A stretch of 64,000 nucleotides of DNA from an uncultured Gemmatimonadaceae bacterium (GCA_963829055.1 CAWHHI010000020.1:96001-160000), one strand, 5' to 3'; positions 1 to 64,000 are shown, counted from the stretch's first letter. Numbers and translations are program-made. The notes: a model not told the origin generated them from the letters alone.

Positions 1-83
1 CAGCCATGCAGCTGCTCGGTGGCGATGGTGCGCATGATGAGGAGGTCGAGCGTCCCCTGGACGAGATCGGCTGGTCTGGTCAT
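1..83 (-). CDS. PadR-family transcriptional regulator, 5' part (truncated by window edge)
   Basis: Own translation MTRPADLVQGTLDLLIMRTIATEQLHG; GTLDLL..LHG signature, also present in the 59212-59544 paralogue. Confidence 0.85.
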   Translation of the reverse strand, partial: MTRPADLVQGTLDLLIMRTIATEQLHG

Positions 84-87
84 GCTG

Positions 88-132
88 TCCTAGGTTATCT
101 ACAAGAGAGCATAAATCTGGTGTTGTAGATAA
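88..132. promoter_or_regulatory. Inverted repeat, putative PadR operator
   Basis: TTATCTACAA (95-104) and TTGTAGATAA (123-132) directly upstream of the padR start. Confidence 0.55.
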
Positions 133-174
133 ACAAGGGGAGGCACTCCGACTCGAGGAGCGACCCCAACACCG

Positions 175-201
175 CCCGCCTGCTGCAGCGGCACGTTAGG
201 T
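175..201 (-). mobile_element. attC half-site (R''/L'')
   Basis: Minus strand ACCTAAC-gtgcc-GCTGCAGCAGGC; contains the TAA stop of the 196-720 gene; core complementary to the one at 1206-1212. Confidence 0.55.
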
Positions 202-720
202 GGTGTCGCGCTGCGACTCGTGACGACGAGGGCTCCGCGAGTCGTCGGCCAGATCCGCGAACGCAATGTCGCCGCGCCCATCGACCTCACACCGGTAGAT
301 CGCCACAGCAGCCGCACCGGCCCATTCTTCGCGGCTTTCGCGCAGTTCCTCCGCGTCCTGCTCCTGTCGGCCCCGCAACTCCGCCACCGAGGCCCACGGC
401 AGCTTGCGCCGGTAGTCGGCACACGCCGCGGCAAGTGGGCCGCCCATTGCCGGAGCATGAAACAGCAGGACGATGTGGCGAACAGCGTGCAGCTCGACCA
501 GGTACCGACACTCGCGCCGAAGTTGCCGTGCGCGCAGGAAGTCTCGCCCACTCGCAGCGAGCGCGCCCGCACCACCGGGCACGTAGAATCGATCATACCG
601 AGTCACCTGGAGATGGTATGCGAGGAACTCGTCGGTCGCCTCCTGAAGTCGTCCGTCGGAGCACGCGATGACCAGCGTGCTCGGACGATCTGGCGACCAT
701 TGCCCAAATGCCCGCGTCAT
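196..720 (-). CDS. Beta-carbonic-anhydrase-like protein
   Basis: IACSDGR, VPGGAGAL and H...C motifs typical of the beta-CA fold. Confidence 0.6.
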   Translation of the reverse strand: MTRAFGQWSPDRPSTLVIACSDGRLQEATDEFLAYHLQVTRYDRFYVPGGAGALAASGRDFLRARQLRRECRYLVELHAVRHIVLLFHAPAMGGPLAAACADYRRKLPWASVAELRGRQEQDAEELRESREEWAGAAAVAIYRCEVDGRGDIAFADLADDSRSPRRHESQRDTT

Positions 721-796
721 TATCGTTTCCCTCGCATGTCACCTTGGTCGCACGCCCGACGCGAAGGCGCGAACGTCCCCACCGCCCTGATTCCCT

Positions 797-1189
797 TCAC
801 TGTGGCGCAGAGAGCGCACTGATCGTGATGTAGTATCCGTCAGGATCCCGGAGTGAGAACTCCGGTGTTCGAGTGTTCGGGTTCACGTGGGGCTCCTCCT
901 CGAATCGCTCGACGAGAGCGCGTGCCCTCTTCAGTGCCATCTCGTAGTCATCGACACGGAAGAACAAGAGGAGCCCGTTGCCAGGTGAGGCCTCCTCCGC
1001 GCTCATCAAGGATGGATGCTCGTGCGCGCCCCACCGGTGCAGGCAGAGCAGGACAGTTCCATCCGTATCCAGGATCTGACCAAAGTGGTCATGGGCCGGA
1101 GGCGTCTCGGGCTGGCCGAAGAGCGACTGGTACCACTTGAAGCTGCCGGGAACGTCGCTTACGCCGATGATCGTCCACGTGCGTTTCAT
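797..1189 (-). CDS. VOC/glyoxalase family protein
   Basis: GVSDV..SFKWY..LFG and EFSLRDPDGY motifs. Confidence 0.85.
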   Translation of the reverse strand: MKRTWTIIGVSDVPGSFKWYQSLFGQPETPPAHDHFGQILDTDGTVLLCLHRWGAHEHPSLMSAEEASPGNGLLLFFRVDDYEMALKRARALVERFEEEPHVNPNTRTPEFSLRDPDGYYITISALSAPQ

Positions 1190-1205
1190 AGCGTGACCGT
1201 TGTCA

Positions 1206-1290
1206 ACCTAACGCCAAGGTTCAGCCGCAAGCGAATCCAATAAGAGCGCGTGACGGAGCCACGCGCAATCCGAAGTCCGCTCAGCTGGGA
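1206..1290 (-). mobile_element. Degenerate attC site (L'/R' half intact)
   Basis: Minus strand GCTTGCGGCTGAAC-cttggc-GTTAGGT ending 16 nt before the VOC start codon. Confidence 0.6.
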
Positions 1291-1420
1291 TGCTGATGCA
1301 GATGTTGATGCAGGTGCAACCGTCGCGCAGTACGGGGCCGGGCAGCCGAAATGGTCGGCGCTCGGCGCGAACACCGGGCGGCGCTTTCCCGATGACGACG
1401 CTGGGCACTATCTTGGAGGC

Positions 1421-1486
1421 ATGACCTACTCGATCGCGCGTACACGGACGTCCTGGTGGTGGCCCTCTCTCCGAGCGGCCCGCTAG
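1421..1486 (+). CDS. trpL: Trp-rich leader peptide [21 protein letters not shown]
   Basis: GGAGG RBS, ATG at 1421, TGG TGG TGG at 1454-1462, TAG ending 1486, directly upstream of trpS. Confidence 0.85.
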
Positions 1487-1517
1487 CGCACGTCCATCCG
1501 CCTGCGCTCGAACTTCG

Positions 1518-1551
1518 GGGTCGCTCGCCATCGAGCGGCCCTTTTGCGTTT
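1518..1551 (+). terminator. Attenuator terminator hairpin
   Basis: GGGTCGCTCG-CCAT-CGAGCGGCCC followed by TTTTGCGTTT; the 3' arm is duplicated at 1472-1481 as an antiterminator segment. Confidence 0.8.
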
Positions 1552-1608
1552 CGCCCGGTGTCGAGCCGACCTCGCTCACGTTCCATTGGTTCCGAGGAGC
1601 TTCACACC

Positions 1609-2657
1609 ATGTCCGCCAACATGCTCGCGCACGCTCGCGCCGACGATCGCCAGAGCCAGGTCGACGCCACCGACGTCATACTCACCGGCGACCGCCCGAC
1701 TGGCCCGCTTCATCTCGGGCACTACGCCGGCTCGCTGCGCTCCCGACTCGCCCTTCAGGGCCAGTGTGCACAGACGCTGCTGATCGCCGACCTGCAGGCG
1801 CTCACCGACTCGAGCGGACGCGCCGCGCACGTGGCGGAGCACGTGCCCGAAGTCGCGCTCGATTACCTCGCCGCCGGGATAGACCCCGCGAGACCACGAT
1901 CGCGGTGCAGTCACGGCTGAGCGCCCTCGCCGAGCTGACGGTGTTGTACCTGAATCTCGTCACCGTCGCTCGGCTCGAGCGCAACCCGACGGTGAAGGCG
2001 GAGGTGGAGCTGCGCGGCTTCGAGCGCGACATCCCCGCAGGGTTCCTGTGTTATCCCGTCAGCCAGGCCGCGGATATCACCGGGTTCCGCGCGACGCTCG
2101 TCCCCGTGGGGGACGACCAGCTCCCGATGATCGAGCAGACGAACGAGATCGTGCGGCGGGTGAACCGCCTCGCGAGCGCTGCCGTGCTGCCGGAGTGTCG
2201 GGCGCTGCTCTCGAGCACCCCACGCCTTCCGGGCGTGGACGGCCGGAAGGCCAGCAAGTCGTTAGGCAACGCGATCCCGTTGAGCGCCACGGCCGACGAG
2301 ATCCGCGGACTGGTGCGCGCGATGTACACCGACCCGGGCCACGCGCGGGCGTCGGACCCGGGCCGCGTCGAGGGGAACGTCGTGTTCGCCTACCTGGACG
2401 CGTTCGACCCGGACCTGACGACGGTCAACGAGTTGAAGGAGCGCTACCGCGGTGGTGGACTCGGCGACATGGCGCTCAAGCGGCGTCTCGAGGGCGTGCT
2501 CGAGGCGCTCGTCGCGCCGATCCGCGCCCGGCGCGCCGAGCTCGCGCGCGACCGCGCGTACGTCATGGATGTCCTGCGCGCGGGCAGCGAGCGCGCCAAC
2601 GCCACGACGCAGGCTGTCCTCCGCGACGTGCGCGGGGCGTTCGCCCTCGACACGTAG
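1609..2657 (+). CDS. trpS: Tryptophan--tRNA ligase (TrpRS II type), frameshift near 1890
   Basis: [14 protein letters not shown] (HIGH), [23 protein letters not shown] (KMSKS). Confidence 0.95.
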
Positions 2658-2796
2658 CGCCCAGGTGCCGCGGAATACGTGCGCCGGGCAGCGCAACTCG
2701 GAACAGCCAACTCCCGTAGGGGCTACGAATGACGTGAGCCGTAACAGAGACACTCGGCTTCCGCCAAGGATCACACTGCGACCGTGGGAGACTCCA

Positions 2797-3096
2797 ATGC
2801 GCGTTCTCTGGATGCTGATCAAGATCATAGTCGGACTTGCGATCGCGATTCCGCTCGGAGTCCTTGCCCTCGCGCTGACGCTGGGCCTGGTAGGAACGCT
2901 GGTCGGCATCGCGATCCTCGTCCTCAAGCTCGCGTGCGTGGGACTGCTCGGGTACGGCTTGTATCGCGTCGCCCGGCTCGCCTTCGGGCCGTCGAAGACG
3001 TCGCCGCCTCCGGTACGCGAGCTGCCGCCCGTCGACAAATATTACGAAGCGGCAATGCGCGAGATCGACTCGGAGCTCGGGCCACCAGTGCGCTAA
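2797..3096 (+). CDS. Small membrane protein
   Basis: GGAG RBS, MRVLWMLIKIIVGL..., two hydrophobic helices. Confidence 0.7.
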   Translation: MRVLWMLIKIIVGLAIAIPLGVLALALTLGLVGTLVGIAILVLKLACVGLLGYGLYRVARLAFGPSKTSPPPVRELPPVDKYYEAAMREIDSELGPPVR

Positions 3097-3111
3097 CGCG
3101 GGGAGGCACGC

Positions 3112-3717
3112 GTGTTTCGCCTGTCTTCTTTGCTCACGACGTTGGTGTTTGGCGTGGCCGAAGCGAGTGTCGCGCAGAACAGCCCCGCGACCATCGCGGC
3201 CGCGGAGGCGGAAGGGGCGAGCTATCCGCGGGCGCCGATGCCGGGAACCGTCTCATGGGCGTTCAATAAGCCGTTCGGCGGGACGGCCGAGCGAAAGTGC
3301 GTTGCGGTCCGCCTGACGTGCCGACGCCGGGCGGATCATTGCGGTCTGGCGACTTCATCATCCGCTCGGGGTTGCTCCTCGGTATGGCCGCAGGCGAACG
3401 GGAACTACAAGGTCCTCTGGCTCCCGCTACACACACCGCCTGACATCCGAGCAACGTTGCTGCTTCGCGCCACGCGCATCGGGCAGCCGGCCGACTCGAT
3501 TCGAACCCGAATTCCTGCGGCAGGGACTCCCCGGAGCGCCGAGCTCGGCGGCTGGGTTCCCGAGCGGCGTCAGCTTCCCCGAGGCCGGCGAGTGGGTCGT
3601 CGTAGCAACGACAGGAAGCGATTGGGGATGTTTCCTGTTCAGGATTTCGTCGGTGTCGTTCAACGGGTCTCCCCTGGATTTCCCTGGGAGAACGCGATGG
3701 ACCAGACCGGCGCATGA
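3112..3717 (+). CDS. Hypothetical secreted protein, probably frameshifted
   Basis: Signal-peptide-like N-terminus after GGAGG; coding quality shifts between frames. Confidence 0.45.
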   Translation: MFRLSSLLTTLVFGVAEASVAQNSPATIAAAEAEGASYPRAPMPGTVSWAFNKPFGGTAERKCVAVRLTCRRRADHCGLATSSSARGCSSVWPQANGNYKVLWLPLHTPPDIRATLLLRATRIGQPADSIRTRIPAAGTPRSAELGGWVPERRQLPRGRRVGRRSNDRKRLGMFPVQDFVGVVQRVSPGFPWENAMDQTGA

Positions 3718-3789
3718 GTAGGCGTGCGGGGCACGGCCTAACGTGGGCGCTGCCGAGGACGCGTCGAAGAGGGTGTCCGTGATCCTCAC

Positions 3790-6217
3790 CTACTCGGCAC
3801 GAATGGCGACGACCGGATCGACCCGCGTCGCGCGAAACAGTGGTCCGGCGCACGCGGCCAAACACGCAAGCAGCATCGACGCCGCAGCGACGATCAACGT
3901 GATCGTGTCGAAGCTCTGGACACCATAGAACGACATCCGAATGAGCCGCGCTACACCTAACGCGCCCGCGAGACCTATCCCCGTCCCGAGCACCGCCTGA
4001 CCCAGCGCATCACGGACGAACAAACCGGCGATGTTTCGGCGCGTCGCACCGAGCGTGATCCGCACGCCGATTTCCCGTGTTCGCATGCCGAGAGTGTAGG
4101 ACATCACTCCGAACAGGCCAATTGCCGCGAGTAGCACGCCCGACACGGCGAACAGCACGAGCACGAACATCGTGAACCGCGGCTCGGCGAGCGATTGTTC
4201 GACCTCCGCATTCATGTCAGTGACGCGCCACGTCAACGGATCGGGGTGCACCGACCTGGCAAAGCGCCTGACAACGTCCACCGCATCCTTTCGGGATAAG
4301 CGCACAATGAGCGCCGTTCCGAAGTCGGTTTCGGGAAACGGCCGATACAGCGTTGGTCTCGTCGCGCGGTCGAGACGGTTGACGAGAATATCCGGAACGA
4401 TTCCGACCACCGTTTGCCATTGTTGGAGTGCCCCTTCCCGCCGGGAATTGCGAAACTGCCGCCCGACGACGTTGCCGTCGGGCCAGAGCTGCTGAGCGAG
4501 GGACCGGCTCACGATGACCTCGGCGCGCGAGGACGACCCCTCGTCGAACGTTCGTCCCGCGATGAGCGGCATTCGCAGTACCGAGAAATAGTCCGGTGCC
4601 ACGTAGTTGACGCCGGTGAAGCCCGACGGGCCTACGGCTCCGGGACGCTCGCTCGTCTCGAACGCCGAAGCGAATGATATGCCATCCGCGGTCGCTTCCC
4701 CGGCAATCGTTAGGTTCCGCGATCCCAGATGGCGCTCCGCCAGACCGCGAACCATGCTGGCGAAGGCGACTCGGCGCTCTCGGGGCTGGACCGCGTTCAG
4801 GTCGCGCTCGCGAAAGTCCACCGCGTAGAGGTCGTGCGGGTCGAATCCCAGTCGCACGCGTTCGAAGTCGAACACCGTGCGGATGAGAAGTATCGCTCCG
4901 GCGAGCAGGATCGCGGAGAGCGCGATCTGTCCAACGACCAGCGTCCCGCGCAGCCGGCGGTGACCGAGCGGGGCGCTCGACGCACCGGTTCGCAGCGCTT
5001 GTCCCAGATGCCCGTGCGCAACGTGCAATGCGCCGAGCACGCCGACTATCAGGCCCACGGCGATCGCCAGACCCGCGGCGAACGGGACTACTCCACGAGT
5101 CGTCGTTAGGTGAGACAGGGCCGGCAGGCTCGTCGGCCGCAACCACGCCAACACCTCGAGCGTTCCCCAGCCCACGAGCATGGCAAGTGCTCCCCCTGCC
5201 AGGCCGAGCAAGGCGCTCTCCGTGACCAGCTGGCGAACCAGCCGTGCGCGGTGCGCGCCAAGCGCATGACGCACGGCAAGCTCACGCTCGCGCGCCACAC
5301 CGCGTTGCAGTAACAAATGCGACACGTTGCTGCAGGCGATGAGAAGCAGGAAGATGACCGCACCCGTCAGGAGCAGCAGCGCCTGACGAAATGGAAGGTC
5401 GTCCTGGGGGCGGCTGAAGCGAATGCTCGGCTGGAGCGTCCGGTCGTCCGGATCGATGCCCCCCGCACGTTCGAGAATGGCGGTCAGCTCCTCGCTCGCC
5501 GCTTTCGGCGATGCGCCGGGCGTCAGGCGCACGGCGATTGCTCTCACACGCTTCCCGTGAATGAACGGGAGCCAGACGTCGGGTCTTTCGAATCTGAAGT
5601 CCGGAAGGACGAGTGACGCCGGCACCACGCCCACGATGGTGCTCGGGCGCGACTCCGGCTCCCCACCCAACTCCAGCCGCACGACCCTACCCAGGACGTC
5701 GGGCGATCCACCGAATTGCCGTCGCCAGAAGCCCTCGGACAGGAGGATCGCACGCGGCCCGTTAGGCGTGACCTCCTGCGATGTAAAATTGCGTCCGATC
5801 ACCGGCCGCGCCCCGGCAAAGGCGAGGAAGGCACTGTCGGCGAATACGGTCTTGATGCTGACATCCGCAGGGTCACCACGGAGATACGCGCTCGGCCCAC
5901 CGTCGTACGTTGCCGCGGCTTCGAGCGTGCGCGCGCTGTTTCGCCATTCCCGTACGACGTCGGCGGGTATCGGAAGCGAGATCGCTTCCCCTGAGAATGC
6001 TCCCTTGCAGAGCGACGGTGTAGACGCGCGACGCGTCGCGGTAGGCGAGCGGCCGGATGAGAAACGTGTCTGCGACACTGAACACGGCGGTGCTAGCCCC
6101 GACGCCCAACGCAATCGTCAGGAGCGTGACGAAGGTCCAGCCGGGAGAGCGCCGGAACTAGCGGAGTGCGAACGCCGAGTCCGTTACCACATCGCTCACG
6201 ACTTGCCACGTGCGCAT
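3790..6217 (-). CDS. Duplicated FtsX/MacB orphan ABC permease (ADOP-like); in-frame TAG at 6158 and frameshift near 6020
   Basis: LLLIACSNV..LL.R...RERELAVRHALGA, RTREIGVRITLGA, ATRVDPVVAIRAE. Confidence 0.9.
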
Positions 6218-6231
6218 GGAATGCCTGGTCG

Positions 6232-6812
6232 TTAGGCGGTGTCGGTCGCCACGTTCGGGCGCGCGACGAGCATCAGGATGGCGCCCACGACCGCCGGGAT
6301 CGCGAACAAGGATACCATCACGGCGGCCATGAACGTGTTCCTTCGCGCCGAATGCTCCGAAGTCGGCCGCAATGACGAAGTAGTACGGCACCCAGACGAC
6401 GCCGCTGACGAGCAGCACCCACGGCGCCCAGCGCGCACCGCGGCGGGCCGCGAACCAGGCAACGCCGAGAAACGCCGCCGCCATGGCCATCATCTGGGCA
6501 CACATGCCAAGCATGGTGTCGACGAGGAGTTTATCAAGCTTCGGGTTGTTCTGGTGGAGCTGCGCGTACGTGGTGCCGAGCATGTATTCCTCGGGCTGGG
6601 TCCCGAGGAGGACGGCCCCATCCCCGAGCCCACTGACTGCCCGAGCCTCGAGCGCGATCGGCACCGCGAGAGCTGAAACGACGTTCAGTGTGCCGTAACC
6701 GAGAAGCAATACGAGCCCGACGCCGGATAGACTCTTCCAGCGGACCTTCGTGCCAGGTGCGATGGCGTCCACGGGAATCTCCGCGCGATAGCGCGATGGA
6801 ATGACGAGCATG
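6232..6812 (-). CDS. Hypothetical membrane protein (frameshift near 3' end)
   Basis: Several hydrophobic segments across ORFs 6158-6847 and 6232-6462; start uncertain. Confidence 0.55.
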
Positions 6813-6825
6813 GTCAGCGCCGGTG

Positions 6826-6875
6826 CGGTGCGTGAGCCCAGCCGCAACGAATCTCGCGGCTGGGCTCACGCACCG
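6826..6875. repeat. Perfect 20-bp inverted repeat (REP-like hairpin)
   Basis: CGGTGCGTGAGCCCAGCCGC-10 nt-GCGGCTGGGCTCACGCACCG. Confidence 0.85.
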
Positions 6876-6932
6876 GGCAACCCGCGCCAACTCCGGACCG
6901 CACGGCGGGAATCACGTGCTCCGGCGGTGCTC

Positions 6933-7337
6933 TCACGCACCCTTGTTCTTGTCGTCCCAGGCCTTCGGCTCCCACAGCTCGATCTTGTTTTCGTCCGGAT
7001 CCATGATCCACGCGAACTTGCCATTCTCGTGCGACTCGGGTCCCTGGATGACTTCCACACCCCCCGCACGTAGTTGCTCGAGCAACTCGCCGAGGTTGTC
7101 GACCCGGTAGTTGATCATGAACGACGATGTACTCGGGCTGAACCACTTGCTGTCTTTCTGCGCGACATGCCACACCGTGAGGCCTTGATCCTCGGCCTTG
7201 TCGTCCGGCCATCTGAGTATGGCGCCGCCAAAGTCTTCCAGCGGCATGCCCAAGTGCTTCCGATACCACGCTGCCAATGCAGCGCTGTCGCCTTTGCTCT
7301 TGAAGAAGACGCCGCCGACTCCGGTAACCTTCGCCAT
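6933..7337 (-). CDS. VOC/glyoxalase family protein (cassette-like)
   Basis: VTGVGGVFFK, FMINYRVDNL, GKFAWIMDPDENKIELWEP; starts just after GTTAGGC and an AGGAGG RBS. Confidence 0.9.
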   Translation of the reverse strand: MAKVTGVGGVFFKSKGDSAALAAWYRKHLGMPLEDFGGAILRWPDDKAEDQGLTVWHVAQKDSKWFSPSTSSFMINYRVDNLGELLEQLRAGGVEVIQGPESHENGKFAWIMDPDENKIELWEPKAWDDKNKGA

Positions 7338-7362
7338 CGTTCACCTCCTACCCGGTTAAAAC

Positions 7363-7460
7363 GCCTAACGCCTGAAGTTGAACTATGAGCGAATCAAACA
7401 AGAGCGAGCGAAGCGAGCAACCATAGTCCGCCCGCTCGACAGTCCCAACGTACGTAGCAG
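7363..7460 (-). mobile_element. attC site with degenerate R'' end
   Basis: GCCTAAC-gcctgaa-GTTGAACTATGAGCG...CGCTCGACAGTCCCAAC-gtac; same family as 23424-23513. Confidence 0.65.
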
Positions 7461-7466
7461 CGAGGC

Positions 7467-7936
7467 TCACCAGATCCGCCACCATGGCAGGCGGCGTGCC
7501 CTAATGCCATCCTCGCACAGAGAGACCGCGCCCCGCTCGAGGCGGAGCGTCGCGACGGCACCCGTGTCGGGTCCGAAGTCGAACGTCGCCGTGAGCGGGT
7601 GATGGGCGATCGCGAGCGCGCGGAGCACGTAGCGCCCAGCGCCGAGCCCCAGCACGGCAAGCCCGGTGTCGCTCACCGCCCGGAGCAGCGCCGCCGTGTC
7701 CCCCGCGCCGCCAGTTGGTAGACGACGGGCAGCGGTGTGCCCAGGTCGTCACCCCCGCGCACGCGAAGCACGCCGGGCGTTCCCCGCTCGAATGCAGCCA
7801 GTGCCGGCTCCGCGTCCCCCGGGGCGTACGGCCCGCAGTGTCCATAGGGCTCCATCACGGTGCGGGGGTGACACCCGAAGGACGCGAAGGTCATGCAGGC
7901 GCCGAGCGCGCCGCGCCAAATCGTGCTCAGTCCCAC
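7467..7936 (-). CDS. Hypothetical lipoprotein, frameshifted
   Basis: Lipobox-like ASFGC; two ORFs (7673-7936, 7467-7676) join into one plausible protein. Confidence 0.45.
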
Positions 7937-8465
7937 GACGGCTCGAGATCTGGACCGGTACTCACTTGCAGCTCGGTCACCTGACCGGAAAGCGTTCGAA
8001 ACACAAGAACGTGTTCGAACCGCGTGACATAGACGTTAGCGCGAGACGAGTCGGTGTGTTCGCCCGACGACGAGGCGTAGTCATGCTCCGCCAGCAGAAC
8101 CAACCACACGCGATCACACTTCTCGCGATACCGGTCGAAGAGCTGCTCCTTCTTGTTGATGGCCGCCTGAATGAACGACGGCGACCACGTTGGTACCACG
8201 GCACCTTGCTTGAAATCCCAGAATCCCTCTGCCCAGTCATGGACCCGCTGGACGTCCATGCGTTCTACACCATTCGGCAGCTGGATCCCTCCGTGGCCGG
8301 AGTACTCAATGTGAACTTCTCTATCGCGAGTGGCCGCGATGATTTGTTCGACAGTAGCGGCTATGGACCGACTGGTCCGCGTTCCTCCCTCACGCGACCG
8401 TGTCGGTGGCCCGTGCCACTCGATTATGACGTGGCACGGCGACAGGTTGTCGCGCTTGTACTCCG
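7927..8465 (-). pseudogene. Hypothetical protein, disrupted 5' part
   Basis: Open frame continues upstream of ORF 7927-8259 to a stop near 8467; atypical composition. Confidence 0.4.
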
Positions 8466-8997
8466 CTCACGCGTCAGCGCCCGCGACCCAGCCGACGCCG
8501 GCCATGCCGCAAAACAGCAGTCCGAGCCACGGGCGCCGTGTGCCTCGGAGGAATGGACGGCCAAGGTGCGCCTCTCCTCAAAGCGAGCGTCAGGCGATCG
8601 CGGCTGTGACTCGGTATCGCACCGAGCGAGATACGGCGTTCGAACGCCATCGCGGTAGGCTGGCCAATCACTGCAGCTGGATGACACGCTCAAACGTGCG
8701 GGCCGTTCAGCAAGCGAGCTCCGCTCCCACGCTCGCTTGACCTTGCAGCGCACGAGGTCCGGCGCGAGTTAGTTCGTGACGCCGTCGAGTGCGATGATGA
8801 TGCGATGTACTCGACGTCAGCGGAGTTCGCTCGGTTGTGTCTAAGGCATGAGGGTACCGTCCAAAGGCCAGCTCGCCGTGAGCCAGCGCGGGAGAGGCTG
8901 CGCATGGGCGGCGCGGCTGTGAAACTCGGTGATCGTCACGGCGTGCTCGCACGTGTAGCAGATCGGCAATGTGCATGACACGAGTGGCGTGTGAGCG

Positions 8998-9216
8998 GCC
9001 TAACGCCGACTATACGACTATAGCCTGACATCAGCATGCGGCCTCGCGCCGCAAACGCGGCAGGGTGTCGCCGTCTAATTCGAAGCGGTGCGGCGAGTGA
9101 CGCACCGACAATGCAACTGCCGTACATGCAATCGCTTACAATGCCAGTCGCCAAGGCGCCGTGTTAGACGGCGAGCGGTGCCGTCTAACACAATGGCGAC
9201 AGAGCACTCGTTTCGA
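8998..9216 (-). mobile_element. attI-like module, copy 1
   Basis: GCCTAAC core plus conserved blocks TCGCCGTCTAATTC, TGCGGCGAG, hairpin GTGTTAGACGGC/GCCGTCTAACAC, AATGGCGACAGAGCAC; repeated at 24026-24243. Confidence 0.5.
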
Positions 9217-9307
9217 GGTCTCGGGCGGGCGGCGCCAGAGCCAGACGCCCGTCCCCGCCGGCTCTGAACACGCGCGCCCGTGCCTAACGCGTCCGCCCCA
9301 CCCGCCA

Positions 9308-12300
9308 CTACGGCTGCCCGACCCCCGGCGTGATCGCCTTCTTGTCCGCCTTCAACGCGTCGGGATTCACCCACCAGTGCGCCCCGAACGGCGTCTTCGC
9401 CGGCCACACCTCGTCGAGCGTCATCGCGTCGTACACGATCCCGCCCTTCACCACATAGCGGATATTCCGCGTCTGGCGAATGTCATCGAGCGGATTGCCG
9501 TCGAGCACCAGCATGTCCGCGAGCTTGCCGACCGCCAGCGATCCCGTCTCCTTCTCGATCCCGATGAATCGCGCACCATCGATCGTGCCCACCTCCAGCG
9601 CGCCCATCGGCCCCATCGCCGACGCGGCCATCCACACCTCCCAGTGCGACCCCATCCCATGCTGCTGCCCATGGGAACCGATCGTGCCGTAGCCGCCCTC
9701 GGCGATGATGTCCGCGAGGCCGCGCGCGAGCAGCGGGAAGCTGTAGTCCGTCGCCGGCCGCAGCATGCGCCGCCGCGTCTGCGGAATGAGCATCTGCCAC
9801 GGGAGCCACGACTGCAGCTTCGGATCCTTGAACACGTCACTCTCGGCGTACCAGTAGTCCTCGTTCCACGACGACGGCCCCGCCACCATGAACGTCGGAC
9901 TGTAGAACGCGTGCGCCTTGCCGAAGAACTTCGCGACGTCGGCGTAGATCGGCACATTCCCCCACGGATGCTCCCATCCCGTCTGCCCGTCCATGATCAT
10001 CGAGAGGTTGTACTCGATGTCGCCACCCTCGGCCGTGACGCGCAATCCGAAGCGGCGCGCCGCATCGCTCACCCACTGGCGCTGATCGCGGCGCGGCTGT
10101 GAGTACTGCTTCATCGTCACCGCGCCCCACGACTGGAGGCGCCTAACGTTCTGCTCCGTCACGGCCAGCGACGTGAGATCGTTCTGCCGCGGCGCGTCGC
10201 CGGCGTACAGCGGATCGCCGGTGCTGTAGGTGCGCGGCCCGATCATCATCCCCGCCTCGATCATCTGCGCCGTCGGGAAGACGTTGCCCGACCACATCGA
10301 GTTGTCGAGCGTCGTCGTCACGCCGTACGCCATGTAGATCGCGGACTCCCAGTTCTTCCTCGGCAGCACACCCTCGTGGTCGCGATGGTGGTGCGCGTGC
10401 ATGTCGATGAAACCGGGCATGATCGTCTTTCCACTGGCGTCGATCACCTGCGCACCCTGCGTGGTGCACTCGCCAATGCAGGTGATCCGCCCACCCTTCA
10501 CGAGGACGGTGCCGCTCGGGATTACGCGACGATCCTCCATCGTAATGATGCGCGCGCCCGTGAACGCCACCGTGCCTGACGGGACGCGCTTCGGGACCTT
10601 GAGGCCGATCGTGACGGTGTCCGCCTTGTACGTCCGCGTGTCGACGGTGACGATGCGATTCCCGCTCGCGAACTCCGCGGTCACGCTGTCGCGCCAGTGC
10701 GGGAAGAGCCCACCTTCGAGCGAGAGCTGGCGCACCGGGAACCGGCTGTTTCGACCGTGCTCGATGCGCGGCTCGACCTCGCCCGTTCCAGCGAGCGGGA
10801 ACGGAATCAGATACGCGTTGTCGCCCTCCTGAAACAGCAGCTGTCGCCCGTCCGGCGAGACGGCGGCCTCGTCGACGTACGGCATCGTCAGGTACACCTT
10901 CCGGTCGCCGCCGTCGCGATTCACCGAGACGAAGTCAGTGCCCGCCGGACCTCGGCCGCAACACCTGGCCGCGCCGCTTCGGCGCCGTGCGTCTCGGGAA
11001 AGAAGATCCGCCCTCCCGGGCCATACGACGCCTGCACGATCGGACGCCGCGGCATCCCGGGGCGGCTGGCCGAGTAGGGGCGGTTCACCTCGGTGATGAG
11101 GCGCTCGCCGGTGCCGTCGGCGCCGATGCGACGAAGCTCGTACCACGTGTTGTTGGACATCGAGTGCTGACGCAGGAATCCGCCGTTCCCGCGCGTGACG
11201 ACGAGCTCACGTCCGTCAGGCGCCCATGCGGGCTGGAGGTACTCGCCGGCGACCTTCGTCAGGCGAACGGGCTCGCCGCCGGTCGCGCGCACCTTCCAGA
11301 GGTGCCCGAGCTTCTCATCGTCGAAGGTGGTGAACGCGATCCACTGTCCGTCCGGCGACCAGGCCGGCGAGAGCTCGACCGTGGTGAACGACGCGGGCGT
11401 CAGTCGTTTCGGCGTGCCGTTAGGCACGTCGACGACCCAGAGCTTCCCCGCTCCCTCGAATGCCGCTCGCTTCCCGTCCGCCGACCGCGACGCCCAGCGG
11501 AGGTACTGCACGTCGAGCGTGTCGTCGCGCACCGTGCGCGAGGCCATCGCCTGCTCGGAGAGCGTGCGATGCACGCGCGCCGTGAACGGGATCTCCGCGA
11601 CCTGCCGAGACGCAACATCGAGCCGGCGGATCTTCCCGCCCTGCGTGATGACGATCGACTTCCCGTCGGACGTCCACGCGTACCCCGGCAGCACGCGCGA
11701 CACCTTCCCGCCCTCGGCCATATCGACCTCGACGGGATCCATGATCACGCGCTCGGTCCCGCTCTCGAGGTCACGCAACCAGAGCGCCGTGCGCGGCCCG
11801 AACTCGAGGCCTTTGAACTCGATCGTCCCGTTAGGTATGCGTCGACCAAACGCCAGCCAGCGCCCGTCCGGCGAGATCTGCGGCGCGACCGCGCCTCCGC
11901 TCGAGCCCTGGTACTGCTGCTCCGACACGCCTTCGGTCACCATGAGCGTGCGTCCCGTGGCCAGCTCCAGGCGACGAAGCTGTCGCGAACCTTGCGTGAC
12001 GTCGTTCTTGCCGGAGACGATCCCGTCGGTGATCGATACCTGGTAGTACAGGAAGCGGCCGTCGCGGGAGAGCGAAGGCGATTCGGGGCGTCCCTGCGTG
12101 ACGAGGGAGATGCCGCTGCCGCCGTCCTTCGAGTACATCCAGAGCCCGCTGCCGCCTCCTTCCCCTCCGCCCGGCCCACCTAACGCTGATCGGCGGACGA
12201 TGATGAAGTTGCCGTCGGCGCTCCAGGCTGGCTCGGCGACGCGGACAGCGAGGTCGTTGAAGACCGCGCGCGGGTTGGAGCCGTCGGCGTTCATGACCCA

Positions 12301-12648
12301 CAGGTTGTTCTGCCCGCGCCGGTCGCTCACGAACGCAATGAGCTTTCCGTCAGGGGAGATGCGCGGATGGAAGTTGAGCGCGACGCCGCTGTTCTGCGTG
12401 AGCGCCGTGGCTTCCCCACCGGAACTGGACATCCGATAAATGTGGCCGAGCAGGTCGAAGACGATCCACGCCCCGTCGGGCGAGATGTCGACGGACATCC
12501 AGGTGCCTTCGCTGGTCGTGAAGTCGACGTCGCGCGTCTTGCCGCGAGCCTGGGTGACGTCCCACGTTGGGGCGGGAGTGGCCGGCGCGGGAGTTTGCGC
12601 GGCGAGGGGAGCGGCGACGAATAGGGCGAGCGCGAGCGAGGTGCGCAT
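9308..12648 (-). CDS. Secreted TolB-like beta-propeller (PD40) plus amidohydrolase fusion, frameshift near 10940
   Basis: EGTWMSVDISPDG and WSPDG repeats; PGFIDMHAH; GSLAVGKLADMLVLDGNPLDDI. Confidence 0.9.
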
Positions 12649-12859
12649 CGGAGGACATGTTCGGGTGGGGCGGGCAACGCGGCCGAATGGGCGACTGCGC
12701 AACGATGGCCCGAACACGGCTCTACCTCAATGGCGGCCTCGATCCCAGGTGGGGAGACCGATGTAGAGTTCCGGCCGGCGGCTCCGACTACCGGCATAGC
12801 CCCGAAGTCGGGCCACCGACCGGGATCCTCTCTCCACCGCCAGTCCTGGAGCCGCCACC

Positions 12860-13318
12860 ATGTCCGCCCCTATCGCTCCCGCCAATACCGGTAGCCGCCA
12901 ACTCGGCCGCAGTTTCGCCGCGATCGCCGTGGCAATAGTCGCGAACGTCGTCCTGTCGCTCGGAATCGACCAGGGGTTACACGTGCTGGGCGTCTACCCG
13001 CCGTGGGGACAACCGATGTTCGACGCATCGCTCAACCTGCTCGCGCTGAGCTATCGGCTCGCGTTCGGCGTACTGGCCGGCTACCTCGTCGCGCGACTCG
13101 CTCCGCGGGCCCCCATGCGTCATGCCGCCATCCTTGGAATGATCGCCATCGCACTCAGCACGTTAGGCGCGATCGGCTCGATCACGCAGTACGACCTCGG
13201 TCCCGACTGGTACCCGATCGCGATCGTCGTCACGGCATTCCCGTGCATCTGGGTTGGCGCCGCCCTCCGGACGCGGCGCTGGACGCGTGAGACGTTGATC
13301 GGTAAGGTTCCGGCGTAA
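12860..13318 (+). CDS. Four-TM membrane protein
   Basis: Hydrophobic helices; GYLVARLAP..PMRHA and GPDWYP motifs. Confidence 0.75.
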   Translation: MSAPIAPANTGSRQLGRSFAAIAVAIVANVVLSLGIDQGLHVLGVYPPWGQPMFDASLNLLALSYRLAFGVLAGYLVARLAPRAPMRHAAILGMIAIALSTLGAIGSITQYDLGPDWYPIAIVVTAFPCIWVGAALRTRRWTRETLIGKVPA

Positions 13319-13353
13319 GCTCGGCCGTACTTCGCAAAGAGGCTGGGGCAGCC

Positions 13354-14352
13354 ATGTCGACGCGCCTAACGACTCCACAAGCACCGATCGGTTCTGGTTT
13401 CGGCCCGGCGTCGACGGCGGCCGAGGTGATCAGCGGAATCGACCTGTCGAACAAGGTCGCGATCGTGACTGGCGGCTACTCCGGCATCGGCCTCGAGACC
13501 GCGCGAGTGCTGCGCGCCGCCGGGGCGAAGGTGATCGTCCCCGCTCGCGATCTCGACAGGGCAACGCGCGCGCTCGACGGTGTCGGTGTCGAGATCGCGC
13601 CGATGGATCTCATGGATCCGGCGTCGATCGACGCCTTCGCGGATGATTTCATGGCGACCGGCCAGCCGCTCCACATGCTGGTGAACAGCGCCGGGATCAT
13701 GGCGGGGCCGCTGGTGCGCGACGCCCGGGGATACGAGTCGCAGTTCGCGACGAACCACCTCGGGCACTTTCAGCTGACCACGCGGCTGTGGCCCGCGCTG
13801 CGCCGGGCGAACGGCGCACGCGTCGTCGCGGTGTCGTCCTGGGGACATCGGCGCTCGCCCGTCGTGTTCGACGATCCGAACTACGAGCGTCGCCCCTACG
13901 ACGGCTGGCTCGCGTACGGGCAGTCGAAGACGGCGAACATCCTGTTCGCGCTCGCGGCGGACGAGCGTGGCAAGGCAGACGGCGTGCGTGCGTTCTCGCT
14001 TCATCCCGGCAGCATCGCGGGCACGGGCCTGGAGCGGCACGTGTCACGCGAGGCACTGCAGGCCGGTGGCGTTCTCGACGAGGACGGCCGTCCCATCATC
14101 GATCCGGCGAGAGGCTTCAAGACGGTCGAGCAGGGCGCGGCGACGAGCGTCTGGTGCGCGACGAGTCCCCAGCTCGAAGGCATGGGTGGCGTCTATTGTC
14201 AGGACTGCGACATAGCGCCGCTCGTATCCGAGACGAACTTCGCCGCGCAGCTCGGATCTCTGCCGTTAGGCGTGCTGCCGTACGCCGTGGACCCGGAAGC
14301 GGCGAATCGTCTCTGGGACCTGAGCCAGCTGCTCCTGCAAGCCGGTGCGTGA
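13354..14352 (+). CDS. SDR oxidoreductase (retinol-dehydrogenase-like)
   Basis: TGGYSGIG, NHLGHF, YGQSK. Confidence 0.92.
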   Translation: MSTRLTTPQAPIGSGFGPASTAAEVISGIDLSNKVAIVTGGYSGIGLETARVLRAAGAKVIVPARDLDRATRALDGVGVEIAPMDLMDPASIDAFADDFMATGQPLHMLVNSAGIMAGPLVRDARGYESQFATNHLGHFQLTTRLWPALRRANGARVVAVSSWGHRRSPVVFDDPNYERRPYDGWLAYGQSKTANILFALAADERGKADGVRAFSLHPGSIAGTGLERHVSREALQAGGVLDEDGRPIIDPARGFKTVEQGAATSVWCATSPQLEGMGGVYCQDCDIAPLVSETNFAAQLGSLPLGVLPYAVDPEAANRLWDLSQLLLQAGA

Positions 14353-14443
14353 ATGCTGCGTGCGCGGCGCTCGGCCGCGCTGCTGCTTCACGGTTCAGCC
14401 GGCAGCATGAATGCCTGCGCGGTGATGGCGGCGCGACCCTCCC

Positions 14444-16882
14444 TCAATCGGTGCGCAACGCCTGAACGGGATCGATTGACGTCGCGCGCCGTGCAGGCAG
14501 ATACGCCGCCGCGGCTGCAACACCGAGCAGCACCAGACACGCCGCCCCAAGCGCGACCGGATCGGTCGGACTGATCTGGAACAGCAGTGTGGTCAACAAC
14601 CGCGACATCATGAGCGCGATACCGAGGCCGGCAGCGGCACCAATCCCGGTGATGATGCCGGCACGACGCAGTACGTCTGCCCGGACTCGTCCCGACGTGG
14701 CGCCTAACGCCATCCGGATCCCGAACTCGCGCGTCTGATCGCGCACGAGTGCCGCCATCACACCGAACAACCCGATGGCCGCGAGGAGGAGCGCGACGCC
14801 ACCGAACGCGGTCATCAACAGCGCTCCCAGCCGCGGCTGTGAGAGAGGCTCCGCGAGAATCTGATCCATCGTCTGCGGACTCCACAGCGCCATGTCGGGA
14901 TCGACGTCGTGTCCCGCCGCGCGCAGAGCGGGCAGCAACGCCGACAGAGCCACGGTGCTGCGAATGGCGATCGAGCCTTGCCAGTATCCCTGCAAGGACG
15001 GCAGGAACACCATCGGCGACGCCTCCCGCAGCGTGCGCAGATGCGTCTCGTGCGCGACGCCGACGACGGTGCGCCATCCATCGCCACCGACGATACTCTC
15101 CGGCTTCGCTCCGGGCACTCGAATACGCTTTCCGATCGGATCCTCGTTAGGCCACAAGCGCCGCGCGACCGACTGACTCACGATCGCGACGAGTGGCGCC
15201 GAGCCGTTGTCCTGCTCACCGAACGCCCGCCCCTGCAGGAGCGACACACCGAACGTCTTGAAGAACTCCGGCCCGGCCATCTCGGTCGGGAACATTGGAT
15301 TCGTCGCCGCGCCAGGAGCCGGGTCCCCCTCGATCTCGTACCGGATTTGCCAGACGCCGTTGCCGAGCATTGGCGGCGCGACCATTGGCGTCGCCGCAGT
15401 CACGCCTCGAATCGCGCGGACGCGGTGCAGCACGCGATCGCCGAGGATGACCATCTTCGAGACCGAATCGAACCGCTTCGCATTCCACGAATACCAGACG
15501 ATCGAGAGATGGTCGCTCCTGAATCCCTTGTCCTGCGTCTCGAGCCGCGCGAGGCTCCGCGCGAGGAGCGCCGCGCCGCCGAGCATCACCATGGCGAGCG
15601 CGATCTGTGAAGCGACGAGCGCCTGTCGCAACCGGCGTCGCCGAGTCGTTTCGGTTCCGGTTCGCGAGTCGAGCCGGAGCGGCGACGCGAGGTTCGCGCG
15701 CGCGGCGAACACCGCGGGCCCAACGCCGAAGAGCAGCACGGTGATCGACGTGATCATCGCGGCGACGCCCACCGGCGCACCAGCGATCTGCACGTCGTCG
15801 AGGCGCGGAAGTCCCGCTGGGGCATACGCGATGAGCAGGCGCAGCACCACGGTCGCAATGCCGAGGCCGAGTACGCCACCGACCACCGCGATCGCCAGCG
15901 CCTCGACGAGAAGCTGGCGCACAATGTCAGTGACGCGCGCGCCGAGGGCACGGCGTACGGCAATCTCTCGCGTTCGCGACGACGCGCGCAGGAGCAGCAG
16001 GTTGCCGACGTTCAGACAGGCGATGAGCAGCAGGAGCCCTACCGCCGCCGTCAGCAGCGCGAGCACCGGACGCACGTTCCCGAGCACGGTCTCAGCGAAC
16101 GTCGCGACGTGCGCGCCGCGGAAGGTGAGCGTCGGCGACAGCCGCTGTTCAATGGCGAGGTATTCGTCGCGCGCAGCGTTAGGCGTTGCTCCAGGCGCCA
16201 GGCGCGCGACGGCGAATGCGGATACGGTCGACTGCCATCCCGACCACATCGGGATCCAGTAGTCGGCGTCGGCCGGATAGTCGAAGCCCGAGGGCGCGAC
16301 GCCGATGATGGTGTAATCGATGCGGTTCAGTGGATCGATGAGATGTCGGCCGACGACGGACGAGTCGCCAGCGAAGTTCTCGCGCCAGGCGCGATAGCTG
16401 AGAACGAGATTGCGGCCGACAGCCGGATCGGCGGGTGCCGCGACACTCGGTTCGTCATCACTCGGGCGAAAGAGTCGCCCCAGTGCGGGACGCACGCCGA
16501 GGACATCGAAGAAGTTGCCCGTCACCATGCCGCGATTCAGCTCGATGGGCTCCTGGCCATACATGAATGGCGAGGAAGTGGCCGGCCAGTGAGCGACCGC
16601 GGCGATCTCGCGCATCGTGCGCGATTCCTTCCGCACGACCGACAGCTCCCTGGTACCTGTCGTGAGCTCAGTGGCTGGATCCGCGGCGTACGTCCACATG
16701 ACGACGACGCGATCCTGATCGACCACCGGGAGCCGTCGCACGAGCACCGTTCGAAATACGGTGAACATCGCCACCGACGCGCCGATGCCGAGCGCGAGGA
16801 TGACCAGCGCGGTGACGACGAAGCTTGGGCTTCGGCGGAAGCCGCGGAGCGCGAACCGGATGTCCTGCCAGGTACGATCCAT
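14444..16882 (-). CDS. Duplicated FtsX/MacB orphan ABC permease (ADOP-like)
   Basis: QDIRFALRGFRRSP, LLLIACLNVGNLLL, REFGIRMALGA, IDPVQALRTD. Confidence 0.93.
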   Translation of the reverse strand: MDRTWQDIRFALRGFRRSPSFVVTALVILALGIGASVAMFTVFRTVLVRRLPVVDQDRVVVMWTYAADPATELTTGTRELSVVRKESRTMREIAAVAHWPATSSPFMYGQEPIELNRGMVTGNFFDVLGVRPALGRLFRPSDDEPSVAAPADPAVGRNLVLSYRAWRENFAGDSSVVGRHLIDPLNRIDYTIIGVAPSGFDYPADADYWIPMWSGWQSTVSAFAVARLAPGATPNAARDEYLAIEQRLSPTLTFRGAHVATFAETVLGNVRPVLALLTAAVGLLLLIACLNVGNLLLLRASSRTREIAVRRALGARVTDIVRQLLVEALAIAVVGGVLGLGIATVVLRLLIAYAPAGLPRLDDVQIAGAPVGVAAMITSITVLLFGVGPAVFAARANLASPLRLDSRTGTETTRRRRLRQALVASQIALAMVMLGGAALLARSLARLETQDKGFRSDHLSIVWYSWNAKRFDSVSKMVILGDRVLHRVRAIRGVTAATPMVAPPMLGNGVWQIRYEIEGDPAPGAATNPMFPTEMAGPEFFKTFGVSLLQGRAFGEQDNGSAPLVAIVSQSVARRLWPNEDPIGKRIRVPGAKPESIVGGDGWRTVVGVAHETHLRTLREASPMVFLPSLQGYWQGSIAIRSTVALSALLPALRAAGHDVDPDMALWSPQTMDQILAEPLSQPRLGALLMTAFGGVALLLAAIGLFGVMAALVRDQTREFGIRMALGATSGRVRADVLRRAGIITGIGAAAGLGIALMMSRLLTTLLFQISPTDPVALGAACLVLLGVAAAAAYLPARRATSIDPVQALRTD

Positions 16883-16896
16883 GGTAGTTAGTGCAG

Positions 16897-17490
16897 TTAC
16901 TCCGGTGCGCGTGTCGACTCGCTTGTCGTTGCGGCACCCCAACGGTGACCCGGCGCAGTCAGCGACAGCGCATCTCGAAGCCAGGCGCGTTGCCTGGCTC
17001 GAAGGAACGGTCTCACCGACTCGAAGTCGGCGTCGTCCTTCGCGCTTGGCGCCTTGGATTTGTACAGCAGAACGATCTCCGGGGCCAGATAGCGCACTGC
17101 CCGGTCACCGCAAAACGCCGCGCCGATTGGGAGACGGATCCGTGGATCGCGACGATAGACCCACTCGCCCGTCTGCCGATCCTGTTCGTTCAACAGAAAC
17201 TCGAGATGGTATCCGTCCGGCCACGTCGCGTGGACTTCGTGAATGGGCGGCGCGAGCGTCTCGTCGACCGCCCAGTGGACAAGCTGGTGCGCCGCGACCT
17301 TCTCTACTCGGGCACTGGAGAGCCGAGTGTGGAGCTCGCGCTGGTCGTCGCGGAGAATGGCCACGTCGATATCGGCGTGCGGTCGCGATTCCCGCCCGAG
17401 AAACAGATCGATCGCCCACCCGCCCGCTATTCCCCAGGGGCTGTGGAATCCGCTCATGAGCGCCGCCGCGCGTTCGATGGCAGGGTTCAT
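16897..17490 (-). CDS. Nucleotidyltransferase (aminoglycoside 2''-adenylyltransferase/LinA-like fold)
   Basis: GGWAIDLFLG..SRPHADIDV, LAPEIVLLYK, KDDADF. Confidence 0.8.
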   Translation of the reverse strand: MNPAIERAAALMSGFHSPWGIAGGWAIDLFLGRESRPHADIDVAILRDDQRELHTRLSSARVEKVAAHQLVHWAVDETLAPPIHEVHATWPDGYHLEFLLNEQDRQTGEWVYRRDPRIRLPIGAAFCGDRAVRYLAPEIVLLYKSKAPSAKDDADFESVRPFLRARQRAWLRDALSLTAPGHRWGAATTSESTRAPE

Positions 17491-17538
17491 GGGCGTGGGG
17501 TGGCCGAGCGACGACTGGCGTGGACGCCTAACGTCACG

Positions 17539-18060
17539 TCAGCCGCTTTCGGAATACCTCCGTTGGCGGACCAGGTCGGCGTCTCCCTCCGTCGGGCGCT
17601 CCTCGATCAGCTCGTGGTCCAGCACCGTATGGAACGAGACCACCGCCCAGTCCTCCGCACCCACCACGCCCTGGTGCCACACGCTCGGTGGGATGGAGAT
17701 CCACCGCTCCTCCAGCGGAGCGTCGGGATCGCTGCGGAGGCGGTGCGAGATCCACTCGCTCCCCGGCCGCGTGGGAAAGTCGCCGCGACCGCGGAACGAC
17801 ATCATGCGCTGATGGCTGTTCGGATGCCGCTCGGCGCCAGTGGTCGTGTTCGCGCGCAGGACGAAGACCCAGCTCGAGCGGATCGAATCCGGGAGCGGAA
17901 CCTGGTAGAGGTCGAGCGGAACGGTCGCCCACGCGTACACCTCGCCCGGGGCGTCGCGGAGCTTACGATCGACGTCGGCGACGATCGGCTCGATTGAAGC
18001 CGCGGCGGCTCGTACGGCGGCGTCCAGAAGTTCGAGCGTTTCGCGTTCGTGTGCGTTCAT
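17539..18060 (-). CDS. Cupin-like hypothetical protein
   Basis: ERHPNSHQ and SIPPSVWHQ cupin-type motifs. Confidence 0.65.
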   Translation of the reverse strand: MNAHERETLELLDAAVRAAAASIEPIVADVDRKLRDAPGEVYAWATVPLDLYQVPLPDSIRSSWVFVLRANTTTGAERHPNSHQRMMSFRGRGDFPTRPGSEWISHRLRSDPDAPLEERWISIPPSVWHQGVVGAEDWAVVSFHTVLDHELIEERPTEGDADLVRQRRYSESG

Positions 18061-18102
18061 GGCGCCTCCAGACGCGTTCGGTTCGGTGATATCAGGCAGC
18101 GC

Positions 18103-18948
18103 CTAACGACCACTCGCGAGCGGGCTGCTCGCGAAGCCGCGCAGCGCCTTCATCCATTGCTGCGTCATGATGCCGAGGACGCGCCTTCCCTTCTCCGCGG
18201 TCGCGAGCGTCGGGTCGCCGAACACGCCGCTCGTCGAGAAATCGGGATCTCCAGGACGGCGCGAAAAGTCGGTCGGCCGGTAGCCGGGGTAGGCCGCGAC
18301 GGTGTCCCCTCGGTAGTCGCGCACGGCGCGGTCCATGTGTACCAGTTCCGGCCGCAGCGCCAGGATGACCGAGGTCTCGAGATCATCGGCATGAGTGCCC
18401 GCACGCTGGGTCGTGAGAGCCTTCATCGCCGCCGTCTCGAGGTCGTCCCAGGAGATGACGAGTGTCGGCACTCGCTCCTGCGCGTAAAGTGTCCGAGCGG
18501 CAAGCGTGATGGGGATGCCGGTCGACCGTGTCACGCCGGTGTTCAGGAACACCACGCGCCTGGCGCCGTGCCGCACGAGCGAGCGCCCAGCCTCGAGCAT
18601 GTAGTGCCAGAACACGTCGGGGTCGCCAATGGTGAGCCCCGGAAACTCCGCGAAGGCTGGGAACCAGCCGTGCAAGATCGGCGGTGCGACCACCACGGGC
18701 AGCGAGTCGACGGCGATCTTCGCGAGGTACTCCATTACGATCTGGTCGCTTGCGAGCGGGAGGTGCGGCCCGTGCTCCTTCGCTCCGGCACCGAACGGCA
18801 GGATGACCATCGGCGCGTCACGCAGCCGGCGTTCCGCCTCAGGCCATGTCAGGTCGCCCAGGAATACACCACGGGTCTGCGCAGTGGCGGGCACCGCGAC
18901 GGTCGTGCTGAGAGCGATCGTGGCCACGATGCGAAGCGAGAGTGACAT
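18103..18948 (-). CDS. Creatininase-family amidohydrolase with signal peptide
   Basis: KEHGPHLPLASD, HADDLETS, SGVFGDPTLATAEKG. Confidence 0.9.
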   Translation of the reverse strand: MSLSLRIVATIALSTTVAVPATAQTRGVFLGDLTWPEAERRLRDAPMVILPFGAGAKEHGPHLPLASDQIVMEYLAKIAVDSLPVVVAPPILHGWFPAFAEFPGLTIGDPDVFWHYMLEAGRSLVRHGARRVVFLNTGVTRSTGIPITLAARTLYAQERVPTLVISWDDLETAAMKALTTQRAGTHADDLETSVILALRPELVHMDRAVRDYRGDTVAAYPGYRPTDFSRRPGDPDFSTSGVFGDPTLATAEKGRRVLGIMTQQWMKALRGFASSPLASGR

Positions 18949-19269
18949 TGTGCGCTAGCCTCCGGGAGATTTCACGGTCTACGCTACCGCCGCGCGGAAC
19001 GGCCCACACCTGGAGTTCACCTCACAGGAATCTGCCAAGATGCGGCGGCGTGGCCGCCGCCACCATACTCCGACGGCGGTGCTGCTTCTGCTCGAACGAG
19101 GGGCTGACTGGAAGCAGGGGAAGTCCGTCAACGGACTGCCGTTCGCGAGCGTGATCGACGGCGAGGTCGGCTCGCAGGGCAACGACAGCGCGTTCGTGGA
19201 CGTTAGGCGATACCTGCAGCAGCACTGAGTGGAACGCGCCTGGCGGGTCGGTCACCAGGGCCGCGACCG

Positions 19270-19782
19270 ATGTACTACGAGGAGCTGCACGGTGGCGTGT
19301 GGGAGCGCATCGCCATCGACGGCGAGATGCTCACGGGGCGCGCGCATCACGTCATCTACTTCGCGACCCCCGAACGGTGGCTCCAGTATCCCGAGTGGGC
19401 GAAGGCGCGGCGTGATGAGATCATCGCACGCGTCGTGAGCGAGTTCCGCGAGCCGGACTACGAGTATCACAGTGCCGGCGCCGGCAGCACGGTCGCGCGA
19501 GCGGCACCCGTGGTGTCAACGCCGAGTGGAAAGCGCGCACTGTTCATCGCAGTGCTGATGCTCTTCGCGGTCGCCGGCGGGATGGGATGGCTGGTCACGC
19601 GCGGCGTTGTCGGTGGCGAGACGTATTACCCCAACACGCGACCATCTCTGCGACGCATGGTGTCGCGTCCGCGGGAGCCCGTCATGTTCTGGGCGTCGAT
19701 CGGCGTGTACGCCGTCATCGGAGCAGGCACGCTGACGCTTGGCGTGCTTGGCGTGCGCGCGGGACGACGGCTGGGGAAGTGA
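19270..19782 (+). CDS. Hypothetical membrane protein
   Basis: 170-aa ORF, soluble N-terminus and two C-terminal TM segments. Confidence 0.55.
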   Translation: MYYEELHGGVWERIAIDGEMLTGRAHHVIYFATPERWLQYPEWAKARRDEIIARVVSEFREPDYEYHSAGAGSTVARAAPVVSTPSGKRALFIAVLMLFAVAGGMGWLVTRGVVGGETYYPNTRPSLRRMVSRPREPVMFWASIGVYAVIGAGTLTLGVLGVRAGRRLGK

Positions 19783-20009
19783 GCGCCTAACGCCAGATGG
19801 TTCGCTCGCCCGTCATGCCATTTCATTGACGCGTTCTACCAGCCGAACACCGTGCCGCGGGCGAATCGGCGAGATCTGCGTGCATGCGACAGCAGTCGGC
19901 CGTCGGCATCGACAGTGACGTCGCCGAACGTGTCGAGGCCGAGTTCGAGAGTGGCGGTGGGAGTGGGGTGGAGCTCATGGCCAAAAACCACACTGCTGCC
20001 CGCGTGCCA

Positions 20010-20073
20010 CCATTCTGTCAATGCGTGAGCCGAATGAGCAAAAAGACGCCACGAACAGTCATTCAGCGGCTCG
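20010..20073 (+). repeat. Direct repeat copy 1 (putative AraC-controlled divergent promoter)
   Basis: Matches 23090-23153; 3 mismatches over the last 54 nt. Confidence 0.85.
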
Positions 20074-20123
20074 CCAACGCCACGTATGGTACTCCCATCA
20101 TCAATATCCCTATGGAGAGTGCC

Positions 20124-20846
20124 ATGCAAATCAAGGATTCGGTCGCCCTGGTCACCGGAGCGAACCGTGGAATTGGCCGCGCGTTCGTCGAAGCGCTGCT
20201 CGAACGGGGCGCGAGCCGCATCTACGCGGCGGCGCGGGATCTCGCGAGTCTGGACGCGGTCGTTCGTCTCGACCCGAAGCGCATCCGCGCCCTGAAGCTC
20301 GACGTCACGAGCGCCGAGGATGCGCGCGCGGCGGCCGCGCAGGCGAAGGACCTCACGCTGCTGATCAACAACGCCGGGGCGCTCGCCTGGGGCGGCCTCA
20401 CCGATATCTCAGTGGATGCGGTGCGAGGCAACATGGAAACGAACTTCTTCGGCTTGCTCAACGTGATCACGGCCTTCGTGCCCGTCCTCGAGCGGAGCGA
20501 GGGGAGCATCGTCAACATCCTGACGTTCCTCTCGCTGGTCAGCGCGCCAGGCGTCGCCGCCTACAATGCCTCCAAGGCCGCGGGGTGGTCGCTCACGCAG
20601 TCGTTCCGCGCCGACCTGGCCAAGCGCGGGATCCGGGTGCACGGCGTCTTCCCCGGTCTCGTGGACACGGACATGGCGCGCCCGTTCGAGATGGCGAAAA
20701 CCCCAGCGATCGACGTGGCTCGCGCCACGCTCGCCGGCGTCGACGCGAATGAGGAAGACATTTATCCGGACCCCATGTCGCAGCAGCAGTACGCCGCCTG
20801 GCGGGAGGATCACAAGGCGGTGGAGCGTCAATTCGCGGCCATGTGA
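20124..20846 (+). CDS. Classical SDR oxidoreductase
   Basis: TGANRGIG, NNAG, YNASK. Confidence 0.92.
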   Translation: MQIKDSVALVTGANRGIGRAFVEALLERGASRIYAAARDLASLDAVVRLDPKRIRALKLDVTSAEDARAAAAQAKDLTLLINNAGALAWGGLTDISVDAVRGNMETNFFGLLNVITAFVPVLERSEGSIVNILTFLSLVSAPGVAAYNASKAAGWSLTQSFRADLAKRGIRVHGVFPGLVDTDMARPFEMAKTPAIDVARATLAGVDANEEDIYPDPMSQQQYAAWREDHKAVERQFAAM

Positions 20847-20986
20847 GCGAGCGCGGGAAGTTGGGAGGGGCGTTCCTCTTTTCGTCGCCGTTGCCCCGCG
20901 GACGATACATCGTCCGCGGGGCGTGCTCGACCCGACGTTAGGCGACGTAGGGCGTCCCCGAAATCCTGACGATGCGAAGCACTGAT

Positions 20987-22459
20987 ATGGCAACAGACCT
21001 GTTCACCCCGATCAGGCTGGGCGGTCTGGAACTGCCCAACCGCATCGTGATGGCGCCGCTGACCCGCAACCGCGCGGGGCAGCCCGGCAACGTGCCACAG
21101 CCGATCAACGCCACCTACTACGCGCAGCGTGCCTCGGCGGGCCTCATCATCACCGAGGGCTCACCGATATCGGATATGGCGCACGGGTACCCCGGCACCC
21201 CCGGTATTCACAGCCCAGCGCAGGTGGCCGGCTGGAAGCGGGTGACGGACACGGTGCATGCCGAGGGCGGGCGCATCTTCCTGCAGCTGTGGCACGTCGG
21301 ACGGATCTCTCACCCGTCGCTGCTGCCTAACGATGCGCTGCCAGTGGCTCCCTCCGCCATCAAACCGGCGGGCAAGGCATTTACGCATCAGGGGAGGACG
21401 GATTTCGTCACGCCGCGTGCGCTGGAGACCTCGGAGATTCCGGCGCTGATCGAGGATTTCCGCGTTGCGGCGCACAATGCCACGACTGCTGGGTTTGACG
21501 GAGTGGAAGTGCATGGCGCCAACGGCTACCTGCTCGACCAGTTTCTCCGTGATGGCAGCAATCACAGAACGGACCAGTATGGCGGCTCAATCGCCAACCG
21601 AACGCGGCTGCTGCAGGAAGTGGTGGCGGCTGTGTGCGAGGTGTGGGGCGCCGATCGCGTCGGCGTCCGCATTTCGCCGCTCAACCAGTACAACGACATG
21701 CGCGATTCCAACCCGCAGGCGCTGTTCAACCACGTGGGCGATACGCTCCGTCCATTCGGTCTGGCCTATCTGCACGTGATGGAGCGTGACGTGCACGGCT
21801 CGGAGGTGCCGCTCGACTTCCCCGAGTTGCGGCGTCGTTTCAATGGGCATTACATGGCGAACGGCGGCTACGACAAGCGACGCGCCAACGCGGCAATCGC
21901 GGCGAGTCGAGCCGATTGCGTCGCGTTCGGCACATCGTACATCGCCAACCCCGATCTGGTCGAACGCTATGCCCAGGATGCGCCGCTCAACGTGGCTGAC
22001 CCCAGCACGTTCTACGGGGGTCGCGAACAGGGATACACGGACTATCCGGCGCTGACCGGCGACCACGTTGCGCGCTTGCGGTTACCATGCCGCGCGTCTC
22101 ACTGCGCCGCGGCTCCTGCCTCGCGCCTTTGTCGCAGCTCGGCCCGATACCGACCTGGCGGGAGCCCGCGTAGCCGCGAGAATGCGCGCGAGAATGCGAA
22201 CTCGGAGGTGTACCCGACGTCGCGCGCGATCATGCTCACGGCCTTGTCCGTCTCGCGCAGGTGCCGCGCGGCCAGCTCCATGCGCCAGCGCGTGAGATAC
22301 GAAAGCGGTGGCTCGCCGACCAGGGTCGAGAAGCGGCGCGTCAGTGTGGCCCGCGACAGGCTCACCTCGCGCGCGAGGGTCTCGATCGTCCATGGCGCTG
22401 CGGGGTCCGCGTGCAAGATCGAGAGCGCGCGCCCAATGGTCGGGTCACGCAGTGCCTGA
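20987..22459 (+). CDS. Old yellow enzyme / alkene reductase (NemA-like); homology ends near 22055 and the ORF reads on
   Basis: NRIVMAPLTR, QLWHVGR, EVHGANGYLLDQF, GYTDYP. Confidence 0.92.
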   Translation: MATDLFTPIRLGGLELPNRIVMAPLTRNRAGQPGNVPQPINATYYAQRASAGLIITEGSPISDMAHGYPGTPGIHSPAQVAGWKRVTDTVHAEGGRIFLQLWHVGRISHPSLLPNDALPVAPSAIKPAGKAFTHQGRTDFVTPRALETSEIPALIEDFRVAAHNATTAGFDGVEVHGANGYLLDQFLRDGSNHRTDQYGGSIANRTRLLQEVVAAVCEVWGADRVGVRISPLNQYNDMRDSNPQALFNHVGDTLRPFGLAYLHVMERDVHGSEVPLDFPELRRRFNGHYMANGGYDKRRANAAIAASRADCVAFGTSYIANPDLVERYAQDAPLNVADPSTFYGGREQGYTDYPALTGDHVARLRLPCRASHCAAAPASRLCRSSARYRPGGSPRSRENARENANSEVYPTSRAIMLTALSVSRRCRAASSMRQRVRYESGGSPTRVEKRRVSVARDRLTSRARVSIVHGAAGSACKIESARPMVGSRSA

Positions 22460-23064
22460 AGCCAGGACGTCCCGGAGCAGTCCTCGGTGCCTAACCACGC
22501 GCGGATCACCTGAACGAACAGGACGTCGATCAGCCGGTCGATCACGGTCGCCGACCCGGACGTTCTTGCGGCGAGCTCGTGACGGAGGACGCGTAGCGTC
22601 GCCTGCACGGGGCTCCCCTCCGCCATCTCCTGTCCCGACAGGAACAGCACGGGTGGCATCAGCGACAGGAGCGGTTGTGCGACCTCGTGATCGTACTCGA
22701 ACCCCGCGCAGATGACGTGTGTCGAGCTCCCCCCGCCGGGGCCGTCGAACACGCATTCGTGCGCGGGATTCCCAGCTTGCCCCTCGGCGACCTTGCCCCA
22801 CGTTCGCGTCGGTCCGGCAGGAGCGCTCGCCACGATATGCGCTGCTCCGGTCGCCAGCAGTACGACGTCGCCCGGAAGCTGTTCGATTGGCGGTTGTCCT
22901 TTGACGCGCACCCAACACACGCCGGCGGTCACGGCGTGCAGCGTCGCCTTCGGGGTCCGCGGAAGGCTAATGCCCCACGGTCCTCGGGCGCGCAGGTTCG
23001 CCATCACGGCGCCACGCACACGCAGCACGTCGAGGACGTCGTCGAGCGGGCAACGGAGCTCCAT
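22099..23064 (-). CDS. AraC-family regulator (cupin plus HTH)
   Basis: PWTIETLAREVSLSR, YLTRWRMELA, VGYTSEFAFSRAF. Confidence 0.93.
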   Translation of the reverse strand: MELRCPLDDVLDVLRVRGAVMANLRARGPWGISLPRTPKATLHAVTAGVCWVRVKGQPPIEQLPGDVVLLATGAAHIVASAPAGPTRTWGKVAEGQAGNPAHECVFDGPGGGSSTHVICAGFEYDHEVAQPLLSLMPPVLFLSGQEMAEGSPVQATLRVLRHELAARTSGSATVIDRLIDVLFVQVIRAWLGTEDCSGTSWLQALRDPTIGRALSILHADPAAPWTIETLAREVSLSRATLTRRFSTLVGEPPLSYLTRWRMELAARHLRETDKAVSMIARDVGYTSEFAFSRAFSRLRGLPPGRYRAELRQRREAGAAAQ

Positions 23065-23089
23065 GCCAGGAAATATAGCCGAACAATGT

Positions 23090-23153
23090 CCATTCGCTGA
23101 ATGCGTGAGCCGAATGGGCAAAAAGACGCCACAGACAGTCATTCAGCGGCTCG
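23090..23153 (+). repeat. Direct repeat copy 2
   Basis: Matches 20010-20073; lies immediately upstream of the araC-type gene. Confidence 0.85.
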
Positions 23154-23250
23154 GCGTCGTCGGTTTGCTCGACCGGGCGTGACGGGCCACGTCGTCAGAT
23201 CATGCTGCTCCGTAGACTGAGTATCGAACGCTCGAGGATCTGTGGAAACC

Positions 23251-23341
23251 GCCTAACGCATAAGTTGAGCTGCAAGCGAACGCAGTAAGAGCGCGGCCCG
23301 CCGCTTCGGTAGCCCCCTTGTCAATGCAACGCACGTTAGGC
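23251..23341 (-). mobile_element. Complete attC site
   Basis: Minus strand GCCTAAC-gtgc-GTTGCATTGACAAG...CTTGCAGCTCAAC-ttatgc-GTTAGGC. Confidence 0.8.
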
Positions 23342-23423
23342 GACCGGTCACGATGCCGACTTCGTGTCGGCGCTGCTGATAGGAAGGCCTGCATACGCTG
23401 CTTACCCCAGAATATGGGCATTC

Positions 23424-23513
23424 GCCTAACGCCTGAAGTTCACCTGCAAGGTTGATCCGGCGGCACAACCGCCAGCACGATAGCGCCCTTGGCGAGTGCA
23501 ACGCACGTTAGGC
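23424..23513 (-). mobile_element. Complete attC site
   Basis: Minus strand GCCTAAC-gtgc-GTTGCACTCGCCAAGG...CCTTGCAGGTGAAC-ttcaggc-GTTAGGC. Confidence 0.8.
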
Positions 23514-23523
23514 GGTTACCGCG

Positions 23524-23746
23524 CTACGCCGCCACGAACTCTGGGACGGTGATCCGGATGTCGCGACAGATCTGGCGGAGTAGTGTGGGTGAGATATCTC
23601 GCCCCCGCGTGCATCGGGACAGTCGTGACGCGGCCGTCCGTGTGCCGAAACTGTTTGTGCGAGCCGCGTTGGCGGACCTCGACGAACCCGAGTCGCTCAA
23701 GGCGGGCGACCACTTCGCGCGGCTTGAGGACGGGGACGGACCCCAT
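23524..23746 (-). CDS. hicA: HicA-family toxin (frameshift near 23605)
   Basis: [29 protein letters not shown] then [10 protein letters not shown] in the adjacent frame. Confidence 0.9.
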
Positions 23747-23758
23747 GGTGTCGGCGGC

Positions 23759-23968
23759 CTACGCCACGAGGATAGTCTGCGTTCCAACGAACTCCGCCTC
23801 GAGCGGCGGGTCCCCGTCCTCCAGGAGCATCGCGATTACCTCGCGGAGGTTGGCATGCAACTCGTCGAGGCTGTCCCCCTGAGTGTGTGCCCCCGGAAAC
23901 CCGGGAACGTACCCGACGAAGACACCCGTCTCTGGATCGCGCTCAATTACGGCGGTGTAAGTGCGCAT
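23759..23968 (-). CDS. hicB: Short HicB-family antitoxin
   Basis: YTAVIERD...VPGFPGAHTQGDSLDELHANLREVI. Confidence 0.9.
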   Translation of the reverse strand: MRTYTAVIERDPETGVFVGYVPGFPGAHTQGDSLDELHANLREVIAMLLEDGDPPLEAEFVGTQTILVA

Positions 23969-24025
23969 AATAGCTGAACTTATGCGGCATTCCAATCCAT
24001 GCAAGTCGATGGGTCCGGTGCATCC

Positions 24026-24243
24026 GCCTAACGCTCATCGTGCGGCGTTCGTGAAACGGATAACGGGGCGTGACCGCGCGAATACAGCGCTTCTTCGCCG
24101 TCTAATTCACGACAATGCGGCGAGGCTCAGGCCGCAGATGTAACCCCCGTCGTGCCAACCTGATACTTCCGAGCGACGCCACCGTCCGTGTTAGGCGGCG
24201 AGGCTCGCCGTATAACACAATGGCGACAGAGCACGTTTCGAAC
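24026..24243 (-). mobile_element. attI-like module, copy 2
   Basis: Same blocks and spacing as 8998-9216; its GTTAGGC core opens the hicBA cassette. Confidence 0.5.
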
Positions 24244-24402
24244 ACACCCTGACCCCGCCGCTCTACATGCCGGACGCCTAACGCGCCATACCACCGGACG
24301 CCGGGTGCACAAGCGGGGCGGCTATCGTGTCAGCCCACGAAGCCTCGGCAGCCAGCACGATGGCTATTCCCAGCTACGCTGCAAGCTGATGTCTGGCCCA
24401 TT

Positions 24403-24810
24403 CTAGCGCGCGCGAACAGTCCGGACGTCGCGAAACTTCGTATTGTCCGCGAGTCGCAGTTCACCAACGAGACTGTCATTGCGTACGCGAAACTGCCAGG
24501 TGCCCTGCGGCATCACGCAGGTCAGCGGCCCATTTGTCGACGCGAAACGGCAGGTGAGGACCCCCATCTCCTGTTCCTCGCCGCGTACGATCTTTCGCGC
24601 GTCCACCGTCAGGCTGTCCGCGGCGTTCGTATGTGCTATCCGATAGACGACGATTTCGTCGTTGCAGGCCGAGGGGCGCACCAGGCACACCGAGGTACCG
24701 CGCCAGGTGCCCACTGGGGTCGCCGCCGCTGGCTGTGGAGATGGCGATTGAGCGCCCACGCCGCGCGCGAGCATGCTCACGACGACAAGGCCAGTAAGCC
24801 GAATCCTCAT
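24403..24810 (-). CDS. Hypothetical secreted protein
   Basis: Signal peptide MRIRLTGLVVVSMLARGVGAQ; GTWRGTSVC, four Cys. Confidence 0.7.
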   Translation of the reverse strand: MRIRLTGLVVVSMLARGVGAQSPSPQPAAATPVGTWRGTSVCLVRPSACNDEIVVYRIAHTNAADSLTVDARKIVRGEEQEMGVLTCRFASTNGPLTCVMPQGTWQFRVRNDSLVGELRLADNTKFRDVRTVRAR

Positions 24811-24866
24811 AGCCCCGCCTATCCTCACGTCCATTGGGATGCACCCCGTCGACATTGATGGTTCGT

Positions 24867-25217
24867 CTACGTTCGCAGGATCTTCTGCATGGGCCTGCCC
24901 TTCGCCAGTTCATCCACCAACTTGTCCAAGTATCGGATGTTGCGCATCAGCGGATCCTCGATCTCCTCGATTCGGACGCCGCAGATGATGCCGGTGATCT
25001 TGCTGGCATTTGGATGCAGCGCTGGCGCTTCGCTGAAGAAGGTCTCGAAGTCCTTCTTTCGTTCAATCTGCTCCGCGAGCGCGCTCGGACTGTAGCCCGT
25101 CAGCCAGCAGATGACTTCGTCCACTTCCTGCCGCGTGCGTCCTTTCGCTTCGGCTTTCTGGACGTAGTGGGGATATACGCTGGCGAAGGAAGTGGTGAAG
25201 ATCCGGTGCTTCTTCAT
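24867..25217 (-). CDS. DUF2200 family protein
   Basis: [49 protein letters not shown]. Confidence 0.9.
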
Positions 25218-25285
25218 GGGTTCCTCGGGTAGGCGCGGTCGAGCTCATACAACACCGCGGCGCCAGCCGCCGCTACCATCAAACA

Positions 25286-26905
25286 CTAGGCCCTGACCGT
25301 TCGACGAGCGCGGTCCTCCTCCCACTCGACGAATGGGCCATCGAAGTCCGTGAGCTGCGTGCCGTCGAACGACCACACGCGCGTTGCTACCTCGCGCAGG
25401 AACGCGCGGTCGTGACTCACCAGGAGCACGGAGCCTTCGTATTCGTCGAGCGCATCCTCGAGCGCCTCGATGTTCTCGACATCGAGATGGTTGGTCGGCT
25501 CATCGAGAATCAGGAGATTGGCACGCGCGAGCGTCATGAGCGCGAGCGCCACGCGAGCCCGCTCGCCACCGCTCAGTGTGCCGATCTCGCGTTGCACTTC
25601 GTCGCCGCTGAATCCGAACGCACCGAGACAATTCTGCACCTGGCCCCGGCTCCAGAGCGGCCGCTGATCCTGGATCGCATCAAACAGCGACTTGCGGAGC
25701 GGGAGGTCCGCGAGATCCTGCCGAAACCACGCGGGGGTGATCGATCCGCCGATCCTTGCCTCGCCACCCGCCGGTGCGCGATCGCCAATGATCGTGGAGA
25801 TGAACGATGACTTGCCCGCGCCGTTAGGCCCGACGAGCGCGACGAAGTCGTTCCGTCGGAGCACCGCCGTGAAATCCTCCACGAGGACGCGTCCGGGGAC
25901 TTCCACGCGCAGGTCCTCGATCGCGACCACCTGGTCGCCGCCGCGTTCCGCGGTTTCGAACTGCAGCGACATCGTCGCTGGGTCGCCAGGCGGCGGTGCG
26001 AGACGCGGCAGGCGCTCGAGTCGCTTGCGCTTGCCCTTGGCCTGGAAGGAGTTGACGCCGGCCAGGTTGCGACGGATGTACTCCTCTTCCTTCTTCACGT
26101 ACGCCCGCTGCTTTTCCAGCTCGCGCTCACGCGTTAGGCGTCGCTCGGCGCGCTGCGGGACGAACTGGCTGTAGTTCCCTCTGTACCACTCGCTCGTGCG
26201 CGCTTCCAGGTGCAGGATGTGCGTGGCGATGGCATCGAGGAACGCCCGGTCATGCGAGACGACGATGACCGTCTCGTTCGCGTCGCCGAGCCATTCCTGG
26301 AGCCACGTCGTGGTGTCGAGGTCGAGGTGGTTCGTGGGCTCGTCGAGGAGGAGCAGGTCAGCGGGCGCGATGAGCTGCGCCGCCAGGCCGACGCGTCCCC
26401 GCTCGCCACCCGAGAGCGACGACACCGGGCGCACCTTGGACTCCTCGGCGTCGAAGCCGAGGCCCTGAAGCACCGCGTCGACGCGAGCGTGGTAGATGTA
26501 GCCGCCCAGGTCCGCGAAGCGCTCCTGGTCGTTCCCGAACTGTTCGAGGAATTCGTCCGTGACGCGGTCGCCGAGCTCACCCAACTCGATGGCCTGTTCG
26601 GCGATTCGCTTCTCGAGAGCGATCACTTCGCGCCACGCCGCCGCGCCCGCGTCCCACACCGTGGTCGCGCCCTCGAAGGCGCGGTGCTGGTCGAGCAGGG
26701 CATGCCGAAGTCCCGGCTTGCGTGCAACGCTCCCCACCGTGGGTTTGAGATCCCCGGTGATGAGTTTGAAGATCGACGACTTGCCAGCGCCGTTGCGTCC
26801 AATGATGCCCCACCGCTCGCCGTCGGCGACGGTGAAGGTGATGTTCTTGAAGAGTTCCGTCGCGCCGAAGGAGACGCCGACGTTGGCGAGCGAGAGAAGG
26901 GTCAC
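25286..26905 (-). CDS. ABC-F family ATPase
   Basis: Two ABC domains (GRNGAGKS, GPNGAGKS, LSGGE, DEPTNHLD), no TM segments. Confidence 0.95.
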   Translation of the reverse strand: MTLLSLANVGVSFGATELFKNITFTVADGERWGIIGRNGAGKSSIFKLITGDLKPTVGSVARKPGLRHALLDQHRAFEGATTVWDAGAAAWREVIALEKRIAEQAIELGELGDRVTDEFLEQFGNDQERFADLGGYIYHARVDAVLQGLGFDAEESKVRPVSSLSGGERGRVGLAAQLIAPADLLLLDEPTNHLDLDTTTWLQEWLGDANETVIVVSHDRAFLDAIATHILHLEARTSEWYRGNYSQFVPQRAERRLTRERELEKQRAYVKKEEEYIRRNLAGVNSFQAKGKRKRLERLPRLAPPPGDPATMSLQFETAERGGDQVVAIEDLRVEVPGRVLVEDFTAVLRRNDFVALVGPNGAGKSSFISTIIGDRAPAGGEARIGGSITPAWFRQDLADLPLRKSLFDAIQDQRPLWSRGQVQNCLGAFGFSGDEVQREIGTLSGGERARVALALMTLARANLLILDEPTNHLDVENIEALEDALDEYEGSVLLVSHDRAFLREVATRVWSFDGTQLTDFDGPFVEWEEDRARRTVRA

Positions 26906-28377
26906 GCGGAGATGGAGGAAGGCTCAGGGAAGCTTTGGCGGGGCGCTGCTGCACGTGCACTCGGCCCCTTCATGCGCGACACGTCTCGAGCCACGCCGGC
27001 CAGCATGGAGTCGAGCTTCGCGCGATCGAGGTATCGCCCGCGCACCACGATACCATGGATGCGCCTGGTCGCGCTGATGTCGGCGACCGGGTTGCCGTCG
27101 AGGATCACCAGGTCCGACGCGGACCCTCGCGACAGCACGCCATGGCGCGACTCCCTGCCGAGCCAGCGCGCCCCGTTGATCGTCGACGCCTGCAGAGCCT
27201 GGAGCGGCGTCAACCCGGCCTTTACGAGGAGTCCCAGTTCATCGTGCAGGCCAATTCCGGGATAGTCGTACGAGTTCAGGAATCCGGCGTCGGTGCCGGC
27301 CAGGATCAGCACGCCCGATTGCTGCAGCAATGGAAGCTTCGAGCTCGAGAACTCGTAGTTCGCGTGCCGTCTCGCGATCGCTTCTGGCGTCGAGCCGGCC
27401 TGTCGCTCGATGCGCCAGGCATACGTCGCCCGCAGTCCGGGTCCAATGTACTTCAGGTATTCGTCCCTGGTGTGGTCCTCGCTGTCGAGCCAGGCCAGCG
27501 TGCGACTGATGTTGAGCGTCGGCGTAATCGCGGTGCCTCGTTCCGCCATGAATCGGTAGAGCGCGACCGCATTTGCCGAGTCGAATGATGACTGGTTGTC
27601 GGCGCCCGGCGCCCTCGGGATTCCCTCGCTGCCTCCGCGGATGGCGTACGACAGGTGTTCGATCGAGCCGAGTCCGAGCTCCACGGCCTCCCTGACAGGC
27701 ACGCCCGAAGGAATGTGCGCCGAGCTCTTCATGCCGCGCCGCCGGATCTCGCCTAACGCGTACCGGAACAGCTCGGGCTTGAGGGTGTTGTCCGTGAGTT
27801 TCACGAAGTCGACGCGCAGCCGCTGTAGGTTGTCGAGCGCGCTGTCCACGCCGGCCTGAGTCTCCACTTCGGTGTCGCCAGGCCAGATCGAGTTCTTCCC
27901 TTCGATCTTCGGGCCTGACGTGAAGATCATCGGACCGTCCAGCGACCCTCGGGCGACGGAATCACGCCAGGCCAGCACCGTCGACGACAGGTCTCCTGCG
28001 GCGTCGCGAACCGCCGTCACACCATGCGCGAGATACAGCGGCAGCAGCACGCGGTTCTCGTTGATCAGCGTGTCGCCGCCGCCGAAGTGCATGTGCATGT
28101 CCCACAGTCCGGGAATGACATGGCGCCCCGCGGCATTGATGACCTGCCGGGCGCGAAAGCGCGAGCCCTCGGCGGAATCGCCGATCGCGACGATCGTGTC
28201 CCCTCTGATGGCGATGACGCGACCCGGCGTGATGGCACCTGATCGCGTGTCCACCACGCGCGCCCGGGTGATGAGAAGGTCGACCGGGGTTCCTTGCGGC
28301 GCGCGGGCAGCCAGCGGCACCACCATTCCCGCCGCGACCAGCCCGACCATCGATACTGCATGGAGCCTGCGCATCAT
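26902..28377 (-). CDS. Secreted metal-dependent amidohydrolase
   Basis: PGLWDMHMH, AGTDAG, DLVILDGNP. Confidence 0.9.
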   Translation of the reverse strand: MMRRLHAVSMVGLVAAGMVVPLAARAPQGTPVDLLITRARVVDTRSGAITPGRVIAIRGDTIVAIGDSAEGSRFRARQVINAAGRHVIPGLWDMHMHFGGGDTLINENRVLLPLYLAHGVTAVRDAAGDLSSTVLAWRDSVARGSLDGPMIFTSGPKIEGKNSIWPGDTEVETQAGVDSALDNLQRLRVDFVKLTDNTLKPELFRYALGEIRRRGMKSSAHIPSGVPVREAVELGLGSIEHLSYAIRGGSEGIPRAPGADNQSSFDSANAVALYRFMAERGTAITPTLNISRTLAWLDSEDHTRDEYLKYIGPGLRATYAWRIERQAGSTPEAIARRHANYEFSSSKLPLLQQSGVLILAGTDAGFLNSYDYPGIGLHDELGLLVKAGLTPLQALQASTINGARWLGRESRHGVLSRGSASDLVILDGNPVADISATRRIHGIVVRGRYLDRAKLDSMLAGVARDVSRMKGPSARAAAPRQSFPEPSSISA

Positions 28378-28456
28378 CCTTCCTTGCGGGATCGTGCTTC
28401 AACACTCATGGAACCGTGCCGCGGTGTGACGCCCGAGTGCAGACGGCCCTGGAGAG

Positions 28457-29143
28457 TCAAGAGCGCGACCAGTTTGCTACAACTTGCTCGATCGTGGAAC
28501 GAACATGGGCGCGGGCCTCATGCCTGTCCCAGCCGGCGCCGAGCAGGCGATCGTAGTCGGTGTGAACGTGGCGAATGTGAGCGTTCACGGCCAGAGTAAT
28601 CGCCTCGGCGTCGAAGCGTTTGGCCTCGGCTGTCCGTCCAACTCTCCCCGAGTACTTGCGGCAGGCGTGTTCCGCGATCGCGACCGACTCCGGCTCGGGA
28701 CAGCTCGGATACAGAGCGCGAACGTGTCGAGCAAACTCGTCTCGGTAGTGCGCGTCGAGTTGAGCGTCACGTTCTGCTCGCCGCTCACGCATGCGTGCCC
28801 GAGCGTCGGCATCGGCGAGACACTCCTGCTCGGCTCGCGCCAGCGCGTTCTCCTCAACCAGGACTCCCTGACGTTCGTAGCGGTTCCGAGCACGACTGAA
28901 GCGGACGACGACCGCTTTCAAGGACGAATAGCGGCCGGCCCGTCGGGTCAGCGCTGCGTCGCCGCTGGGTAGGAAGACGAGGTGAGCCAGGTCGGCGCAA
29001 GAGAGACAGAGCGGACGCTCGCCCTCGAGGCGAAGCCATCGACCCTTGCCGAGCTCCTCGCCGCACTCGGCGCAGGTCGAATCGCGAAGGATCTCGAAGA
29101 CGACAAGATCCTCAGGTTTTGCTTTCTGCGGAGAGGAAGGCAT
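28457..29143 (-). CDS. DUF2293-domain protein with N-terminal CxxC pairs
   Basis: SGRVGRT...AVNAHIRHVHTDYDRLL; CAEC...CLSC. Confidence 0.85.
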   Translation of the reverse strand: MPSSPQKAKPEDLVVFEILRDSTCAECGEELGKGRWLRLEGERPLCLSCADLAHLVFLPSGDAALTRRAGRYSSLKAVVVRFSRARNRYERQGVLVEENALARAEQECLADADARARMRERRAERDAQLDAHYRDEFARHVRALYPSCPEPESVAIAEHACRKYSGRVGRTAEAKRFDAEAITLAVNAHIRHVHTDYDRLLGAGWDRHEARAHVRSTIEQVVANWSRS

Positions 29144-29196
29144 ACGCAGTGAACGACAAACGCAATGCCGTCGGCCACGCCGGTCGATACGAGTTG

Positions 29197-29637
29197 CTAG
29201 TGCGCGGCGCGTTGTGCCGCGACGTAGTCGCGGAGCACGTCTGCCTCTGTCTCGAGCTGCCGAAGGCGATCCTTGAGGAGGTCGCCCACCGAGAGCACGC
29301 CGACGAGCTTGCCCTCGTCGAGCACCAAAAAGTGTCGCTGCCGCTGCGCCGTCATGCGATGCATCGCGTCTGCGATCGCGTCGTCGGCCTCGCATGTGGG
29401 CGCCGGGCGCATCAGGTCGTGAACACGACGCGAGCCAAACGTGAACGGCGTTTCGTGCGCGGCGCGCACGACGTCACGCTCGGCGAGAATTCCGACGACG
29501 CTGCCGTCATCGGCGAGCACCGGCAGACCACCGATGTTGTGTCTCATGAGCAGGCCGATTGCCGTGCTCAGGTCGTCTTTCGCCTGAACGGTAATGACCT
29601 TGTCCGCCTTGGCCCTGATCAGATCTCGAACGCGCAT
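29197..29637 (-). CDS. CBS-domain protein
   Basis: HNIGGLPV, GILAERD, GVLSVGDL. Confidence 0.9.
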   Translation of the reverse strand: MRVRDLIRAKADKVITVQAKDDLSTAIGLLMRHNIGGLPVLADDGSVVGILAERDVVRAAHETPFTFGSRRVHDLMRPAPTCEADDAIADAMHRMTAQRQRHFLVLDEGKLVGVLSVGDLLKDRLRQLETEADVLRDYVAAQRAAH

Positions 29638-29844
29638 ACGTGCCTCGAATTCTTATGTGCCCATCTATCAATATAGAGGCGTCGCGAGCAGGAGGTATCG
29701 CCCGAACGTACCATGACACCGTCTCGTGTGGCGGCCATTTCCACGATACGAAAACGGGCGAGAGGTGGGTGAATGGCGCGCGAAGCGGCCCCGAGGATAG
29801 GGCTCGCGCCGAGATGAACGGTGAGCCGGCACCCTGTCTCGTGC

Positions 29845-32155
29845 CTACGCGGCGGATCCTCCTCGCGATCCAGGCGAGTGAGGCGATGCACGCAGACGAT
29901 CGATGGGACTGCGACGATCCGTCCTTTCGCCGGGCCACCAGTTCCACCGCCCTGCGAGCACCAGCAACGCTGGACTCACCGCCAAACGCATCACCGTCGC
30001 ATCGAGCAACACCGCGACGGCGAGCGCGAAGCCGAGCATCTTCATCAGCAGAAACTCCCCGAACATGAACGCGCCGAACACCACGAGCATGATCGCCGCC
30101 GCGCTCGTGATCAGTCGTCCAGTGTGCACCAGCCCGGAAGCGATCGCGTCGCGCTCGCCGAGGCCGGCCAGACGCGCCTCACGCACACGCGCGACGAGAA
30201 ACACCTCGTAGTCCATGCTCAGACCGAAAACGACACAGAAGACGAGCACCGGAATCGCCGGAAAGATGCCGTCGAGCGGACCTGCCACTCCCAGCAGCGA
30301 CGCGCCGATCCCATCCTGAAAGACGACCGTCACGGCGCCGAACGCGCCAGCTACTACCAACAGGTTGAGCACGATCGCCTTGAGCGGCACGAGCACCGAC
30401 CGAAAGCCGACCGCGAGCACGAGAAAGGTCGCGACTACGATCAGCATCACCACCTGCATGAAACGCGATCGCCCCGCAACCGCCGCCTCGTAGTCGACGT
30501 TGAGCGCCGGAAGTCCGCCAACGCTGAGACGTGCTGCTCCCACGGGAGTGACCATCAACGGTTGCACGGAGCGAATGCGCCTGACGAGCGCCGCGAGGTC
30601 GTGCGGCGTCGTTGCTTCGCGCGGAATTACCTCCAGCAGTGCGACACGCCCATCGCGGCTGACGAACGATCGTCGCACGTCGTCCGGAAGCGCCGCGAGC
30701 AACGCCTCTCTCGCTATCAGACTGCCCATCGGCGCGAGCAGCCCAGGCAGAGACCGCACGCGCTCCACCGCGGAATCAGCAACGAGCGAACGCGCGAGAC
30801 GAGTGGTTGCCGCCCAACCGCTGTCATCCACCGCTGAGACGCCGCGCGGGAATTCCAGCGTCAGGCGGATGGTCTGGACGACAGCACTCCGGCCCATCGC
30901 TCCGAGAGAGCGCAGCGCGATAGCCGACTCCATCTCCTTCGGGAGCCAGTCCCCGCGCGGCTGCGTCGCATTCAGCCGCAAGCCCTGCCACGCCAACAGG
31001 CATACCGGAAGACCTGACAACAGCAGTACGCGGCTTGGATGACGCGTGACGAAGTCAGCCCACGCACGCCATCCAAATCCGGAGCGCGACGCGTCTCTGC
31101 ATGACGCGCAAGCGTCCTGCGTCTACCCGGTGGCCGAGGGCCGCCAGAATTCCCGGAAGCAGCGTCGTTGCCACGAGCATCGAGACGCCAGTCACGAGCA
31201 GTCCGCCAATCGCCACCGAGCGCAGCTCGTTGACGGGCATCACGGCCAGCGCACTGAAGCCGATCGCTACCGCGCATCCCGCCAGAAGAATCGTTGGTCC
31301 GGCATGACGGAGGGCCTCGCGTGCCGCGAGCTCACGCTCATGCCCAACGCGCAACTCCTCACGGAAGCGCGCGAGCACCAGCAGCGAGTAGTCGATGCCG
31401 AGTCCCAAACCGATCATCGTGACGACGTTCTGCAGCAGAATCGACAGCGACCACGCATGCGCGACGAACGCGGCGATGCCTAACGTCACGCCGATTGCGA
31501 GCAGCGCGCCGGCCACTGGCAGAAACGCGGCGACGATTGCGCCGAACGCAACGAACAGCAACACCAGCGTCACCGGAGCCGCACGCCACTCGGCGCTCCG
31601 CGCATCAGCCGCGCTCGTCCGGCGGAGGTCGGCGTTGAGCGCCACTTGTCCGGTCCATCGCATCGTCGCGGCGGGATGGTCGCGCCGGAGCGCTATCTCG
31701 AATCGGCGCGTCGCCTGGCGCAGCGTGTCGAGCAGTACATCTGCCTGACGCTGCTCGTCGAGACCCACGATCATGAATGTGCCACGCGCGGTGTCACTCC
31801 GCGTGTCGACGAAGAGCGGCTCGTGTCCATCGAGATAGGAGATCACGCGAGTCACGCCGCGAATCGCCTGCACCGAGTCGACGAGCGTGCGCAACACATC
31901 GCCGCCGAGCGGTGTTTGTGGCGATGGAACACCCGTCGCCGCCAGAACGACGGACTGCGCGAACGGCGACTGGAAGCGGCGCGCCAGCTGTTCATCCACC
32001 GCTGCGGATTCGCTTCCGTCCACACGTGCGGCGACCCGCAACACGGATTCGATTCGCCGTGCCCTGGGCAACAGGACTACGCAGGCGAGGATCCACGCCA
32101 GTGCAATGAATCCACGGCGGCGAACGATGATCGCCGCGAGCGTCGCGCCGCTCAT
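29845..32155 (-). CDS. MMPL/RND-family transporter (frameshift near 31050)
   Basis: GLGLGIDYSLLVLARFREE, GLSMDYEVFLVARVRE, TGRLITSAAAIM, GRWNWW. Confidence 0.92.
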
Positions 32156-33280
32156 ACGAGCGCGATCTCGTAGTGCAGCGGCCTATCCGCCAATGATGGG
32201 CCAGCGTAGTCGCCGCTCGTCGTGTAGATGAAGGCGTTGACGTCCGTCGGTTGCGCAAAGAGCCCGTTCAACGCGGCGCAGAGAGGGTCGCGCACATCCA
32301 AACCGATGGTCGCGAACGCATACCCAGCGTCGCGCAGCTCGGCGTAGCTCGAGCGCACCAGCGCTCTCAGCACCTCCGGTGCTTCACCCGGAACGCAAAC
32401 GTTGTACGCCGTGCAGTAGGGCAGCAATTCGCCCACGTCAGGGAGCAACATACCCTGCGTCACAGTCGCCGCACCGTTCAGCAGCGCGCGCGCAACGCGA
32501 AGTCGACGTGAGTAACGCATAACGCGCGATTGCTTGAAGGTCGCCTGGTCCCACCAGGCCATGAAGCCGACCAGCCGGCCGGTCGCATCGCGCGCCAGGC
32601 GATAGCTCGAGATGTCCAGGCCAGGTGCGCTCGCGATCCAGCTCGCGAACGTTGCGGCGGTGAGCACCGGTGTGAGTTGACGCGTAGGACCCACTCGGCG
32701 CCAGAGCTCCAACATCTCGTCAATGTCGCGCGATGTCGCCGTCGAAACTCGCAAACCACTTTCCTTGAACGCACGAGGAAAGAGCAGCGGTATGGAGAAC
32801 GCGCGAATGGTCGCGAAGCGCGCGACGCCCGGCGTCGTTCCTCGCCCGGATGTTCGGCGCTCCATCGCGCGGTTTCCGGCGAGAACGGTGAGCAAGATCG
32901 GCGTGTCGGGGCCGCCCATGTCGAGAAGCGCGGCCATGGTCCATCTGATAAGCGCGTCAGCGACCCCGGTACCGCGCATCGTCGGAATCACCTTGAGATC
33001 GCCCGCATAGAACGTCCGCCGCTCGACGCCGTGCAGATACGCGCTTCCGCTCGGCGCCCATCACACACCCGACGACGCGCCCATCGACCTCGGCAACGCC
33101 GACGCGCCACTGATTTCCCTCGAGTCGATTGAGCTGGAAGAAATCGGGATCCCGCGTTATGCGGAGGGTGATGTCACCTTCCATTGGACACGAGGCGGCG
33201 ATCGCTCTGAGTGCCGCATCGTCATCGTCCACGGCGTCACGCACCCGGACGCTCGTGGCCGACATCGCCGTCGCCGTCAT
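32152..33280 (-). CDS. GNAT-fold acyltransferase (frameshift near 33040)
   Basis: PMEGDITLRITRDPDFF, YAGDLKVIP.MRGTGVA acyl-CoA-binding motif; double-GNAT length. Confidence 0.75.
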
Positions 33281-34456
33281 TGATGCGACTCAGCACGAAC
33301 GCGACACAATGCGAACCGACGCTGCACCACGCTGCGGTCGCGCCGCATCATCGTTTCTCCACGCACTCGGTCTTCTGTGATCACGTGCTGGAAACGCGGC
33401 GGGACTTCCGTCCACCCGACGAAGTTCCGAAAGCACAGCGTCGCATTCGGCGCCGCGGTGCGAACGATCTCCGCAAACAGCAGGTCGACGTCACGCGGCT
33501 CGATCCACTCGCAGATATTGGAGATCGCGAATCCCGTCACGCTCCCAGCGGGAAGACCGCGGAGGTGATCGGTGATCGTCCCGTCCACGAGCGTCAGTCG
33601 TTCGCGCGACGTCGCTACCGACGCGCACGCCTCCGTCACTGAGGTATGGCGGCACGCCGCCGGCGGCGTCCACCGGGTATTGGCCGGTGAGCATGTGATG
33701 CAGGAAGTAATTGTCCCGCACCGACAGCTCCGTCAGCGCATGCTCGGCCTGCGAGCGGAAATGGTCGGCGAAGCTCGGTCGCTCGAGGTGCGCGAAGAAC
33801 GCGGGGTCGTAGGCCCGTCGGAAGACAGCCCGATTCAATAGCAGATGAAAGAACGCGCGCCACCTGGCGGTATTCCATTCGCTCTCGAAGAGCGAGCGTT
33901 GCACGTTCAGGGTGTCGGACGCAAGCATGCGCTCGATGCGCGCGCGCGGATGCACAGCAACGCGTAGCATCCGCACCACCGTTCGGATGAAGCGCTCGGT
34001 CACACCGGCGTTGAGCACGCCGTCGGCAATGCCCAGGCGGTGTGCGTCCCAATACGCGAGCGCCGGTTGCGTGAGACCCGCGCGCAGCTCTCGTACGCCG
34101 CAAGGCGCGCCCGGCGCCGAGCCGGGTGTTGCACCGAGGAACGCGAGCGACTCCGCCCGTGAAAGCACGGTCAGCGCAGCGACCTTGAGCTCGATGAGAT
34201 GATTCTGTGTGCGATTGACGTCCACCGCGGTGACGTGACCGACGCCCGCCGCGAGCAGTGAGAGCGCCGTGCAACCGCCCGAGCCCACGATGACGATGGA
34301 GTCATCCGGACCAGGCGCCAGCGCTTCGATCTCGAGCCGCGGATCCTCGCGCACCTGCGCGAAGTACAGGCGGTCGTCCACAGCGCTGGGCAACGAGAGC
34401 CGCTTGACGTGCGACGCGGCCTGCGCGGCGGTGACCGGAGGTGTCAGGACGCGCAT
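33277..34456 (-). CDS. BtaA/DUF3419 SAM-dependent 3-amino-3-carboxypropyl transferase-like protein (frameshift near 33640)
   Basis: YFAQVREDPRLE, GSGGCTALSLL, AVDVNRTQNHLIELK, NYFL, SNICEW. Confidence 0.8.
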
Positions 34457-34994
34457 GCGAGCTCTGGCCACTCGTAGTCGCTGAGCAACTGCTTGCGGAT
34501 CTCCGCATCGACGGCGCTGTACCGGCGCATCAACGCCGGTACCGCGGTCGTTGCGCCCGGTCGGGAATCGAGCCACTCTTTCACCCACGAGAGATGCCCC
34601 CGCTCGTCGGCGAGCATGCGGCGCAGCGTCGCTTGCACGCGCGGATGCGTGCGCGGCGGTGCAGATGCATGACGAAGTGGCGATACACTCCGCGCTCGAA
34701 GACCTGCGTGAGTGCCAACACCTCGAGCAGCGACGTCGGAGCACCGATGGCGGCAGCGTAGCGCGCCTGATACGTGTCCGTCGTCGGACGCGGACGACCG
34801 CCGACGGCGACGATCGTCTCCGTCCACAGCTGGGCGTGCAGCACTCTTCGGCGCTATGCGGTGAGACGCAGAATGAGCTCCGGGTCGCGCACGTGTTGCA
34901 CGAGGCGTCCGAGCACCAGGCCGCCGTGCAGCTCCGAGGCGCGGTAGAAGTTCAGGAGCGTGAGCTCACGCTCGGTGATTTCGAGCATGCTCAT
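34444..34994 (-). CDS. Ferritin-like di-iron protein 2 (reconstructed across frameshifts)
   Basis: Own translation MSMLEITERELTLLNFYRASELHGG...HSAEE.LHAQLW...QVFER...DERGH; ATG overlaps the upstream TGA. Confidence 0.75.
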
Positions 34995-35740
34995 GATCCG
35001 CCCTCCAGTTCCATCTTGAAGTGATCGACGATGCGCATGCCGCAGAGCCGCTCGATCCGCGTCGCGAAAGTCCGGATGGCCACGTCGTCGCCCTCCATCG
35101 CGATCGGAACGTCTCCCACTGCCTCTTCGCCGTAATGGTGAAAGTCCACGGCCGCGCGAAGTACCACGGGCACGAGGTCAGGATGCGCCGCGATACGTTG
35201 CGCGATGAGGTCCGACGCGCCCTGAGCGTGACGCACCTCGTCGGCGGCGATGAGCGCCAGCAGTGCCTGGAGCTGCGGCTCCCGTGCTTGCTCGCCGAGT
35301 CGGCGGAAGAAGTACGCGGCGAGGTGCTCGCTGAGCATGAACTCGACGAGCGGAGTCACGAGGTCCGACGGATCGAGGTCGCCGCGATCGGCGCGCTGCC
35401 GGATCTGTCGGAGCTCATCGTCGGTGATCCGCGGCTCGTACCCGACCGCGTCGAGGTACATGCGAAGCGCGTGGAAGTGCTTGAAGCCCTCGTACATCTC
35501 CAGCGAGAATACGACGCCCGCGTCGATGTCGTCCCAGGCGAAGCGGATGAGCCGCGACAGGTTGACCGGATGGAACGACTCGATGAGCGCGGCGCTGCGC
35601 AGCTTGGCGAGGATGTCCGGCTGCGCCAGCGCTTGCGCGCGGTCGATCTCAGTCCACCGCACGTCGCGCTCCACCGACCACGTCGCACGGTCGGCGGCGC
35701 GAGCATGCCGCGCGTAGAGCGAGCCGGCCAGTTCAATCAC
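34991..35740 (-). CDS. Ferritin-like di-iron protein 1 (acyl-ACP desaturase-like ligand pattern)
   Basis: LIESF, EGFKH, LSEH, DEVRH; WSVERDVRW N-terminus. Confidence 0.8.
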   Translation of the reverse strand: MIELAGSLYARHARAADRATWSVERDVRWTEIDRAQALAQPDILAKLRSAALIESFHPVNLSRLIRFAWDDIDAGVVFSLEMYEGFKHFHALRMYLDAVGYEPRITDDELRQIRQRADRGDLDPSDLVTPLVEFMLSEHLAAYFFRRLGEQAREPQLQALLALIAADEVRHAQGASDLIAQRIAAHPDLVPVVLRAAVDFHHYGEEAVGDVPIAMEGDDVAIRTFATRIERLCGMRIVDHFKMELEGGS

Positions 35741-35762
35741 CGTCAGTCATGTCGCACCTCCA

Positions 35763-36656
35763 CTAGCGCATTGACGGCGGAATGGCCGGCCACCCGTCGG
35801 CATCCGGCCCATGCCTCACGAGGAACGCGAGCAGCCAGCGCTCGAGCCCGAAGGCGACACACGCCGTGATGGCAGGCTTGCCACTGGGCAGCCTGATGTC
35901 GAACGCCTCGCCGAAAAACGTTTCGTGCAGATTGAACGACGAGGCAGCGATGGTGCTGCTCGGACCGACGGGCAGGAGCAGCTCGTGCTTCAGCTCCTTG
36001 AGCTGCTGGAGGACCTGCTTGGCGCGTGCACCCGGCTTGAAGAACGGGTCCGTCGCCACGACGAGCGTCGGCTCGAGATCGAGCGACCGGGCGAAGTCCG
36101 TTACGCGCTCGGTGGATCGCTCGAGGAAGTCACGTGCGTCGTCGTCGGACCCGATGCAGACGATCTCGCGCATCGTGAACGCCCAGCCGCGCTCCAGCGC
36201 GGCGTGTCGCGTGCCCTCGTGACGCCAGCACTCTGCTTGCGCAGTCACGAACTTCGCTCGATCGATGCTCGTGCCCGCGAGCGCGGCGTATACGTGGTAG
36301 CAAACCGCTGGATTGAGCGCGGCGTCAGGCGGTGCCGACGCCTCGCGCAGGACATCCGGCTTGCCACGCTCGGCCACTGTGCGCAGCGTGTCCTCCTCGT
36401 CTCTCAAATGCGAGGCGACCGTGAGCCAGTGCGGGAAGGACGCGAAGTACTCGGCACGGGCGAGCGTCGCGAAGTCGATCGCCGGCGGCACGCGCCAGTC
36501 GTCGGAGGTCTCGAGCCCGCAGAGCGCCGCGATCGCGCGCTCGAGATCGCGAAGGAGGCGAGCGGCATCGCCGCGCAACGCCGTGACACCTGGCGCCACA
36601 TCCCACAGCTCGCCGCGTGCGGAGAGCGCGCTCACGATGTCGTCACGCTGCCGCAT
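35763..36656 (-). CDS. Amino acid:[carrier protein] ligase, SerRS catalytic-domain homologue lacking the tRNA-binding domain
   Basis: YFASFPH, PAVCYHVY, CWRHEG, FTMREIV, ATDPFF, SFNLH..FFG, TACVAFGLERW. Confidence 0.88.
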   Translation of the reverse strand: MRQRDDIVSALSARGELWDVAPGVTALRGDAARLLRDLERAIAALCGLETSDDWRVPPAIDFATLARAEYFASFPHWLTVASHLRDEEDTLRTVAERGKPDVLREASAPPDAALNPAVCYHVYAALAGTSIDRAKFVTAQAECWRHEGTRHAALERGWAFTMREIVCIGSDDDARDFLERSTERVTDFARSLDLEPTLVVATDPFFKPGARAKQVLQQLKELKHELLLPVGPSSTIAASSFNLHETFFGEAFDIRLPSGKPAITACVAFGLERWLLAFLVRHGPDADGWPAIPPSMR

Positions 36657-36930
36657 TGTCGTCTCCGGTAACCGTATCGGCGCCGGCGAACGCGTCGGCG
36701 ATGTGCCGCACCGTCCGGAAGTGATCCATACGAATGCGCGCGTCGGGAATGCGCATGTCCAACGCGTGCTCCGTCCACGCGATGAGCTGCAGGACGCGAA
36801 TGGAGTTGATGAGCCCATTGGCGAAGAGCGGCGTGTCGGCATCGACCGTGACGCCGGCGGGAACGAGCGTCGCGTTGATCCACTCCACTGTCCGCACCAC
36901 GAACGTGGCGTGATCCATCGGCGCGCTCAT
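36643..36930 (-). CDS. Acyl/aminoacyl carrier protein
   Basis: DTPLFANGLINSIRVL...IPD...DHFRTV; Ser at the phosphopantetheine position. Confidence 0.85.
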   Translation of the reverse strand: MSAPMDHATFVVRTVEWINATLVPAGVTVDADTPLFANGLINSIRVLQLIAWTEHALDMRIPDARIRMDHFRTVRHIADAFAGADTVTGDDNAAA

Positions 36931-38030
36931 GCGACCCTCGCGATCGGACTCGCTGCGCCCTGTGCGTGCATGTGATCGAGCATCGGGATCCAGAAGTCGC
37001 GGACGGGTGGCGCGCCACGACCGAGCAATGCTTCGGCGTTCGTCGTGTCGAAGCGCTTGGGCAGGGCCAGCTGCGGGACGAAGTGCGACAGCGCTCCCGC
37101 TATCCGCTTGAGCGACGCGTCACCGACGTCGGCGATCGTGCGCTCGAACAGCGAATACGTCGCGAGGTCCGTGATGGCGGGCCGAACGATCCCACGTTTG
37201 CGCCACGCTGGGTTCGTGGCCCAGCGCTCGTACGTGATGTCGAGCAGCTCGACGAGTGGCAGCGCGCCTTCACCCGCGCAGAGGTGAACCACTTTCCCAG
37301 CGGCGTCGTCGCGCAGCGCGAGCCGAGCGATGCCGTCGGCGACGAACGATGTCGTCACGGCGTCGACGGTGGAGCCCACGACGCCGGGCATCATCGCCAC
37401 CAATCCGTGGCGATAGAGATTGAGAGCACGATGCACGGCGTTTGTCTGCGTGACCTGGCCGGAAACGTCGTCGCAGACGACGGTGCTCGAGCGGAGGATG
37501 ACCCAGCTCGCCGCCTGGTCCATCACGAGTCGCTCGGCCTCGTACTTCGACTGCTCGTAGGCGTTCACCCAGCCGGCGTTCGCGGCGTGGAGATCTTCGG
37601 CGATCACGCCTGTCCGCCGACCAGCCACGAACGCCGTGCTGACGTACGCCACGCGCACGGGCGTTTCGCAATCATCAGCGATCTCCAACACGCGCTGCGT
37701 GCCGAGCGTGTTTACGGCGCGCGCGCGATCGAGCGGCGACGAGAACGTCGTGTCGGCGGCGAGATGAACGATCGCCGTCACGTCGCGGCAAATCGCGGCG
37801 CGCGCGTTAGGCTCGATGCCGAGCCCGTCGGCGCAGAGATCGCCGTGCACGGGGATGACACGACTCTGCTTGCCGAGCTCGCGTGCTGTGCGACGCCAGC
37901 GGTCGACGTCGCGCACGAGCACGAAGGCGCGGAGCCGGGAATCGGCCGCGAGCAGGCGCGCCAGCACGTCGCGGCCGAGCAGGCCGGTGGCGCCGGTGAC
38001 GAGAATCGAATGATCGGCGGACATGGTCAT
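36927..38030 (-). CDS. Extended SDR, thioester reductase / fatty acyl reductase type
   Basis: TGATGLLG, IVHLAA, NTLGT, YVSTAFVAG, YEQSK. Confidence 0.88.
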   Translation of the reverse strand: MTMSADHSILVTGATGLLGRDVLARLLAADSRLRAFVLVRDVDRWRRTARELGKQSRVIPVHGDLCADGLGIEPNARAAICRDVTAIVHLAADTTFSSPLDRARAVNTLGTQRVLEIADDCETPVRVAYVSTAFVAGRRTGVIAEDLHAANAGWVNAYEQSKYEAERLVMDQAASWVILRSSTVVCDDVSGQVTQTNAVHRALNLYRHGLVAMMPGVVGSTVDAVTTSFVADGIARLALRDDAAGKVVHLCAGEGALPLVELLDITYERWATNPAWRKRGIVRPAITDLATYSLFERTIADVGDASLKRIAGALSHFVPQLALPKRFDTTNAEALLGRGAPPVRDFWIPMLDHMHAQGAASPIARVA

Positions 38031-39004
38031 GCCTCCAACGCCAGCGCCGTCCAGTGCGCGCCGTAGCCGTAAGAGAAAAGGAGCAGACGATCTCCGGGAC
38101 GCACGCTTCCGTCGCTCACCGCGTCGCGCAGATTGATGAAGTTGTCGCCGGCAAGCGTGTGTCCGATTCGCGCGATGTTCCGGCACCACAGACGCTCGCG
38201 TGGAATTCCCGTGAGGCCAAGCAGGATCTCCCAGCTGCGGATGCTGATGTTGTGGGGGATCACCCAGGTGACTTCGTCGGGGCGCCACCCCGCGCGTCGG
38301 AGCGTCTCCGCGATCACGTGCTTGGCGGTCGGGAAGTACGACGCGACGATCTCGTTGCGCATCGCGTCTCCCTGCCAGTAGTAGCCCTTGGTCGTGTGCG
38401 CCGACGCGAGAATGCGATTACGATCGGCGTTGTGGTCGACGAGCACCGCGCACGCCGCGTCGGCGGTGCAGTTGTAGATCGCCTCGCGGCCTGCGCCGAC
38501 GGGAAAGAACTCCGACGACACGCAGAGCACCCGTCGCGCATCTCCCGTTTCAACGAGGGCGCGCGCGACGCGCACCGCGCTGAAGAGCGACGTGCACGCC
38601 AATTGATCGAGCGCGAAGGTGGACGCGCACTCGAGGTCGAGGTCGTACTGCAGCCGCGTTGCGGGATACTGAAAGCGTTGCGTGCTGGAGATGTGACTCG
38701 TTGCGTCCACGGCGCTTCCGGCCGGCGCGAAAGCGACCGACGGCGTGCCGCAGTACAGCAGCGTATCGATGCTGTCGGGCGCGACGGAGTATTCGTGCAG
38801 CAGCGCCCTGGCCGCTTCGAGGGCCAGCGAGTACGGAGTCTCCTCTTCGGCGACGTACACATGGGAGAAGCCGAACTGTTCGAGTAGCGCGGGATCGCTT
38901 TCGAGCTGTCCAAGCGCGTGGAGCTCGCGCAGCGAGCGCCGTTGCGCAGGCAGCGCATACGCGATTGCGGAGATGCCAGCGATTCCGGGCGTCACGGCGG
39001 TCAC
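38027..39004 (-). CDS. KAS III (FabH)-like condensing or acyl-transfer enzyme
   Basis: ACTS (Cys), PHN, IGHTLAGD, GYGAHW; AGGAG RBS before GTG at 39004. Confidence 0.88.
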   Translation of the reverse strand: MTAVTPGIAGISAIAYALPAQRRSLRELHALGQLESDPALLEQFGFSHVYVAEEETPYSLALEAARALLHEYSVAPDSIDTLLYCGTPSVAFAPAGSAVDATSHISSTQRFQYPATRLQYDLDLECASTFALDQLACTSLFSAVRVARALVETGDARRVLCVSSEFFPVGAGREAIYNCTADAACAVLVDHNADRNRILASAHTTKGYYWQGDAMRNEIVASYFPTAKHVIAETLRRAGWRPDEVTWVIPHNISIRSWEILLGLTGIPRERLWCRNIARIGHTLAGDNFINLRDAVSDGSVRPGDRLLLFSYGYGAHWTALALEA

Positions 39005-39438
39005 GAAAGCTCCTGTTTGTTCCCGGTGATCTCGCCGATGTCTCCGATCTCGAGCACGGCTGCGAGCAGGGGGCGTGGGTGGGAGACAGCGCACAACATC
39101 GGCGCGCGCCGTTATCCACGTGTTATCCAGCCGAACGCCCTGAAGTGCATGGGACTCAACGTGGCGAGCGACATCGGCTTCCTCGTCTCTGACGGACACG
39201 TGCACGATGCCGGTCGGCCGACGTTTTACGATATCGGTCGTGTTACGTAGTGGCCGGGCAGGCAATACGTAGTGGCGCCTTGCGAGAAACGTCCATTACG
39301 CATGCCGGACAAGGCGACCAGCTCGAGCGAGTCGATCCGCAGTCATCGACATCCACGTTCACGGCACTCCCACTCCGGCGGGCGCCCTTGGCAAGCGGTC
39401 GACCGTGAGCGAGCCCTCCCCGCACTCGCTCTCGTGGG

Positions 39439-39627
39439 TTGGTTGACGCGGGCTTTGGAAAGCGGATCATGTTCGGCTCCGACACTCCGGCGGGATCGGC
39501 TCGTCGGGGCATCGACGCCATCCTGGCCGCCGACTTCCTGACTGCGGAGCAGAAGGCGGACATCCTGTGCGGGAACGCGATGCGATTCTTGCGGCTTCCC
39601 GAAGCAGTGTGTCGTCCCGATCCGTGA
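39439..39627 (+). pseudogene. C-terminal fragment of an amidohydrolase_2-type gene
   Basis: RIMFGSD...EQKADILCGNAMRFLRL with no upstream part. Confidence 0.65.
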
Positions 39628-39688
39628 AGCACGCGCGTCCGGCATCGAACCACAGACACGTCGCCTAACGGCTAACCATGCCTAACGG

Positions 39689-40662
39689 CTAGCGACGCTC
39701 GACCCCTGTGAGGAACGTCCGCACCGCGGCGAGCAGCGCGTCCGGATTGTCGTTGGTCATCATGTGGCCGCTGCCCGGGAATCGATGACGAACTCGGAAC
39801 CAGGAACCAGCCGTGAGAAGTTGCGAGTCGACGAGGGCGTTGCCTCGTCGAACTCGCCGGTGACGAAGAGCGTCGGCACTGTGAGGCCGCGCAGCGACGC
39901 TGTCGCGTCGAAGTTCCGCAGCGTGCCTGTCGAGTTGAATTCGCTCGGGCCCCACATGTACTCGTATACCTGCGTGCCGGACCCTGCCCTGCTGCTGTCG
40001 CGATCCGCCACGTTCCGTGGTGGCTTGCGGGTCAGATACAGAGCGTAGTACGCCCTGGTGGCTTCGACGTATTCCGGCGCCGAGGTCGTGTGATTGGCCT
40101 CGTGCGTGGCAATGGCGGCGCGCGTCGAATCAGGGAGTGCCTTGATCAGCGAGTCGGCGTCGTGCTCCCATTGTGCCGTCGTGACGAGCGGACTGGCGAG
40201 AATGAGACTGCGAACACCCGCCGGCCGCGTCGCCATGTAGGACTCGGCGAGCATCGCCCCCCACGAGTGCCCGAGCAGGTGAACCTCGCGGAGACCAAGC
40301 GAGTCGCGCAACGTCTGGAGCTCCCGCACGTAGCGGTCGACCGTGAACAGCGTCGTATCCGTCGGCCGGTCGGACTTGCCACATCCCAGCTGGTCGTAGA
40401 TGACGACGGGTCGGTCGGCGGCGAGCGCGAGGAGCGGCTTGAGGTAGTAGCTGCAGCTTCCCGGTCCGCCGTGGAGAAGAAGGAGCGGCGTTGCCTTCCC
40501 CGCACCCACGCAATGATACCAGATCCGGCCACCCTCGACGGTCACGAAGCCTTCGTCGGGCCGCGCGCGTGGAGCAGCGCATCCTTGACTGAGAGCGAGC
40601 GCGCAGATCAGGGAAAGGAAGCCGGGGCGGTACGCGCGGCTGGAGCGGGAAGGCGTAGTCAT
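39689..40662 (-). CDS. Proline iminopeptidase family hydrolase (lipoprotein; frameshift near 39780)
   Basis: LHGGPG, YDQLGCGKS, GHSWG, GEFDE, GHM. Confidence 0.9.
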
Positions 40663-40700
40663 GAGCGGGTGCGCGTCTCAGCCGAGGTGAACGTGTTGCC

Positions 40701-40797
40701 AGCGAACGCGAAAGTTGAGCTGCGCTGCGCCTGGATGCGGGCGCCACAATGTCGACGCGACTCGCGCAAGTGGCACGCCGTGCACTTCAACGACCGG
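40701..40797 (-). mobile_element. Degenerate attC-like site
   Basis: Minus strand GCAGCTCAAC-tttcgc-GTTCGCT (same L' as 23251) and partner GTTGAAGTGCAC. Confidence 0.45.
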
Positions 40798-40954
40798 TCA
40801 TTTCACCGTTATGCGCCGTCGTGCCAATGTCTGAGAACCCGGGTGACGCTCAGGAGACGGCGCATCGCGAGCATCATGGAGTCCAAGTCGTGGGTTTCGG
40901 CCAGCGCCGCTGCGCCCGAAGGAGATCTGGCGTGATGGAGCAGGCCGATGGTCG

Positions 40955-43900
40955 ATGAGCCGGCTGTGGCATGTCGTCGCGATCGCGACACTCGTCACGG
41001 GCATTCCGAGTATCCTCCAACCTCAGGGCCTCGCCGGCGCGGCGGTCGTCGGCGTCGTCACACGCCGCTCCGGCGATCCGGTCCCTCAGACGCGCGTCGT
41101 TCTCCGGAACACGAGCACGGGGTTCACGCGCGAGCAGCGAGCCGGTTCGAACGGCCGATTCGTGTTCGAGGGCGTTCCGCCCGGCGGACCGTACGAGCTC
41201 CGGGCGTTCGCCCTCGGGCTCGATCCCGCACGGTCAGCCGACACGTTCACACTGGCGCTCGGCGACCGGGTCGCGATCGACCTGGCATTTTCGGAACAGT
41301 CGGCGGCGGTCCTGCCGACCGTAGCGGTTCGATCCGACCCGCGTGGCAATGAAGGTGGACCGACGTTCTCCATGTCCAGTGAGATCGTCCACGACTTTCC
41401 GCTCCTCAACCGCGACTTTACGGGATTGTTCGCTACCATCCCGCAGGCGGTCAACGTTCGCGGGGAGTACTCCGTGAGCGGCCAGCTTCCGTCCCTGAAC
41501 GCGATTCAGATCGACGGCGGCATCGCCAGTGACGTCTACGGCGTATCGCGGACGCCCGGCGAGAATGCGGGTGCCAAGTCCATCTCGCTCGAGGCGATCG
41601 ACCAGATCCAGGTACTCGTCGCTCCGCTCGACGTGCGACAGGGTCGTTCACCGGTGCGCTCATCAATGCTGTCACCAGATCGGGCACGAACCGTTGGCAG
41701 GCGAGCGCGTTCTCGTCGGTGCAGGATCAGGTCCTCGTGGGCAAGGACACGGCGGGGACACGCGCGAACGGCTTCGACGTTCTCCAGTACGGCGCGACGA
41801 TCGGTGGCCCCATCATCCGGGACAAGCTGCACCTGTTCGTCGCCGCCGACCTGCAGCGGAGGCGAACGCCTTTCATCGGGCCGGACGCGAGCGACCCTGC
41901 GACCGGCATCAGCGTAACGACGGCGACGCGCGCGTCAGCCGCGTTTCGTACGGTGTACGGGTTCAATGCAGGTGGACCGGAGCCGCCCATGCTCAGTCAG
42001 CCCGATCGGTCCGTGTTCGCAAAGGTGACCTGGCAGCCGTCGAGTCGCCATCGCGTCGAGCTGTCGCACAACTGGGTGGACGCGTCGGACGAGAACCTCG
42101 GGCGCAACGCACGCTTCTCGGCGCTTCGTCCAGGCGGATGGGCGCTATCGCGAAGCGGCATGGTCACGTCGGACGTCATCCACACGACCCGGCTCCACGC
42201 CATGAGCGCGTTTGGATCGTTAGGTAACGAGCTCATTGCTGGCGTTCAAACGACGAACGAGGATCACGCCTCGACGCTCCGCTCGCCGCTGTTTGTCGTG
42301 CAGGGGGATTCGCCCGGGAGCTATCTGGCGGGAGGGTCGGTTGGCGGTGCGACCGGCACCATTCTCGATCAGCGCATGGCCGAGCTGACGGACAATGTCA
42401 CCCTTCTCCTCGGTTCACACGAGCTAACGGCGGGCGCGCACGCGGAATGGTATCGGTTCACCGACAACTTCTTCCCCAACTCGTGGGGGGCATGGCGCTT
42501 CCCAAGCGTCGAGGCGTTCGAGCAGAAGCAGCCGGACTGGTACCAGATTGCTTTGCCGCTCCGGCCCGGTGGACCGTTAGGCGACTTCGAAGCGGGCCAG
42601 GTGGCGGCGTACGTGCAGGACCGGTGGACGCCGGTGGAGCGATTCAGCGTCACCGCGGGCGTCCGCGCTGATCGCCCGCACAGCGACGTGCCGGCCGAGA
42701 ATCCAGCGCTCGCTTCGAGTGTGGCGTTAGGCGCCGGCTACTCGCGCCGGTTCGCCGTGGCGACGCAGCTCTCGCCGCGGCTTGGCCTCAGCTGGCGCGC
42801 GACCAACCGTCACGCGGTGGTGGTGCGCGCGGGCGCCGGAATGTTCGCCGCGCGTGCCCCGCAGGTCTGGCTCGGCAACGAGTTCGCGAGTTACCGGTCT
42901 CGATCAGGCGACGCTCGTGTGCACGACGAAGGAAGGCGTCCCGGCTCCTGTCGTCGAGCTTGGCTCGCTTCCTCGGCAGTGCACGAAGTCCGGAGGCACG
43001 ACGCCAATCAGCACGGCGGCGTACATCGGCCGCGGCTTCCGTTCGCCGCAGGTGTGGAAGTCGCTGGTCGGTATCGACGCGGTGCTGACGCGGCAGACGT
43101 CGGTCTCGATCGAATGTCGTGCGGACCGACGCGCGGTACCAGAATGTATGTCCGCGATGCGAACCTCACGCCGACGGGGACGAACGCCGAAGGCCGGGCA
43201 ATGTACGGACTTCCCGGCGCAACCGGCAGCCTAACGCCGTCCCGACCCGATCCTGCGTTCGGTCAGGTGCTCGCGTACGACAGCCGGGGTGGCGATCACT
43301 CAGCGGCGGTATCGGTGTCGGCTACGAAGCGGTGGAGCAATGGATCGATCGGACAGGTGGGATATCAGTGGTCGCGCGCGGTCGACGTGCTGACGCTGTT
43401 CAATCCCGGCGGGATGCTCATGTTCCAGAACTCGGCCCTCAATGGAACGATCGACGCACGCCGCCAGACACGATCAGGTACGGATGTGCCGCACAGTCTG
43501 GTGGCGAGCGCGGTTGCTCGGCTCCCATTCGCGGCGCAGGCGTCGTTCCTGCTGCGCGCGCAGAGCGGTCGTCCGTATAGCTACACCATGAGCGGCGATG
43601 CAAACGCGGATGGCGTGTCGCTGAACGACCTGTTCCATGTTCCTCGCGACTCGGCGGACGTCTCGTTGACGAATCACGAGCGGTGGGGCGAGCTCGATCG
43701 GTACGTCGAGAGCCACGCATGCCTGAGGGCGCAGCGCGGACGCATCATGGCCCGGAACTCGTGCCGCAACCCGGCCGTCCTGACGCTCGACGGGCGGCTC
43801 GCGAAGACCGTCTCCCTCGGGGGCATCCAGCGCATGGAGATCGGCGTCGACGTCTTCAACCTGCCGAATCTTCTCAACCGCGACTGGGGACTCGTTAGGG

Positions 43901-44070
43901 AAACGGCATCGAACCAGTCGGTCGCCATGCTCGGTGTGTCTGGATGGGATCCCGCGTTCAACCGGCCGCAGTACAAGTTCCTTCCGGGTGGGCTTCCGGT
44001 CGACAACGTAGCGCTGGTGGACGCATCGCAATGGAAGATCCAGCTAGGGATGCGGTACTGGCTTCGCTAA
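40955..44070 (+). CDS. TonB-dependent receptor, Oar-like (several frameshifts)
   Basis: Carboxypeptidase-regulatory N-domain, PLLNRDF, SISLEAI, QYGATIGGPIIRDKLHLF, AYVQDRW, C-terminal QLGMRY. Confidence 0.9.
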
Positions 44071-44124
44071 GACCCACACTCGCCGGCGGCGCCCGCCGCT
44101 GCGACCGATTCCGCGTCCATCGCA

Positions 44125-44799
44125 ATGCCGAGGACGGTCTTCCTCGGGTCGATCTTCACGTTGCGCGCCTTTCTGGTTCGAAGCGACGGGTCCCGAGTCG
44201 AGGTCCCGAAGCCGGAATGGTTCACGCCGAACTTCTCGGTCCTCGCCATCAACCCGGCGACGGGCATCGCGGCTGCGGTCGGCGTCGGTACCGCCGTCGT
44301 GACCGTCAGAGCAGACGGGCTCACGGCTAGCGCGATGCTCACGGTCGAAGCGCCGACGTCGACTGCCAATTCCGGCGCCCTTACGGTCAACGCCTTTTCC
44401 GTAGTCGAATTCAGATACGGCTCGGCTCCGGACCAGCCGTTCTACGCACCGCAACTGCTCGTGACGGCTGCGACCTCCACGTCCGTCACCATACTGACTC
44501 TCGTCTTCCACATCCCCGGGCTGGATGATCCCATCCCAGCCATAGGGTGCGGTGGCCGCATACTCGCCGGCGCAACGCGGCAGCTGAACGGAGAAGTGTA
44601 TGGCGACTGCACGTTCAGCCTCTTCGGACAGCGTGCGACCGGGGAGCCCGCGACCGCCGTGGTTACGTTCATCGACGACACGGGTGCTACGGGTACGATC
44701 ACGGTGCGCGGGCCCATCGAGTCCGGTGGGCTACCCGGCACCTACACGGGCGGCGAGAACGGTGGGCCCTGTTTTCACGGCCGCGGAAGTGGAAGCTGA
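44125..44799 (+). CDS. Hypothetical Ig-like-domain protein
   Basis: VLAINPATGIAAAVGVGTAVVTV, Big_2-like; start uncertain. Confidence 0.55.
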   Translation: MPRTVFLGSIFTLRAFLVRSDGSRVEVPKPEWFTPNFSVLAINPATGIAAAVGVGTAVVTVRADGLTASAMLTVEAPTSTANSGALTVNAFSVVEFRYGSAPDQPFYAPQLLVTAATSTSVTILTLVFHIPGLDDPIPAIGCGGRILAGATRQLNGEVYGDCTFSLFGQRATGEPATAVVTFIDDTGATGTITVRGPIESGGLPGTYTGGENGGPCFHGRGSGS

Positions 44800-47168
44800 C
44801 TAGGGTAGGGACGCGGCACCGGCCGCGCCAAGTCCCACTTGGGCAGCGACTCCAGAATTTGCCAGAAGCGCGGCCACGACCGCGCCTCGTCTGCGTTCGG
44901 CTGACAGACCGCGCGATAGACCGCGACGTCGCCCTTCGCCGCCGCTTTCGCCATCTCGTCGAGCCCGGCGTCGATCTCACCGGCGGCCATCTGGTCGAAC
45001 GCGATGCGCATTGGCGCAACCCATTTGCCCTCCCGGACTCGGGCGAGCGTTTCGTCCAAGCGCGGCTTCCCGTCGGCGTGAATGAGTTGCCAGTAGCCGA
45101 GCTCACCGCGCGCGAGTGTGTCGCGCAGCGCTGAGTCGCGTGCCGTCTTCGGCGGCCAGGCGATCCGAAGCTCCGCAACGGCCTCGTCCCACTTCCCCAG
45201 CCGTGCGAGCGAGCGTGCGACTCCGCCGTGCCCGAGTGCTGCTCGAGGCGAGATCATCACCAGCGACCGATAGAGCTCGAGCGCCTCACTCGGTCTATTG
45301 CTGCACAAACCGATAATGGCCTCCCGATCTATGAGGCCCGCGCGCATTGGATCGAGCCGACGGGCGATACGGGCCGCATCGCGTGCCTCGTTCCACGCCC
45401 ACGCATGGCGGTACAGGGCGGACTTCACCTGTTGGATTTCGGGATTGGCTGGATCCACGGCGATCGCTTTCGCGATCAGAGGCTCCACTGCACGCATCGA
45501 GTGTGTCTTGTACGCGCGCATTGCGGCGAGGTTGAGCCACGCCGACCCTTCCAGTGAGTCGAGCTCCAGCGCCTTGCTCGCCGCTCTCTCGGACTGCTCG
45601 ATACCCTCGTCGAACGGCACGCTCATCACCGTCACCGCAGTCGCCCAGTACGAGCTCAGTCCGGCCCAGGCGCGGGCGTTGGTCGCGTCGCGGCGGATGG
45701 CTTCCTCGAACGTCTGCCGCGCTGTCGCCTCGGAGGCCCCGTCCTCGAAGAGGAGGTCGTGCCAGCCCTTCATCGTCAAGCGAAATGACTCCGCGTCAAT
45801 GCGATCCGAACGGCCCCTTGGCATCTCGGTGACCGGAGCGCGGAACATCACGCCGGCGATCGCGGCACTCACCCGGCTCGACACGTCACGGGCCTGGTCC
45901 ACCAGGAACGCGTGGCGTCCGACGTCCGACCGAGTTCCGCTCGCGATATCGACCACGTATCCAGTGACGACGAAGCTATCCGACTCCTGGCTGAGCTTCC
46001 CGTCGAACGCGACCCGCGCGCCAAACTCGTTGCCAATGCGTGGGAGATCGATCGGTGTGGCGTCACGCAACGACCAGTTGGCGGACTTCGTGGTCTCGAG
46101 CCCACCAATGCCGCGGAGGCGCGTCACGATCTCGTCGTCAATCCCTGTCGCGAGGTAGCCGAGATCGGGGCGGTTGGTCGCATTCTTCATCGGCAGCACG
46201 AGCAACGTCTGCGGCCGAGCCGTCGGATGGAACTGTCTCGTTAGGTATGTGGCGATGGACGCCGCCACTAAAACGAGTGCCGTGGAAAGCACGGCGATCC
46301 GGTGAGTGTGTCGGGGCCTCGACCCGAGACCCGACGCCTCGGTTACCGTTTCCACCGGCGCGCGCACCACCACGTCGGCAGGACCGGCCGAGGCGCCGGG
46401 AGCAATCGCGGCCGGTGAGTGCGGCTGCAGCGGCTCGCGGTCCGGCACGCGCCGCGACCGTATTGCATCGGCCAGCCGAACCGTTTCCACCGAAGGCTCG
46501 GCCTCGAACTCCTCGGCGAGCCGCGCCCGGAAGCGCTCGTAGACGTCGAGGGCACGCGCGCGGTGGCCAGCGACGTCGAGCAGGGTGACGAGACGCCTAA
46601 CGACCGACTCGTCGATCGGATCGACCTTGAGCACACCGGCCAGCGCCTCGATGGCCCCCGCGAAGTCGCCACTCTCCTCGCACGCGGCGGCCAGCCCCAG
46701 TCCGGCGCTCCGTGCCAGTACGCGAGTGCGCATCCGTTCCTCGTGCAGCCACGTCTCGAAGCCTTCAGCTTCGCCGACGTGCAGTCCGGGTAACGCATCG
46801 CCTTCGTACCGCGCGAGCGCGTCGCCGAATCGGCCCGCGGCGACATCTGCCTCGAGCAGCGCGGCGTCGGTCCTGAGAAGCGACGGGTCTATCGACACCT
46901 CTTCGTCGCCCCGGGTGCGAATCACGCCGTCGTCGAGGTGCTGGCGCAACACGTACAGCGCGTTGCGGAGCGCGGTACGCGCGTGCGCGGTGTCGAGCCC
47001 CGGCCAGAACGCGGCGAGCAATACGTCCCGCCAATGCCATACGCCGGGGCGTGGCGAGGAAAGGTAGGCGAGCAGCGCGAGTCGCTTCGGCTGTCGCAGC
47101 ACCTCGTCCAATTCGGAACCGTCGGTTCGAGTCAGTCGAATCGAGCCGAGCGTTTGGAGAAGCATCAT
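44775..47168 (-). CDS. SARP/BTAD transcriptional regulator with TM, TolB-like and TPR domains
   Basis: QPKRLALLAYL, ARTALRNALYVLR, DPIDES, EFEAEPSVET, LLVLPMKN. Confidence 0.88.
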   Translation of the reverse strand: MMLLQTLGSIRLTRTDGSELDEVLRQPKRLALLAYLSSPRPGVWHWRDVLLAAFWPGLDTAHARTALRNALYVLRQHLDDGVIRTRGDEEVSIDPSLLRTDAALLEADVAAGRFGDALARYEGDALPGLHVGEAEGFETWLHEERMRTRVLARSAGLGLAAACEESGDFAGAIEALAGVLKVDPIDESVVRRLVTLLDVAGHRARALDVYERFRARLAEEFEAEPSVETVRLADAIRSRRVPDREPLQPHSPAAIAPGASAGPADVVVRAPVETVTEASGLGSRPRHTHRIAVLSTALVLVAASIATYLTRQFHPTARPQTLLVLPMKNATNRPDLGYLATGIDDEIVTRLRGIGGLETTKSANWSLRDATPIDLPRIGNEFGARVAFDGKLSQESDSFVVTGYVVDIASGTRSDVGRHAFLVDQARDVSSRVSAAIAGVMFRAPVTEMPRGRSDRIDAESFRLTMKGWHDLLFEDGASEATARQTFEEAIRRDATNARAWAGLSSYWATAVTVMSVPFDEGIEQSERAASKALELDSLEGSAWLNLAAMRAYKTHSMRAVEPLIAKAIAVDPANPEIQQVKSALYRHAWAWNEARDAARIARRLDPMRAGLIDREAIIGLCSNRPSEALELYRSLVMISPRAALGHGGVARSLARLGKWDEAVAELRIAWPPKTARDSALRDTLARGELGYWQLIHADGKPRLDETLARVREGKWVAPMRIAFDQMAAGEIDAGLDEMAKAAAKGDVAVYRAVCQPNADEARSWPRFWQILESLPKWDLARPVPRPYPSQLPLPRP

Positions 47169-47419
47169 GCGGCCCAACGATGTGTCCACGCGCATCGAGA
47201 CGTAAGAGGACATGCACCCAGTTGGCCAGCATGTCACGCCACCGTGTTCCGACCGTGAGCCGAGCGTGAGTCGAAAGTGGTTCGGCCGCGAATAGGCCGA
47301 GCAACGTCGGGATCACCGATGATCACGGTTGTCTCACACTCCGCTTTGGATCGATCTCCATCGTGCGGCCGTTGGCTTCGCCACTCGGCGGAGCGCCGCT
47401 TTCACCTGGAGAGTCTCAT

Positions 47420-48851
47420 ATGAGCACGTCGTGCAGACCGATCGCCCGGTTGTTCGGGGCTGCTGCCGTTGTTGTATCCGGGCTTGCGTGCGGGCCGGAT
47501 TCGTCGGCGACCCGTATCACGCAGCCCGCCGCCCCCTCGCTTGGATCATCAACCGATCGGCAACGACTGCCGCACGCCGAGGCGGAGGCAGCGCTCGCCT
47601 CGGTCTTAGCGGCCAACGACCGGGCCACCATCTCGGCGCCGTCACTCGTTCCGCCGGGCGCCCCGCTCGCACCCTTTATCGAAGCGCGGCTCTACTCCAT
47701 CGCGAATCTCGCCGTTCACGACGCCCTCAACGCGATCATCCCGCGATTCGCGCGTTACGCAGACACGGGCCCGCTCGTGCCGGACGCCAACGCCGCGGCC
47801 GCCGTGCTCAAGGCGGCGCACGACGCGATCGTCGGCGCGGCGCCGGCTGCGCAGGCGGCCGTGGATACATGGTATGCGGGGCAGATCGCGGGACTCGCGG
47901 GCAGCGACGGGTTGGCGAATGGCGTCGCCCTCGGGGCTCGTGTGGCTGCCGCGATTCTCGCGAACCGAGCCAACGATGGTGTGGCAGGCGGCGGCGTTGC
48001 GCCGTACACGCCCGGCACCAACCCCGGCGACTACCGGTTCACGTTCCCGTTTAACACGCCGGGGTTCGACTTCTTCGGCACCGGAGGACTTCGCCGACGC
48101 CTCGCGGTGGGGCAACACCGTCGCGCCGTTCGTGCTCACGAGCGCGTCGCAGTTCCGCGCCCCGCCGCCGTACGGGGCGGCGTCGAACGCTGCGGCCGTG
48201 CTCACGCCGCTCTACACGGCGGACTTCAACGAGGTGAAGGCCCTCGGCTGCATGGGGTGCGCGGCTCGAACAGCGGAGCAGACCGAGATCGCGCTCTTCT
48301 GGATGGAGAACTCGCCGACCGGCTGGAACCGCATTGCGCGCACCGTGGCCGACCAGCGGAACCTGGACGCGTGGGACGCTGCGCGGCTGTTCGCGGTGCT
48401 GGCCGTCAGCGAGTTCGACGCCTATACCGCGAGCCTCGAGTCCAAATACTTCTACAACTTCTGGCGTCCAGTGACCGCCGTCGCGCTGGCGGGCACGGAC
48501 AACAATCCCGCGACGGCGTCGGCGGCGGGCTGGGAGGTGCTGGCGTTCCCGACGCCGCCGGTGCCCGACTATCCGAGCGCGCATTCCACGGCCGGCGGCG
48601 CCGCGGCCGCCGTCATTGAAGCGCTCGTCCCGGGACGAGGCCAGGCGATCACCACCACGAGCGGATCGCTGCCCGGCGTGTCGCGGACGTTCGCGAGTGT
48701 CGCCGACGCCCAGGACGAGAACGCGGCCTCGCGCATCTACATCGGCTATCACTTCCGCCACGCAACGGTTGAAGGGATCGCGCAGGGGCGACGTGTGGGC
48801 GCCTACGTCGCGTCGCACGTGCTTCTTCCGGTCACGAAGGAGGAGCGATGA
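47420..48851 (+). CDS. Vanadium-dependent haloperoxidase / PAP2 superfamily lipoprotein (frameshift near 48085)
   Basis: KYFYNFWRPVTA, PDYPSAHS, SRIYIGYHF. Confidence 0.85.
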
Positions 48852-50296
48852 GGTCGCACAATCTTCTGTCGACGCTCGCGGTCATCTCCGCCGCTGCCTG
48901 CTCGACTGACGAGCCCACCGCCGCCGTCGATCACCAACTCCGGCCGTCCTTCTCGTCATCACAGGAGAGAGTCGCGATCTGCCACGAGAGCGGGTGGGGC
49001 GCTGGCTACCTCGAGGTCGCCCAGCCTGCGCTCAAGGGCCACCTCGGCCATGGCGACTACGTGACGACGCTGGTCGTGAGCCACGACGCCGCGCAGACGG
49101 GCAATGGCGTCCACTTCGTCCGGATCGGCGACGCGTTAGGCGCGGCGCGCGCCGGGCGCCTCGACCGCGGCGAGCTCGCCGAAGCCGCGTGCCGCATCAC
49201 CATCGCGGTGGCGGCCGGCGTCTACAACGGGACCGTCACCGGCCAGCCGTTCGACGACATCGATCGCTTTCCGCTGATCGTGGACGTACCGGACATCACG
49301 CTGCGTGGCGCGCTGGTGATGGGGCTGGACGAAGCCGGACGGGCGACCGGCGACGCAACGGGAGGGGTCGCGACGACTCTGCGCCCCGTCGAACCGCTTC
49401 CCAACATTGCCGGATCCCAGACGCCGATCATCATTGCCAATGCTCATCCCGGCGGCTCCGCGGGGAACGGGCTGTCGGTCGAAGGCTTTGTCTTCGAGTC
49501 CGGTCATGCTCCTCCGGCGAGTCACGGGGGCATCGGTGTGCTGAGCATGCGAGTCGTCGGGCTGACCATCCGAGGAAATCGATTCAGCGCGTTCCTCGAC
49601 GGTGTCGACCTCCGAGCCGGCAACGCCGACGTAGCGCAGAATCTGTTCGCGACGAACGACGACTGTGACATCTGCCTGGCGGGCCCCGGGCGCTTCAGCG
49701 CGACAGGGAATCGGATCCTCGAGAGCGGAATCGCCGGGATCATCGCGGGCACAGTCATCAGTCTGCCGCTTCCGAGCGCCGTCGAGCCGTATGCTCTCGC
49801 CGCAACGAGCGAGACGTGGGCGGAGATCCGGAACAACGAGGTGCGGGACCACCGCCGCATTCCGGTGGGCGTCGGCATCCGGCTGGACGCGTTAGGCGTC
49901 GGCGCCCCGAACGTGCACGGCGTCGTCCACGCGGTGATTCAGGACAACCTACTGGTCAACAACCGGTTCGGAATGATGCTGCACGCCGGCTTTCCGGTCG
50001 CGGGCACCGACCGAACGAGCAACGTCAATGTGACGTTAGGCGACAATGTGATCCAGCAGAGCTGCCAGGCGAAGCTGCTCGTGGCGCTGTCTCGCCACCA
50101 AACGGCGCTGGGGTTGAACGCCAACACGTCTCTCCTCAACTCGACGTACCAGCTGTCGCTCGGCGGGCACGTGGACTGGAACGACGTGTGGTTCGCCCAT
50201 GCGGCCGGGTTCGGAAACACGCTCATCGTGGACGGGCAGACAATCGCGAACGGGAGCCGGCAGTTCTATAGCGCGGCGGGATGTCCGGGACTCTGA
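48848..50296 (+). CDS. Lipoprotein with parallel beta-helix repeats
   Basis: Lipobox AAAC; repeated IRGN/IRNN/IQDN strands; ATGA overlap with the upstream gene. Confidence 0.7.
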   Translation: MRSHNLLSTLAVISAAACSTDEPTAAVDHQLRPSFSSSQERVAICHESGWGAGYLEVAQPALKGHLGHGDYVTTLVVSHDAAQTGNGVHFVRIGDALGAARAGRLDRGELAEAACRITIAVAAGVYNGTVTGQPFDDIDRFPLIVDVPDITLRGALVMGLDEAGRATGDATGGVATTLRPVEPLPNIAGSQTPIIIANAHPGGSAGNGLSVEGFVFESGHAPPASHGGIGVLSMRVVGLTIRGNRFSAFLDGVDLRAGNADVAQNLFATNDDCDICLAGPGRFSATGNRILESGIAGIIAGTVISLPLPSAVEPYALAATSETWAEIRNNEVRDHRRIPVGVGIRLDALGVGAPNVHGVVHAVIQDNLLVNNRFGMMLHAGFPVAGTDRTSNVNVTLGDNVIQQSCQAKLLVALSRHQTALGLNANTSLLNSTYQLSLGGHVDWNDVWFAHAAGFGNTLIVDGQTIANGSRQFYSAAGCPGL

Positions 50297-50373
50297 GTAC
50301 CCGAGCTTGCGTCGCGCCGCCGGAAGCTCGCCTGTCAGGGCACCTCGTTAGGTGCCCTGGCAGTCCCACGGAG

Positions 50374-50940
50374 TCATTGCTCCTGTCGCAGCTCCCGGAA
50401 TAACCAGGCCCTCGCGAGCTGCCACTCCCGTTTCACCGTGCGTGGCGAGCGCCCGAGCACGTGCGCTGTCTCATCGACCGTCAGGCCAGCGAAAAACCGC
50501 ATCTCCACAATCCGCACCTGATCCGGGTCAATGTCCGCAAGGCGCTCGAGCGCCTCGTCGATCGCGAGCACGTCGGCAATGTCGCTCGCTTCGTCCGTCG
50601 CGGCTGCGAGTGACACGAACGTCGCTGATCCACCACGCTTCGCGGTGTGCTTCGCGCGGGCGTGATCGACCAGAATCCGTCGCATGAGCCGCGCGGCGAT
50701 GCCAAAGAAGTGCGCACGATTCGCCCAGCTCGCCCGTCGCTGATCCACGAGCCGCAGATACAGCTCGTGCACGAGAGCAGTGGGATCCAGCGTATGGTCG
50801 CCGCGCTCTTGCCGGAGCTGCCGAGCGGCGATTCGGCGGCACTCGTCGTAGATCAACGGAACGAGCGCATCGAACGCCGAACCGTCACCGTCGGACCAGC
50901 GTCCGAGTAACGTTGTAATGTCGCCAGGCGATCTCTCCAC
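50374..50940 (-). CDS. ECF sigma-70 factor (STK-associated type)
   Basis: HTLDPTALVHELYLRL, HFFGIAARLMRRILVDHAR, SPRTVKREW. Confidence 0.92.
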   Translation of the reverse strand: MERSPGDITTLLGRWSDGDGSAFDALVPLIYDECRRIAARQLRQERGDHTLDPTALVHELYLRLVDQRRASWANRAHFFGIAARLMRRILVDHARAKHTAKRGGSATFVSLAAATDEASDIADVLAIDEALERLADIDPDQVRIVEMRFFAGLTVDETAHVLGRSPRTVKREWQLARAWLFRELRQEQ

Positions 50941-50948
50941 GGAGTTGG

Positions 50949-53541
50949 CTACTCCAGCCCGGCACGCACCAGCAGCGCTTGAAAGCGTGGATCGCGTCTG
51001 AGCGCCGGCGTGTTCCCATCGACGTTGAAATACGCCACCACGTTGGATCGCTCGGCGAACGCCTTCTCCGCCCACACGACGGCACTGTCGACTTCGGAGA
51101 GGGAGGCGTAATGCTCGCGATCGACCACGCGGGCACGAACTCCGTCCTCGATCGCTCGAGCAGCTCTCGCAATGTTGCTCGTGCGGCACGCGTGTCGCCT
51201 GCGTGTGCCTGGATGGGGCCCAGGAGCGCGAGGCTGGGCGACGCGCCGTGCATGACCGACACGAGCCGGTGCGCGTGCGCAAGCGCGCTGTCGTGGCGAC
51301 CCGCCGCGTCGAACGCGCCGGCAAGACGCATGTGCGCCTGGAATGTACGTCGAGTCGAGGCTCAACGTGCGCTGAAGCTGCGCGATGGCCTCGTCGTTGC
51401 GGCCCGCGTTGCCAAGCACCCACGCCACGTTCGTATTGACGATGAGTGAGAAGGGGTCGAGCTCTCGCGCAATGAAAACCTGATCGAGGGACTCATCGAA
51501 CCGGCGGCGCGACATCAACAGGTTCGCGTACCGAGATGCGCGCCATCGAGTAGTTGGGATTCAACTCGATCGCTCGTCGAAACTCCTGCTCGGCCTCCGT
51601 CCACCGGAGCTGGTAATGACGGACATACCCAAGAGCAGCGTGCGCCTCCGCCGAATTGGCATCGAGCTGCAAGGCCTTGATCGCCTCGGCGGCGGCACGG
51701 GGCCGCATTGCCTGGGGTGAGCTCGTGCCCACCATGACAGTACCAAGCTGATTGAAGCAATCGGCGAGCGCGGCGTGCGCTGGTGCATATGTCGGGTCCA
51801 GCTCGACTGCTCGGCTATAGTGCGCGACCGCGCGCTGTAACGATTCGGAGGTGCGTTGATTCCATTCATAACGGCCGGCGAGGTACGCCTCGTAGACATC
51901 GGGCCGCACGGCGCGCACGGTGGCGAACCGTTCCTGCGCGGCAGGACGCACGGCGAGCCGCACGGCGAGCGCGAGCGCACGTGCGACATCCGCCTGTAGT
52001 GCGAGAACATCGCTCGCATTCCGGTCGTACGTGTCGGACCAGAGTACGCGGCCGCTCTCGGCCTCAATGAGCCGCAGATCGATGACGACACGATCCGGCG
52101 CACGCCGCAATGAGCCGTCGAGCAGAACGTTGGCGCCAAGCGAGCGGCCAATGGCCTCCGGAGTCTTTGCGACACGTATCGCGCGGGCAGCCGATACAGG
52201 ACCGATGATGCGCGCGTCGGTCAACGCGCCAAGCTGCGCCGTCAGTGCCTCCGAGAATCCGACCGCGTAATACGCTCCGCCGGGATTCCCGCTGGCATCG
52301 CGAAACGGAAGGATCGCGATCGCTGAAACGCGTACGGGCGACTGCGCGAGCCGACCCGCCACGTACCGGCCAGCAAGAGCGAGCAGCGGCAACAATGCGA
52401 GCGTCACGCCGACCACAAGCAACGTTCGACGTCGAACCGTGACGAGTAACCGCCCAACGATCGGCCAGGCACGACGACGGCGGATGGCATCGAGCGCGGC
52501 GCGCACATCGCGCGCGCTCTGATAGCGGGCTTTCGGATCCTTGAGGAGACATCGCTCGATCACCAGACGCAGTGCGAGCGGCGTCCGGGAATCCAACGCA
52601 CTGGGCGGCTCGCTCAGGATGGCGGAGCTGACCTCGTACGGCGTGCGCCCGGTGAACGGCAGCGTGCCACTCACCAGCTCGTGCAGCAGCACACCTAACG
52701 CCCAGACGTCGCTGCGCGCGTCCGCCTCGCCACCGAGCAGGACTTCCGGCGCCATGTGACTCAGTGTTCCGGCCAGCGCGCCCTGCACCGTCAGCGATGG
52801 CTCGGCGGAAGCGTCGTTCACTGTGGGCAATCGCTTCGCGAGCCCGAAGTCGAGCACGATCGCGCGACCGGTCGCGTCGACGACGACGTTGGAGCTCTTC
52901 AGATCGCGGTGAACGATCCCGTGGTCATGGGCGTAGGCGAGGGCGTCCGCGACCTGCGCTCCGAATGCCTAACGTCCGTGGCAGATCGACGCCGCCCGCC
53001 TGAATCATCTCGCGGAGTGAGCGACCATCGATGTGCTGCATGACAATGAACGGCCGCTCGCCCGAGGTGTCGACTCCCGAGGTACCGACTTCATCGATGG
53101 CGCGCAAATGTTCGGGTGTGAGAGACGCGACGCATGGCGTGCTTCGCGAATCAGGCGTCGCGCCGCCGACGGATCGTGGTCGGCGGTGACGGTCTTGATC
53201 GCGACGACCCGGTCGAGGACAGAATGGCGAGCGCAATAGACCTCGCCCATTCCTCCCGCGGCAATGAAATCGATGATCTCGTAGACGCCGAGCCGCGTCC
53301 CGGACGCGAGGCGCGACGGTACGGCGTCGGCCCCGGTAAGCAGCGCGGGCGCCGGAGTCTCGCAGAAGGTGCCCGCCGCGTCGTCGCTCGCGAGCAGCGA
53401 CTCTACTTCGACGCGAAGCTCATCGTCCCCGGCGCATGCGTGCAGGACAAATGCATGGCGGTCTGCGCCCGAACGCTCGATCGCGTCGAGAAAGACCGCC
53501 TTGACCTCTGCCCATCGGTCCGGCCGGACGGACTCTGGCAT
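50949..53541 (-). CDS. Ser/Thr protein kinase with TolB-like and TPR domains (multiple frameshifts)
   Basis: GGMGEVY, VAIK, HRDLK, LDFGLAK, MAPE, SDVWALG, AIAILPF, TPR repeats. Confidence 0.9.
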
Positions 53542-53655
53542 TGGCCCACGATACGGCCGGGCGGGAGTGGCAGCAAGCGGCGGCACGCCGGGGAGCGGCG
53601 AGGCCGCTCCCTGGCGAATACTTCACCATTCACCGTCTGATCAGGCAATGTGCAG

Positions 53656-54624
53656 CTACCGAACGCGTGTCGCGTGGAAGCCGTGCGTCACGCCGCCGAC
53701 CACGTACGTGCCAACCACATCGCCGCGCGCATTGACGCCGAACGCGCGCGTGGCGGTCGCACCCGGGAAGTCGATCGGCGTGAAACCGGCATCGGTGCGA
53801 ACGAAGCCGTGGAACGCGAGCGCCGCGTCGCGGAACACGCCGACAATGTCACCACGCGGGTTCACATCCCAGGCGCTCGTGGAGACGCTTCCCGGGACGA
53901 TGAACATCGTCGTCTCGCCGCTCGCCAGATCGATCACGTAGGACTCGGTCCGATTCGGCGTCACCATCATGTTGGTGTACAAGCCGACGATCAGACGCCC
54001 GCTGGGCGAGGCGCCGTTGTTCATCGACGCGAAGATATCCGTCGCCTCCGACGTCTCGTCGCCGCGGATCGTGATTCCACGCATGCTTCCCATCAGGTCG
54101 TGGTCGTGCCGGCAGCCAAGGATGGTGCCATCGGGAAGAATGCGTTGCGGGATCTCGTAGAGGTGACCCTCGTAGTGCACGCGGTGGAACGTGCCGTCAG
54201 GCGTCCGGCGGTAGCCGTGAAACGCTGCGGCCTCCTCGCTGACGTTCCAGTAGGTCCCGACGACGGTGCCATCGGGTCCGATGCCGCGGGTGTCGGTGTT
54301 GTCGGCGGTGGGAAAATCGATCGGCGTAATGATGCCGTTCTGGCGGATGAAGCCGTGCGTTCGGCCGCCAGCCGTGTACCCGCCGGAAATGTCGCCATTG
54401 GCATTGATGCCCTGCGGCGATGTAGAGGCGGCGCCCGGGACGTCGATCGTCTCGTACTCGAACGTCGGCGTCTGACGATCCATGCTCGGCGCTCATGGCA
54501 CGAGCGTCGAGGCTGGCCCGGGCGCGGTGGCATCGGCACATGCAGTTCCAATGAGGCAGACGACGGCGGCCGTGCCGATAGCGGCCCACCACTGCATCAC
54601 ACTCCATGACTGGTGACGCATCAT
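53656..54624 (-). CDS. Extracellular repeat (HAF-like beta-propeller) lipoprotein, frameshift near 54490
   Basis: Repeats IDFPGA..T...GIN..GDIVG.Y....HGF; lipobox GTAC. Confidence 0.75.
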
Positions 54625-55649
54625 CGAAGGGCTCCGGATGGAAGTTTTGTCGAGGGGTCCACCTGGAGACGCGAGAAAGCGGATGGAACGGGGCCAGCTC
54701 CCGGCGGACGGGGGGGCGCAGGGGCCGATCCGAGGATCACGTCGCGCGGCGGACATCGGTGCATCGAGTCGGGCGGGCCGGATCGCCCTCGCCGGCAGCG
54801 GGCCGACCGATGGCGATTGGATCAGTCACTGCTGCGGGCAAGAACGGCAGCGGCGGCTCCTGGCTGAAGCGCTGGCGCGGCGGCGACCGTGCGCGATTCG
54901 ACAAGCGTCAGGGAGACCCTGCCGATCGCGACTCAGCTCGAACATCGCGACGAGGCGAGCCGCGCTCGACCGCGTCGAGCCGAGGTCGACCGCGCGCGTC
55001 GTCGCGGACACAGCGAGGGGCATCACGCCACCCGCCTGGCGAGTGCGCGGCGATGATCGGGCGTGATCTGATCTCGGCGCCGGCCGCAGCGTGCGCGAGA
55101 TCTCGAGGTGCAGCTCGAGCGACGCGGGCGCAGATGACACCGAGCAGGTGAGGCGATGGTGCGTCCGGCCGCGCTGCGCGCGTCGTCGCGCGCGTCGATC
55201 CGAAGTCGTGTCGCGCGCCGCAGATCGCGCGATGCTGACGCTGATGTCGCCGCGGTCGCCCGAATCGGTCGCGAGCGGCGTCGTCGAGCCGGCCGCGCGG
55301 CGCGAATCGCGCCAGTGCTGGTACTGCAGGGAGAGACGTCCAGGTCGACCGCGGAGGACGCGGAGCGTGGGCCGGCGCCGATCGGGCAAGCCGTCGACTA
55401 CAGTGAGCCCGTGGCCGATCACGTCTAAGACGAGCCGCGGTCGCTCGAAGAGTCGAGCAAGCAACTGCCCGACGGCGTACAACGCGCCCGACCGGACTCG
55501 AGAGACGTGGTCGAGACGCTGGCGCAGTGGATCCGCGCCACTGAGCCAACGCCACGCGAATCAGCAGCGTGGACACCCCGAATCGAACGCGCCGAGTCGG
55601 CGCCGCCGGAGTCGCGTTAGGCTCCCGTAGAGCCCGGGCGGCGCGCGCG

Positions 55650-56481
55650 CGCCAGCGCCGCCCGACGTCGGCAGCAGCGACGCATCCATGCGCGACGACC
55701 ATGCGTCGCCCGGCCGCACGCCGACGATCACCTCCCATACGGGTCGAGGATCATCGCGTTCCCGGTGCGAATCTCGTCGTCGTCAGCCCGATGCCGTTGC
55801 TGAACACCAGGAACATCCCGTTGTCGTGCGCGCGGCTCGGAAGCCAGCGCATGAGCCACGCACGCCCTTGATCCGCAGAGTCCGCACGAATCGCGGCGGA
55901 TCTCGCGTCGACGCTCCCAGATCGCGGGGTCCACGGCTTCATCGCGCGCGGACTGACCGAGTTGCACCCGCCCGTCTGATGCGGAGCGAGCAGAATCTCG
56001 GCGCCGAGCAGCGCGGTGGCACGCGCGTTTCGACAATGTTGTTGTCGTAGCAAATGAGCGCACCGACGCGGCAACCGGCGGGTCGAAGACGGATATCGGC
56101 ACCTCGGAGAGAAACGGGCCACGAACACGTGCAGCTCCGGGAACCGCAAGCGTGCCGTCGGGCATCGCCACGACGTGGCGTTGAGAAGCGGCATCATCGG
56201 CGCGCTCGATCAGCCCGGCCGACCGTCACGCCGTGCTCGCGCGACAGGCGCAGGAGCTCCTCGGTGCACGGTCCATTGGCACAGGCTCGGCGAGCGCCTC
56301 GAACGCCTCGCGTGACAGTTTGCGCACGTGCCAGTACCCGGTGAGGCACATCTCCGGGAACGCAATGATCTCGACGCCTTGCGGGCAGCGTCCGCAACGA
56401 AATGCCGGACGCGCCGAGATTGTACGCCTTGTCGCCCGGCGCGTGCTGGAACTGAACGGCGGCTACCCGAATGTCGCGCAT
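55650..56481 (-). pseudogene. Nitrilase / carbon-nitrogen hydrolase, heavily frameshifted
   Basis: MRDIRVAAVQFQH.PGDKAYNL, FPEMCLTGYW, EILLAPHQTGGC, RAHDNGMFLVFSNG, GNAMILDPYGR; 3' end approximate. Confidence 0.8.
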
Positions 56482-56561
56482 GGGCCAACGCTAACGGATC
56501 GGCTGATGCGAACGCCAGTCGAATCAATGGAAAAAAAAGAAGAAAGGGGCCGATGCATCGT

Positions 56562-59215
56562 CTAGCGTCAACCGCTCGCTGCGTGGGATTCACGTGCGCG
56601 GCTCGCAACGCCGGGATCACCGGGCAGCGACCGCCGGCACCACCAACACCAGCGGCACCACCATGAACGTCGCGGGATCGCGCGGATCCACCGATACAGC
56701 AGCGACGCAGCGCGCGGCTCAAGCCCAGGCGCCGGCGAGACCGATCGCAACACCAGTGAAACGGCGACAACCATCTCGCGCGACACGAGCGTCAACAGGT
56801 CACGGCCCGTTGCCCGAGTGCCGCGCGATGCGAACTCACGAGTGCGCTGTGCGACGCCGTACGCCACCACGGCGTACACGCCGAGGCCGAGAGCACCAAC
56901 GCCAGGCCCGCGAAAAGCGCGATCAGCATCGTGTTCGTTCGGCGCGGGAGCATCGACGCACCGATCACCTGCTCCGTCATCCGAACGTTGTACACCGCTT
57001 GCGTCGGCGCGACGCGGCAGCATCGCGTCCGTCAATCGGGCCGAGAGCGCGGCGGGCGGCAGCACGCCGCGAACGACGATCGCGGCATTGGGCGGAGCGA
57101 CGTCGATCGGTCGATACATCTGCGGAGCGGGATCCTTGTCCAACGCGGACTCGCGAACGTCCGCACCACTCCGACGACTGTGATGCGCGTCGTGTCGCGC
57201 AGCGTGAAGTACCGTCCAACGGATCGACGCCGGGCCAGTACTGCTCTGCCATCGCGTTGCTGATGACCGCCACTTGCGGGCCGGTCGCATCGCTCGCCGT
57301 GAACGTCCGGCCACGAAGCATCGCAATGCCCATCGTCAGGAAATAGCCGCGGCTCGCGAAGAGGAAGCGAGCCATGCGATACTCACCCTGCTTCAGCGGC
57401 GGCGCGCCCGGCACATCGACCGTCACCGAATGCCTCCGCCGCCTCGCAACGGCAGGTCGTTCACCGCACCCGCCGCCACGATTCCGGGCTGGCCGGAGAG
57501 CCGATCGATCACGCCGTTGATGATGCGACGCCGCTCGACGTCGGAAGTATTCCGTGGGAAGCTCGTCTCCAGCGTCGCGACGTTTTCCGGGTTCATGCCC
57601 GTGTTTTCGGCATGAGCCGCTCGAAGCTGCGAAGCATCAGGCCCGCCGCGACGAGCAGCATCGCGGTCAGCCCAACCTCGACGACCACCAGCGCGCGTCG
57701 CACGTTGCCGACGCCCGCCGTCGCGCCATGTCCCCCGCCGCGACTTGATGGCCATGGTCGCGTCGCCGCGCGTCGCGCCAATTGCAGGCCACAGGCCGAA
57801 CACGATCGTCGTCGCGATTGCCAGCGCGGCGGCGAAGGCGAGCACGCGGACATCGAGCTCCGCGGGCGCCACCCCCGCGAGGGTCGGCGGCATCATGGCG
57901 CGAAGCATCGTCAGCGCGGCAGGCGAGAGCAGGATGCCGACGATACCGCCGGCGAGCGCCAGCAGCATGCTCTCGGCGAGGAGCTGACGGATGATGCGTG
58001 GACGGGTGGCTCCGAGCACCTCGCGCACCGCGATCTCCCGCCGCCTAACGGCTGCATCGGAGAGCAGGAGGTTCGCGACGTTCGCACACGCGATCATCAA
58101 CAGCAATGCCGTGGCGCCGAAGAGGGTGAGCAGCGCGGAGCGGCGATCGCCGAGCAATTGGCGACGCAGCGGGATGGCGGCCCCGGCGTGGCGCAACTCA
58201 TCGATAAATTCATTCAGGCGGACGCGATCGTCGCCGCTCGCCGGCTCCGCGACCTGCGCCCACCGCGCGATCACTTGCGCTGCGACTGCCTCGATCGCGA
58301 CACCCGGTCGCATCCTGGCGATCACGTGCGACGGCAAGAAACCGCGGAACGGCTCGAACGTCGCGAACGTGGTGGGCACCGTCATCGGGATCCAGAGATC
58401 GCTCTCGTCCGGAAAGTTGAATCCCGGTGGCATGACGCCGACGACGGGGTATGACTTGCCGTGGAGCGTGATGCTCTTCCCCAGCATCGGGCGATGCGCC
58501 GTATCGACGCTGCCACAGCGCCTGGGAGAGGATCACCGCCAGCGGGCCGTTAGGCAAGCCCTCCTCGGCCGCGAAGGTTCGACCGCTGAGCGGAGTCACG
58601 CCGAGCGGCGAGAAGAACGTCGTCGTGACAACGCGTCCGTTACTGGCTCCGGTCGATCCGGATACGACAGATTGAGCCCGCCGGATGCATAGGCGGCCGT
58701 GCTCGAGAACACATCTGTCATGAGGGCGACGTCGGAGAGGTCGAGTGTCCGACCCTGATTCCGCTCGCCGCGCTCGAGATCGAAGGGGACGCTCACCTGA
58801 GTGAGCGTCACGAGCTCGATGGTCACGCGGGAACGGAAGCGATCGCAGCATCGCCGCATCCACCGCGCTGAACACGGCCGTCGTCGCGCCGATGCCGAGC
58901 GCGAGGATCCCGATCACTGGTGCACTGAAGCCAGGCCGAGCTCGCAGGCGTCTCGCGGCGAACCGTACGTCCTCGACGGTTCGATCGAGGGTGGCGAGCC
59001 CCCACATGTCGAGACTGCGCTCCCCAATGTTGGTGACGTTCCCGAATCGCCGTCGCGCCTCGGCGCTCGCTTGCTCGGCGCTCATTCCCGCGCCGTGCAG
59101 CGACTCCGCTCGTAACTCGGTATGGAGACGCATCTCCTCCTCGAGCTCGGACAGGTACTGCTCGCGCCGGATGACGTACCAGAGTCGGCGGAGCAATTCA
59201 GCGGATGCTCGTCAT
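56562..59215 (-). CDS. Duplicated FtsX/MacB orphan ABC permease (ADOP-like), many frameshifts
   Basis: ELEEEMRLH, EARRRFGN, EDVRFAARRL, LLMIACANVANLLL. Confidence 0.88.
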
Positions 59216-59544
59216 TCCGGTGCGGGCTGAAGAATCTGCGCGATCGCGAAGGACACGCGCCGGTACGATTCCTTCTCGCGCGCGAGCTGCTTGCGCCCCG
59301 TTGCCGTTAGGCGGTAGTAGCGTGCCCGGCGGTTGTCGCGCGTCTTCCCCCACTGGCCCGACAGCCGGCCCTTGATCAGCATTCGCTGCAGCGCCGGGTA
59401 GAGCGAGCCCTCTTCCACCTGGAGGACGCCGGCCGACGCACGCTGAATGGCGTCCGCGATCTCGAAGCCGTGAAGCTCCTCGAGACGAGCGAGCGTCTGA
59501 AGGATCAGCATGTCCAGCGTGCCCGGCGGTATCGGATCGCTCAT
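59212..59544 (-). CDS. PadR-family transcriptional regulator
   Basis: GTLDMLIL, LHGFEI, EEGSLYPALQRM, NRRARYYRLT. Confidence 0.95.
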   Translation of the reverse strand: MSDPIPPGTLDMLILQTLARLEELHGFEIADAIQRASAGVLQVEEGSLYPALQRMLIKGRLSGQWGKTRDNRRARYYRLTATGRKQLAREKESYRRVSFAIAQILQPAPE

Positions 59545-59555
59545 GACGAGGGACG

Positions 59556-59576
59556 TGACATAGATAGTCTATGTCA
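59556..59576. promoter_or_regulatory. Palindromic operator upstream of padR
   Basis: TGACATAGA-TAG-TCTATGTCA, perfect 9-bp arms, 11 nt before the start codon. Confidence 0.75.
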
Positions 59577-59628
59577 GATCCGGCCGCCGCGTCAAGTGTG
59601 ATCTACGATTGGAATTCCCATCCCGTCG

Positions 59629-60117
59629 TTAGGCCGCGCGCGCCCGAAACCAACCACCCAGCACCGCGCTCGGGACCATCAGCGTCAACGCTGCCGCCTG
59701 GGACCAGACCGCGCCGTGACCGAGCGTCGAGGCAAGCGACGCGGCCGCGCCGGCGGCGAGCAGCGTGGCCATCGCTAGCGCGTGGGCCAACGGTCGACGC
59801 CAGCCAGCCAACCCGCACGAGCCGCCGATCGCGGCAAAGGCGACGCAGACGCGATCGCGAGGAGCATGAACGGAACCGGCGCCGGCGCGTGCGCTGCGTG
59901 GCCGGACATGCGCAATACGCGAGTGCCAATGCGCGAACACGACATAGCACGAGACCGCACGACGGATCGAAGGATCGCGATCATGAGAGGGACGAGCGCA
60001 GCGTCGCCGCACCGGGGGAACGCGACACGAAAACGCAGTGCCCAACACATCACCGTGCGATGATCCTGCGCGGGCGCTATCGCCGCGGCGAGTCAGTGTT
60101 GGTGCCGCATAGCGCCA
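59629..60117 (-). CDS. Hypothetical membrane protein, frameshifted
   Basis: Hydrophobic segments split over three frames; start uncertain. Confidence 0.4.
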   Translation of the reverse strand, partial: WRYAAPTLTRRGDSARAGSSHGDVLGTAFSCRVPPVRRRCARPSHDRDPSIRRAVSCYVVFAHWHSRIAHVRPRSARAGAGSVHAPRDRVCVAFAAIGGSCGLAGWRRPLAHALAMATLLAAGAAASLASTLGHGAVWSQAAALTLMVPSAVLGGWFRARAA

Positions 60118-60118
60118 T

Positions 60119-60619
60119 TCACGCCAGCATGGAGACGACCGCGGCACACAGGGCGCTTCCCGCCAGGACGATAGGGATGCCGATCAGGAACCCGCGGAAG
60201 TGAAACCAGTGATTCCCGTAGCCGGCCATCCCTTCAGTGCCCGGAAGCACGGCGAAACGCGGCTGCCAGTGGACCAGCCCCAAATCGAGCACCAACCAGT
60301 CGAGAAGATTGAAGGTCCCGAACATGATGGCGAAGTGCACAAATGCCGCCGCAAAGGTCACGTCGCGCGCAACGACGGCTGGGAACGACTCGAACGACCA
60401 CGCCACGACACCGAGGATCACCGCGAGGAAAGCCACCGCGACGAACACGCGCTGGCGCTTGGTGCGCTCACTCATTGGTCCCCATCTGGCGCGGATATCA
60501 GGTGGGTAGTCGTTGAGCATGATTTCAGGGTTCGCTCGCAGCACCACGAGCAGCAGCCCAAAGAGAACGGCGCTCAGCACCAAGCCGAATTCGAGCGCGT
60601 GCGTGACGATCGGCCGCAT
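60119..60619 (-). CDS. Four-TM membrane protein
   Basis: DYPPDI, FNLLDWLVLD, LPGTEG..GY..HWFH motifs. Confidence 0.75.
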   Translation of the reverse strand: MRPIVTHALEFGLVLSAVLFGLLLVVLRANPEIMLNDYPPDIRARWGPMSERTKRQRVFVAVAFLAVILGVVAWSFESFPAVVARDVTFAAAFVHFAIMFGTFNLLDWLVLDLGLVHWQPRFAVLPGTEGMAGYGNHWFHFRGFLIGIPIVLAGSALCAAVVSMLA

Positions 60620-60689
60620 GAGATCGATCCTTTTTACATGATCTTTTAACGTCCAAACGTGGAGGATGGTGTTGACGCAATCCGCTTCG

Positions 60690-60720
60690 CAGCGCCGTCA
60701 GCTACAACTCCTCGTTAGGG
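60690..60720 (-). mobile_element. attC half-site (R''/L'')
   Basis: Minus strand CCCTAAC-gagga-GTTGTAGCTGACGGC. Confidence 0.6.
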
Positions 60721-60772
60721 CGCCAGAGCGCGGATGCTCCAGAAGCGCCGCGGGCTTCGAGAGCGTTTGACG

Positions 60773-61994
60773 TCATCCGTGCAGCTCGAGCGCAGCCGCG
60801 AAACACGCGTGAGGTGCCACGACCTGACGAGCACGCATGTCAGTCAGCGCACGGTCAATGACCTGTTGAATGAATTCGCGCTTTGGTGCGAACGCGGACT
60901 TCGGATCCGACACCTTCTGGACAATACGAAGTCGTCCGCCGTCAGCGCTGACGATGTCGACTCGGGTGGCAATGGTGGTCAGCATCATCATCGCAAACGA
61001 CTCCGTCCAATCGTCCTCCGGTCGCCACGTGGAGAACACAGTGGTGAAGCTCGAGGGGCCGAGCTGCTCGAGAAACGTCGAGATTCCCTCGCGGGGCGCA
61101 GGCTGCCAGTTCGCGATCTCATGGACGCCGGCATCCCACACCGTTCCCTGCTTTTCCATAGCCGTGCGCATCGCCACGCGCGCACTGACATTGCCGTCAA
61201 AATCGAGCGTGCGCACCACCTGTACACCAGGTTCCCGGGCGACCGCGCCGTGCCAGCCAGTCGAGTCGCTGTATCCAGGTGAGATCCAGCTCAGGAATCC
61301 GAATTCCCCGGGCTCGAACGCTTTGTTCGATGGCTGCCGTCGCACCACGGCCGCGGTAGTCGTAAGCCAGGACATGTGCGACTTCGTGCGCGAGGAGATG
61401 AAACAGCACGTCGCTCGAGCTCTGGAGATCGGATTCTACCCGAGGCAGCGTTGGGTCATTGCCCGGTCGGTCGATGGATGCGCCGGTCCACCAATGTTGT
61501 GTCCAGCCGCTGGCCCAATCGATGTAGCCCACCTTCCTCTCGAGCAGCCCTCGCCGGACGCCGATGGTTCGGTACTCGCGCTGTGTTTGGGGATCGGTGG
61601 TGATCCTGAAATCCGCGTTCCAGATGAGCTGGTCGTCGAGATAGATCCGGTCGAGCGAGCAGAGGTAGGCTTTCACAATGGGCGGGGCGGCGCGGTAGAC
61701 GTCGAACAACGGCTGGACATACGTCGGGCGATCCACCCGCGATTCGCACGTGTCAGCCGGACTGTACGTTCGAGCGCCGATCGTGAGGCAGATCTTTCGT
61801 TCCAAAACATCCAACGCTCTCAGCGTGTCGGTATTCTGCGCGGTGCTCGGAGCGCGTGAGACGGCGCATGAGGATGCGGAGATCATCCAGGCCAAGGACA
61901 GGCTGGTAGCCCGAACGTATCCGGCCACTCGTCGAAGCCCGACGTGGTTGCAATGACGCGATGGTTCCAGTGACGCGTTCATGGATCCGCTCAA
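60773..61994 (-). CDS. Hypothetical lipoprotein with HExxH zincin-like motif (two ORFs joined by a frameshift near 61360), cassette-borne
   Basis: ASSC lipobox-like; LAHEVAHVL; downstream EDDWTESF; flanked by complementary attC cores. Confidence 0.55.
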
Positions 61995-62017
61995 TTCGGA
62001 ACACTTCTCAGTAGTCG

Positions 62018-62046
62018 CCCTAACGCATGAAGTTCACCTGCACGCG
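62018..62046 (-). mobile_element. attC half-site (L'/R')
   Basis: Minus strand TGCAGGTGAAC-ttcatgc-GTTAGGG, nearly identical to the R' half of 23424-23513. Confidence 0.65.
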
Positions 62047-64000
62047 TGGCTTTCCTGGTCCCCAAAGTCGCCGATGGCTTCGCTCGGCAAGACGACTCGA
62101 AACGTGGTTCCTTCGACTGCGGTTGATCGAACCTCGATCTGCCCTCCGTGCCGGCGGATCACTTCATTTGAGATGTAGAGACCCAGGCCGAGACCCGCCG
62201 GGCTCCGACTCGAACGCTCGCCCATGCGGAACGGGTTGAAGAGCGCGGACTGAAGTTCTTGCGGAATGGGTGGGCCTTCGTTGTGCACCTGGACCCACAC
62301 ACGGAAGTCCTCGGCGCCCGCGGTCACCGTGACCGGCTTGTCCGGATCGCCGTGGGCGAGCGCATTCCCTATGAGGTTCGAAAACACCTGCTCGAGGCGG
62401 TCGCGATCCCAGGCGCCGCGCAGCTTAGGACACTGCAGCTGAATCGTCGCGGCCGGACGGGCCATTCGCAACTCGTCCACGATCGGTACGAGCGCTTCGC
62501 GCAGATCCATCGGCGCGAAGACGAGCTCCAGGCCACCCCCGAGACGACTGCGGGTGAAATCGAGGATCTGTTCGATCATGCGGGACATGCGACGCGAGCT
62601 GGCCTGCAGACTCGTTAGGTCTTCGAGGAATTCGGGATTCTTGCTCTCCCTGCGCAGCACTGCGAGGCGTACCTCGATCGAAGCCAGCGGTTGACGCAGG
62701 TCGTGCCCCACGATGGCGATGAGCCGTTCCCGAAGCTCCGACGCGTCTTCGGCGCGTTCTCTCTCCTTCTTGGCCGTATGGAAGAGCTCCGCGTTATGCA
62801 TCGCTGTGGATGCGCGCCGTGCCAACTCTTCCGCAAAGACCAGGTCATGCTCGTTGTAGCCTCTCGTCTCGGTCGTCGCGAAGACGATCACGGCGAAGGG
62901 ACTCCCCGCGATTGTGATCGGAACGTGGATCGTCGAGGAGATGGCAAATCTCAGAATCAGCAACGCCGACTCATCGTCCACGTCCTGTCCACGAAGCTCC
63001 TCTCGCGCCGTCTTGGAATGAAGCTCGGAGCGCCCCGTTCGCATCACGCGGCGGCTGGGAGCGGCCGCTCGATAGGCGCCGTTGACCTGGAGCTCGCGAA
63101 TGGCAGCGAGCATCTCCGGGTTGCCTGCGTGGAAGAAGCCGAGGCGAGGCTCGCCCTCAGAATCCCTCACATGGATCACCACGCTGTTCGCAAAGTTGGG
63201 GACGGCCATGCGAGTGATGGTGAACAGGATCTGGTCCGAATCGAGCGATTCCGCCAAGAGGCGGGAGGCATCGGCGAGAATTGCCATGCGCCGCTCAGCG
63301 TGTTTTTGCTCGGTGATGTCGCGCGTGACTTTGGCGAAACCACGTAGACGGCCCGACTTGTCGTGCAGCGCCGTCACAACCACGTACGCCCAGAAACGCG
63401 ACCCGTCCTTGCGCACACGCAGACCCTCGTCCGTCGCGACACCCTGCTCGGCCGCCCGTCGCAACATCCGGCTCGGCGCTCCAGCGATCACGTCCTCCGG
63501 AACATAGAAGCGGTCGAATGACTGGCCGATGATCTCGTCGGCACGATAGCCCTTGATACGCTCGGCACCCGCGTTCCACGTCATGACGTGTCCATCGAGG
63601 TCGAGAAAGAAGATCGCGTAGTCGCGCACTTCGGCGACCAGCAAGCGAAACTTCTCCTCGCTCTCGCGCAGCACTCGCTCTGCCTCGTGCCGTTCGGCCT
63701 CACGCTGCTCCTCGGCGAGGCGGCGTTCACTCAGATCTCGGGTAACTTTTGCGAACCCAACCAGCGCTCCCGATTCATTGCGGATCGCCGTAATAATGAC
63801 GCTCGCCCAGAACCGAGTACCATCTTTGCGGACTCGCCAGTTCTCTTCTTCATATCGTCCGTCGCGCAGAGCGGCTTCCAGCAGTTGCTTCGGATGCCCG
63901 GCCTTCCGGTCCTCTTCCGTATAGAACACCGAGAGGTCCTTGCCGATGATTTCTTCGCGCTTGTACCCCTTGAGTCGCTCCGCACCGCTATTCCATGTGG
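62034..64000 (-). CDS. PAS-PAS-GAF sensor histidine kinase (5' end outside window)
   Basis: WN.GAERIKGY, RVRKDG.RFWA, GHDLRQPL, NLIGNAL, GLGLGLYI. Confidence 0.95.
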   Translation of the reverse strand, partial: TWNSGAERLKGYKREEIIGKDLSVFYTEEDRKAGHPKQLLEAALRDGRYEEENWRVRKDGTRFWASVIITAIRNESGALVGFAKVTRDLSERRLAEEQREAERHEAERVLRESEEKFRLLVAEVRDYAIFFLDLDGHVMTWNAGAERIKGYRADEIIGQSFDRFYVPEDVIAGAPSRMLRRAAEQGVATDEGLRVRKDGSRFWAYVVVTALHDKSGRLRGFAKVTRDITEQKHAERRMAILADASRLLAESLDSDQILFTITRMAVPNFANSVVIHVRDSEGEPRLGFFHAGNPEMLAAIRELQVNGAYRAAAPSRRVMRTGRSELHSKTAREELRGQDVDDESALLILRFAISSTIHVPITIAGSPFAVIVFATTETRGYNEHDLVFAEELARRASTAMHNAELFHTAKKERERAEDASELRERLIAIVGHDLRQPLASIEVRLAVLRRESKNPEFLEDLTSLQASSRRMSRMIEQILDFTRSRLGGGLELVFAPMDLREALVPIVDELRMARPAATIQLQCPKLRGAWDRDRLEQVFSNLIGNALAHGDPDKPVTVTAGAEDFRVWVQVHNEGPPIPQELQSALFNPFRMGERSSRSPAGLGLGLYISNEVIRRHGGQIEVRSTAVEGTTFRVVLPSEAIGDFGDQESHACR

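What the first reader, a model, noticed from the sequence alone, without database searches (positions are those of the whole stretch)
194..62619. CGTTAGG/CCTAACG heptamer iterated about once per kb, including inside genes in different frames
Seen: a manual count gives about 62 copies (about 34 plus, 28 minus), usually as CGTTAGGC/GCCTAACG. A rough zero-order expectation at ~67% GC is about 7. Inside genes the motif forces codons that are rare at this GC and uses different frames: TTA-GGC (trpS 2261, K-S-L-G), CTA-ACG (13364, R-L-T), CCT-AAC (5760, P-N) and GTT-AGG (10141, V-R). It also supplies stop codons (18103, 6232, 59629). This points to maintenance at the DNA level rather than the protein level. 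It is non-palindromic, shows little strand bias and equals the integron core site GTTRRRY used by the attC sites in this window. Inference: a lineage-specific highly iterated sequence, such as a DNA-uptake-like tag, a methylation/repair-driven motif analogous to cyanobacterial HIP1, a nucleoid-protein site, or dispersed recombinase targets for cassette capture.
Basis: partly seen in the sequence, partly recalled or inferred. Interest (0 to 1): 0.85.

Follow-up and report, generated by a model that had tools for sequence, protein, structure and literature searches.

The report
Genome-wide CGTTAGGC self-tag word
This soil bacterium has written one eight-letter DNA word about once per kilobase through its ordinary genes against its own codon habits, much like the "uptake sequences" by which a few bacteria recognise their own DNA, and the word is spelled like the core site of integron gene cassettes.

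Summary
CGTTAGG occurs 62 times in the window (34+/28-; 2.7 expected), 47 times as CGTTAGGC. It is genome-wide: 5,004 octamers in 7.78 Mb, against 131 to 257 expected under Markov models. In genes there are 3,204, against about 150 after synonymous-codon shuffling.

The word is a sharp 8-mer with no conserved flanks. It is strand-balanced, shows no replichore skew, and lies in all four stop-free frames. It holds 57% of all TTA codons and fills 61% of all Pro-Asn-[VADEG] sites. attC-type sites are about 21 of 6,391 copies.

New here: sites repel each other at short range (46 coding pairs under 100 bp, 253 expected). This argues against a site-by-site mutation or repair bias. A 50-kb foreign block has no copy.

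Within Gemmatimonadota the enrichment is patchy and confined to the order holding this Gemmatimonadaceae genome.

Integron integrase, Vsr, C5 methylase, VirB4 and a conserved MmeI-like methylase do not track it. ComEC, DprA and type IV pilus genes are present but near-universal.

Best reading (about 0.42): an uptake-sequence-like self tag with an unknown reader. This scan reported the same word in at least eight other windows of other genomes.

The parts
194..62619 (.). All 62 copies of CGTTAGG/CCTAACG in the window; 47 are the octamer CGTTAGGC/GCCTAACG. 36 lie in called ORFs and 26 outside them.
   Evidence: + strand starts: 194, 2260, 4708, 5104, 5760, 6230, 11418, 11829, 13161, 14264, 15145, 16177, 19201, 20936, 23334, 23506, 25822, 26132, 37805, 42218, 42575, 42725, 43893, 46239, 49134, 49890, 50034, 50346, 55615, 58548, 59305, 59627, 60713, 62613. 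- strand starts: 1207, 3737, 3956, 7364, 8999, 9283, 10142, 12179, 13365, 14703, 17527, 18102, 19786, 21326, 23252, 23425, 24027, 24277, 27752, 31479, 39664, 39681, 43230, 46596, 52694, 52968, 58044, 62019.
2260..2267 (+). Word in the Trp/Tyr-tRNA synthetase-family ORF 1764-2657(+), read TCG-TTA-GGC = S-L-G (rare TTA codon)
   Evidence: (PF00579)
25822..25829 (+). Word in the ABC-F ATPase gene 25286-26905(-), read CCT-AAC-G in the Walker-A stretch G-P-N-G-A. The most common spellings among 78 relatives are CCC/CCG-AAC/AAT, so the word was made by a synonymous change.
26132..26139 (+). Word in the same ABC-F gene, read CGC-CTA-ACG in the conserved stretch R-R-L-T-R. The most common spellings among 78 relatives are CTC/CTG, so the word was made by a synonymous change.
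42218..43899 (.). Five copies inside one TonB-dependent receptor-type gene (41719-44070 +), in three different readings (S/P/A-L-G, S-L-T, V-R)
18101..18108 (-). Word whose TAG is the stop codon of the creatininase-family ORF 18103-18948(-)
23251..23341 (+). attC-like element: GCCTAACG ... CGTTAGGC inverted ends, 91 bp
   Evidence: sequence read
23424..23513 (+). Second attC-like element, 90 bp, with the same ends and a similar inner sequence
24026..24195 (+). Longer attC-like element starting GCCTAACGC and ending GTGTTAGGC (one-off variant). The cassette-like HicB antitoxin gene 23759-23968(-) lies just before it.
7363..7370 (-). attC-type start (GCCTAACGCCTGAAGTTGAAC) directly after the glyoxalase gene 6933-7337(-). 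Contigs of another population diverge here.
   Evidence: (loose end at 7387)

Best explanation
CGTTAGGC is a self-identifying tag of the DNA-uptake-sequence kind. It works like the USS of Pasteurellaceae and the DUS of Neisseriaceae. An unidentified reader prefers DNA segments that carry at least one copy. Homologous recombination then spreads alleles that carry the word. As a result, point substitutions toward the word accumulate wherever the protein tolerates them, until each stretch of a few hundred bases to about a kilobase holds one copy. Shown here: the enrichment, its DNA-level origin by substitution, its saturation, the interference between sites, its lineage pattern, and the presence of uptake genes. 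Inferred: that uptake is the step that reads the word.
For: 1) Size and shape. There are 5,004 octamers (2,547+/2,457-) against 131 (order-1) or 257 (order-3 Markov) expected, and it is the top 8-mer of the genome. The logo is a sharp 8-mer with no information in the flanks, so it is not a piece of a longer repeat.

2) DNA-level origin. In 6,405 called genes there are 1,715 sense plus 1,489 antisense octamers. Twenty within-gene synonymous shuffles give 51±7 and 99±9. 1,576 of 2,783 TTA codons lie in the word. In the ABC-F gene both sites are synonymous respellings of residues that are conserved in 78 relatives.

3) All four stop-free frames are used and the two stop frames are almost empty (2 and 14 of 5,004).

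4) Saturation. 61% of P-N-[VADEG], 27% of [SPTA]-L-G, 8% of x-L-T and 4% of x-V-R contexts carry the word. Density in uncalled DNA (0.70/kb) is hardly above that in genes (0.56/kb).

5) Interference. Occupancy of a permissive context rises from 1.5% when another site lies within 50 bp to about 20% at 500 to 1,000 bp. Among 4,047 coding sites there are 46/166/357 pairs closer than 100/200/300 bp. Random placement among the same contexts gives 253/489/704, and the minimum of 200 runs is 221/439/649. All four orientation pairings are depleted.

6) No replichore skew: 468/423 in windows of positive GC skew and 769/790 in negative ones. Neighbouring sites have near-random orientation (2,589 same, 2,395 opposite).

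7) Proteome footprint, as described for USS. Word-encodable peptides are 1.08 to 1.28 times as frequent as in word-poor relatives, while reversed-order controls are 0.89 to 1.19. Compare PMC2817400, passages read.

8) Foreign DNA lacks it. A 49.6-kb block (G000 contig C6:5440-55038) has no copy. It carries second copies of core genes that are only 46 to 60% identical to those on contig C16.

9) Turnover. In the PilM-O region sites are shared only between the closest genomes and differ between genera.

10) The uptake machinery is encoded in G000: ComEC, DprA, an HHH_3 ComEA-type stretch, a secretin next to PilMNO, and pilins with minor-pilin-like genes.

11) Precedent. USS/DUS share the lack of orientation bias, the intragenic location and the spacing (PMC1939737, passages read). 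HIP1 is now also proposed as an uptake signal (PMC13756078, abstract read).
Against: No uptake or transformation has been shown for any of these bacteria, which are known only as metagenome bins.

The uptake genes do not discriminate. ComEC is in 195 of 201 genomes of the order. The pilin / minor-pilin / PilMNO cluster, a second pilin and a ComEA-type gene are equally present in the word-poor G150. No reader was found.

The overall spacing is not strikingly regular (CV 1.05, or 0.92 without the 50-kb gap). Only the short range is depleted.

Known uptake sequences are 9 to 12 bases with flanking preferences, whereas this is a bare 8-mer.

The letter-for-letter identity with the attC core of the local integrons is not predicted by the uptake model and needs an extra assumption.

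An intracellular function that needs one site per segment predicts the same anatomy.

Gene calls are my own crude ones (7,212 genes, 76% of the DNA, on an assembly with frameshifts), so the coding/non-coding split is approximate. The peptide comparison sets the whole genome against the neighbourhoods of one gene in 73 relatives.
Confidence: 0.42

Rival explanations
1. The word is the site of an intracellular system that needs one copy per few hundred bases to a kilobase of chromosome. Candidates are a recombination or repair signal (Chi-like protection from a nuclease, or a strand-discrimination site), a self/non-self mark read by a defence system, or the site of an abundant chromosome-organising protein. 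Natural selection, rather than uptake bias, keeps the sites.
For: It predicts the same saturation and short-range interference, the same uniform cover of the chromosome, and the absence of the word from foreign DNA. No uptake-specific gene tracks the word. A nearly universal MmeI/Eco57I-like methylase with an SNF2 helicase neighbour exists in the order. This shows that enzymes able to read short asymmetric words are at hand.
Against: There is no replichore skew, which Chi and FtsK-orienting words show. Nucleoid proteins known to me (recalled) bind degenerate, mostly intergenic sites, not thousands of exact 8-mers inside genes. The MmeI-like enzyme is in 189 of 201 genomes, rich and poor alike. 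Its specificity region is no more alike among word-rich genomes than the rest of the protein (0.531 against 0.503, with the same step in the other two regions). The patchy distribution within one family, including one genus that holds genomes with 3,479 to 4,141 copies and one with 66, is odd for a housekeeping signal.
Confidence: 0.25
2. A site-by-site mutation or repair bias, like the very-short-patch repair linked to a methylase that was long discussed for cyanobacterial HIP1. Near-word sequences are converted to the word wherever they arise, with no function at the level of DNA segments.
For: It is an exact short word written by point substitutions, largely at synonymous positions. The variants with a purine transition at G6 or G7 are few (24 each).
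Against: Vsr is found in 32 of 201 genomes but in only 2 of the 17 word-rich ones, and not in G000. No C5 methylase is found in G122, G154, G210 or G162, while the word-poor G150 has two. The C-to-T products TGTTAGGC (435) and CGTTAGGT (827) are the most enriched one-off variants, not depleted ones. A site-autonomous process does not explain why a permissive context is about ten times less likely to be filled when another site lies within 50 to 100 bp. It also does not explain why unconstrained DNA is barely denser than genes.
Confidence: 0.1
3. The sites are integron-related. They are either targets kept for the integron integrase (dispersed attI/attG-like capture sites) or relics of attC sites and cassettes.
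For: The word equals the R'' and R' ends of the attC-like elements in the window and in the cassette array beside the intI-like gene on this contig, about 48 kb beyond the window's end. In word-poor relatives the word occurs mainly as same-strand arrays at 500 to 700 bp, the look of cassette arrays. 14 of the 17 word-rich genomes have intI over the cut-off, against 104 of 184 others.
Against: Only 21 of 6,391 sites have the attC-type inner flank, and only 85 inverted pairs lie within 200 bp. The logo shows no flank signal. Sites in conserved genes arose by substitution, not insertion. Most intI-bearing genomes are word-poor. G210 (3,479 copies, 95% complete), G088 and G170 have no intI over the cut-off. 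Perfect capture sites inside essential genes should be selected against.
Confidence: 0.07

Closest known systems
Uptake signal sequence (USS) of Pasteurellaceae and DNA uptake sequence (DUS) of Neisseriaceae
   Same: About one copy per 1.2 to 1.5 kb. Both strands are used equally, with no orientation bias round the chromosome. Most copies lie inside genes in several frames, with frame use following codon cost. Encodable peptides are enriched and reversed controls are not. The word is missing from foreign DNA and is specific to a lineage. Close pairs are fewer than chance (PMC1939737 and PMC2817400, passages read).
   Different: Preferential uptake is untested and no receptor is known. ComP (recalled), or the predicted ComN (search listing only), has no identified counterpart here. 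The word is a bare 8-mer without the flanking preferences of USS (recalled). It lies in a different phylum of uncultured soil bacteria. Word-poor sister lineages keep the same pilus and ComEC genes. The word coincides with the integron core site.
HIP1 (GCGATCGC) of cyanobacteria
   Same: A hyper-abundant octamer written through genes, with a quasi-periodic distribution. It is now proposed to act in DNA uptake (PMC13756078, abstract read).
   Different: HIP1 is a palindrome recognised by two methylases and is reported to correlate with type IV secretion genes. Here the word is asymmetric. No C5 methylase or Vsr tracks it. VirB4 was found in 0 of 201 genomes.
Integron core site GTTRRRY / inverse core RYYYAAC of attC and attI
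   Same: GTTAGGC fits the consensus and is the actual end of the attC-like elements of this genome and its relatives. The consensus is named in the papers listed, of which I saw only the search listing.
   Different: attC sites are 55 to 140-bp imperfect palindromes beside cassettes (recalled). More than 99% of the copies here are solitary, lie in frame in ordinary genes and lack the inner attC sequence. Presence of the integrase does not predict the enrichment.
Chi and FtsK-orienting (KOPS) words
   Same: Asymmetric over-represented 8-mers read by a DNA-processing machine.
   Different: Those are strongly skewed toward the leading strand (recalled). This word is not skewed and is far more enriched.

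Membership tests
DNA uptake sequences (USS/DUS) | Genome-wide over-representation of one short word, on both strands alike | tested here: met
   5,004 copies against 131 to 257 expected, split 2,547+/2,457-
DNA uptake sequences (USS/DUS) | No orientation bias with respect to replication | tested here: met
   468/423 and 769/790 in windows of opposite GC skew
DNA uptake sequences (USS/DUS) | Copies inside genes in several frames, with enrichment of the encodable peptides | tested here: met
   Four frames are used. Encodable peptides are 1.08 to 1.28 times as frequent as in poor relatives; reversed controls are 0.89 to 1.19 (the gene sets differ).
DNA uptake sequences (USS/DUS) | Competent cells take up DNA with the word in preference to DNA without it | not testable with these tools
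   There is no culture and no assay. This is the feature that defines the family.
DNA uptake sequences (USS/DUS) | A surface receptor specific for the word (ComP-type minor pilin) | tested here: inconclusive
   Pilin and minor-pilin-like genes are present. They are equally present, and equally diverged (about 30% identity), in word-poor G150.
DNA uptake sequences (USS/DUS) | The uptake machinery is encoded | tested here: met
   ComEC, DprA, an HHH_3 stretch, a secretin, PilMNO and pilins are found in G000. The set is near-universal in the order, so this does not discriminate.
Integron attC site | Imperfect inverted repeat R''-L''...L'-R' of tens of bases next to a cassette | tested here: not met
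   21 of 6,391 sites have the attC-type flank. There are 85 inverted pairs within 200 bp. The logo is flat outside the 8-mer. The feature is met only for a few elements, such as 23251-23341.
Chi / KOPS polar words | Strand skew that switches at origin and terminus | tested here: not met
HIP1-type methylase-linked palindrome | Palindromic word with cognate methylases, with very-short-patch repair proposed | tested here: not met
   The word is not a palindrome. Vsr is in 2 of 17 rich genomes. C5 methylase is in 0 of 4 rich genomes tested. Methylation itself could not be tested, because only contigs and no raw reads were available.
REP / MITE-type dispersed repeat | Conserved sequence extending beyond the core | tested here: not met
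   Information content is at most 0.16 bit at every position outside the 8-mer

The most novel reading that the evidence does not exclude
Some Gemmatimonadales would then have a DNA-uptake (or DNA-admission) specificity for CGTTAGGC, the core that ends attC sites, so that they preferentially admit cassette-bearing DNA from any integron carrier. The flooding of their own chromosomes with the word would be the by-product of that preference acting on DNA of their own kind. This would tie natural transformation mechanistically to integron cassette acquisition. It would also explain why unrelated soil lineages are said to have converged on the very same word; that claim comes from earlier notes of this scan and was not tested here.
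Probability: 0.12. Interest if true: 0.9.

Novelty: new variant of a known kind. Interest (0 to 1): 0.72.

Why it matters
Sequence-specific self-recognition of DNA is experimentally established in only two proteobacterial families, and has recently been proposed for cyanobacteria. A third, independent case in an abundant but almost uncultured soil phylum would suggest that biased DNA exchange is more widespread. In practice the word is a built-in marker of 'self' DNA. Here it exposed a 50-kb foreign or chimeric block inside a long contig, so it can be used to check bins and to find recent transfers. The identity with the integron core site raises a testable link between two major routes of gene acquisition.

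Tried and rejected
Reader hunt by co-occurrence. The test set was 201 genomes of the order, at least 85% complete. I called 17 of them word-rich (at least 300 copies and at least twice the reversed-word control).
- Integron integrase TIGR02249: 14 of 17 rich against 104 of 184 others. Not discriminating.
- VirB4 PF03135: 0 of 201.
- Vsr PF03852: 2 of 17 rich, 32 of 201 in all.
- ComEC PF03772: 195 of 201.

Five-genome contrast (rich G122, G154, G210, G162; poor G150).
- C5 methylase: only in G150.
- N6_N4 methylase: inconsistent.
- N6_Mtase: gave a lead to a 1,050 to 1,250-aa MmeI/Eco57I-like methylase with an SNF2 neighbour. G000 has it on contig C8, with frameshifts. A protein search then found it in 189 of 201 genomes, including G150. 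Its specificity region shows no extra similarity among rich genomes. Rejected as a presence/absence or obvious specificity marker.
- The pilin / minor-pilin cluster, a second pilin and ComEA-type genes are present in rich and poor genomes alike.

Other 'dialect' words in word-poor relatives.
- GGATGACA in one relative turned out to be a clustered repeat at about 30-bp spacing, not a dispersed word.
- GAGTTCAT is equally common in all five genomes tested.
- No dialect was found, but only 12 to 21 kb per genome was screened.

Sequencing runs. 20 runs of 17 studies hold the stretch, but all are kept as contigs, so neither methylation, nicks nor read ends could be examined. Only 40 of 758 differences were listed, too few to compare polymorphism at sites with the background. 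Two indels seen there (126 bp at 3309-3436 and 94 bp at 19241-19336) show no attC features.

Maximal-order Markov ranking did not show the word, because its sub-words absorb the excess. Lower orders were used instead. My first gene caller covered too little of the genome and was replaced.

Literature. A search for the word and its complement returned only unrelated primer hits among the 25 papers listed of 4,851. No paper in the library holds both 'gemmatimonad' and 'uptake sequence'.

Full report
**The observation.** CGTTAGG or its complement occurs 62 times in the 64-kb window, 34 on the + strand and 28 on the -. Dinucleotide-preserving shuffles give a mean of 2.7 and a maximum of 7. Forty-seven copies are the octamer CGTTAGGC. 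The window is part of contig C20 of a 7.78-Mb, 66.7% G+C assembly of 20 contigs. The closest named relatives of its ABC-F protein are all metagenome bins labelled Gemmatimonadaceae or Gemmatimonadales. Every contig carries the heptamer at 0.64 to 1.09 per kb, 6,391 copies in all.

**What the word is.** Lower-order Markov models make CGTTAGGC the most over-represented 8-mer of the genome: 5,004 copies against 131 (order 1) or 257 (order 3) expected. Aligning all TTAGG sites gives a sharp logo, C(88%) G(96%) T T A G G C(77%). No position outside the 8-mer carries more than 0.16 bit, apart from the three-base periodicity of coding DNA. So this is a bare word and not the core of a longer repeat.
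- The tolerated one-off variants are TGTTAGGC (435), CGTTAGGT (827), CGTTAGGG (428) and CGTTATGC (583).
- Changes at positions 2 and 7 are nearly absent (9 to 58).

**Coding context.** I called genes with a home-made hexamer model: 7,212 genes covering 76% of the DNA. The assembly has many frameshifted genes, so the calls are approximate. Of the 5,004 octamers:
- 1,321 read xCG-TTA-GGC;
- 457 read GTT-AGG;
- 616 read xGC-CTA-ACG;
- 931 read CCT-AAC-G;
- only 2 and 14 fall in the two frames that would create a stop;
- 383 straddle gene ends, where the word's TAG or TAA can serve as the stop codon;
- 1,280 lie outside called genes.

Density is 0.56 per kb in genes and 0.70 per kb elsewhere. Shuffling synonymous codons within each of 6,405 genes leaves 51±7 sense and 99±9 antisense octamers, against 1,715 and 1,489 observed. 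This null is conservative, because it keeps the rare codons that the word itself contributes. 57% of all TTA codons, 20% of CTA and 14% of CCT lie inside the word. In the ABC-F gene of the window the two sites are synonymous respellings (CTC to CTA, CCC to CCT). They sit in R-R-L-T-R and in the Walker-A G-P-N-G-A, residues that are conserved in 78 relatives.

**Not attC debris.** The window holds attC-like elements with GCCTAACG and CGTTAGGC as inverted ends (23251-23341, 23424-23513, and a longer one from 24026) and a HicB cassette. An intI-like gene with at least seven such sites beside it lies on the same contig, about 48 kb beyond the window's end. However, only 21 sites in the whole genome have the attC-type inner flank. 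Only 85 inverted pairs lie within 200 bp.

**No polarity.** Windows of positive and negative GC skew hold 468/423 and 769/790 + and - copies. Neighbouring sites have the same orientation 2,589 times and the opposite one 2,395 times.

I listed every place in called genes where a synonymous respelling could create the heptamer. The word fills 61% of 1,927 P-N-[VADEG] contexts, 27% of 5,758 [SPTA]-L-G, 8% of 9,685 x-L-T and 4% of 12,869 x-V-R. The ranking follows the codon cost.
- Whether a context is filled depends strongly on its neighbours. Occupancy is 1.5% when another site lies within 50 bp, 3.5% at 50 to 100 bp, 7% at 100 to 200 bp, 12% at 200 to 300 bp, and about 20% at 500 to 1,000 bp.
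- Occupancy then falls to 2.6% beyond 3 kb, which marks regions that lack the word altogether.
- Placing the 4,047 coding sites at random among contexts of the same class gives 253/489/704 pairs closer than 100/200/300 bp. The observed numbers are 46/166/357, below the minimum of 200 runs.
- All four orientation pairings are depleted.
- The spacing as a whole is not regular (CV 1.05, or 0.92 without one 50-kb gap). The signal is a short-range repulsion.

A process that acts on each site by itself does not predict this. It also does not predict that unconstrained DNA is barely denser than genes. A process with diminishing returns per DNA segment does.

**Foreign DNA lacks the word.** The longest gap is 49.6 kb, at G000 contig C6:5440-55038, with G+C of 0.70. 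It carries core genes (trp operon, chorismate synthase, FtsK, DAHP synthase and others), several of them frameshifted. Better-matching-context copies exist on contig C16 at only 46 to 60% identity. The block is therefore foreign or a chimeric join. It also serves as an internal control: similar genes at similar G+C need not carry the word.

**Footprint on proteins.** Compared with ORFs from 73 word-poor relatives' loci, G000 has 1.28 times the P-N-[VADEG], 1.15 times the [SPTA]-L-G, 1.22 times the V-R-[LPHQR] and 1.08 times the [SCRG]-L-T. The reversed-order or sibling controls are mixed: the P-N controls also rise (N-P 1.19, P-D-[VADEG] 1.15), while the others are 0.89 to 1.02. The gene sets differ, so this is indicative only. 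It parallels the roughly twofold enrichment reported for USS and DUS (PMC2817400, passages read).

**Distribution.**
- Own genus: all seven genomes, G000 included, have 2,501 to 5,112 octamers, and G014 of another genus has 6,360.
- Order: in a sample of 201 genomes (at least 85% complete), 17 are rich by my criterion, spread over 12 genera of three families.
- Most other genomes have 5 to 60 copies, several-fold below the reversed-word control.
- One genus holds three genomes with 3,479 to 4,141 copies and one, G150, with 66. G150 is also the most diverged of the four (about 70% against 81 to 86% nucleotide identity over PilM-O).
- Phylum: none of the 45 genomes outside the order has more than 70 copies or exceeds its control.
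- Among 80 named ABC-F loci, only five carry the word at 0.14 per kb or more.
- Site positions are shared between the closest genomes and mostly differ between genera. This means ongoing turnover or independent accumulation.
- In word-poor genomes the few copies often form same-strand arrays at 500 to 700 bp, the look of cassette arrays.

**Who reads it?** I tested hand-picked candidates.
- Integron integrase is over its cut-off in 118 of 201 genomes, 14 of the 17 rich and 104 of the 184 others. It is missing from rich G210, G088 and G170.
- VirB4 is found in none of the 201.
- Vsr is found in 32 of 201, but only 2 of the rich genomes and not in G000.
- C5 methylase is found in none of four rich genomes but in the poor G150.
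- ComEC is in 195 of 201.
- G000 also has DprA, an HHH_3 stretch, a secretin, PilMNO, two major pilins, a minor pilin and two unknown genes in the pilus cluster. The same cluster, a second pilin and a ComEA-type gene are equally present in G150.
- A large MmeI/Eco57I-like methylase with an SNF2 neighbour looked promising. It is nearly universal (189 of 201) and its specificity region does not co-vary with word status.
- No alternative 'dialect' word was found in poor relatives, though little DNA per genome was screened.
- Public runs hold the organism in rhizosphere, soil and sediment samples of 17 studies, but only as contigs, so methylation or nicking could not be examined.

**Reading.** The anatomy matches point for point what is described for USS and DUS: density, strand balance, no replication polarity, intragenic copies in frames ranked by codon cost, peptide enrichment, absence from foreign DNA, fewer close pairs than chance, and lineage specificity (PMC1939737 and PMC2817400, passages read). 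The machinery for uptake is encoded.
- I therefore put an uptake-sequence-like self tag first, at about 0.42.
- An intracellular system that needs one site per segment predicts the same anatomy and cannot be excluded (0.25).
- A site-autonomous repair bias (0.10) and a direct integron role (0.07) are disfavoured by the tests above.
- The identity of the word with the local attC core is too exact to be chance and remains unexplained. The boldest reading is a reader tuned to cassette ends (0.12).

**Prior work.**
- No paper in the library links Gemmatimonadota to uptake sequences.
- The word search listed only unrelated primer hits among the 25 papers shown of 4,851.
- This scan itself reported the same word in at least eight other windows of other genomes, with the same closest analogy and no reader.
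- Their statement that an unrelated group of soil bacteria shares the word was not tested here.
- The tallies include four genomes flagged unpublished (G013, G089, G207, G245). No conclusion rests on them.

Noticed in passing
G000 contig C6:5440-55038 (outside the window; loci L124-L126): A 49.6-kb block has no copy of the word and G+C of about 0.70. It carries a second set of core genes (trp operon, chorismate synthase, DAHP synthase, FtsK, PepA) that are only 46 to 60% identical to the copies on contig C16, several of them frameshifted. A D5_N primase-like gene sits at one end. It is either a chimeric join in the assembly or a large foreign insert.
   Followed up: partly
window 23251-24283; G000 contig C20:200700-208958 (L118): A small cluster of attC-like sites without an integrase lies in the window, with a HicB antitoxin cassette. 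About 48 kb beyond the window's end there is an intI-like gene (265.7 bits against a cut-off of 265) with at least seven attC-like sites on its 3' side, an unusual layout. Integron integrase is over its cut-off in 118 of 201 genomes of the order.
   Followed up: partly
G000 contig C8:73524-78339; L132, L133, L134: An MmeI/Eco57I-like adenine methylase of 1,050 to 1,250 aa, followed by an SNF2 helicase, is conserved in 189 of 201 genomes of the order. That is unusually universal for a restriction-modification-type enzyme. The G000 copy is split over several frames.
   Followed up: partly
whole genome; window 8679, 30822, 37853: GGATGACA occurs 660 times, often as CTCGGGATGACAC pairs about 20 or 90 to 100 bp apart. 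In a relative (the genome behind L028) there are 848 copies in arrays at about 30-bp spacing. It may be a clustered repeat or operator family, and it is distinct from the dispersed word.
   Followed up: partly
G000 contig C3:88291 and C3:159216; window 43883: Heptamer microsatellites (GGGAATC)n and (CCCAGTC)n underlie the most enriched 10-mers of the genome (240 and 212 copies).
   Followed up: no
window 3309-3436 and 19241-19336: Two segments, of 126 and 94 bp, are present here but skipped in contigs of three or four other populations. The first is flanked by the direct repeat CCGCCTGAC.
   Followed up: partly
whole genome: Many genes are split by frameshifts (chorismate synthase, peptide deformylase, MetH, the MmeI-like methylase). 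This suggests long-read assembly errors, so gene-based counts are approximate.
   Followed up: no

Follow-up and report, generated by a model that had tools for sequence, protein, structure and literature searches.

The window, a stretch of 64,000 nucleotides from an uncultured Gemmatimonadaceae bacterium, contains a cluster of nine genes on its minus strand (29845..39004), whose locations and families were checked against the sequence and against Pfam and NCBI profiles. Read along that strand, the genes are:

38027..39004, minus strand: KAS III-like enzyme, 325 aa, with a Cys137-His282-Asp287 triad; Pfam ACP_syn_III_C, E 3.7e-18
36927..38030, minus strand: stand-alone thioester reductase, an extended SDR like NRPS R domains; NAD_binding_4, E 7.7e-41
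36643..36930, minus strand: carrier protein ACP1, 95 aa, with Ser43; PP-binding, E 2e-5, over the cut-off
35763..36656, minus strand: amino acid:[carrier protein] ligase, SerRS-like, 297 aa; match to the Bll0957 structure, E 3.5e-39
34991..35750, minus strand: ferritin-like enzyme 1 (FER1), about 250 aa; model pLDDT 88, acyl-ACP-desaturase/R2lox-like fold
34444..34994, minus strand: ferritin-like enzyme 2 (FER2), about 185 aa, with two ExxH motifs and an extra His; intact at 182-185 aa in loci L013-L015
33277..34456, minus strand: DUF3419 (BtaA-family) SAM-dependent alkyltransferase; both pieces match PF11899
32152..33280, minus strand: tandem GNAT acyltransferase, about 377 aa; the intact copy in locus L014 matches Acetyltransf_9 and _1
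29845..32155, minus strand: predicted MMPL/RND lipid exporter, about 770 aa; both halves match MMPL

The initial annotation had placed nine same-strand genes of these families here, and profile searches and fold comparison confirm both the placement and the assignments (ACP_syn_III, NAD_binding_4, PP-binding, tRNA-synt_2b/NF005479, two ferritin-like proteins, DUF3419, GNAT and MMPL). The two ferritin-like proteins match Pfam weakly, and their assignment is confirmed by fold. All five reported ATGA overlaps read true (38030-38027, 36930-36927, 34994-34991, 33280-33277 and 32155-32152), and two other junctions overlap by 13-14 nt. A promoter and terminator scan gave no signal above shuffles. Conservation of gene order in other genomes had been named as a check on the proposal, and the order is indeed conserved: 24 of 49 Gemmatimonadota loci hold the full nine-gene set in the same order and on the same strand, contig ends cut 19 more in which the order holds up to the end of the contig, and six are variants. 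Such an arrangement, with order and strand shared by 24 of 49 loci, is far beyond chance. Actinomycetota, cultured Krasilnikovia among them, and Acidobacteriota carry sister clusters. The cluster type exists in at least three versions across three phyla. Its distribution is patchy (7 of 70 genomes of the family), and scanning metagenomes with the FER2 alignment mostly turned up this cluster type again rather than new contexts. The second carrier, acyl-CoA ligase and PPTase genes of many relatives are absent from the 64-kb window. Metatranscriptome contigs touch 28 of 30 bins in a run with a small share of RNA, and this coverage is therefore no sign of transcription.

The second ferritin-like gene is frameshifted, as originally claimed, and three indels break it; it is not the only one, since frames also break in the DUF3419 gene near 33636, the GNAT gene near 33043 and the MMPL gene near 31100. 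Single-base slips are present as well at the start of the FER1 gene and the end of the ligase gene. These breaks look like assembly errors, because the relatives' copies of the frameshifted genes are intact, indels that restore the frame are present in short-read contigs of related strains at breaks in each of the four genes, and 19 of 42 other tested genes of the same genome are likewise split across frames. True pseudogenisation, in which a pathway that is real in relatives has decayed here through frameshifts and loss of a PPTase, could be argued from the four broken genes out of nine, from the upstream PPTase that is missing here and likewise in close-strain contigs, and from several breaks at which some covering runs among the rows listed have no restoring indel. 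The genome-wide splitting and the restoring indels speak against decay, however, two PPTases are encoded elsewhere in the genome, and the adjacent PPTase is also absent from many relatives with all nine genes. We regard decay as highly improbable.

The carrier protein keeps its serine in 50 of 50 aligned rows and adjoins the ligase with a 14-nt overlap; the two are fused in type B clusters. The ligase has a methanogen-type SerRS catalytic domain without the tRNA-binding domain, and it scores 179.7 bits with NF005479, below the equivalog cut-off of 357. Its Cys119, Glu164 and Cys266, which we take to be zinc ligands, align with Bll0957 residues and are invariant in 57 rows, and Ala268 (53 of 57 rows) stands at the site of Bll0957 Ala281. 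This site presumably sets an Ala/Gly specificity rule, from which a glycine-type pocket and loading of glycine are predicted. The reductase has a YxxxK motif in 55 of 55 rows, its best PDB match is the MxaA R domain (E 5e-17), and its match to TIGR01746 (E 2.5e-31) is below the cut-off.

The KAS III-like enzyme is predicted to be an ester- or amide-forming acyltransferase. The Cys-His-Asp triad that PMC9573744, in its accessible text, defines for the CerJ and ChlB3 acyltransferases is kept in 54 of 54 aligned rows, the GHxxxxD motif aligns with CerJ His295/Asp300, and the best PDB match of the C-terminal 67 aa is CerJ. The Cys-His-Asn triad of FabH is absent: Asn is replaced by His in all 54 rows, with an Asp five residues on. 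This triad argues against the C-C bond of a ceramide-like product, which the initial annotation had suggested and which is now unsupported. In such a scheme, the enzyme would condense an acyl or malonyl unit with glycyl-ACP, and the resulting ceramide/sphingoid-like or aminoketone backbone would be reduced by the SDR and N-acylated by the GNAT. The thiolase-fold Cys is intact, the best PDB matches of the whole protein are FabH enzymes, and His251, the equivalent of FabH His244, is kept in 49 of 54 rows. However, this His is dispensable (Gln in 5 of 54 rows), the SDR belongs to the thioester reductases, and the Asn replacement is the one found in CerJ and ChlB3, so that we consider C-C condensation very unlikely.

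FER1 resembles soluble acyl-ACP desaturases in fold (Z 18-19, rmsd 3.1-4.1 over 231-238 residues, 11-15% identity); individual matches include ivy desaturase (Z 19.1), R2lox (17.8) and the azoxy synthase VlmB (16.4). Acyl-ACP desaturase clusters are among its atlas neighbours, and its FA_desaturase_2 score is 13.7 bits against a cut-off of 22.7. Residues E54, E81, E84, G85, H88, E138, D167, E168, H171 and H202 are invariant across both sequence sets (41 of 41 and 120 of 120). Gly85 stands at the first iron-bridging Glu position, and the first motif consequently reads E-G-x-x-H (48 of 48 and 120 of 120) instead of completing the pair of (D/E)ExxH motifs seen in desaturases. Loss of the bridging Glu could mean altered di-iron chemistry or none. 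A Pfam scan gave no PF11583 match, HxxDExxH is missing, with Ile164 where its extra His is expected, and comparison of the FER1 profile with the AurF-like one gave no alignment (probability 0.1). AurF and CmlI are absent among the 50 fold matches listed, and likewise among those listed in the other fold searches, but kinship may still exist. The FER1 and FER2 profiles share a 51-column stretch only, and a predicted complex of the two scored 0.00, which was weighed neither way.

Judged by sequence, an AurF-like N-oxygenase replaces FER1 in sister clusters, a substitution missed in the first reading. Nine actinobacterial and acidobacterial loci have the AurF-family gene clustered with the same KAS gene; where the contig reaches far enough, ligase, reductase and FER2 genes are present too. 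In the two loci scanned (L060 and L063) the AurF-family product exceeds the PF11583 cut-off. The AurF-family gene lies beside the ligase and carrier in sister clusters L060-L065 and L169-L172 and also in L066 and L163, and its product keeps both ExxH motifs. FER1 was not found in five AurF-type genomes, save for one 53-aa stretch (E 1.8e-4), and an AurF-type profile found nothing in the cluster's own genome. A sister AurF-like protein shares 40% identity with one encoded beside a ligase, a carrier and a nitronate monooxygenase in Streptomyces (L066), a layout that we take to be that of glycine-nitronate cassettes. The swap points to oxidation of carrier-bound glycine; a shared position alone is not proof of the same chemistry, which could differ.

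The invariant Gly85 might also suggest a di-metal halogenase whose Glu-to-Gly change opens a halide site, with a columbamide-like halogenated acyl amide as product. The available portion of PMC12101540 proposes a chloride site by open coordination for CylC-type di-iron halogenases, and PMC7923214, as far as its accessible text goes, describes a cly halogenase cluster flanked by a DUF3419 gene. Yet CylC-type enzymes keep QExxH and HxxDExxH motifs (PMC12101540, same portion), both missing from FER1, and the Glu that they lack is a different one. FER1 is also shorter (about 250 aa, compared with about 450-470 aa in ClyC/ClyD), and the intact ExxH motifs of its AurF-like counterpart further reduce halogenation to a slight chance.

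FER2 contains HxxEExxH followed by (D/E)ExxH. A model of its L014 copy (pLDDT 92.6) matches ADO-like proteins and proteins without assigned function at Z of about 17, and its match to the AurF-like profile, although weak, spans 173 columns (probability 51). It is absent from 4 of 49 Gemmatimonadota loci, and in several AurF-type loci it lies next to a second carrier or forms a fusion with one, an acyl-CoA ligase being present as well. An AAR/ADO-like alkane route that pairs the reductase with FER2 was given little weight because FER2 is dispensable and its top fold matches are tied with the function-unassigned proteins.

The intact DUF3419 copy of L014 scores 214.6 bits against a cut-off of 28.2 over residues 8-383 of 385. 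The protein is 24-32% identical to plasmid-borne proteins labelled DUF3419/BtaA, and a PDB search found no related solved structure. BtaA transfers an aminocarboxypropyl group in betaine-lipid synthesis, according to the accessible part of PMC10491745. Among the variants examined, three unrelated SAM-enzyme families (DUF3419, ICMT/PEMT and PF12147) fill this one slot, and because two of them are methyltransferase families, aminocarboxypropyl transfer by the DUF3419 enzyme is only plausible. The ICMT-like proteins also match PEMT, so N- rather than O-alkylation is possible. The GNAT gene occurs only after the long DUF3419 form and extends to actinobacterial-class loci (51-60% identity); the best PDB match of its 21-copy profile is a weak one to glycylpeptide N-tetradecanoyltransferase (E 0.0013, positions 56-243). 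In a plasmid cluster of Rhizobium, the gene that follows DUF3419 was compared and is not a GNAT relative. The exporter is intact in L014 at 771 aa and matches NF052608 below the cut-off (E 3e-75). A betaine-like product, also put forward at the outset, gains from the DUF3419 gene but is weakened because no BtaB-type N-methyltransferase lies beside it; in type A loci that reach that far, the next gene is the tandem GNAT.

Apart from the unsupported ceramide-like product and the weakened betaine-like one, the carrier-based assembly line without NRPS or PKS that the initial annotation proposed is supported, with its acylation and oxidation steps, release by reduction, alkylation from SAM and export by MMPL. 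From the genes, motifs, folds, synteny and module swaps, we infer the substrates, step order and product of a line of stand-alone enzymes that may lead to a glycine-derived, phosphorus-free lipid (probability about 0.45). The ligase and ATP would load glycine onto the ACP1 phosphopantetheine, a chemistry known for the family. FER1, doing the job of the AurF-like enzyme, would oxidise the glycyl-carrier, most likely at N, to the hydroxylamine, oxime or nitronate level. In enteromycin-class compounds a diiron oxygenase and a methyltransferase act on carrier-bound glycine, as the available part of PMC9967187 describes. The Cys-His-Asp KAS III homologue would then move a fatty acyl chain, optionally modified by FER2, to N or O, and the reductase would free the thioester as an aldehyde or alcohol, as is family chemistry. 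The DUF3419 enzyme would alkylate a heteroatom from SAM, probably with 3-amino-3-carboxypropyl, where variants would methylate instead. The NMT-like GNAT may N-acylate the new amine to give a second tail, and MMPL would export the product. Several observations run against this reading: FER1 is nearest in fold to acyl-ACP desaturases and R2lox and lacks both HxxDExxH and the bridging Glu, the NMT match of the GNAT is weak (E 0.0013), and the second carrier, acyl-CoA ligase and PPTase of many relatives are missing from the window.

The same enzymes could operate without N-oxidation. Glycyl-ACP would be acylated and reduced to an acyl-ethanolamine, DUF3419 would etherify it with homoserine and the GNAT would re-acylate it, giving a two-tailed phosphorus-free membrane aminolipid, with FER1 and FER2 desaturating or hydroxylating the acyl chain or linker. 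This scheme is the nearest to the idea of the initial annotation. It draws on the soluble acyl-ACP desaturases as the best FER1 folds (about 235 residues), on the desaturase clusters among its atlas neighbours, on the BtaA precedent in the accessible text of PMC10491745, and on two acyltransferases and an MmpL3-like exporter in the cluster. However, it leaves unexplained why an AurF-family enzyme takes the place of FER1 beside the carrier and ligase in sister clusters, and why DUF3419 is exchanged with a carboxyl-type methyltransferase family; the patchy distribution is also unlike that of a bulk membrane lipid pathway. We judge it somewhat unlikely. Within the glycine-oxidation reading, FER1 might represent a new class of di-metal enzyme that depends on the carrier, has an open coordination site left by the invariant Glu-to-Gly change and arrived at N-oxygenation of glycyl-ACP by convergence with AurF, the product being a two-tailed lipid with SAM-derived homoserine in a canaline-like N-O-C linkage (O-alkyl hydroxamate, oxime or nitronate). 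We know of no lipid class with homoserine joined in this way, and this more specific proposal is doubtful.

SerRS-like carrier ligases were reportedly described in 2010, and to our knowledge few have a known end product. The cluster would give a testable job to this family with few known roles. The operon is compact, complete-looking and conserved across many soil Gemmatimonadota. Its natural module swaps (FER1 for AurF, DUF3419 and GNAT for two methyltransferase families, FER2 and a radical SAM gene as optional members) are ready-made controls for each step, and since cultured Krasilnikovia carry a sister cluster, the chemistry could be tested without culturing Gemmatimonadota. If the proposal is true, an abundant yet chemically little-studied soil phylum gains a lipid or small-molecule pathway, DUF3419 proteins gain a role outside betaine lipids, and FER1 possibly provides a new ferritin-like metal site.

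As the initial annotation had supposed, the gene combination matches no characterised pathway in the literature searched, which did not extend to subscription journals, MIBiG or supplements, where a described cluster could escape. The nocuolin pathway has a suggestive methionine-derived unit, but NocG is a Claisen enzyme with Glu/Cys/His/Asn, and DUF3419 is absent from the main text of the nocuolin paper. CerJ/ChlB3 (PDB 3S3L, 7EQI) share the Cys-His-Asp triad and GHxxxxD motif with the cluster KAS; overall similarity is low, with FabH enzymes scoring higher over the whole protein, the cluster enzyme usually keeps the FabH His, and its context has no polyketide or sugar acceptor. The BtaA/BtaB (DGTS) pathway shares the DUF3419 SAM enzyme, whereas here identity to plasmid-borne members is under about 32%, a GNAT follows, and ICMT-like or class I methyltransferase genes can take the place of the DUF3419 gene.

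Bll0957/Bll6282 (Bradyrhizobium) and Atu2573 (Agrobacterium; PDB 3MEY, 4H2W) have the same class II SerRS-like catalytic domain and Cys/Glu/Cys metal site, and they share with the cluster ligase an adjacent carrier protein and Ala at the Bll0957 specificity site. The cluster ligase nevertheless scores below the NF005479 cut-off and falls in a clade apart from Bll0957-context ligases in the tree, and its neighbourhood is wholly different from theirs, which includes an acyl-CoA dehydrogenase and presumably a DUF1839-type protein. Glycine-nitronate cassettes for enteromycin carboxamide, akazaoxime/A-76356 and the althiomycin oxime, as the accessible parts of PMC9967187 and PMC12154687 present them, share carrier-bound glycine (predicted here), a ferritin-like di-iron oxygenase and a SAM-dependent alkylating enzyme. 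Set against those descriptions, the window has FER1 rather than an AurF-family enzyme, lacks NRPS/PKS and nitronate monooxygenase genes, and adds the KAS III acyltransferase, reductase, DUF3419, GNAT and MMPL; no AurF-family gene beside a glycine-loading enzyme and carrier was found in the window or the genome. The fragin/valdiazen (ham), Pseudomonas pvf and columbamide (col) pathways presumably share the logic of amino acid activation, a carrier, reductive release, di-iron tailoring and acylation, and we take them, likened here by description, to use NRPS A-T-R modules with condensation or PKS domains. Compared in the same way, the cluster differs from them in that every step would be carried out by a stand-alone enzyme of another family.

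The window spans 96001-160000 of contig C20, and its nine-gene cluster has a second, paralogous cluster elsewhere in the source genome.

29845-39004, minus strand: nine-gene cluster (type A) for a KAS III-like enzyme (KAS), NAD_binding_4 reductase, carrier protein (ACP1), SerRS-like ligase, first and second ferritin-like enzymes (FER1 and FER2), DUF3419 protein, tandem GNAT and MMPL protein
Contig C3, 348600-354200 (locus L070:7300-13200): second, paralogous cluster (type B) for KAS, reductase, carrier-ligase fusion, PF12147 methyltransferase, FER1, and FER2 with carrier

All nine same-strand genes of the families named in the initial annotation are present, and the five ATGA overlaps read as it gave them. 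It was right that FER2 is broken, but the reading frames of DUF3419, GNAT and MMPL are interrupted too. These breaks are most likely assembly errors. All four genes are intact in the closest loci from other genomes (L013-L015; ligase identity 76-82%), and short-read contigs from four runs, which represent related strains and not the source sample, carry frame-restoring indels at 31100, 33043, 33636/7, 34654, 34843 and 34860 and single-base differences at 35745 and 35774. At several break sites, a covering run has no restoring indel among the differences listed. By a rough test, 19 of 42 other genes with close relatives are likewise split in the source genome (7.8 Mb, 86% complete), whose nearest named relatives are Gemmatimonadaceae MAGs. 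Small deletions are far denser than in the cluster in a carbon-nitrogen-hydrolase-like gene at 55573-56482, which aligns to L014:1707-2662 with 32 gap openings over 958 bases.

A ligase scan of species genomes gives 57 loci, 49 of them from named Gemmatimonadota, with two MAGs contributing two loci each. Synteny is conserved among these 49: all nine genes occur in order in 24, and the order holds as far as the contig end in 19. FER2 is missing from four, and an ICMT-like methyltransferase replaces DUF3419-GNAT-MMPL in two. A PPTase gene often lies ahead of the KAS gene. The spread is patchy: among 300 genomes sampled across the phylum, the FER1 profile has matches in seven, and these all belong to the 70 sampled from the window's family. 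Three of the seven were inspected and hold two clusters and one lone gene. Ten loci (L061:14656-15660 and nine others) have a radical SAM/SPASM gene between GNAT and MMPL, and this optional protein matches none of the curated NCBIfam families.

The best solved relative of the cluster ligase is the Bradyrhizobium amino acid:[carrier protein] ligase Bll0957 (E = 3.5e-39); the cluster ligase falls outside the Bll0957 equivalog. Its Cys119, Glu164 and Cys266, invariant in 57 rows, match the metal-site residues of Bll0957. Ala281 of Bll0957 reportedly limits the ligase to glycine, and Gly at that site is said to admit serine and alanine. The site is Ala in 53 of 57 ligase rows and Gly in three; the remaining row is truncated. 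Gly occurs in two Streptomyces plasmid ligases adjoining acyl-CoA and hydroxyacyl-CoA dehydrogenases, presumably the layout for aminomalonyl-ACP made from serine, which fits the Ala281/Gly rule. These plasmid loci (L160:9221-14090 and L161:7281-12102) also encode a carrier and an acyltransferase, and they possibly represent an aminomalonyl-ACP route in which a SerRS-like ligase takes the role of an adenylation domain. In a 35-row tree with a midpoint root only, type A ligases form one clade (support 100/99) that includes one Bdellovibrionota ligase of other context and lies apart from ligases of types B and C and of Bll0957 contexts. This Bdellovibrionota ligase comes from a MAG (L031:7722-10885), has Gly at the specificity site and lies with a JmjC protein and a hexapeptide-repeat protein fused to a carrier.

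In KAS, His282 replaces the FabH Asn and is followed by Asp287. Cys137, His282 and Asp287 are kept in 54 of 54 rows, and the equivalent of FabH His244 is Gln in five of them. CerJ is the top match of the C-terminal 67 residues, where GHTLAGD aligns with GHVGAGD of CerJ, and passages of PMC9573744 assign the Cys-His-Asp triad of the acyltransferases ChlB3 and CerJ to acyl transfer. Because FabH enzymes outscore CerJ over the whole protein, this resemblance is mechanistic and does not imply clade membership; KAS also falls outside the definition of FabH. The reductase has the MxaA R domain as its closest solved match (E = 5e-17) and keeps YxxxK in 55 of 55 rows.

The predicted FER1 fold is confident (pLDDT 88), with structural matches to acyl-ACP desaturases at Z 18-19, to R2lox at 17.8 and to the azoxy synthase VlmB at 16.4. 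Its first motif is E84-G85-x-x-H88, in place of the EExxH of desaturases. All 48 locus copies keep Gly85, as do the best 120 of 1,628 homologues (those 120 at 65-89% identity). Given this invariance, one bridging carboxylate seems to be missing, or invariant Glu81 or Glu84 may supply it. The intact L014 copy of FER2 is modeled as a minimal bundle (pLDDT 93) whose fold matches place ADO-like proteins level with others of unknown function (Z ~17). It has the full ligand set and an extra His four residues ahead of the first Glu. Among 150 distant representatives listed, 78 are 160 aa or longer, and 62 of those have this His. FER2 aligns weakly along its length with AurF-like proteins, and FER1 has no such alignment; the cluster encodes neither AurF nor CylC as these are defined.

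Type B occurs in the source genome (C3, ~348.6-354.1 kb, heavily frameshifted) and in relatives, ordered as KAS, reductase, carrier-ligase fusion, class I methyltransferase (PF12147), FER1 and mostly a FER2-carrier fusion. The relatives' copies are intact, with a START/cyclase-like gene, a small membrane protein and an alpha/beta hydrolase in the flanks. Type C is found in three Krasilnikovia genomes, one Actinomycetota MAG, one Thermoanaerobaculia MAG and 3 of 400 further genomes of the Krasilnikovia class. It comprises an AurF-family gene, carrier, ligase, reductase, usually a PPTase, FER2, a second carrier and KAS, with an acyl-CoA ligase in several copies. Three type C loci carry a DUF3419-GNAT pair 51-59% identical to that of L014, a fourth has DUF3419 cut at the contig edge, and MMPL lies nearby in one of these four. 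At Krasilnikovia locus L060:554-7679, a shorter DUF3419 form occurs without GNAT, and the flanks hold a flavin monooxygenase, an MFS transporter and a dimethylformamidase-beta-like protein. FER1 was not found in five type C genomes save one short weak stretch, and the AurF-type profile has no match in the source genome, all being genomes that may be incomplete. These swaps thus leave three slots in place with changing occupants. One slot, adjoining carrier and ligase, holds an oxygenase, which is either FER1 or AurF-like. Another holds a SAM enzyme of the DUF3419, ICMT/PEMT-like or PF12147 kind, and the third is an optional FER2 linked with a second carrier.

The DUF3419 protein spans the whole Pfam model but shares just 24-32% identity with plasmid-borne proteins labelled DUF3419/BtaA. 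BtaA itself is known to transfer aminocarboxypropyl (PMC10491745). No BtaB-type gene flanks DUF3419, and the cluster lacks a BtaA/BtaB pair as defined. A 21-copy GNAT profile has N-myristoyltransferase as its top, weak match (E = 0.0013 over 190 positions). GNAT is seen only after the long DUF3419 form and is gone where a methyltransferase fills the slot, which suggests that it acylates an amine introduced by DUF3419 and thus favors aminocarboxypropyl transfer by the latter. The MMPL protein resembles MmpL3. Another tandem GNAT from the same family as the cluster's (32% identity) lies on contig C18 of the source genome (L176:3794-8792), flanked by a Rieske oxygenase and an RnfD-like/FG-GAP/ASPIC fusion protein.

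The type C AurF-like protein is 40% identical to one from Streptomyces sp. NPDC127117 that adjoins a ligase, carrier and nitronate monooxygenase. There, the AurF-like, ligase, nitronate monooxygenase and carrier genes stand in a row (L066:9046-12131) that is probably a glycine-nitronate denitrification cassette, near a class III aminotransferase, an inositol-monophosphatase-like gene and a MOSC protein. Another set, with di-iron oxygenase, carrier, ligase and PPTase (L163:8735-11472, Streptomyces sp. NBC_00335 plasmid), looks embedded in a highly reducing type II PKS cluster. In enteromycin-class pathways, di-iron oxidation of carrier-bound glycine is reported to give an oxime or nitronate that is then O-methylated (PMC9967187 and PMC12154687, citing He and Ryan 2021).

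We put N-oxidation of glycyl-ACP1 first since FER1 occupies the AurF-like slot. Glycine would be loaded, glycyl-ACP1 oxidized at nitrogen by FER1, and the product acylated by KAS, the Cys-His-Asp enzyme; reductive release, alkylation from SAM, a second acylation by GNAT and export would follow. We give this whole scheme, whose step order and product we infer, a probability of roughly 45%. The outline in the initial annotation holds, and its ceramide and betaine analogies fit poorly: the KAS triad argues against a ceramide-like C-C bond, and betaine lipids would call for the BtaB-type gene. C-C condensation is accordingly improbable. The main rival dispenses with N-oxidation and makes FER1 a desaturase, in agreement with its fold, to yield an acyl-ethanolamine homoserine-ether lipid; we rate it as somewhat less likely than the N-oxidation scheme. 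Halogenation (compare PMC12101540) would have a very slim chance.

Pathway decay in the source organism is similarly remote. The PPTase gene present in L014 and many relatives is absent at 39005-39160 (~180 bp against ~690 bp in L014), a loss that looks real because contigs from close strains cover this stretch; the source genome has two PPTases at other places. The cluster is genuine and widely conserved, an orphan pathway whose natural variants are informative, and variant clusters in cultured organisms offer a route to testing it. Every part belongs to a known family, and the combination is, as initially proposed, not described in the open-access literature searched. Its logic is nearest to that of the glycine-nitronate cassettes and of A-T-R pathways with di-iron enzymes, for example those of fragin and the columbamides.
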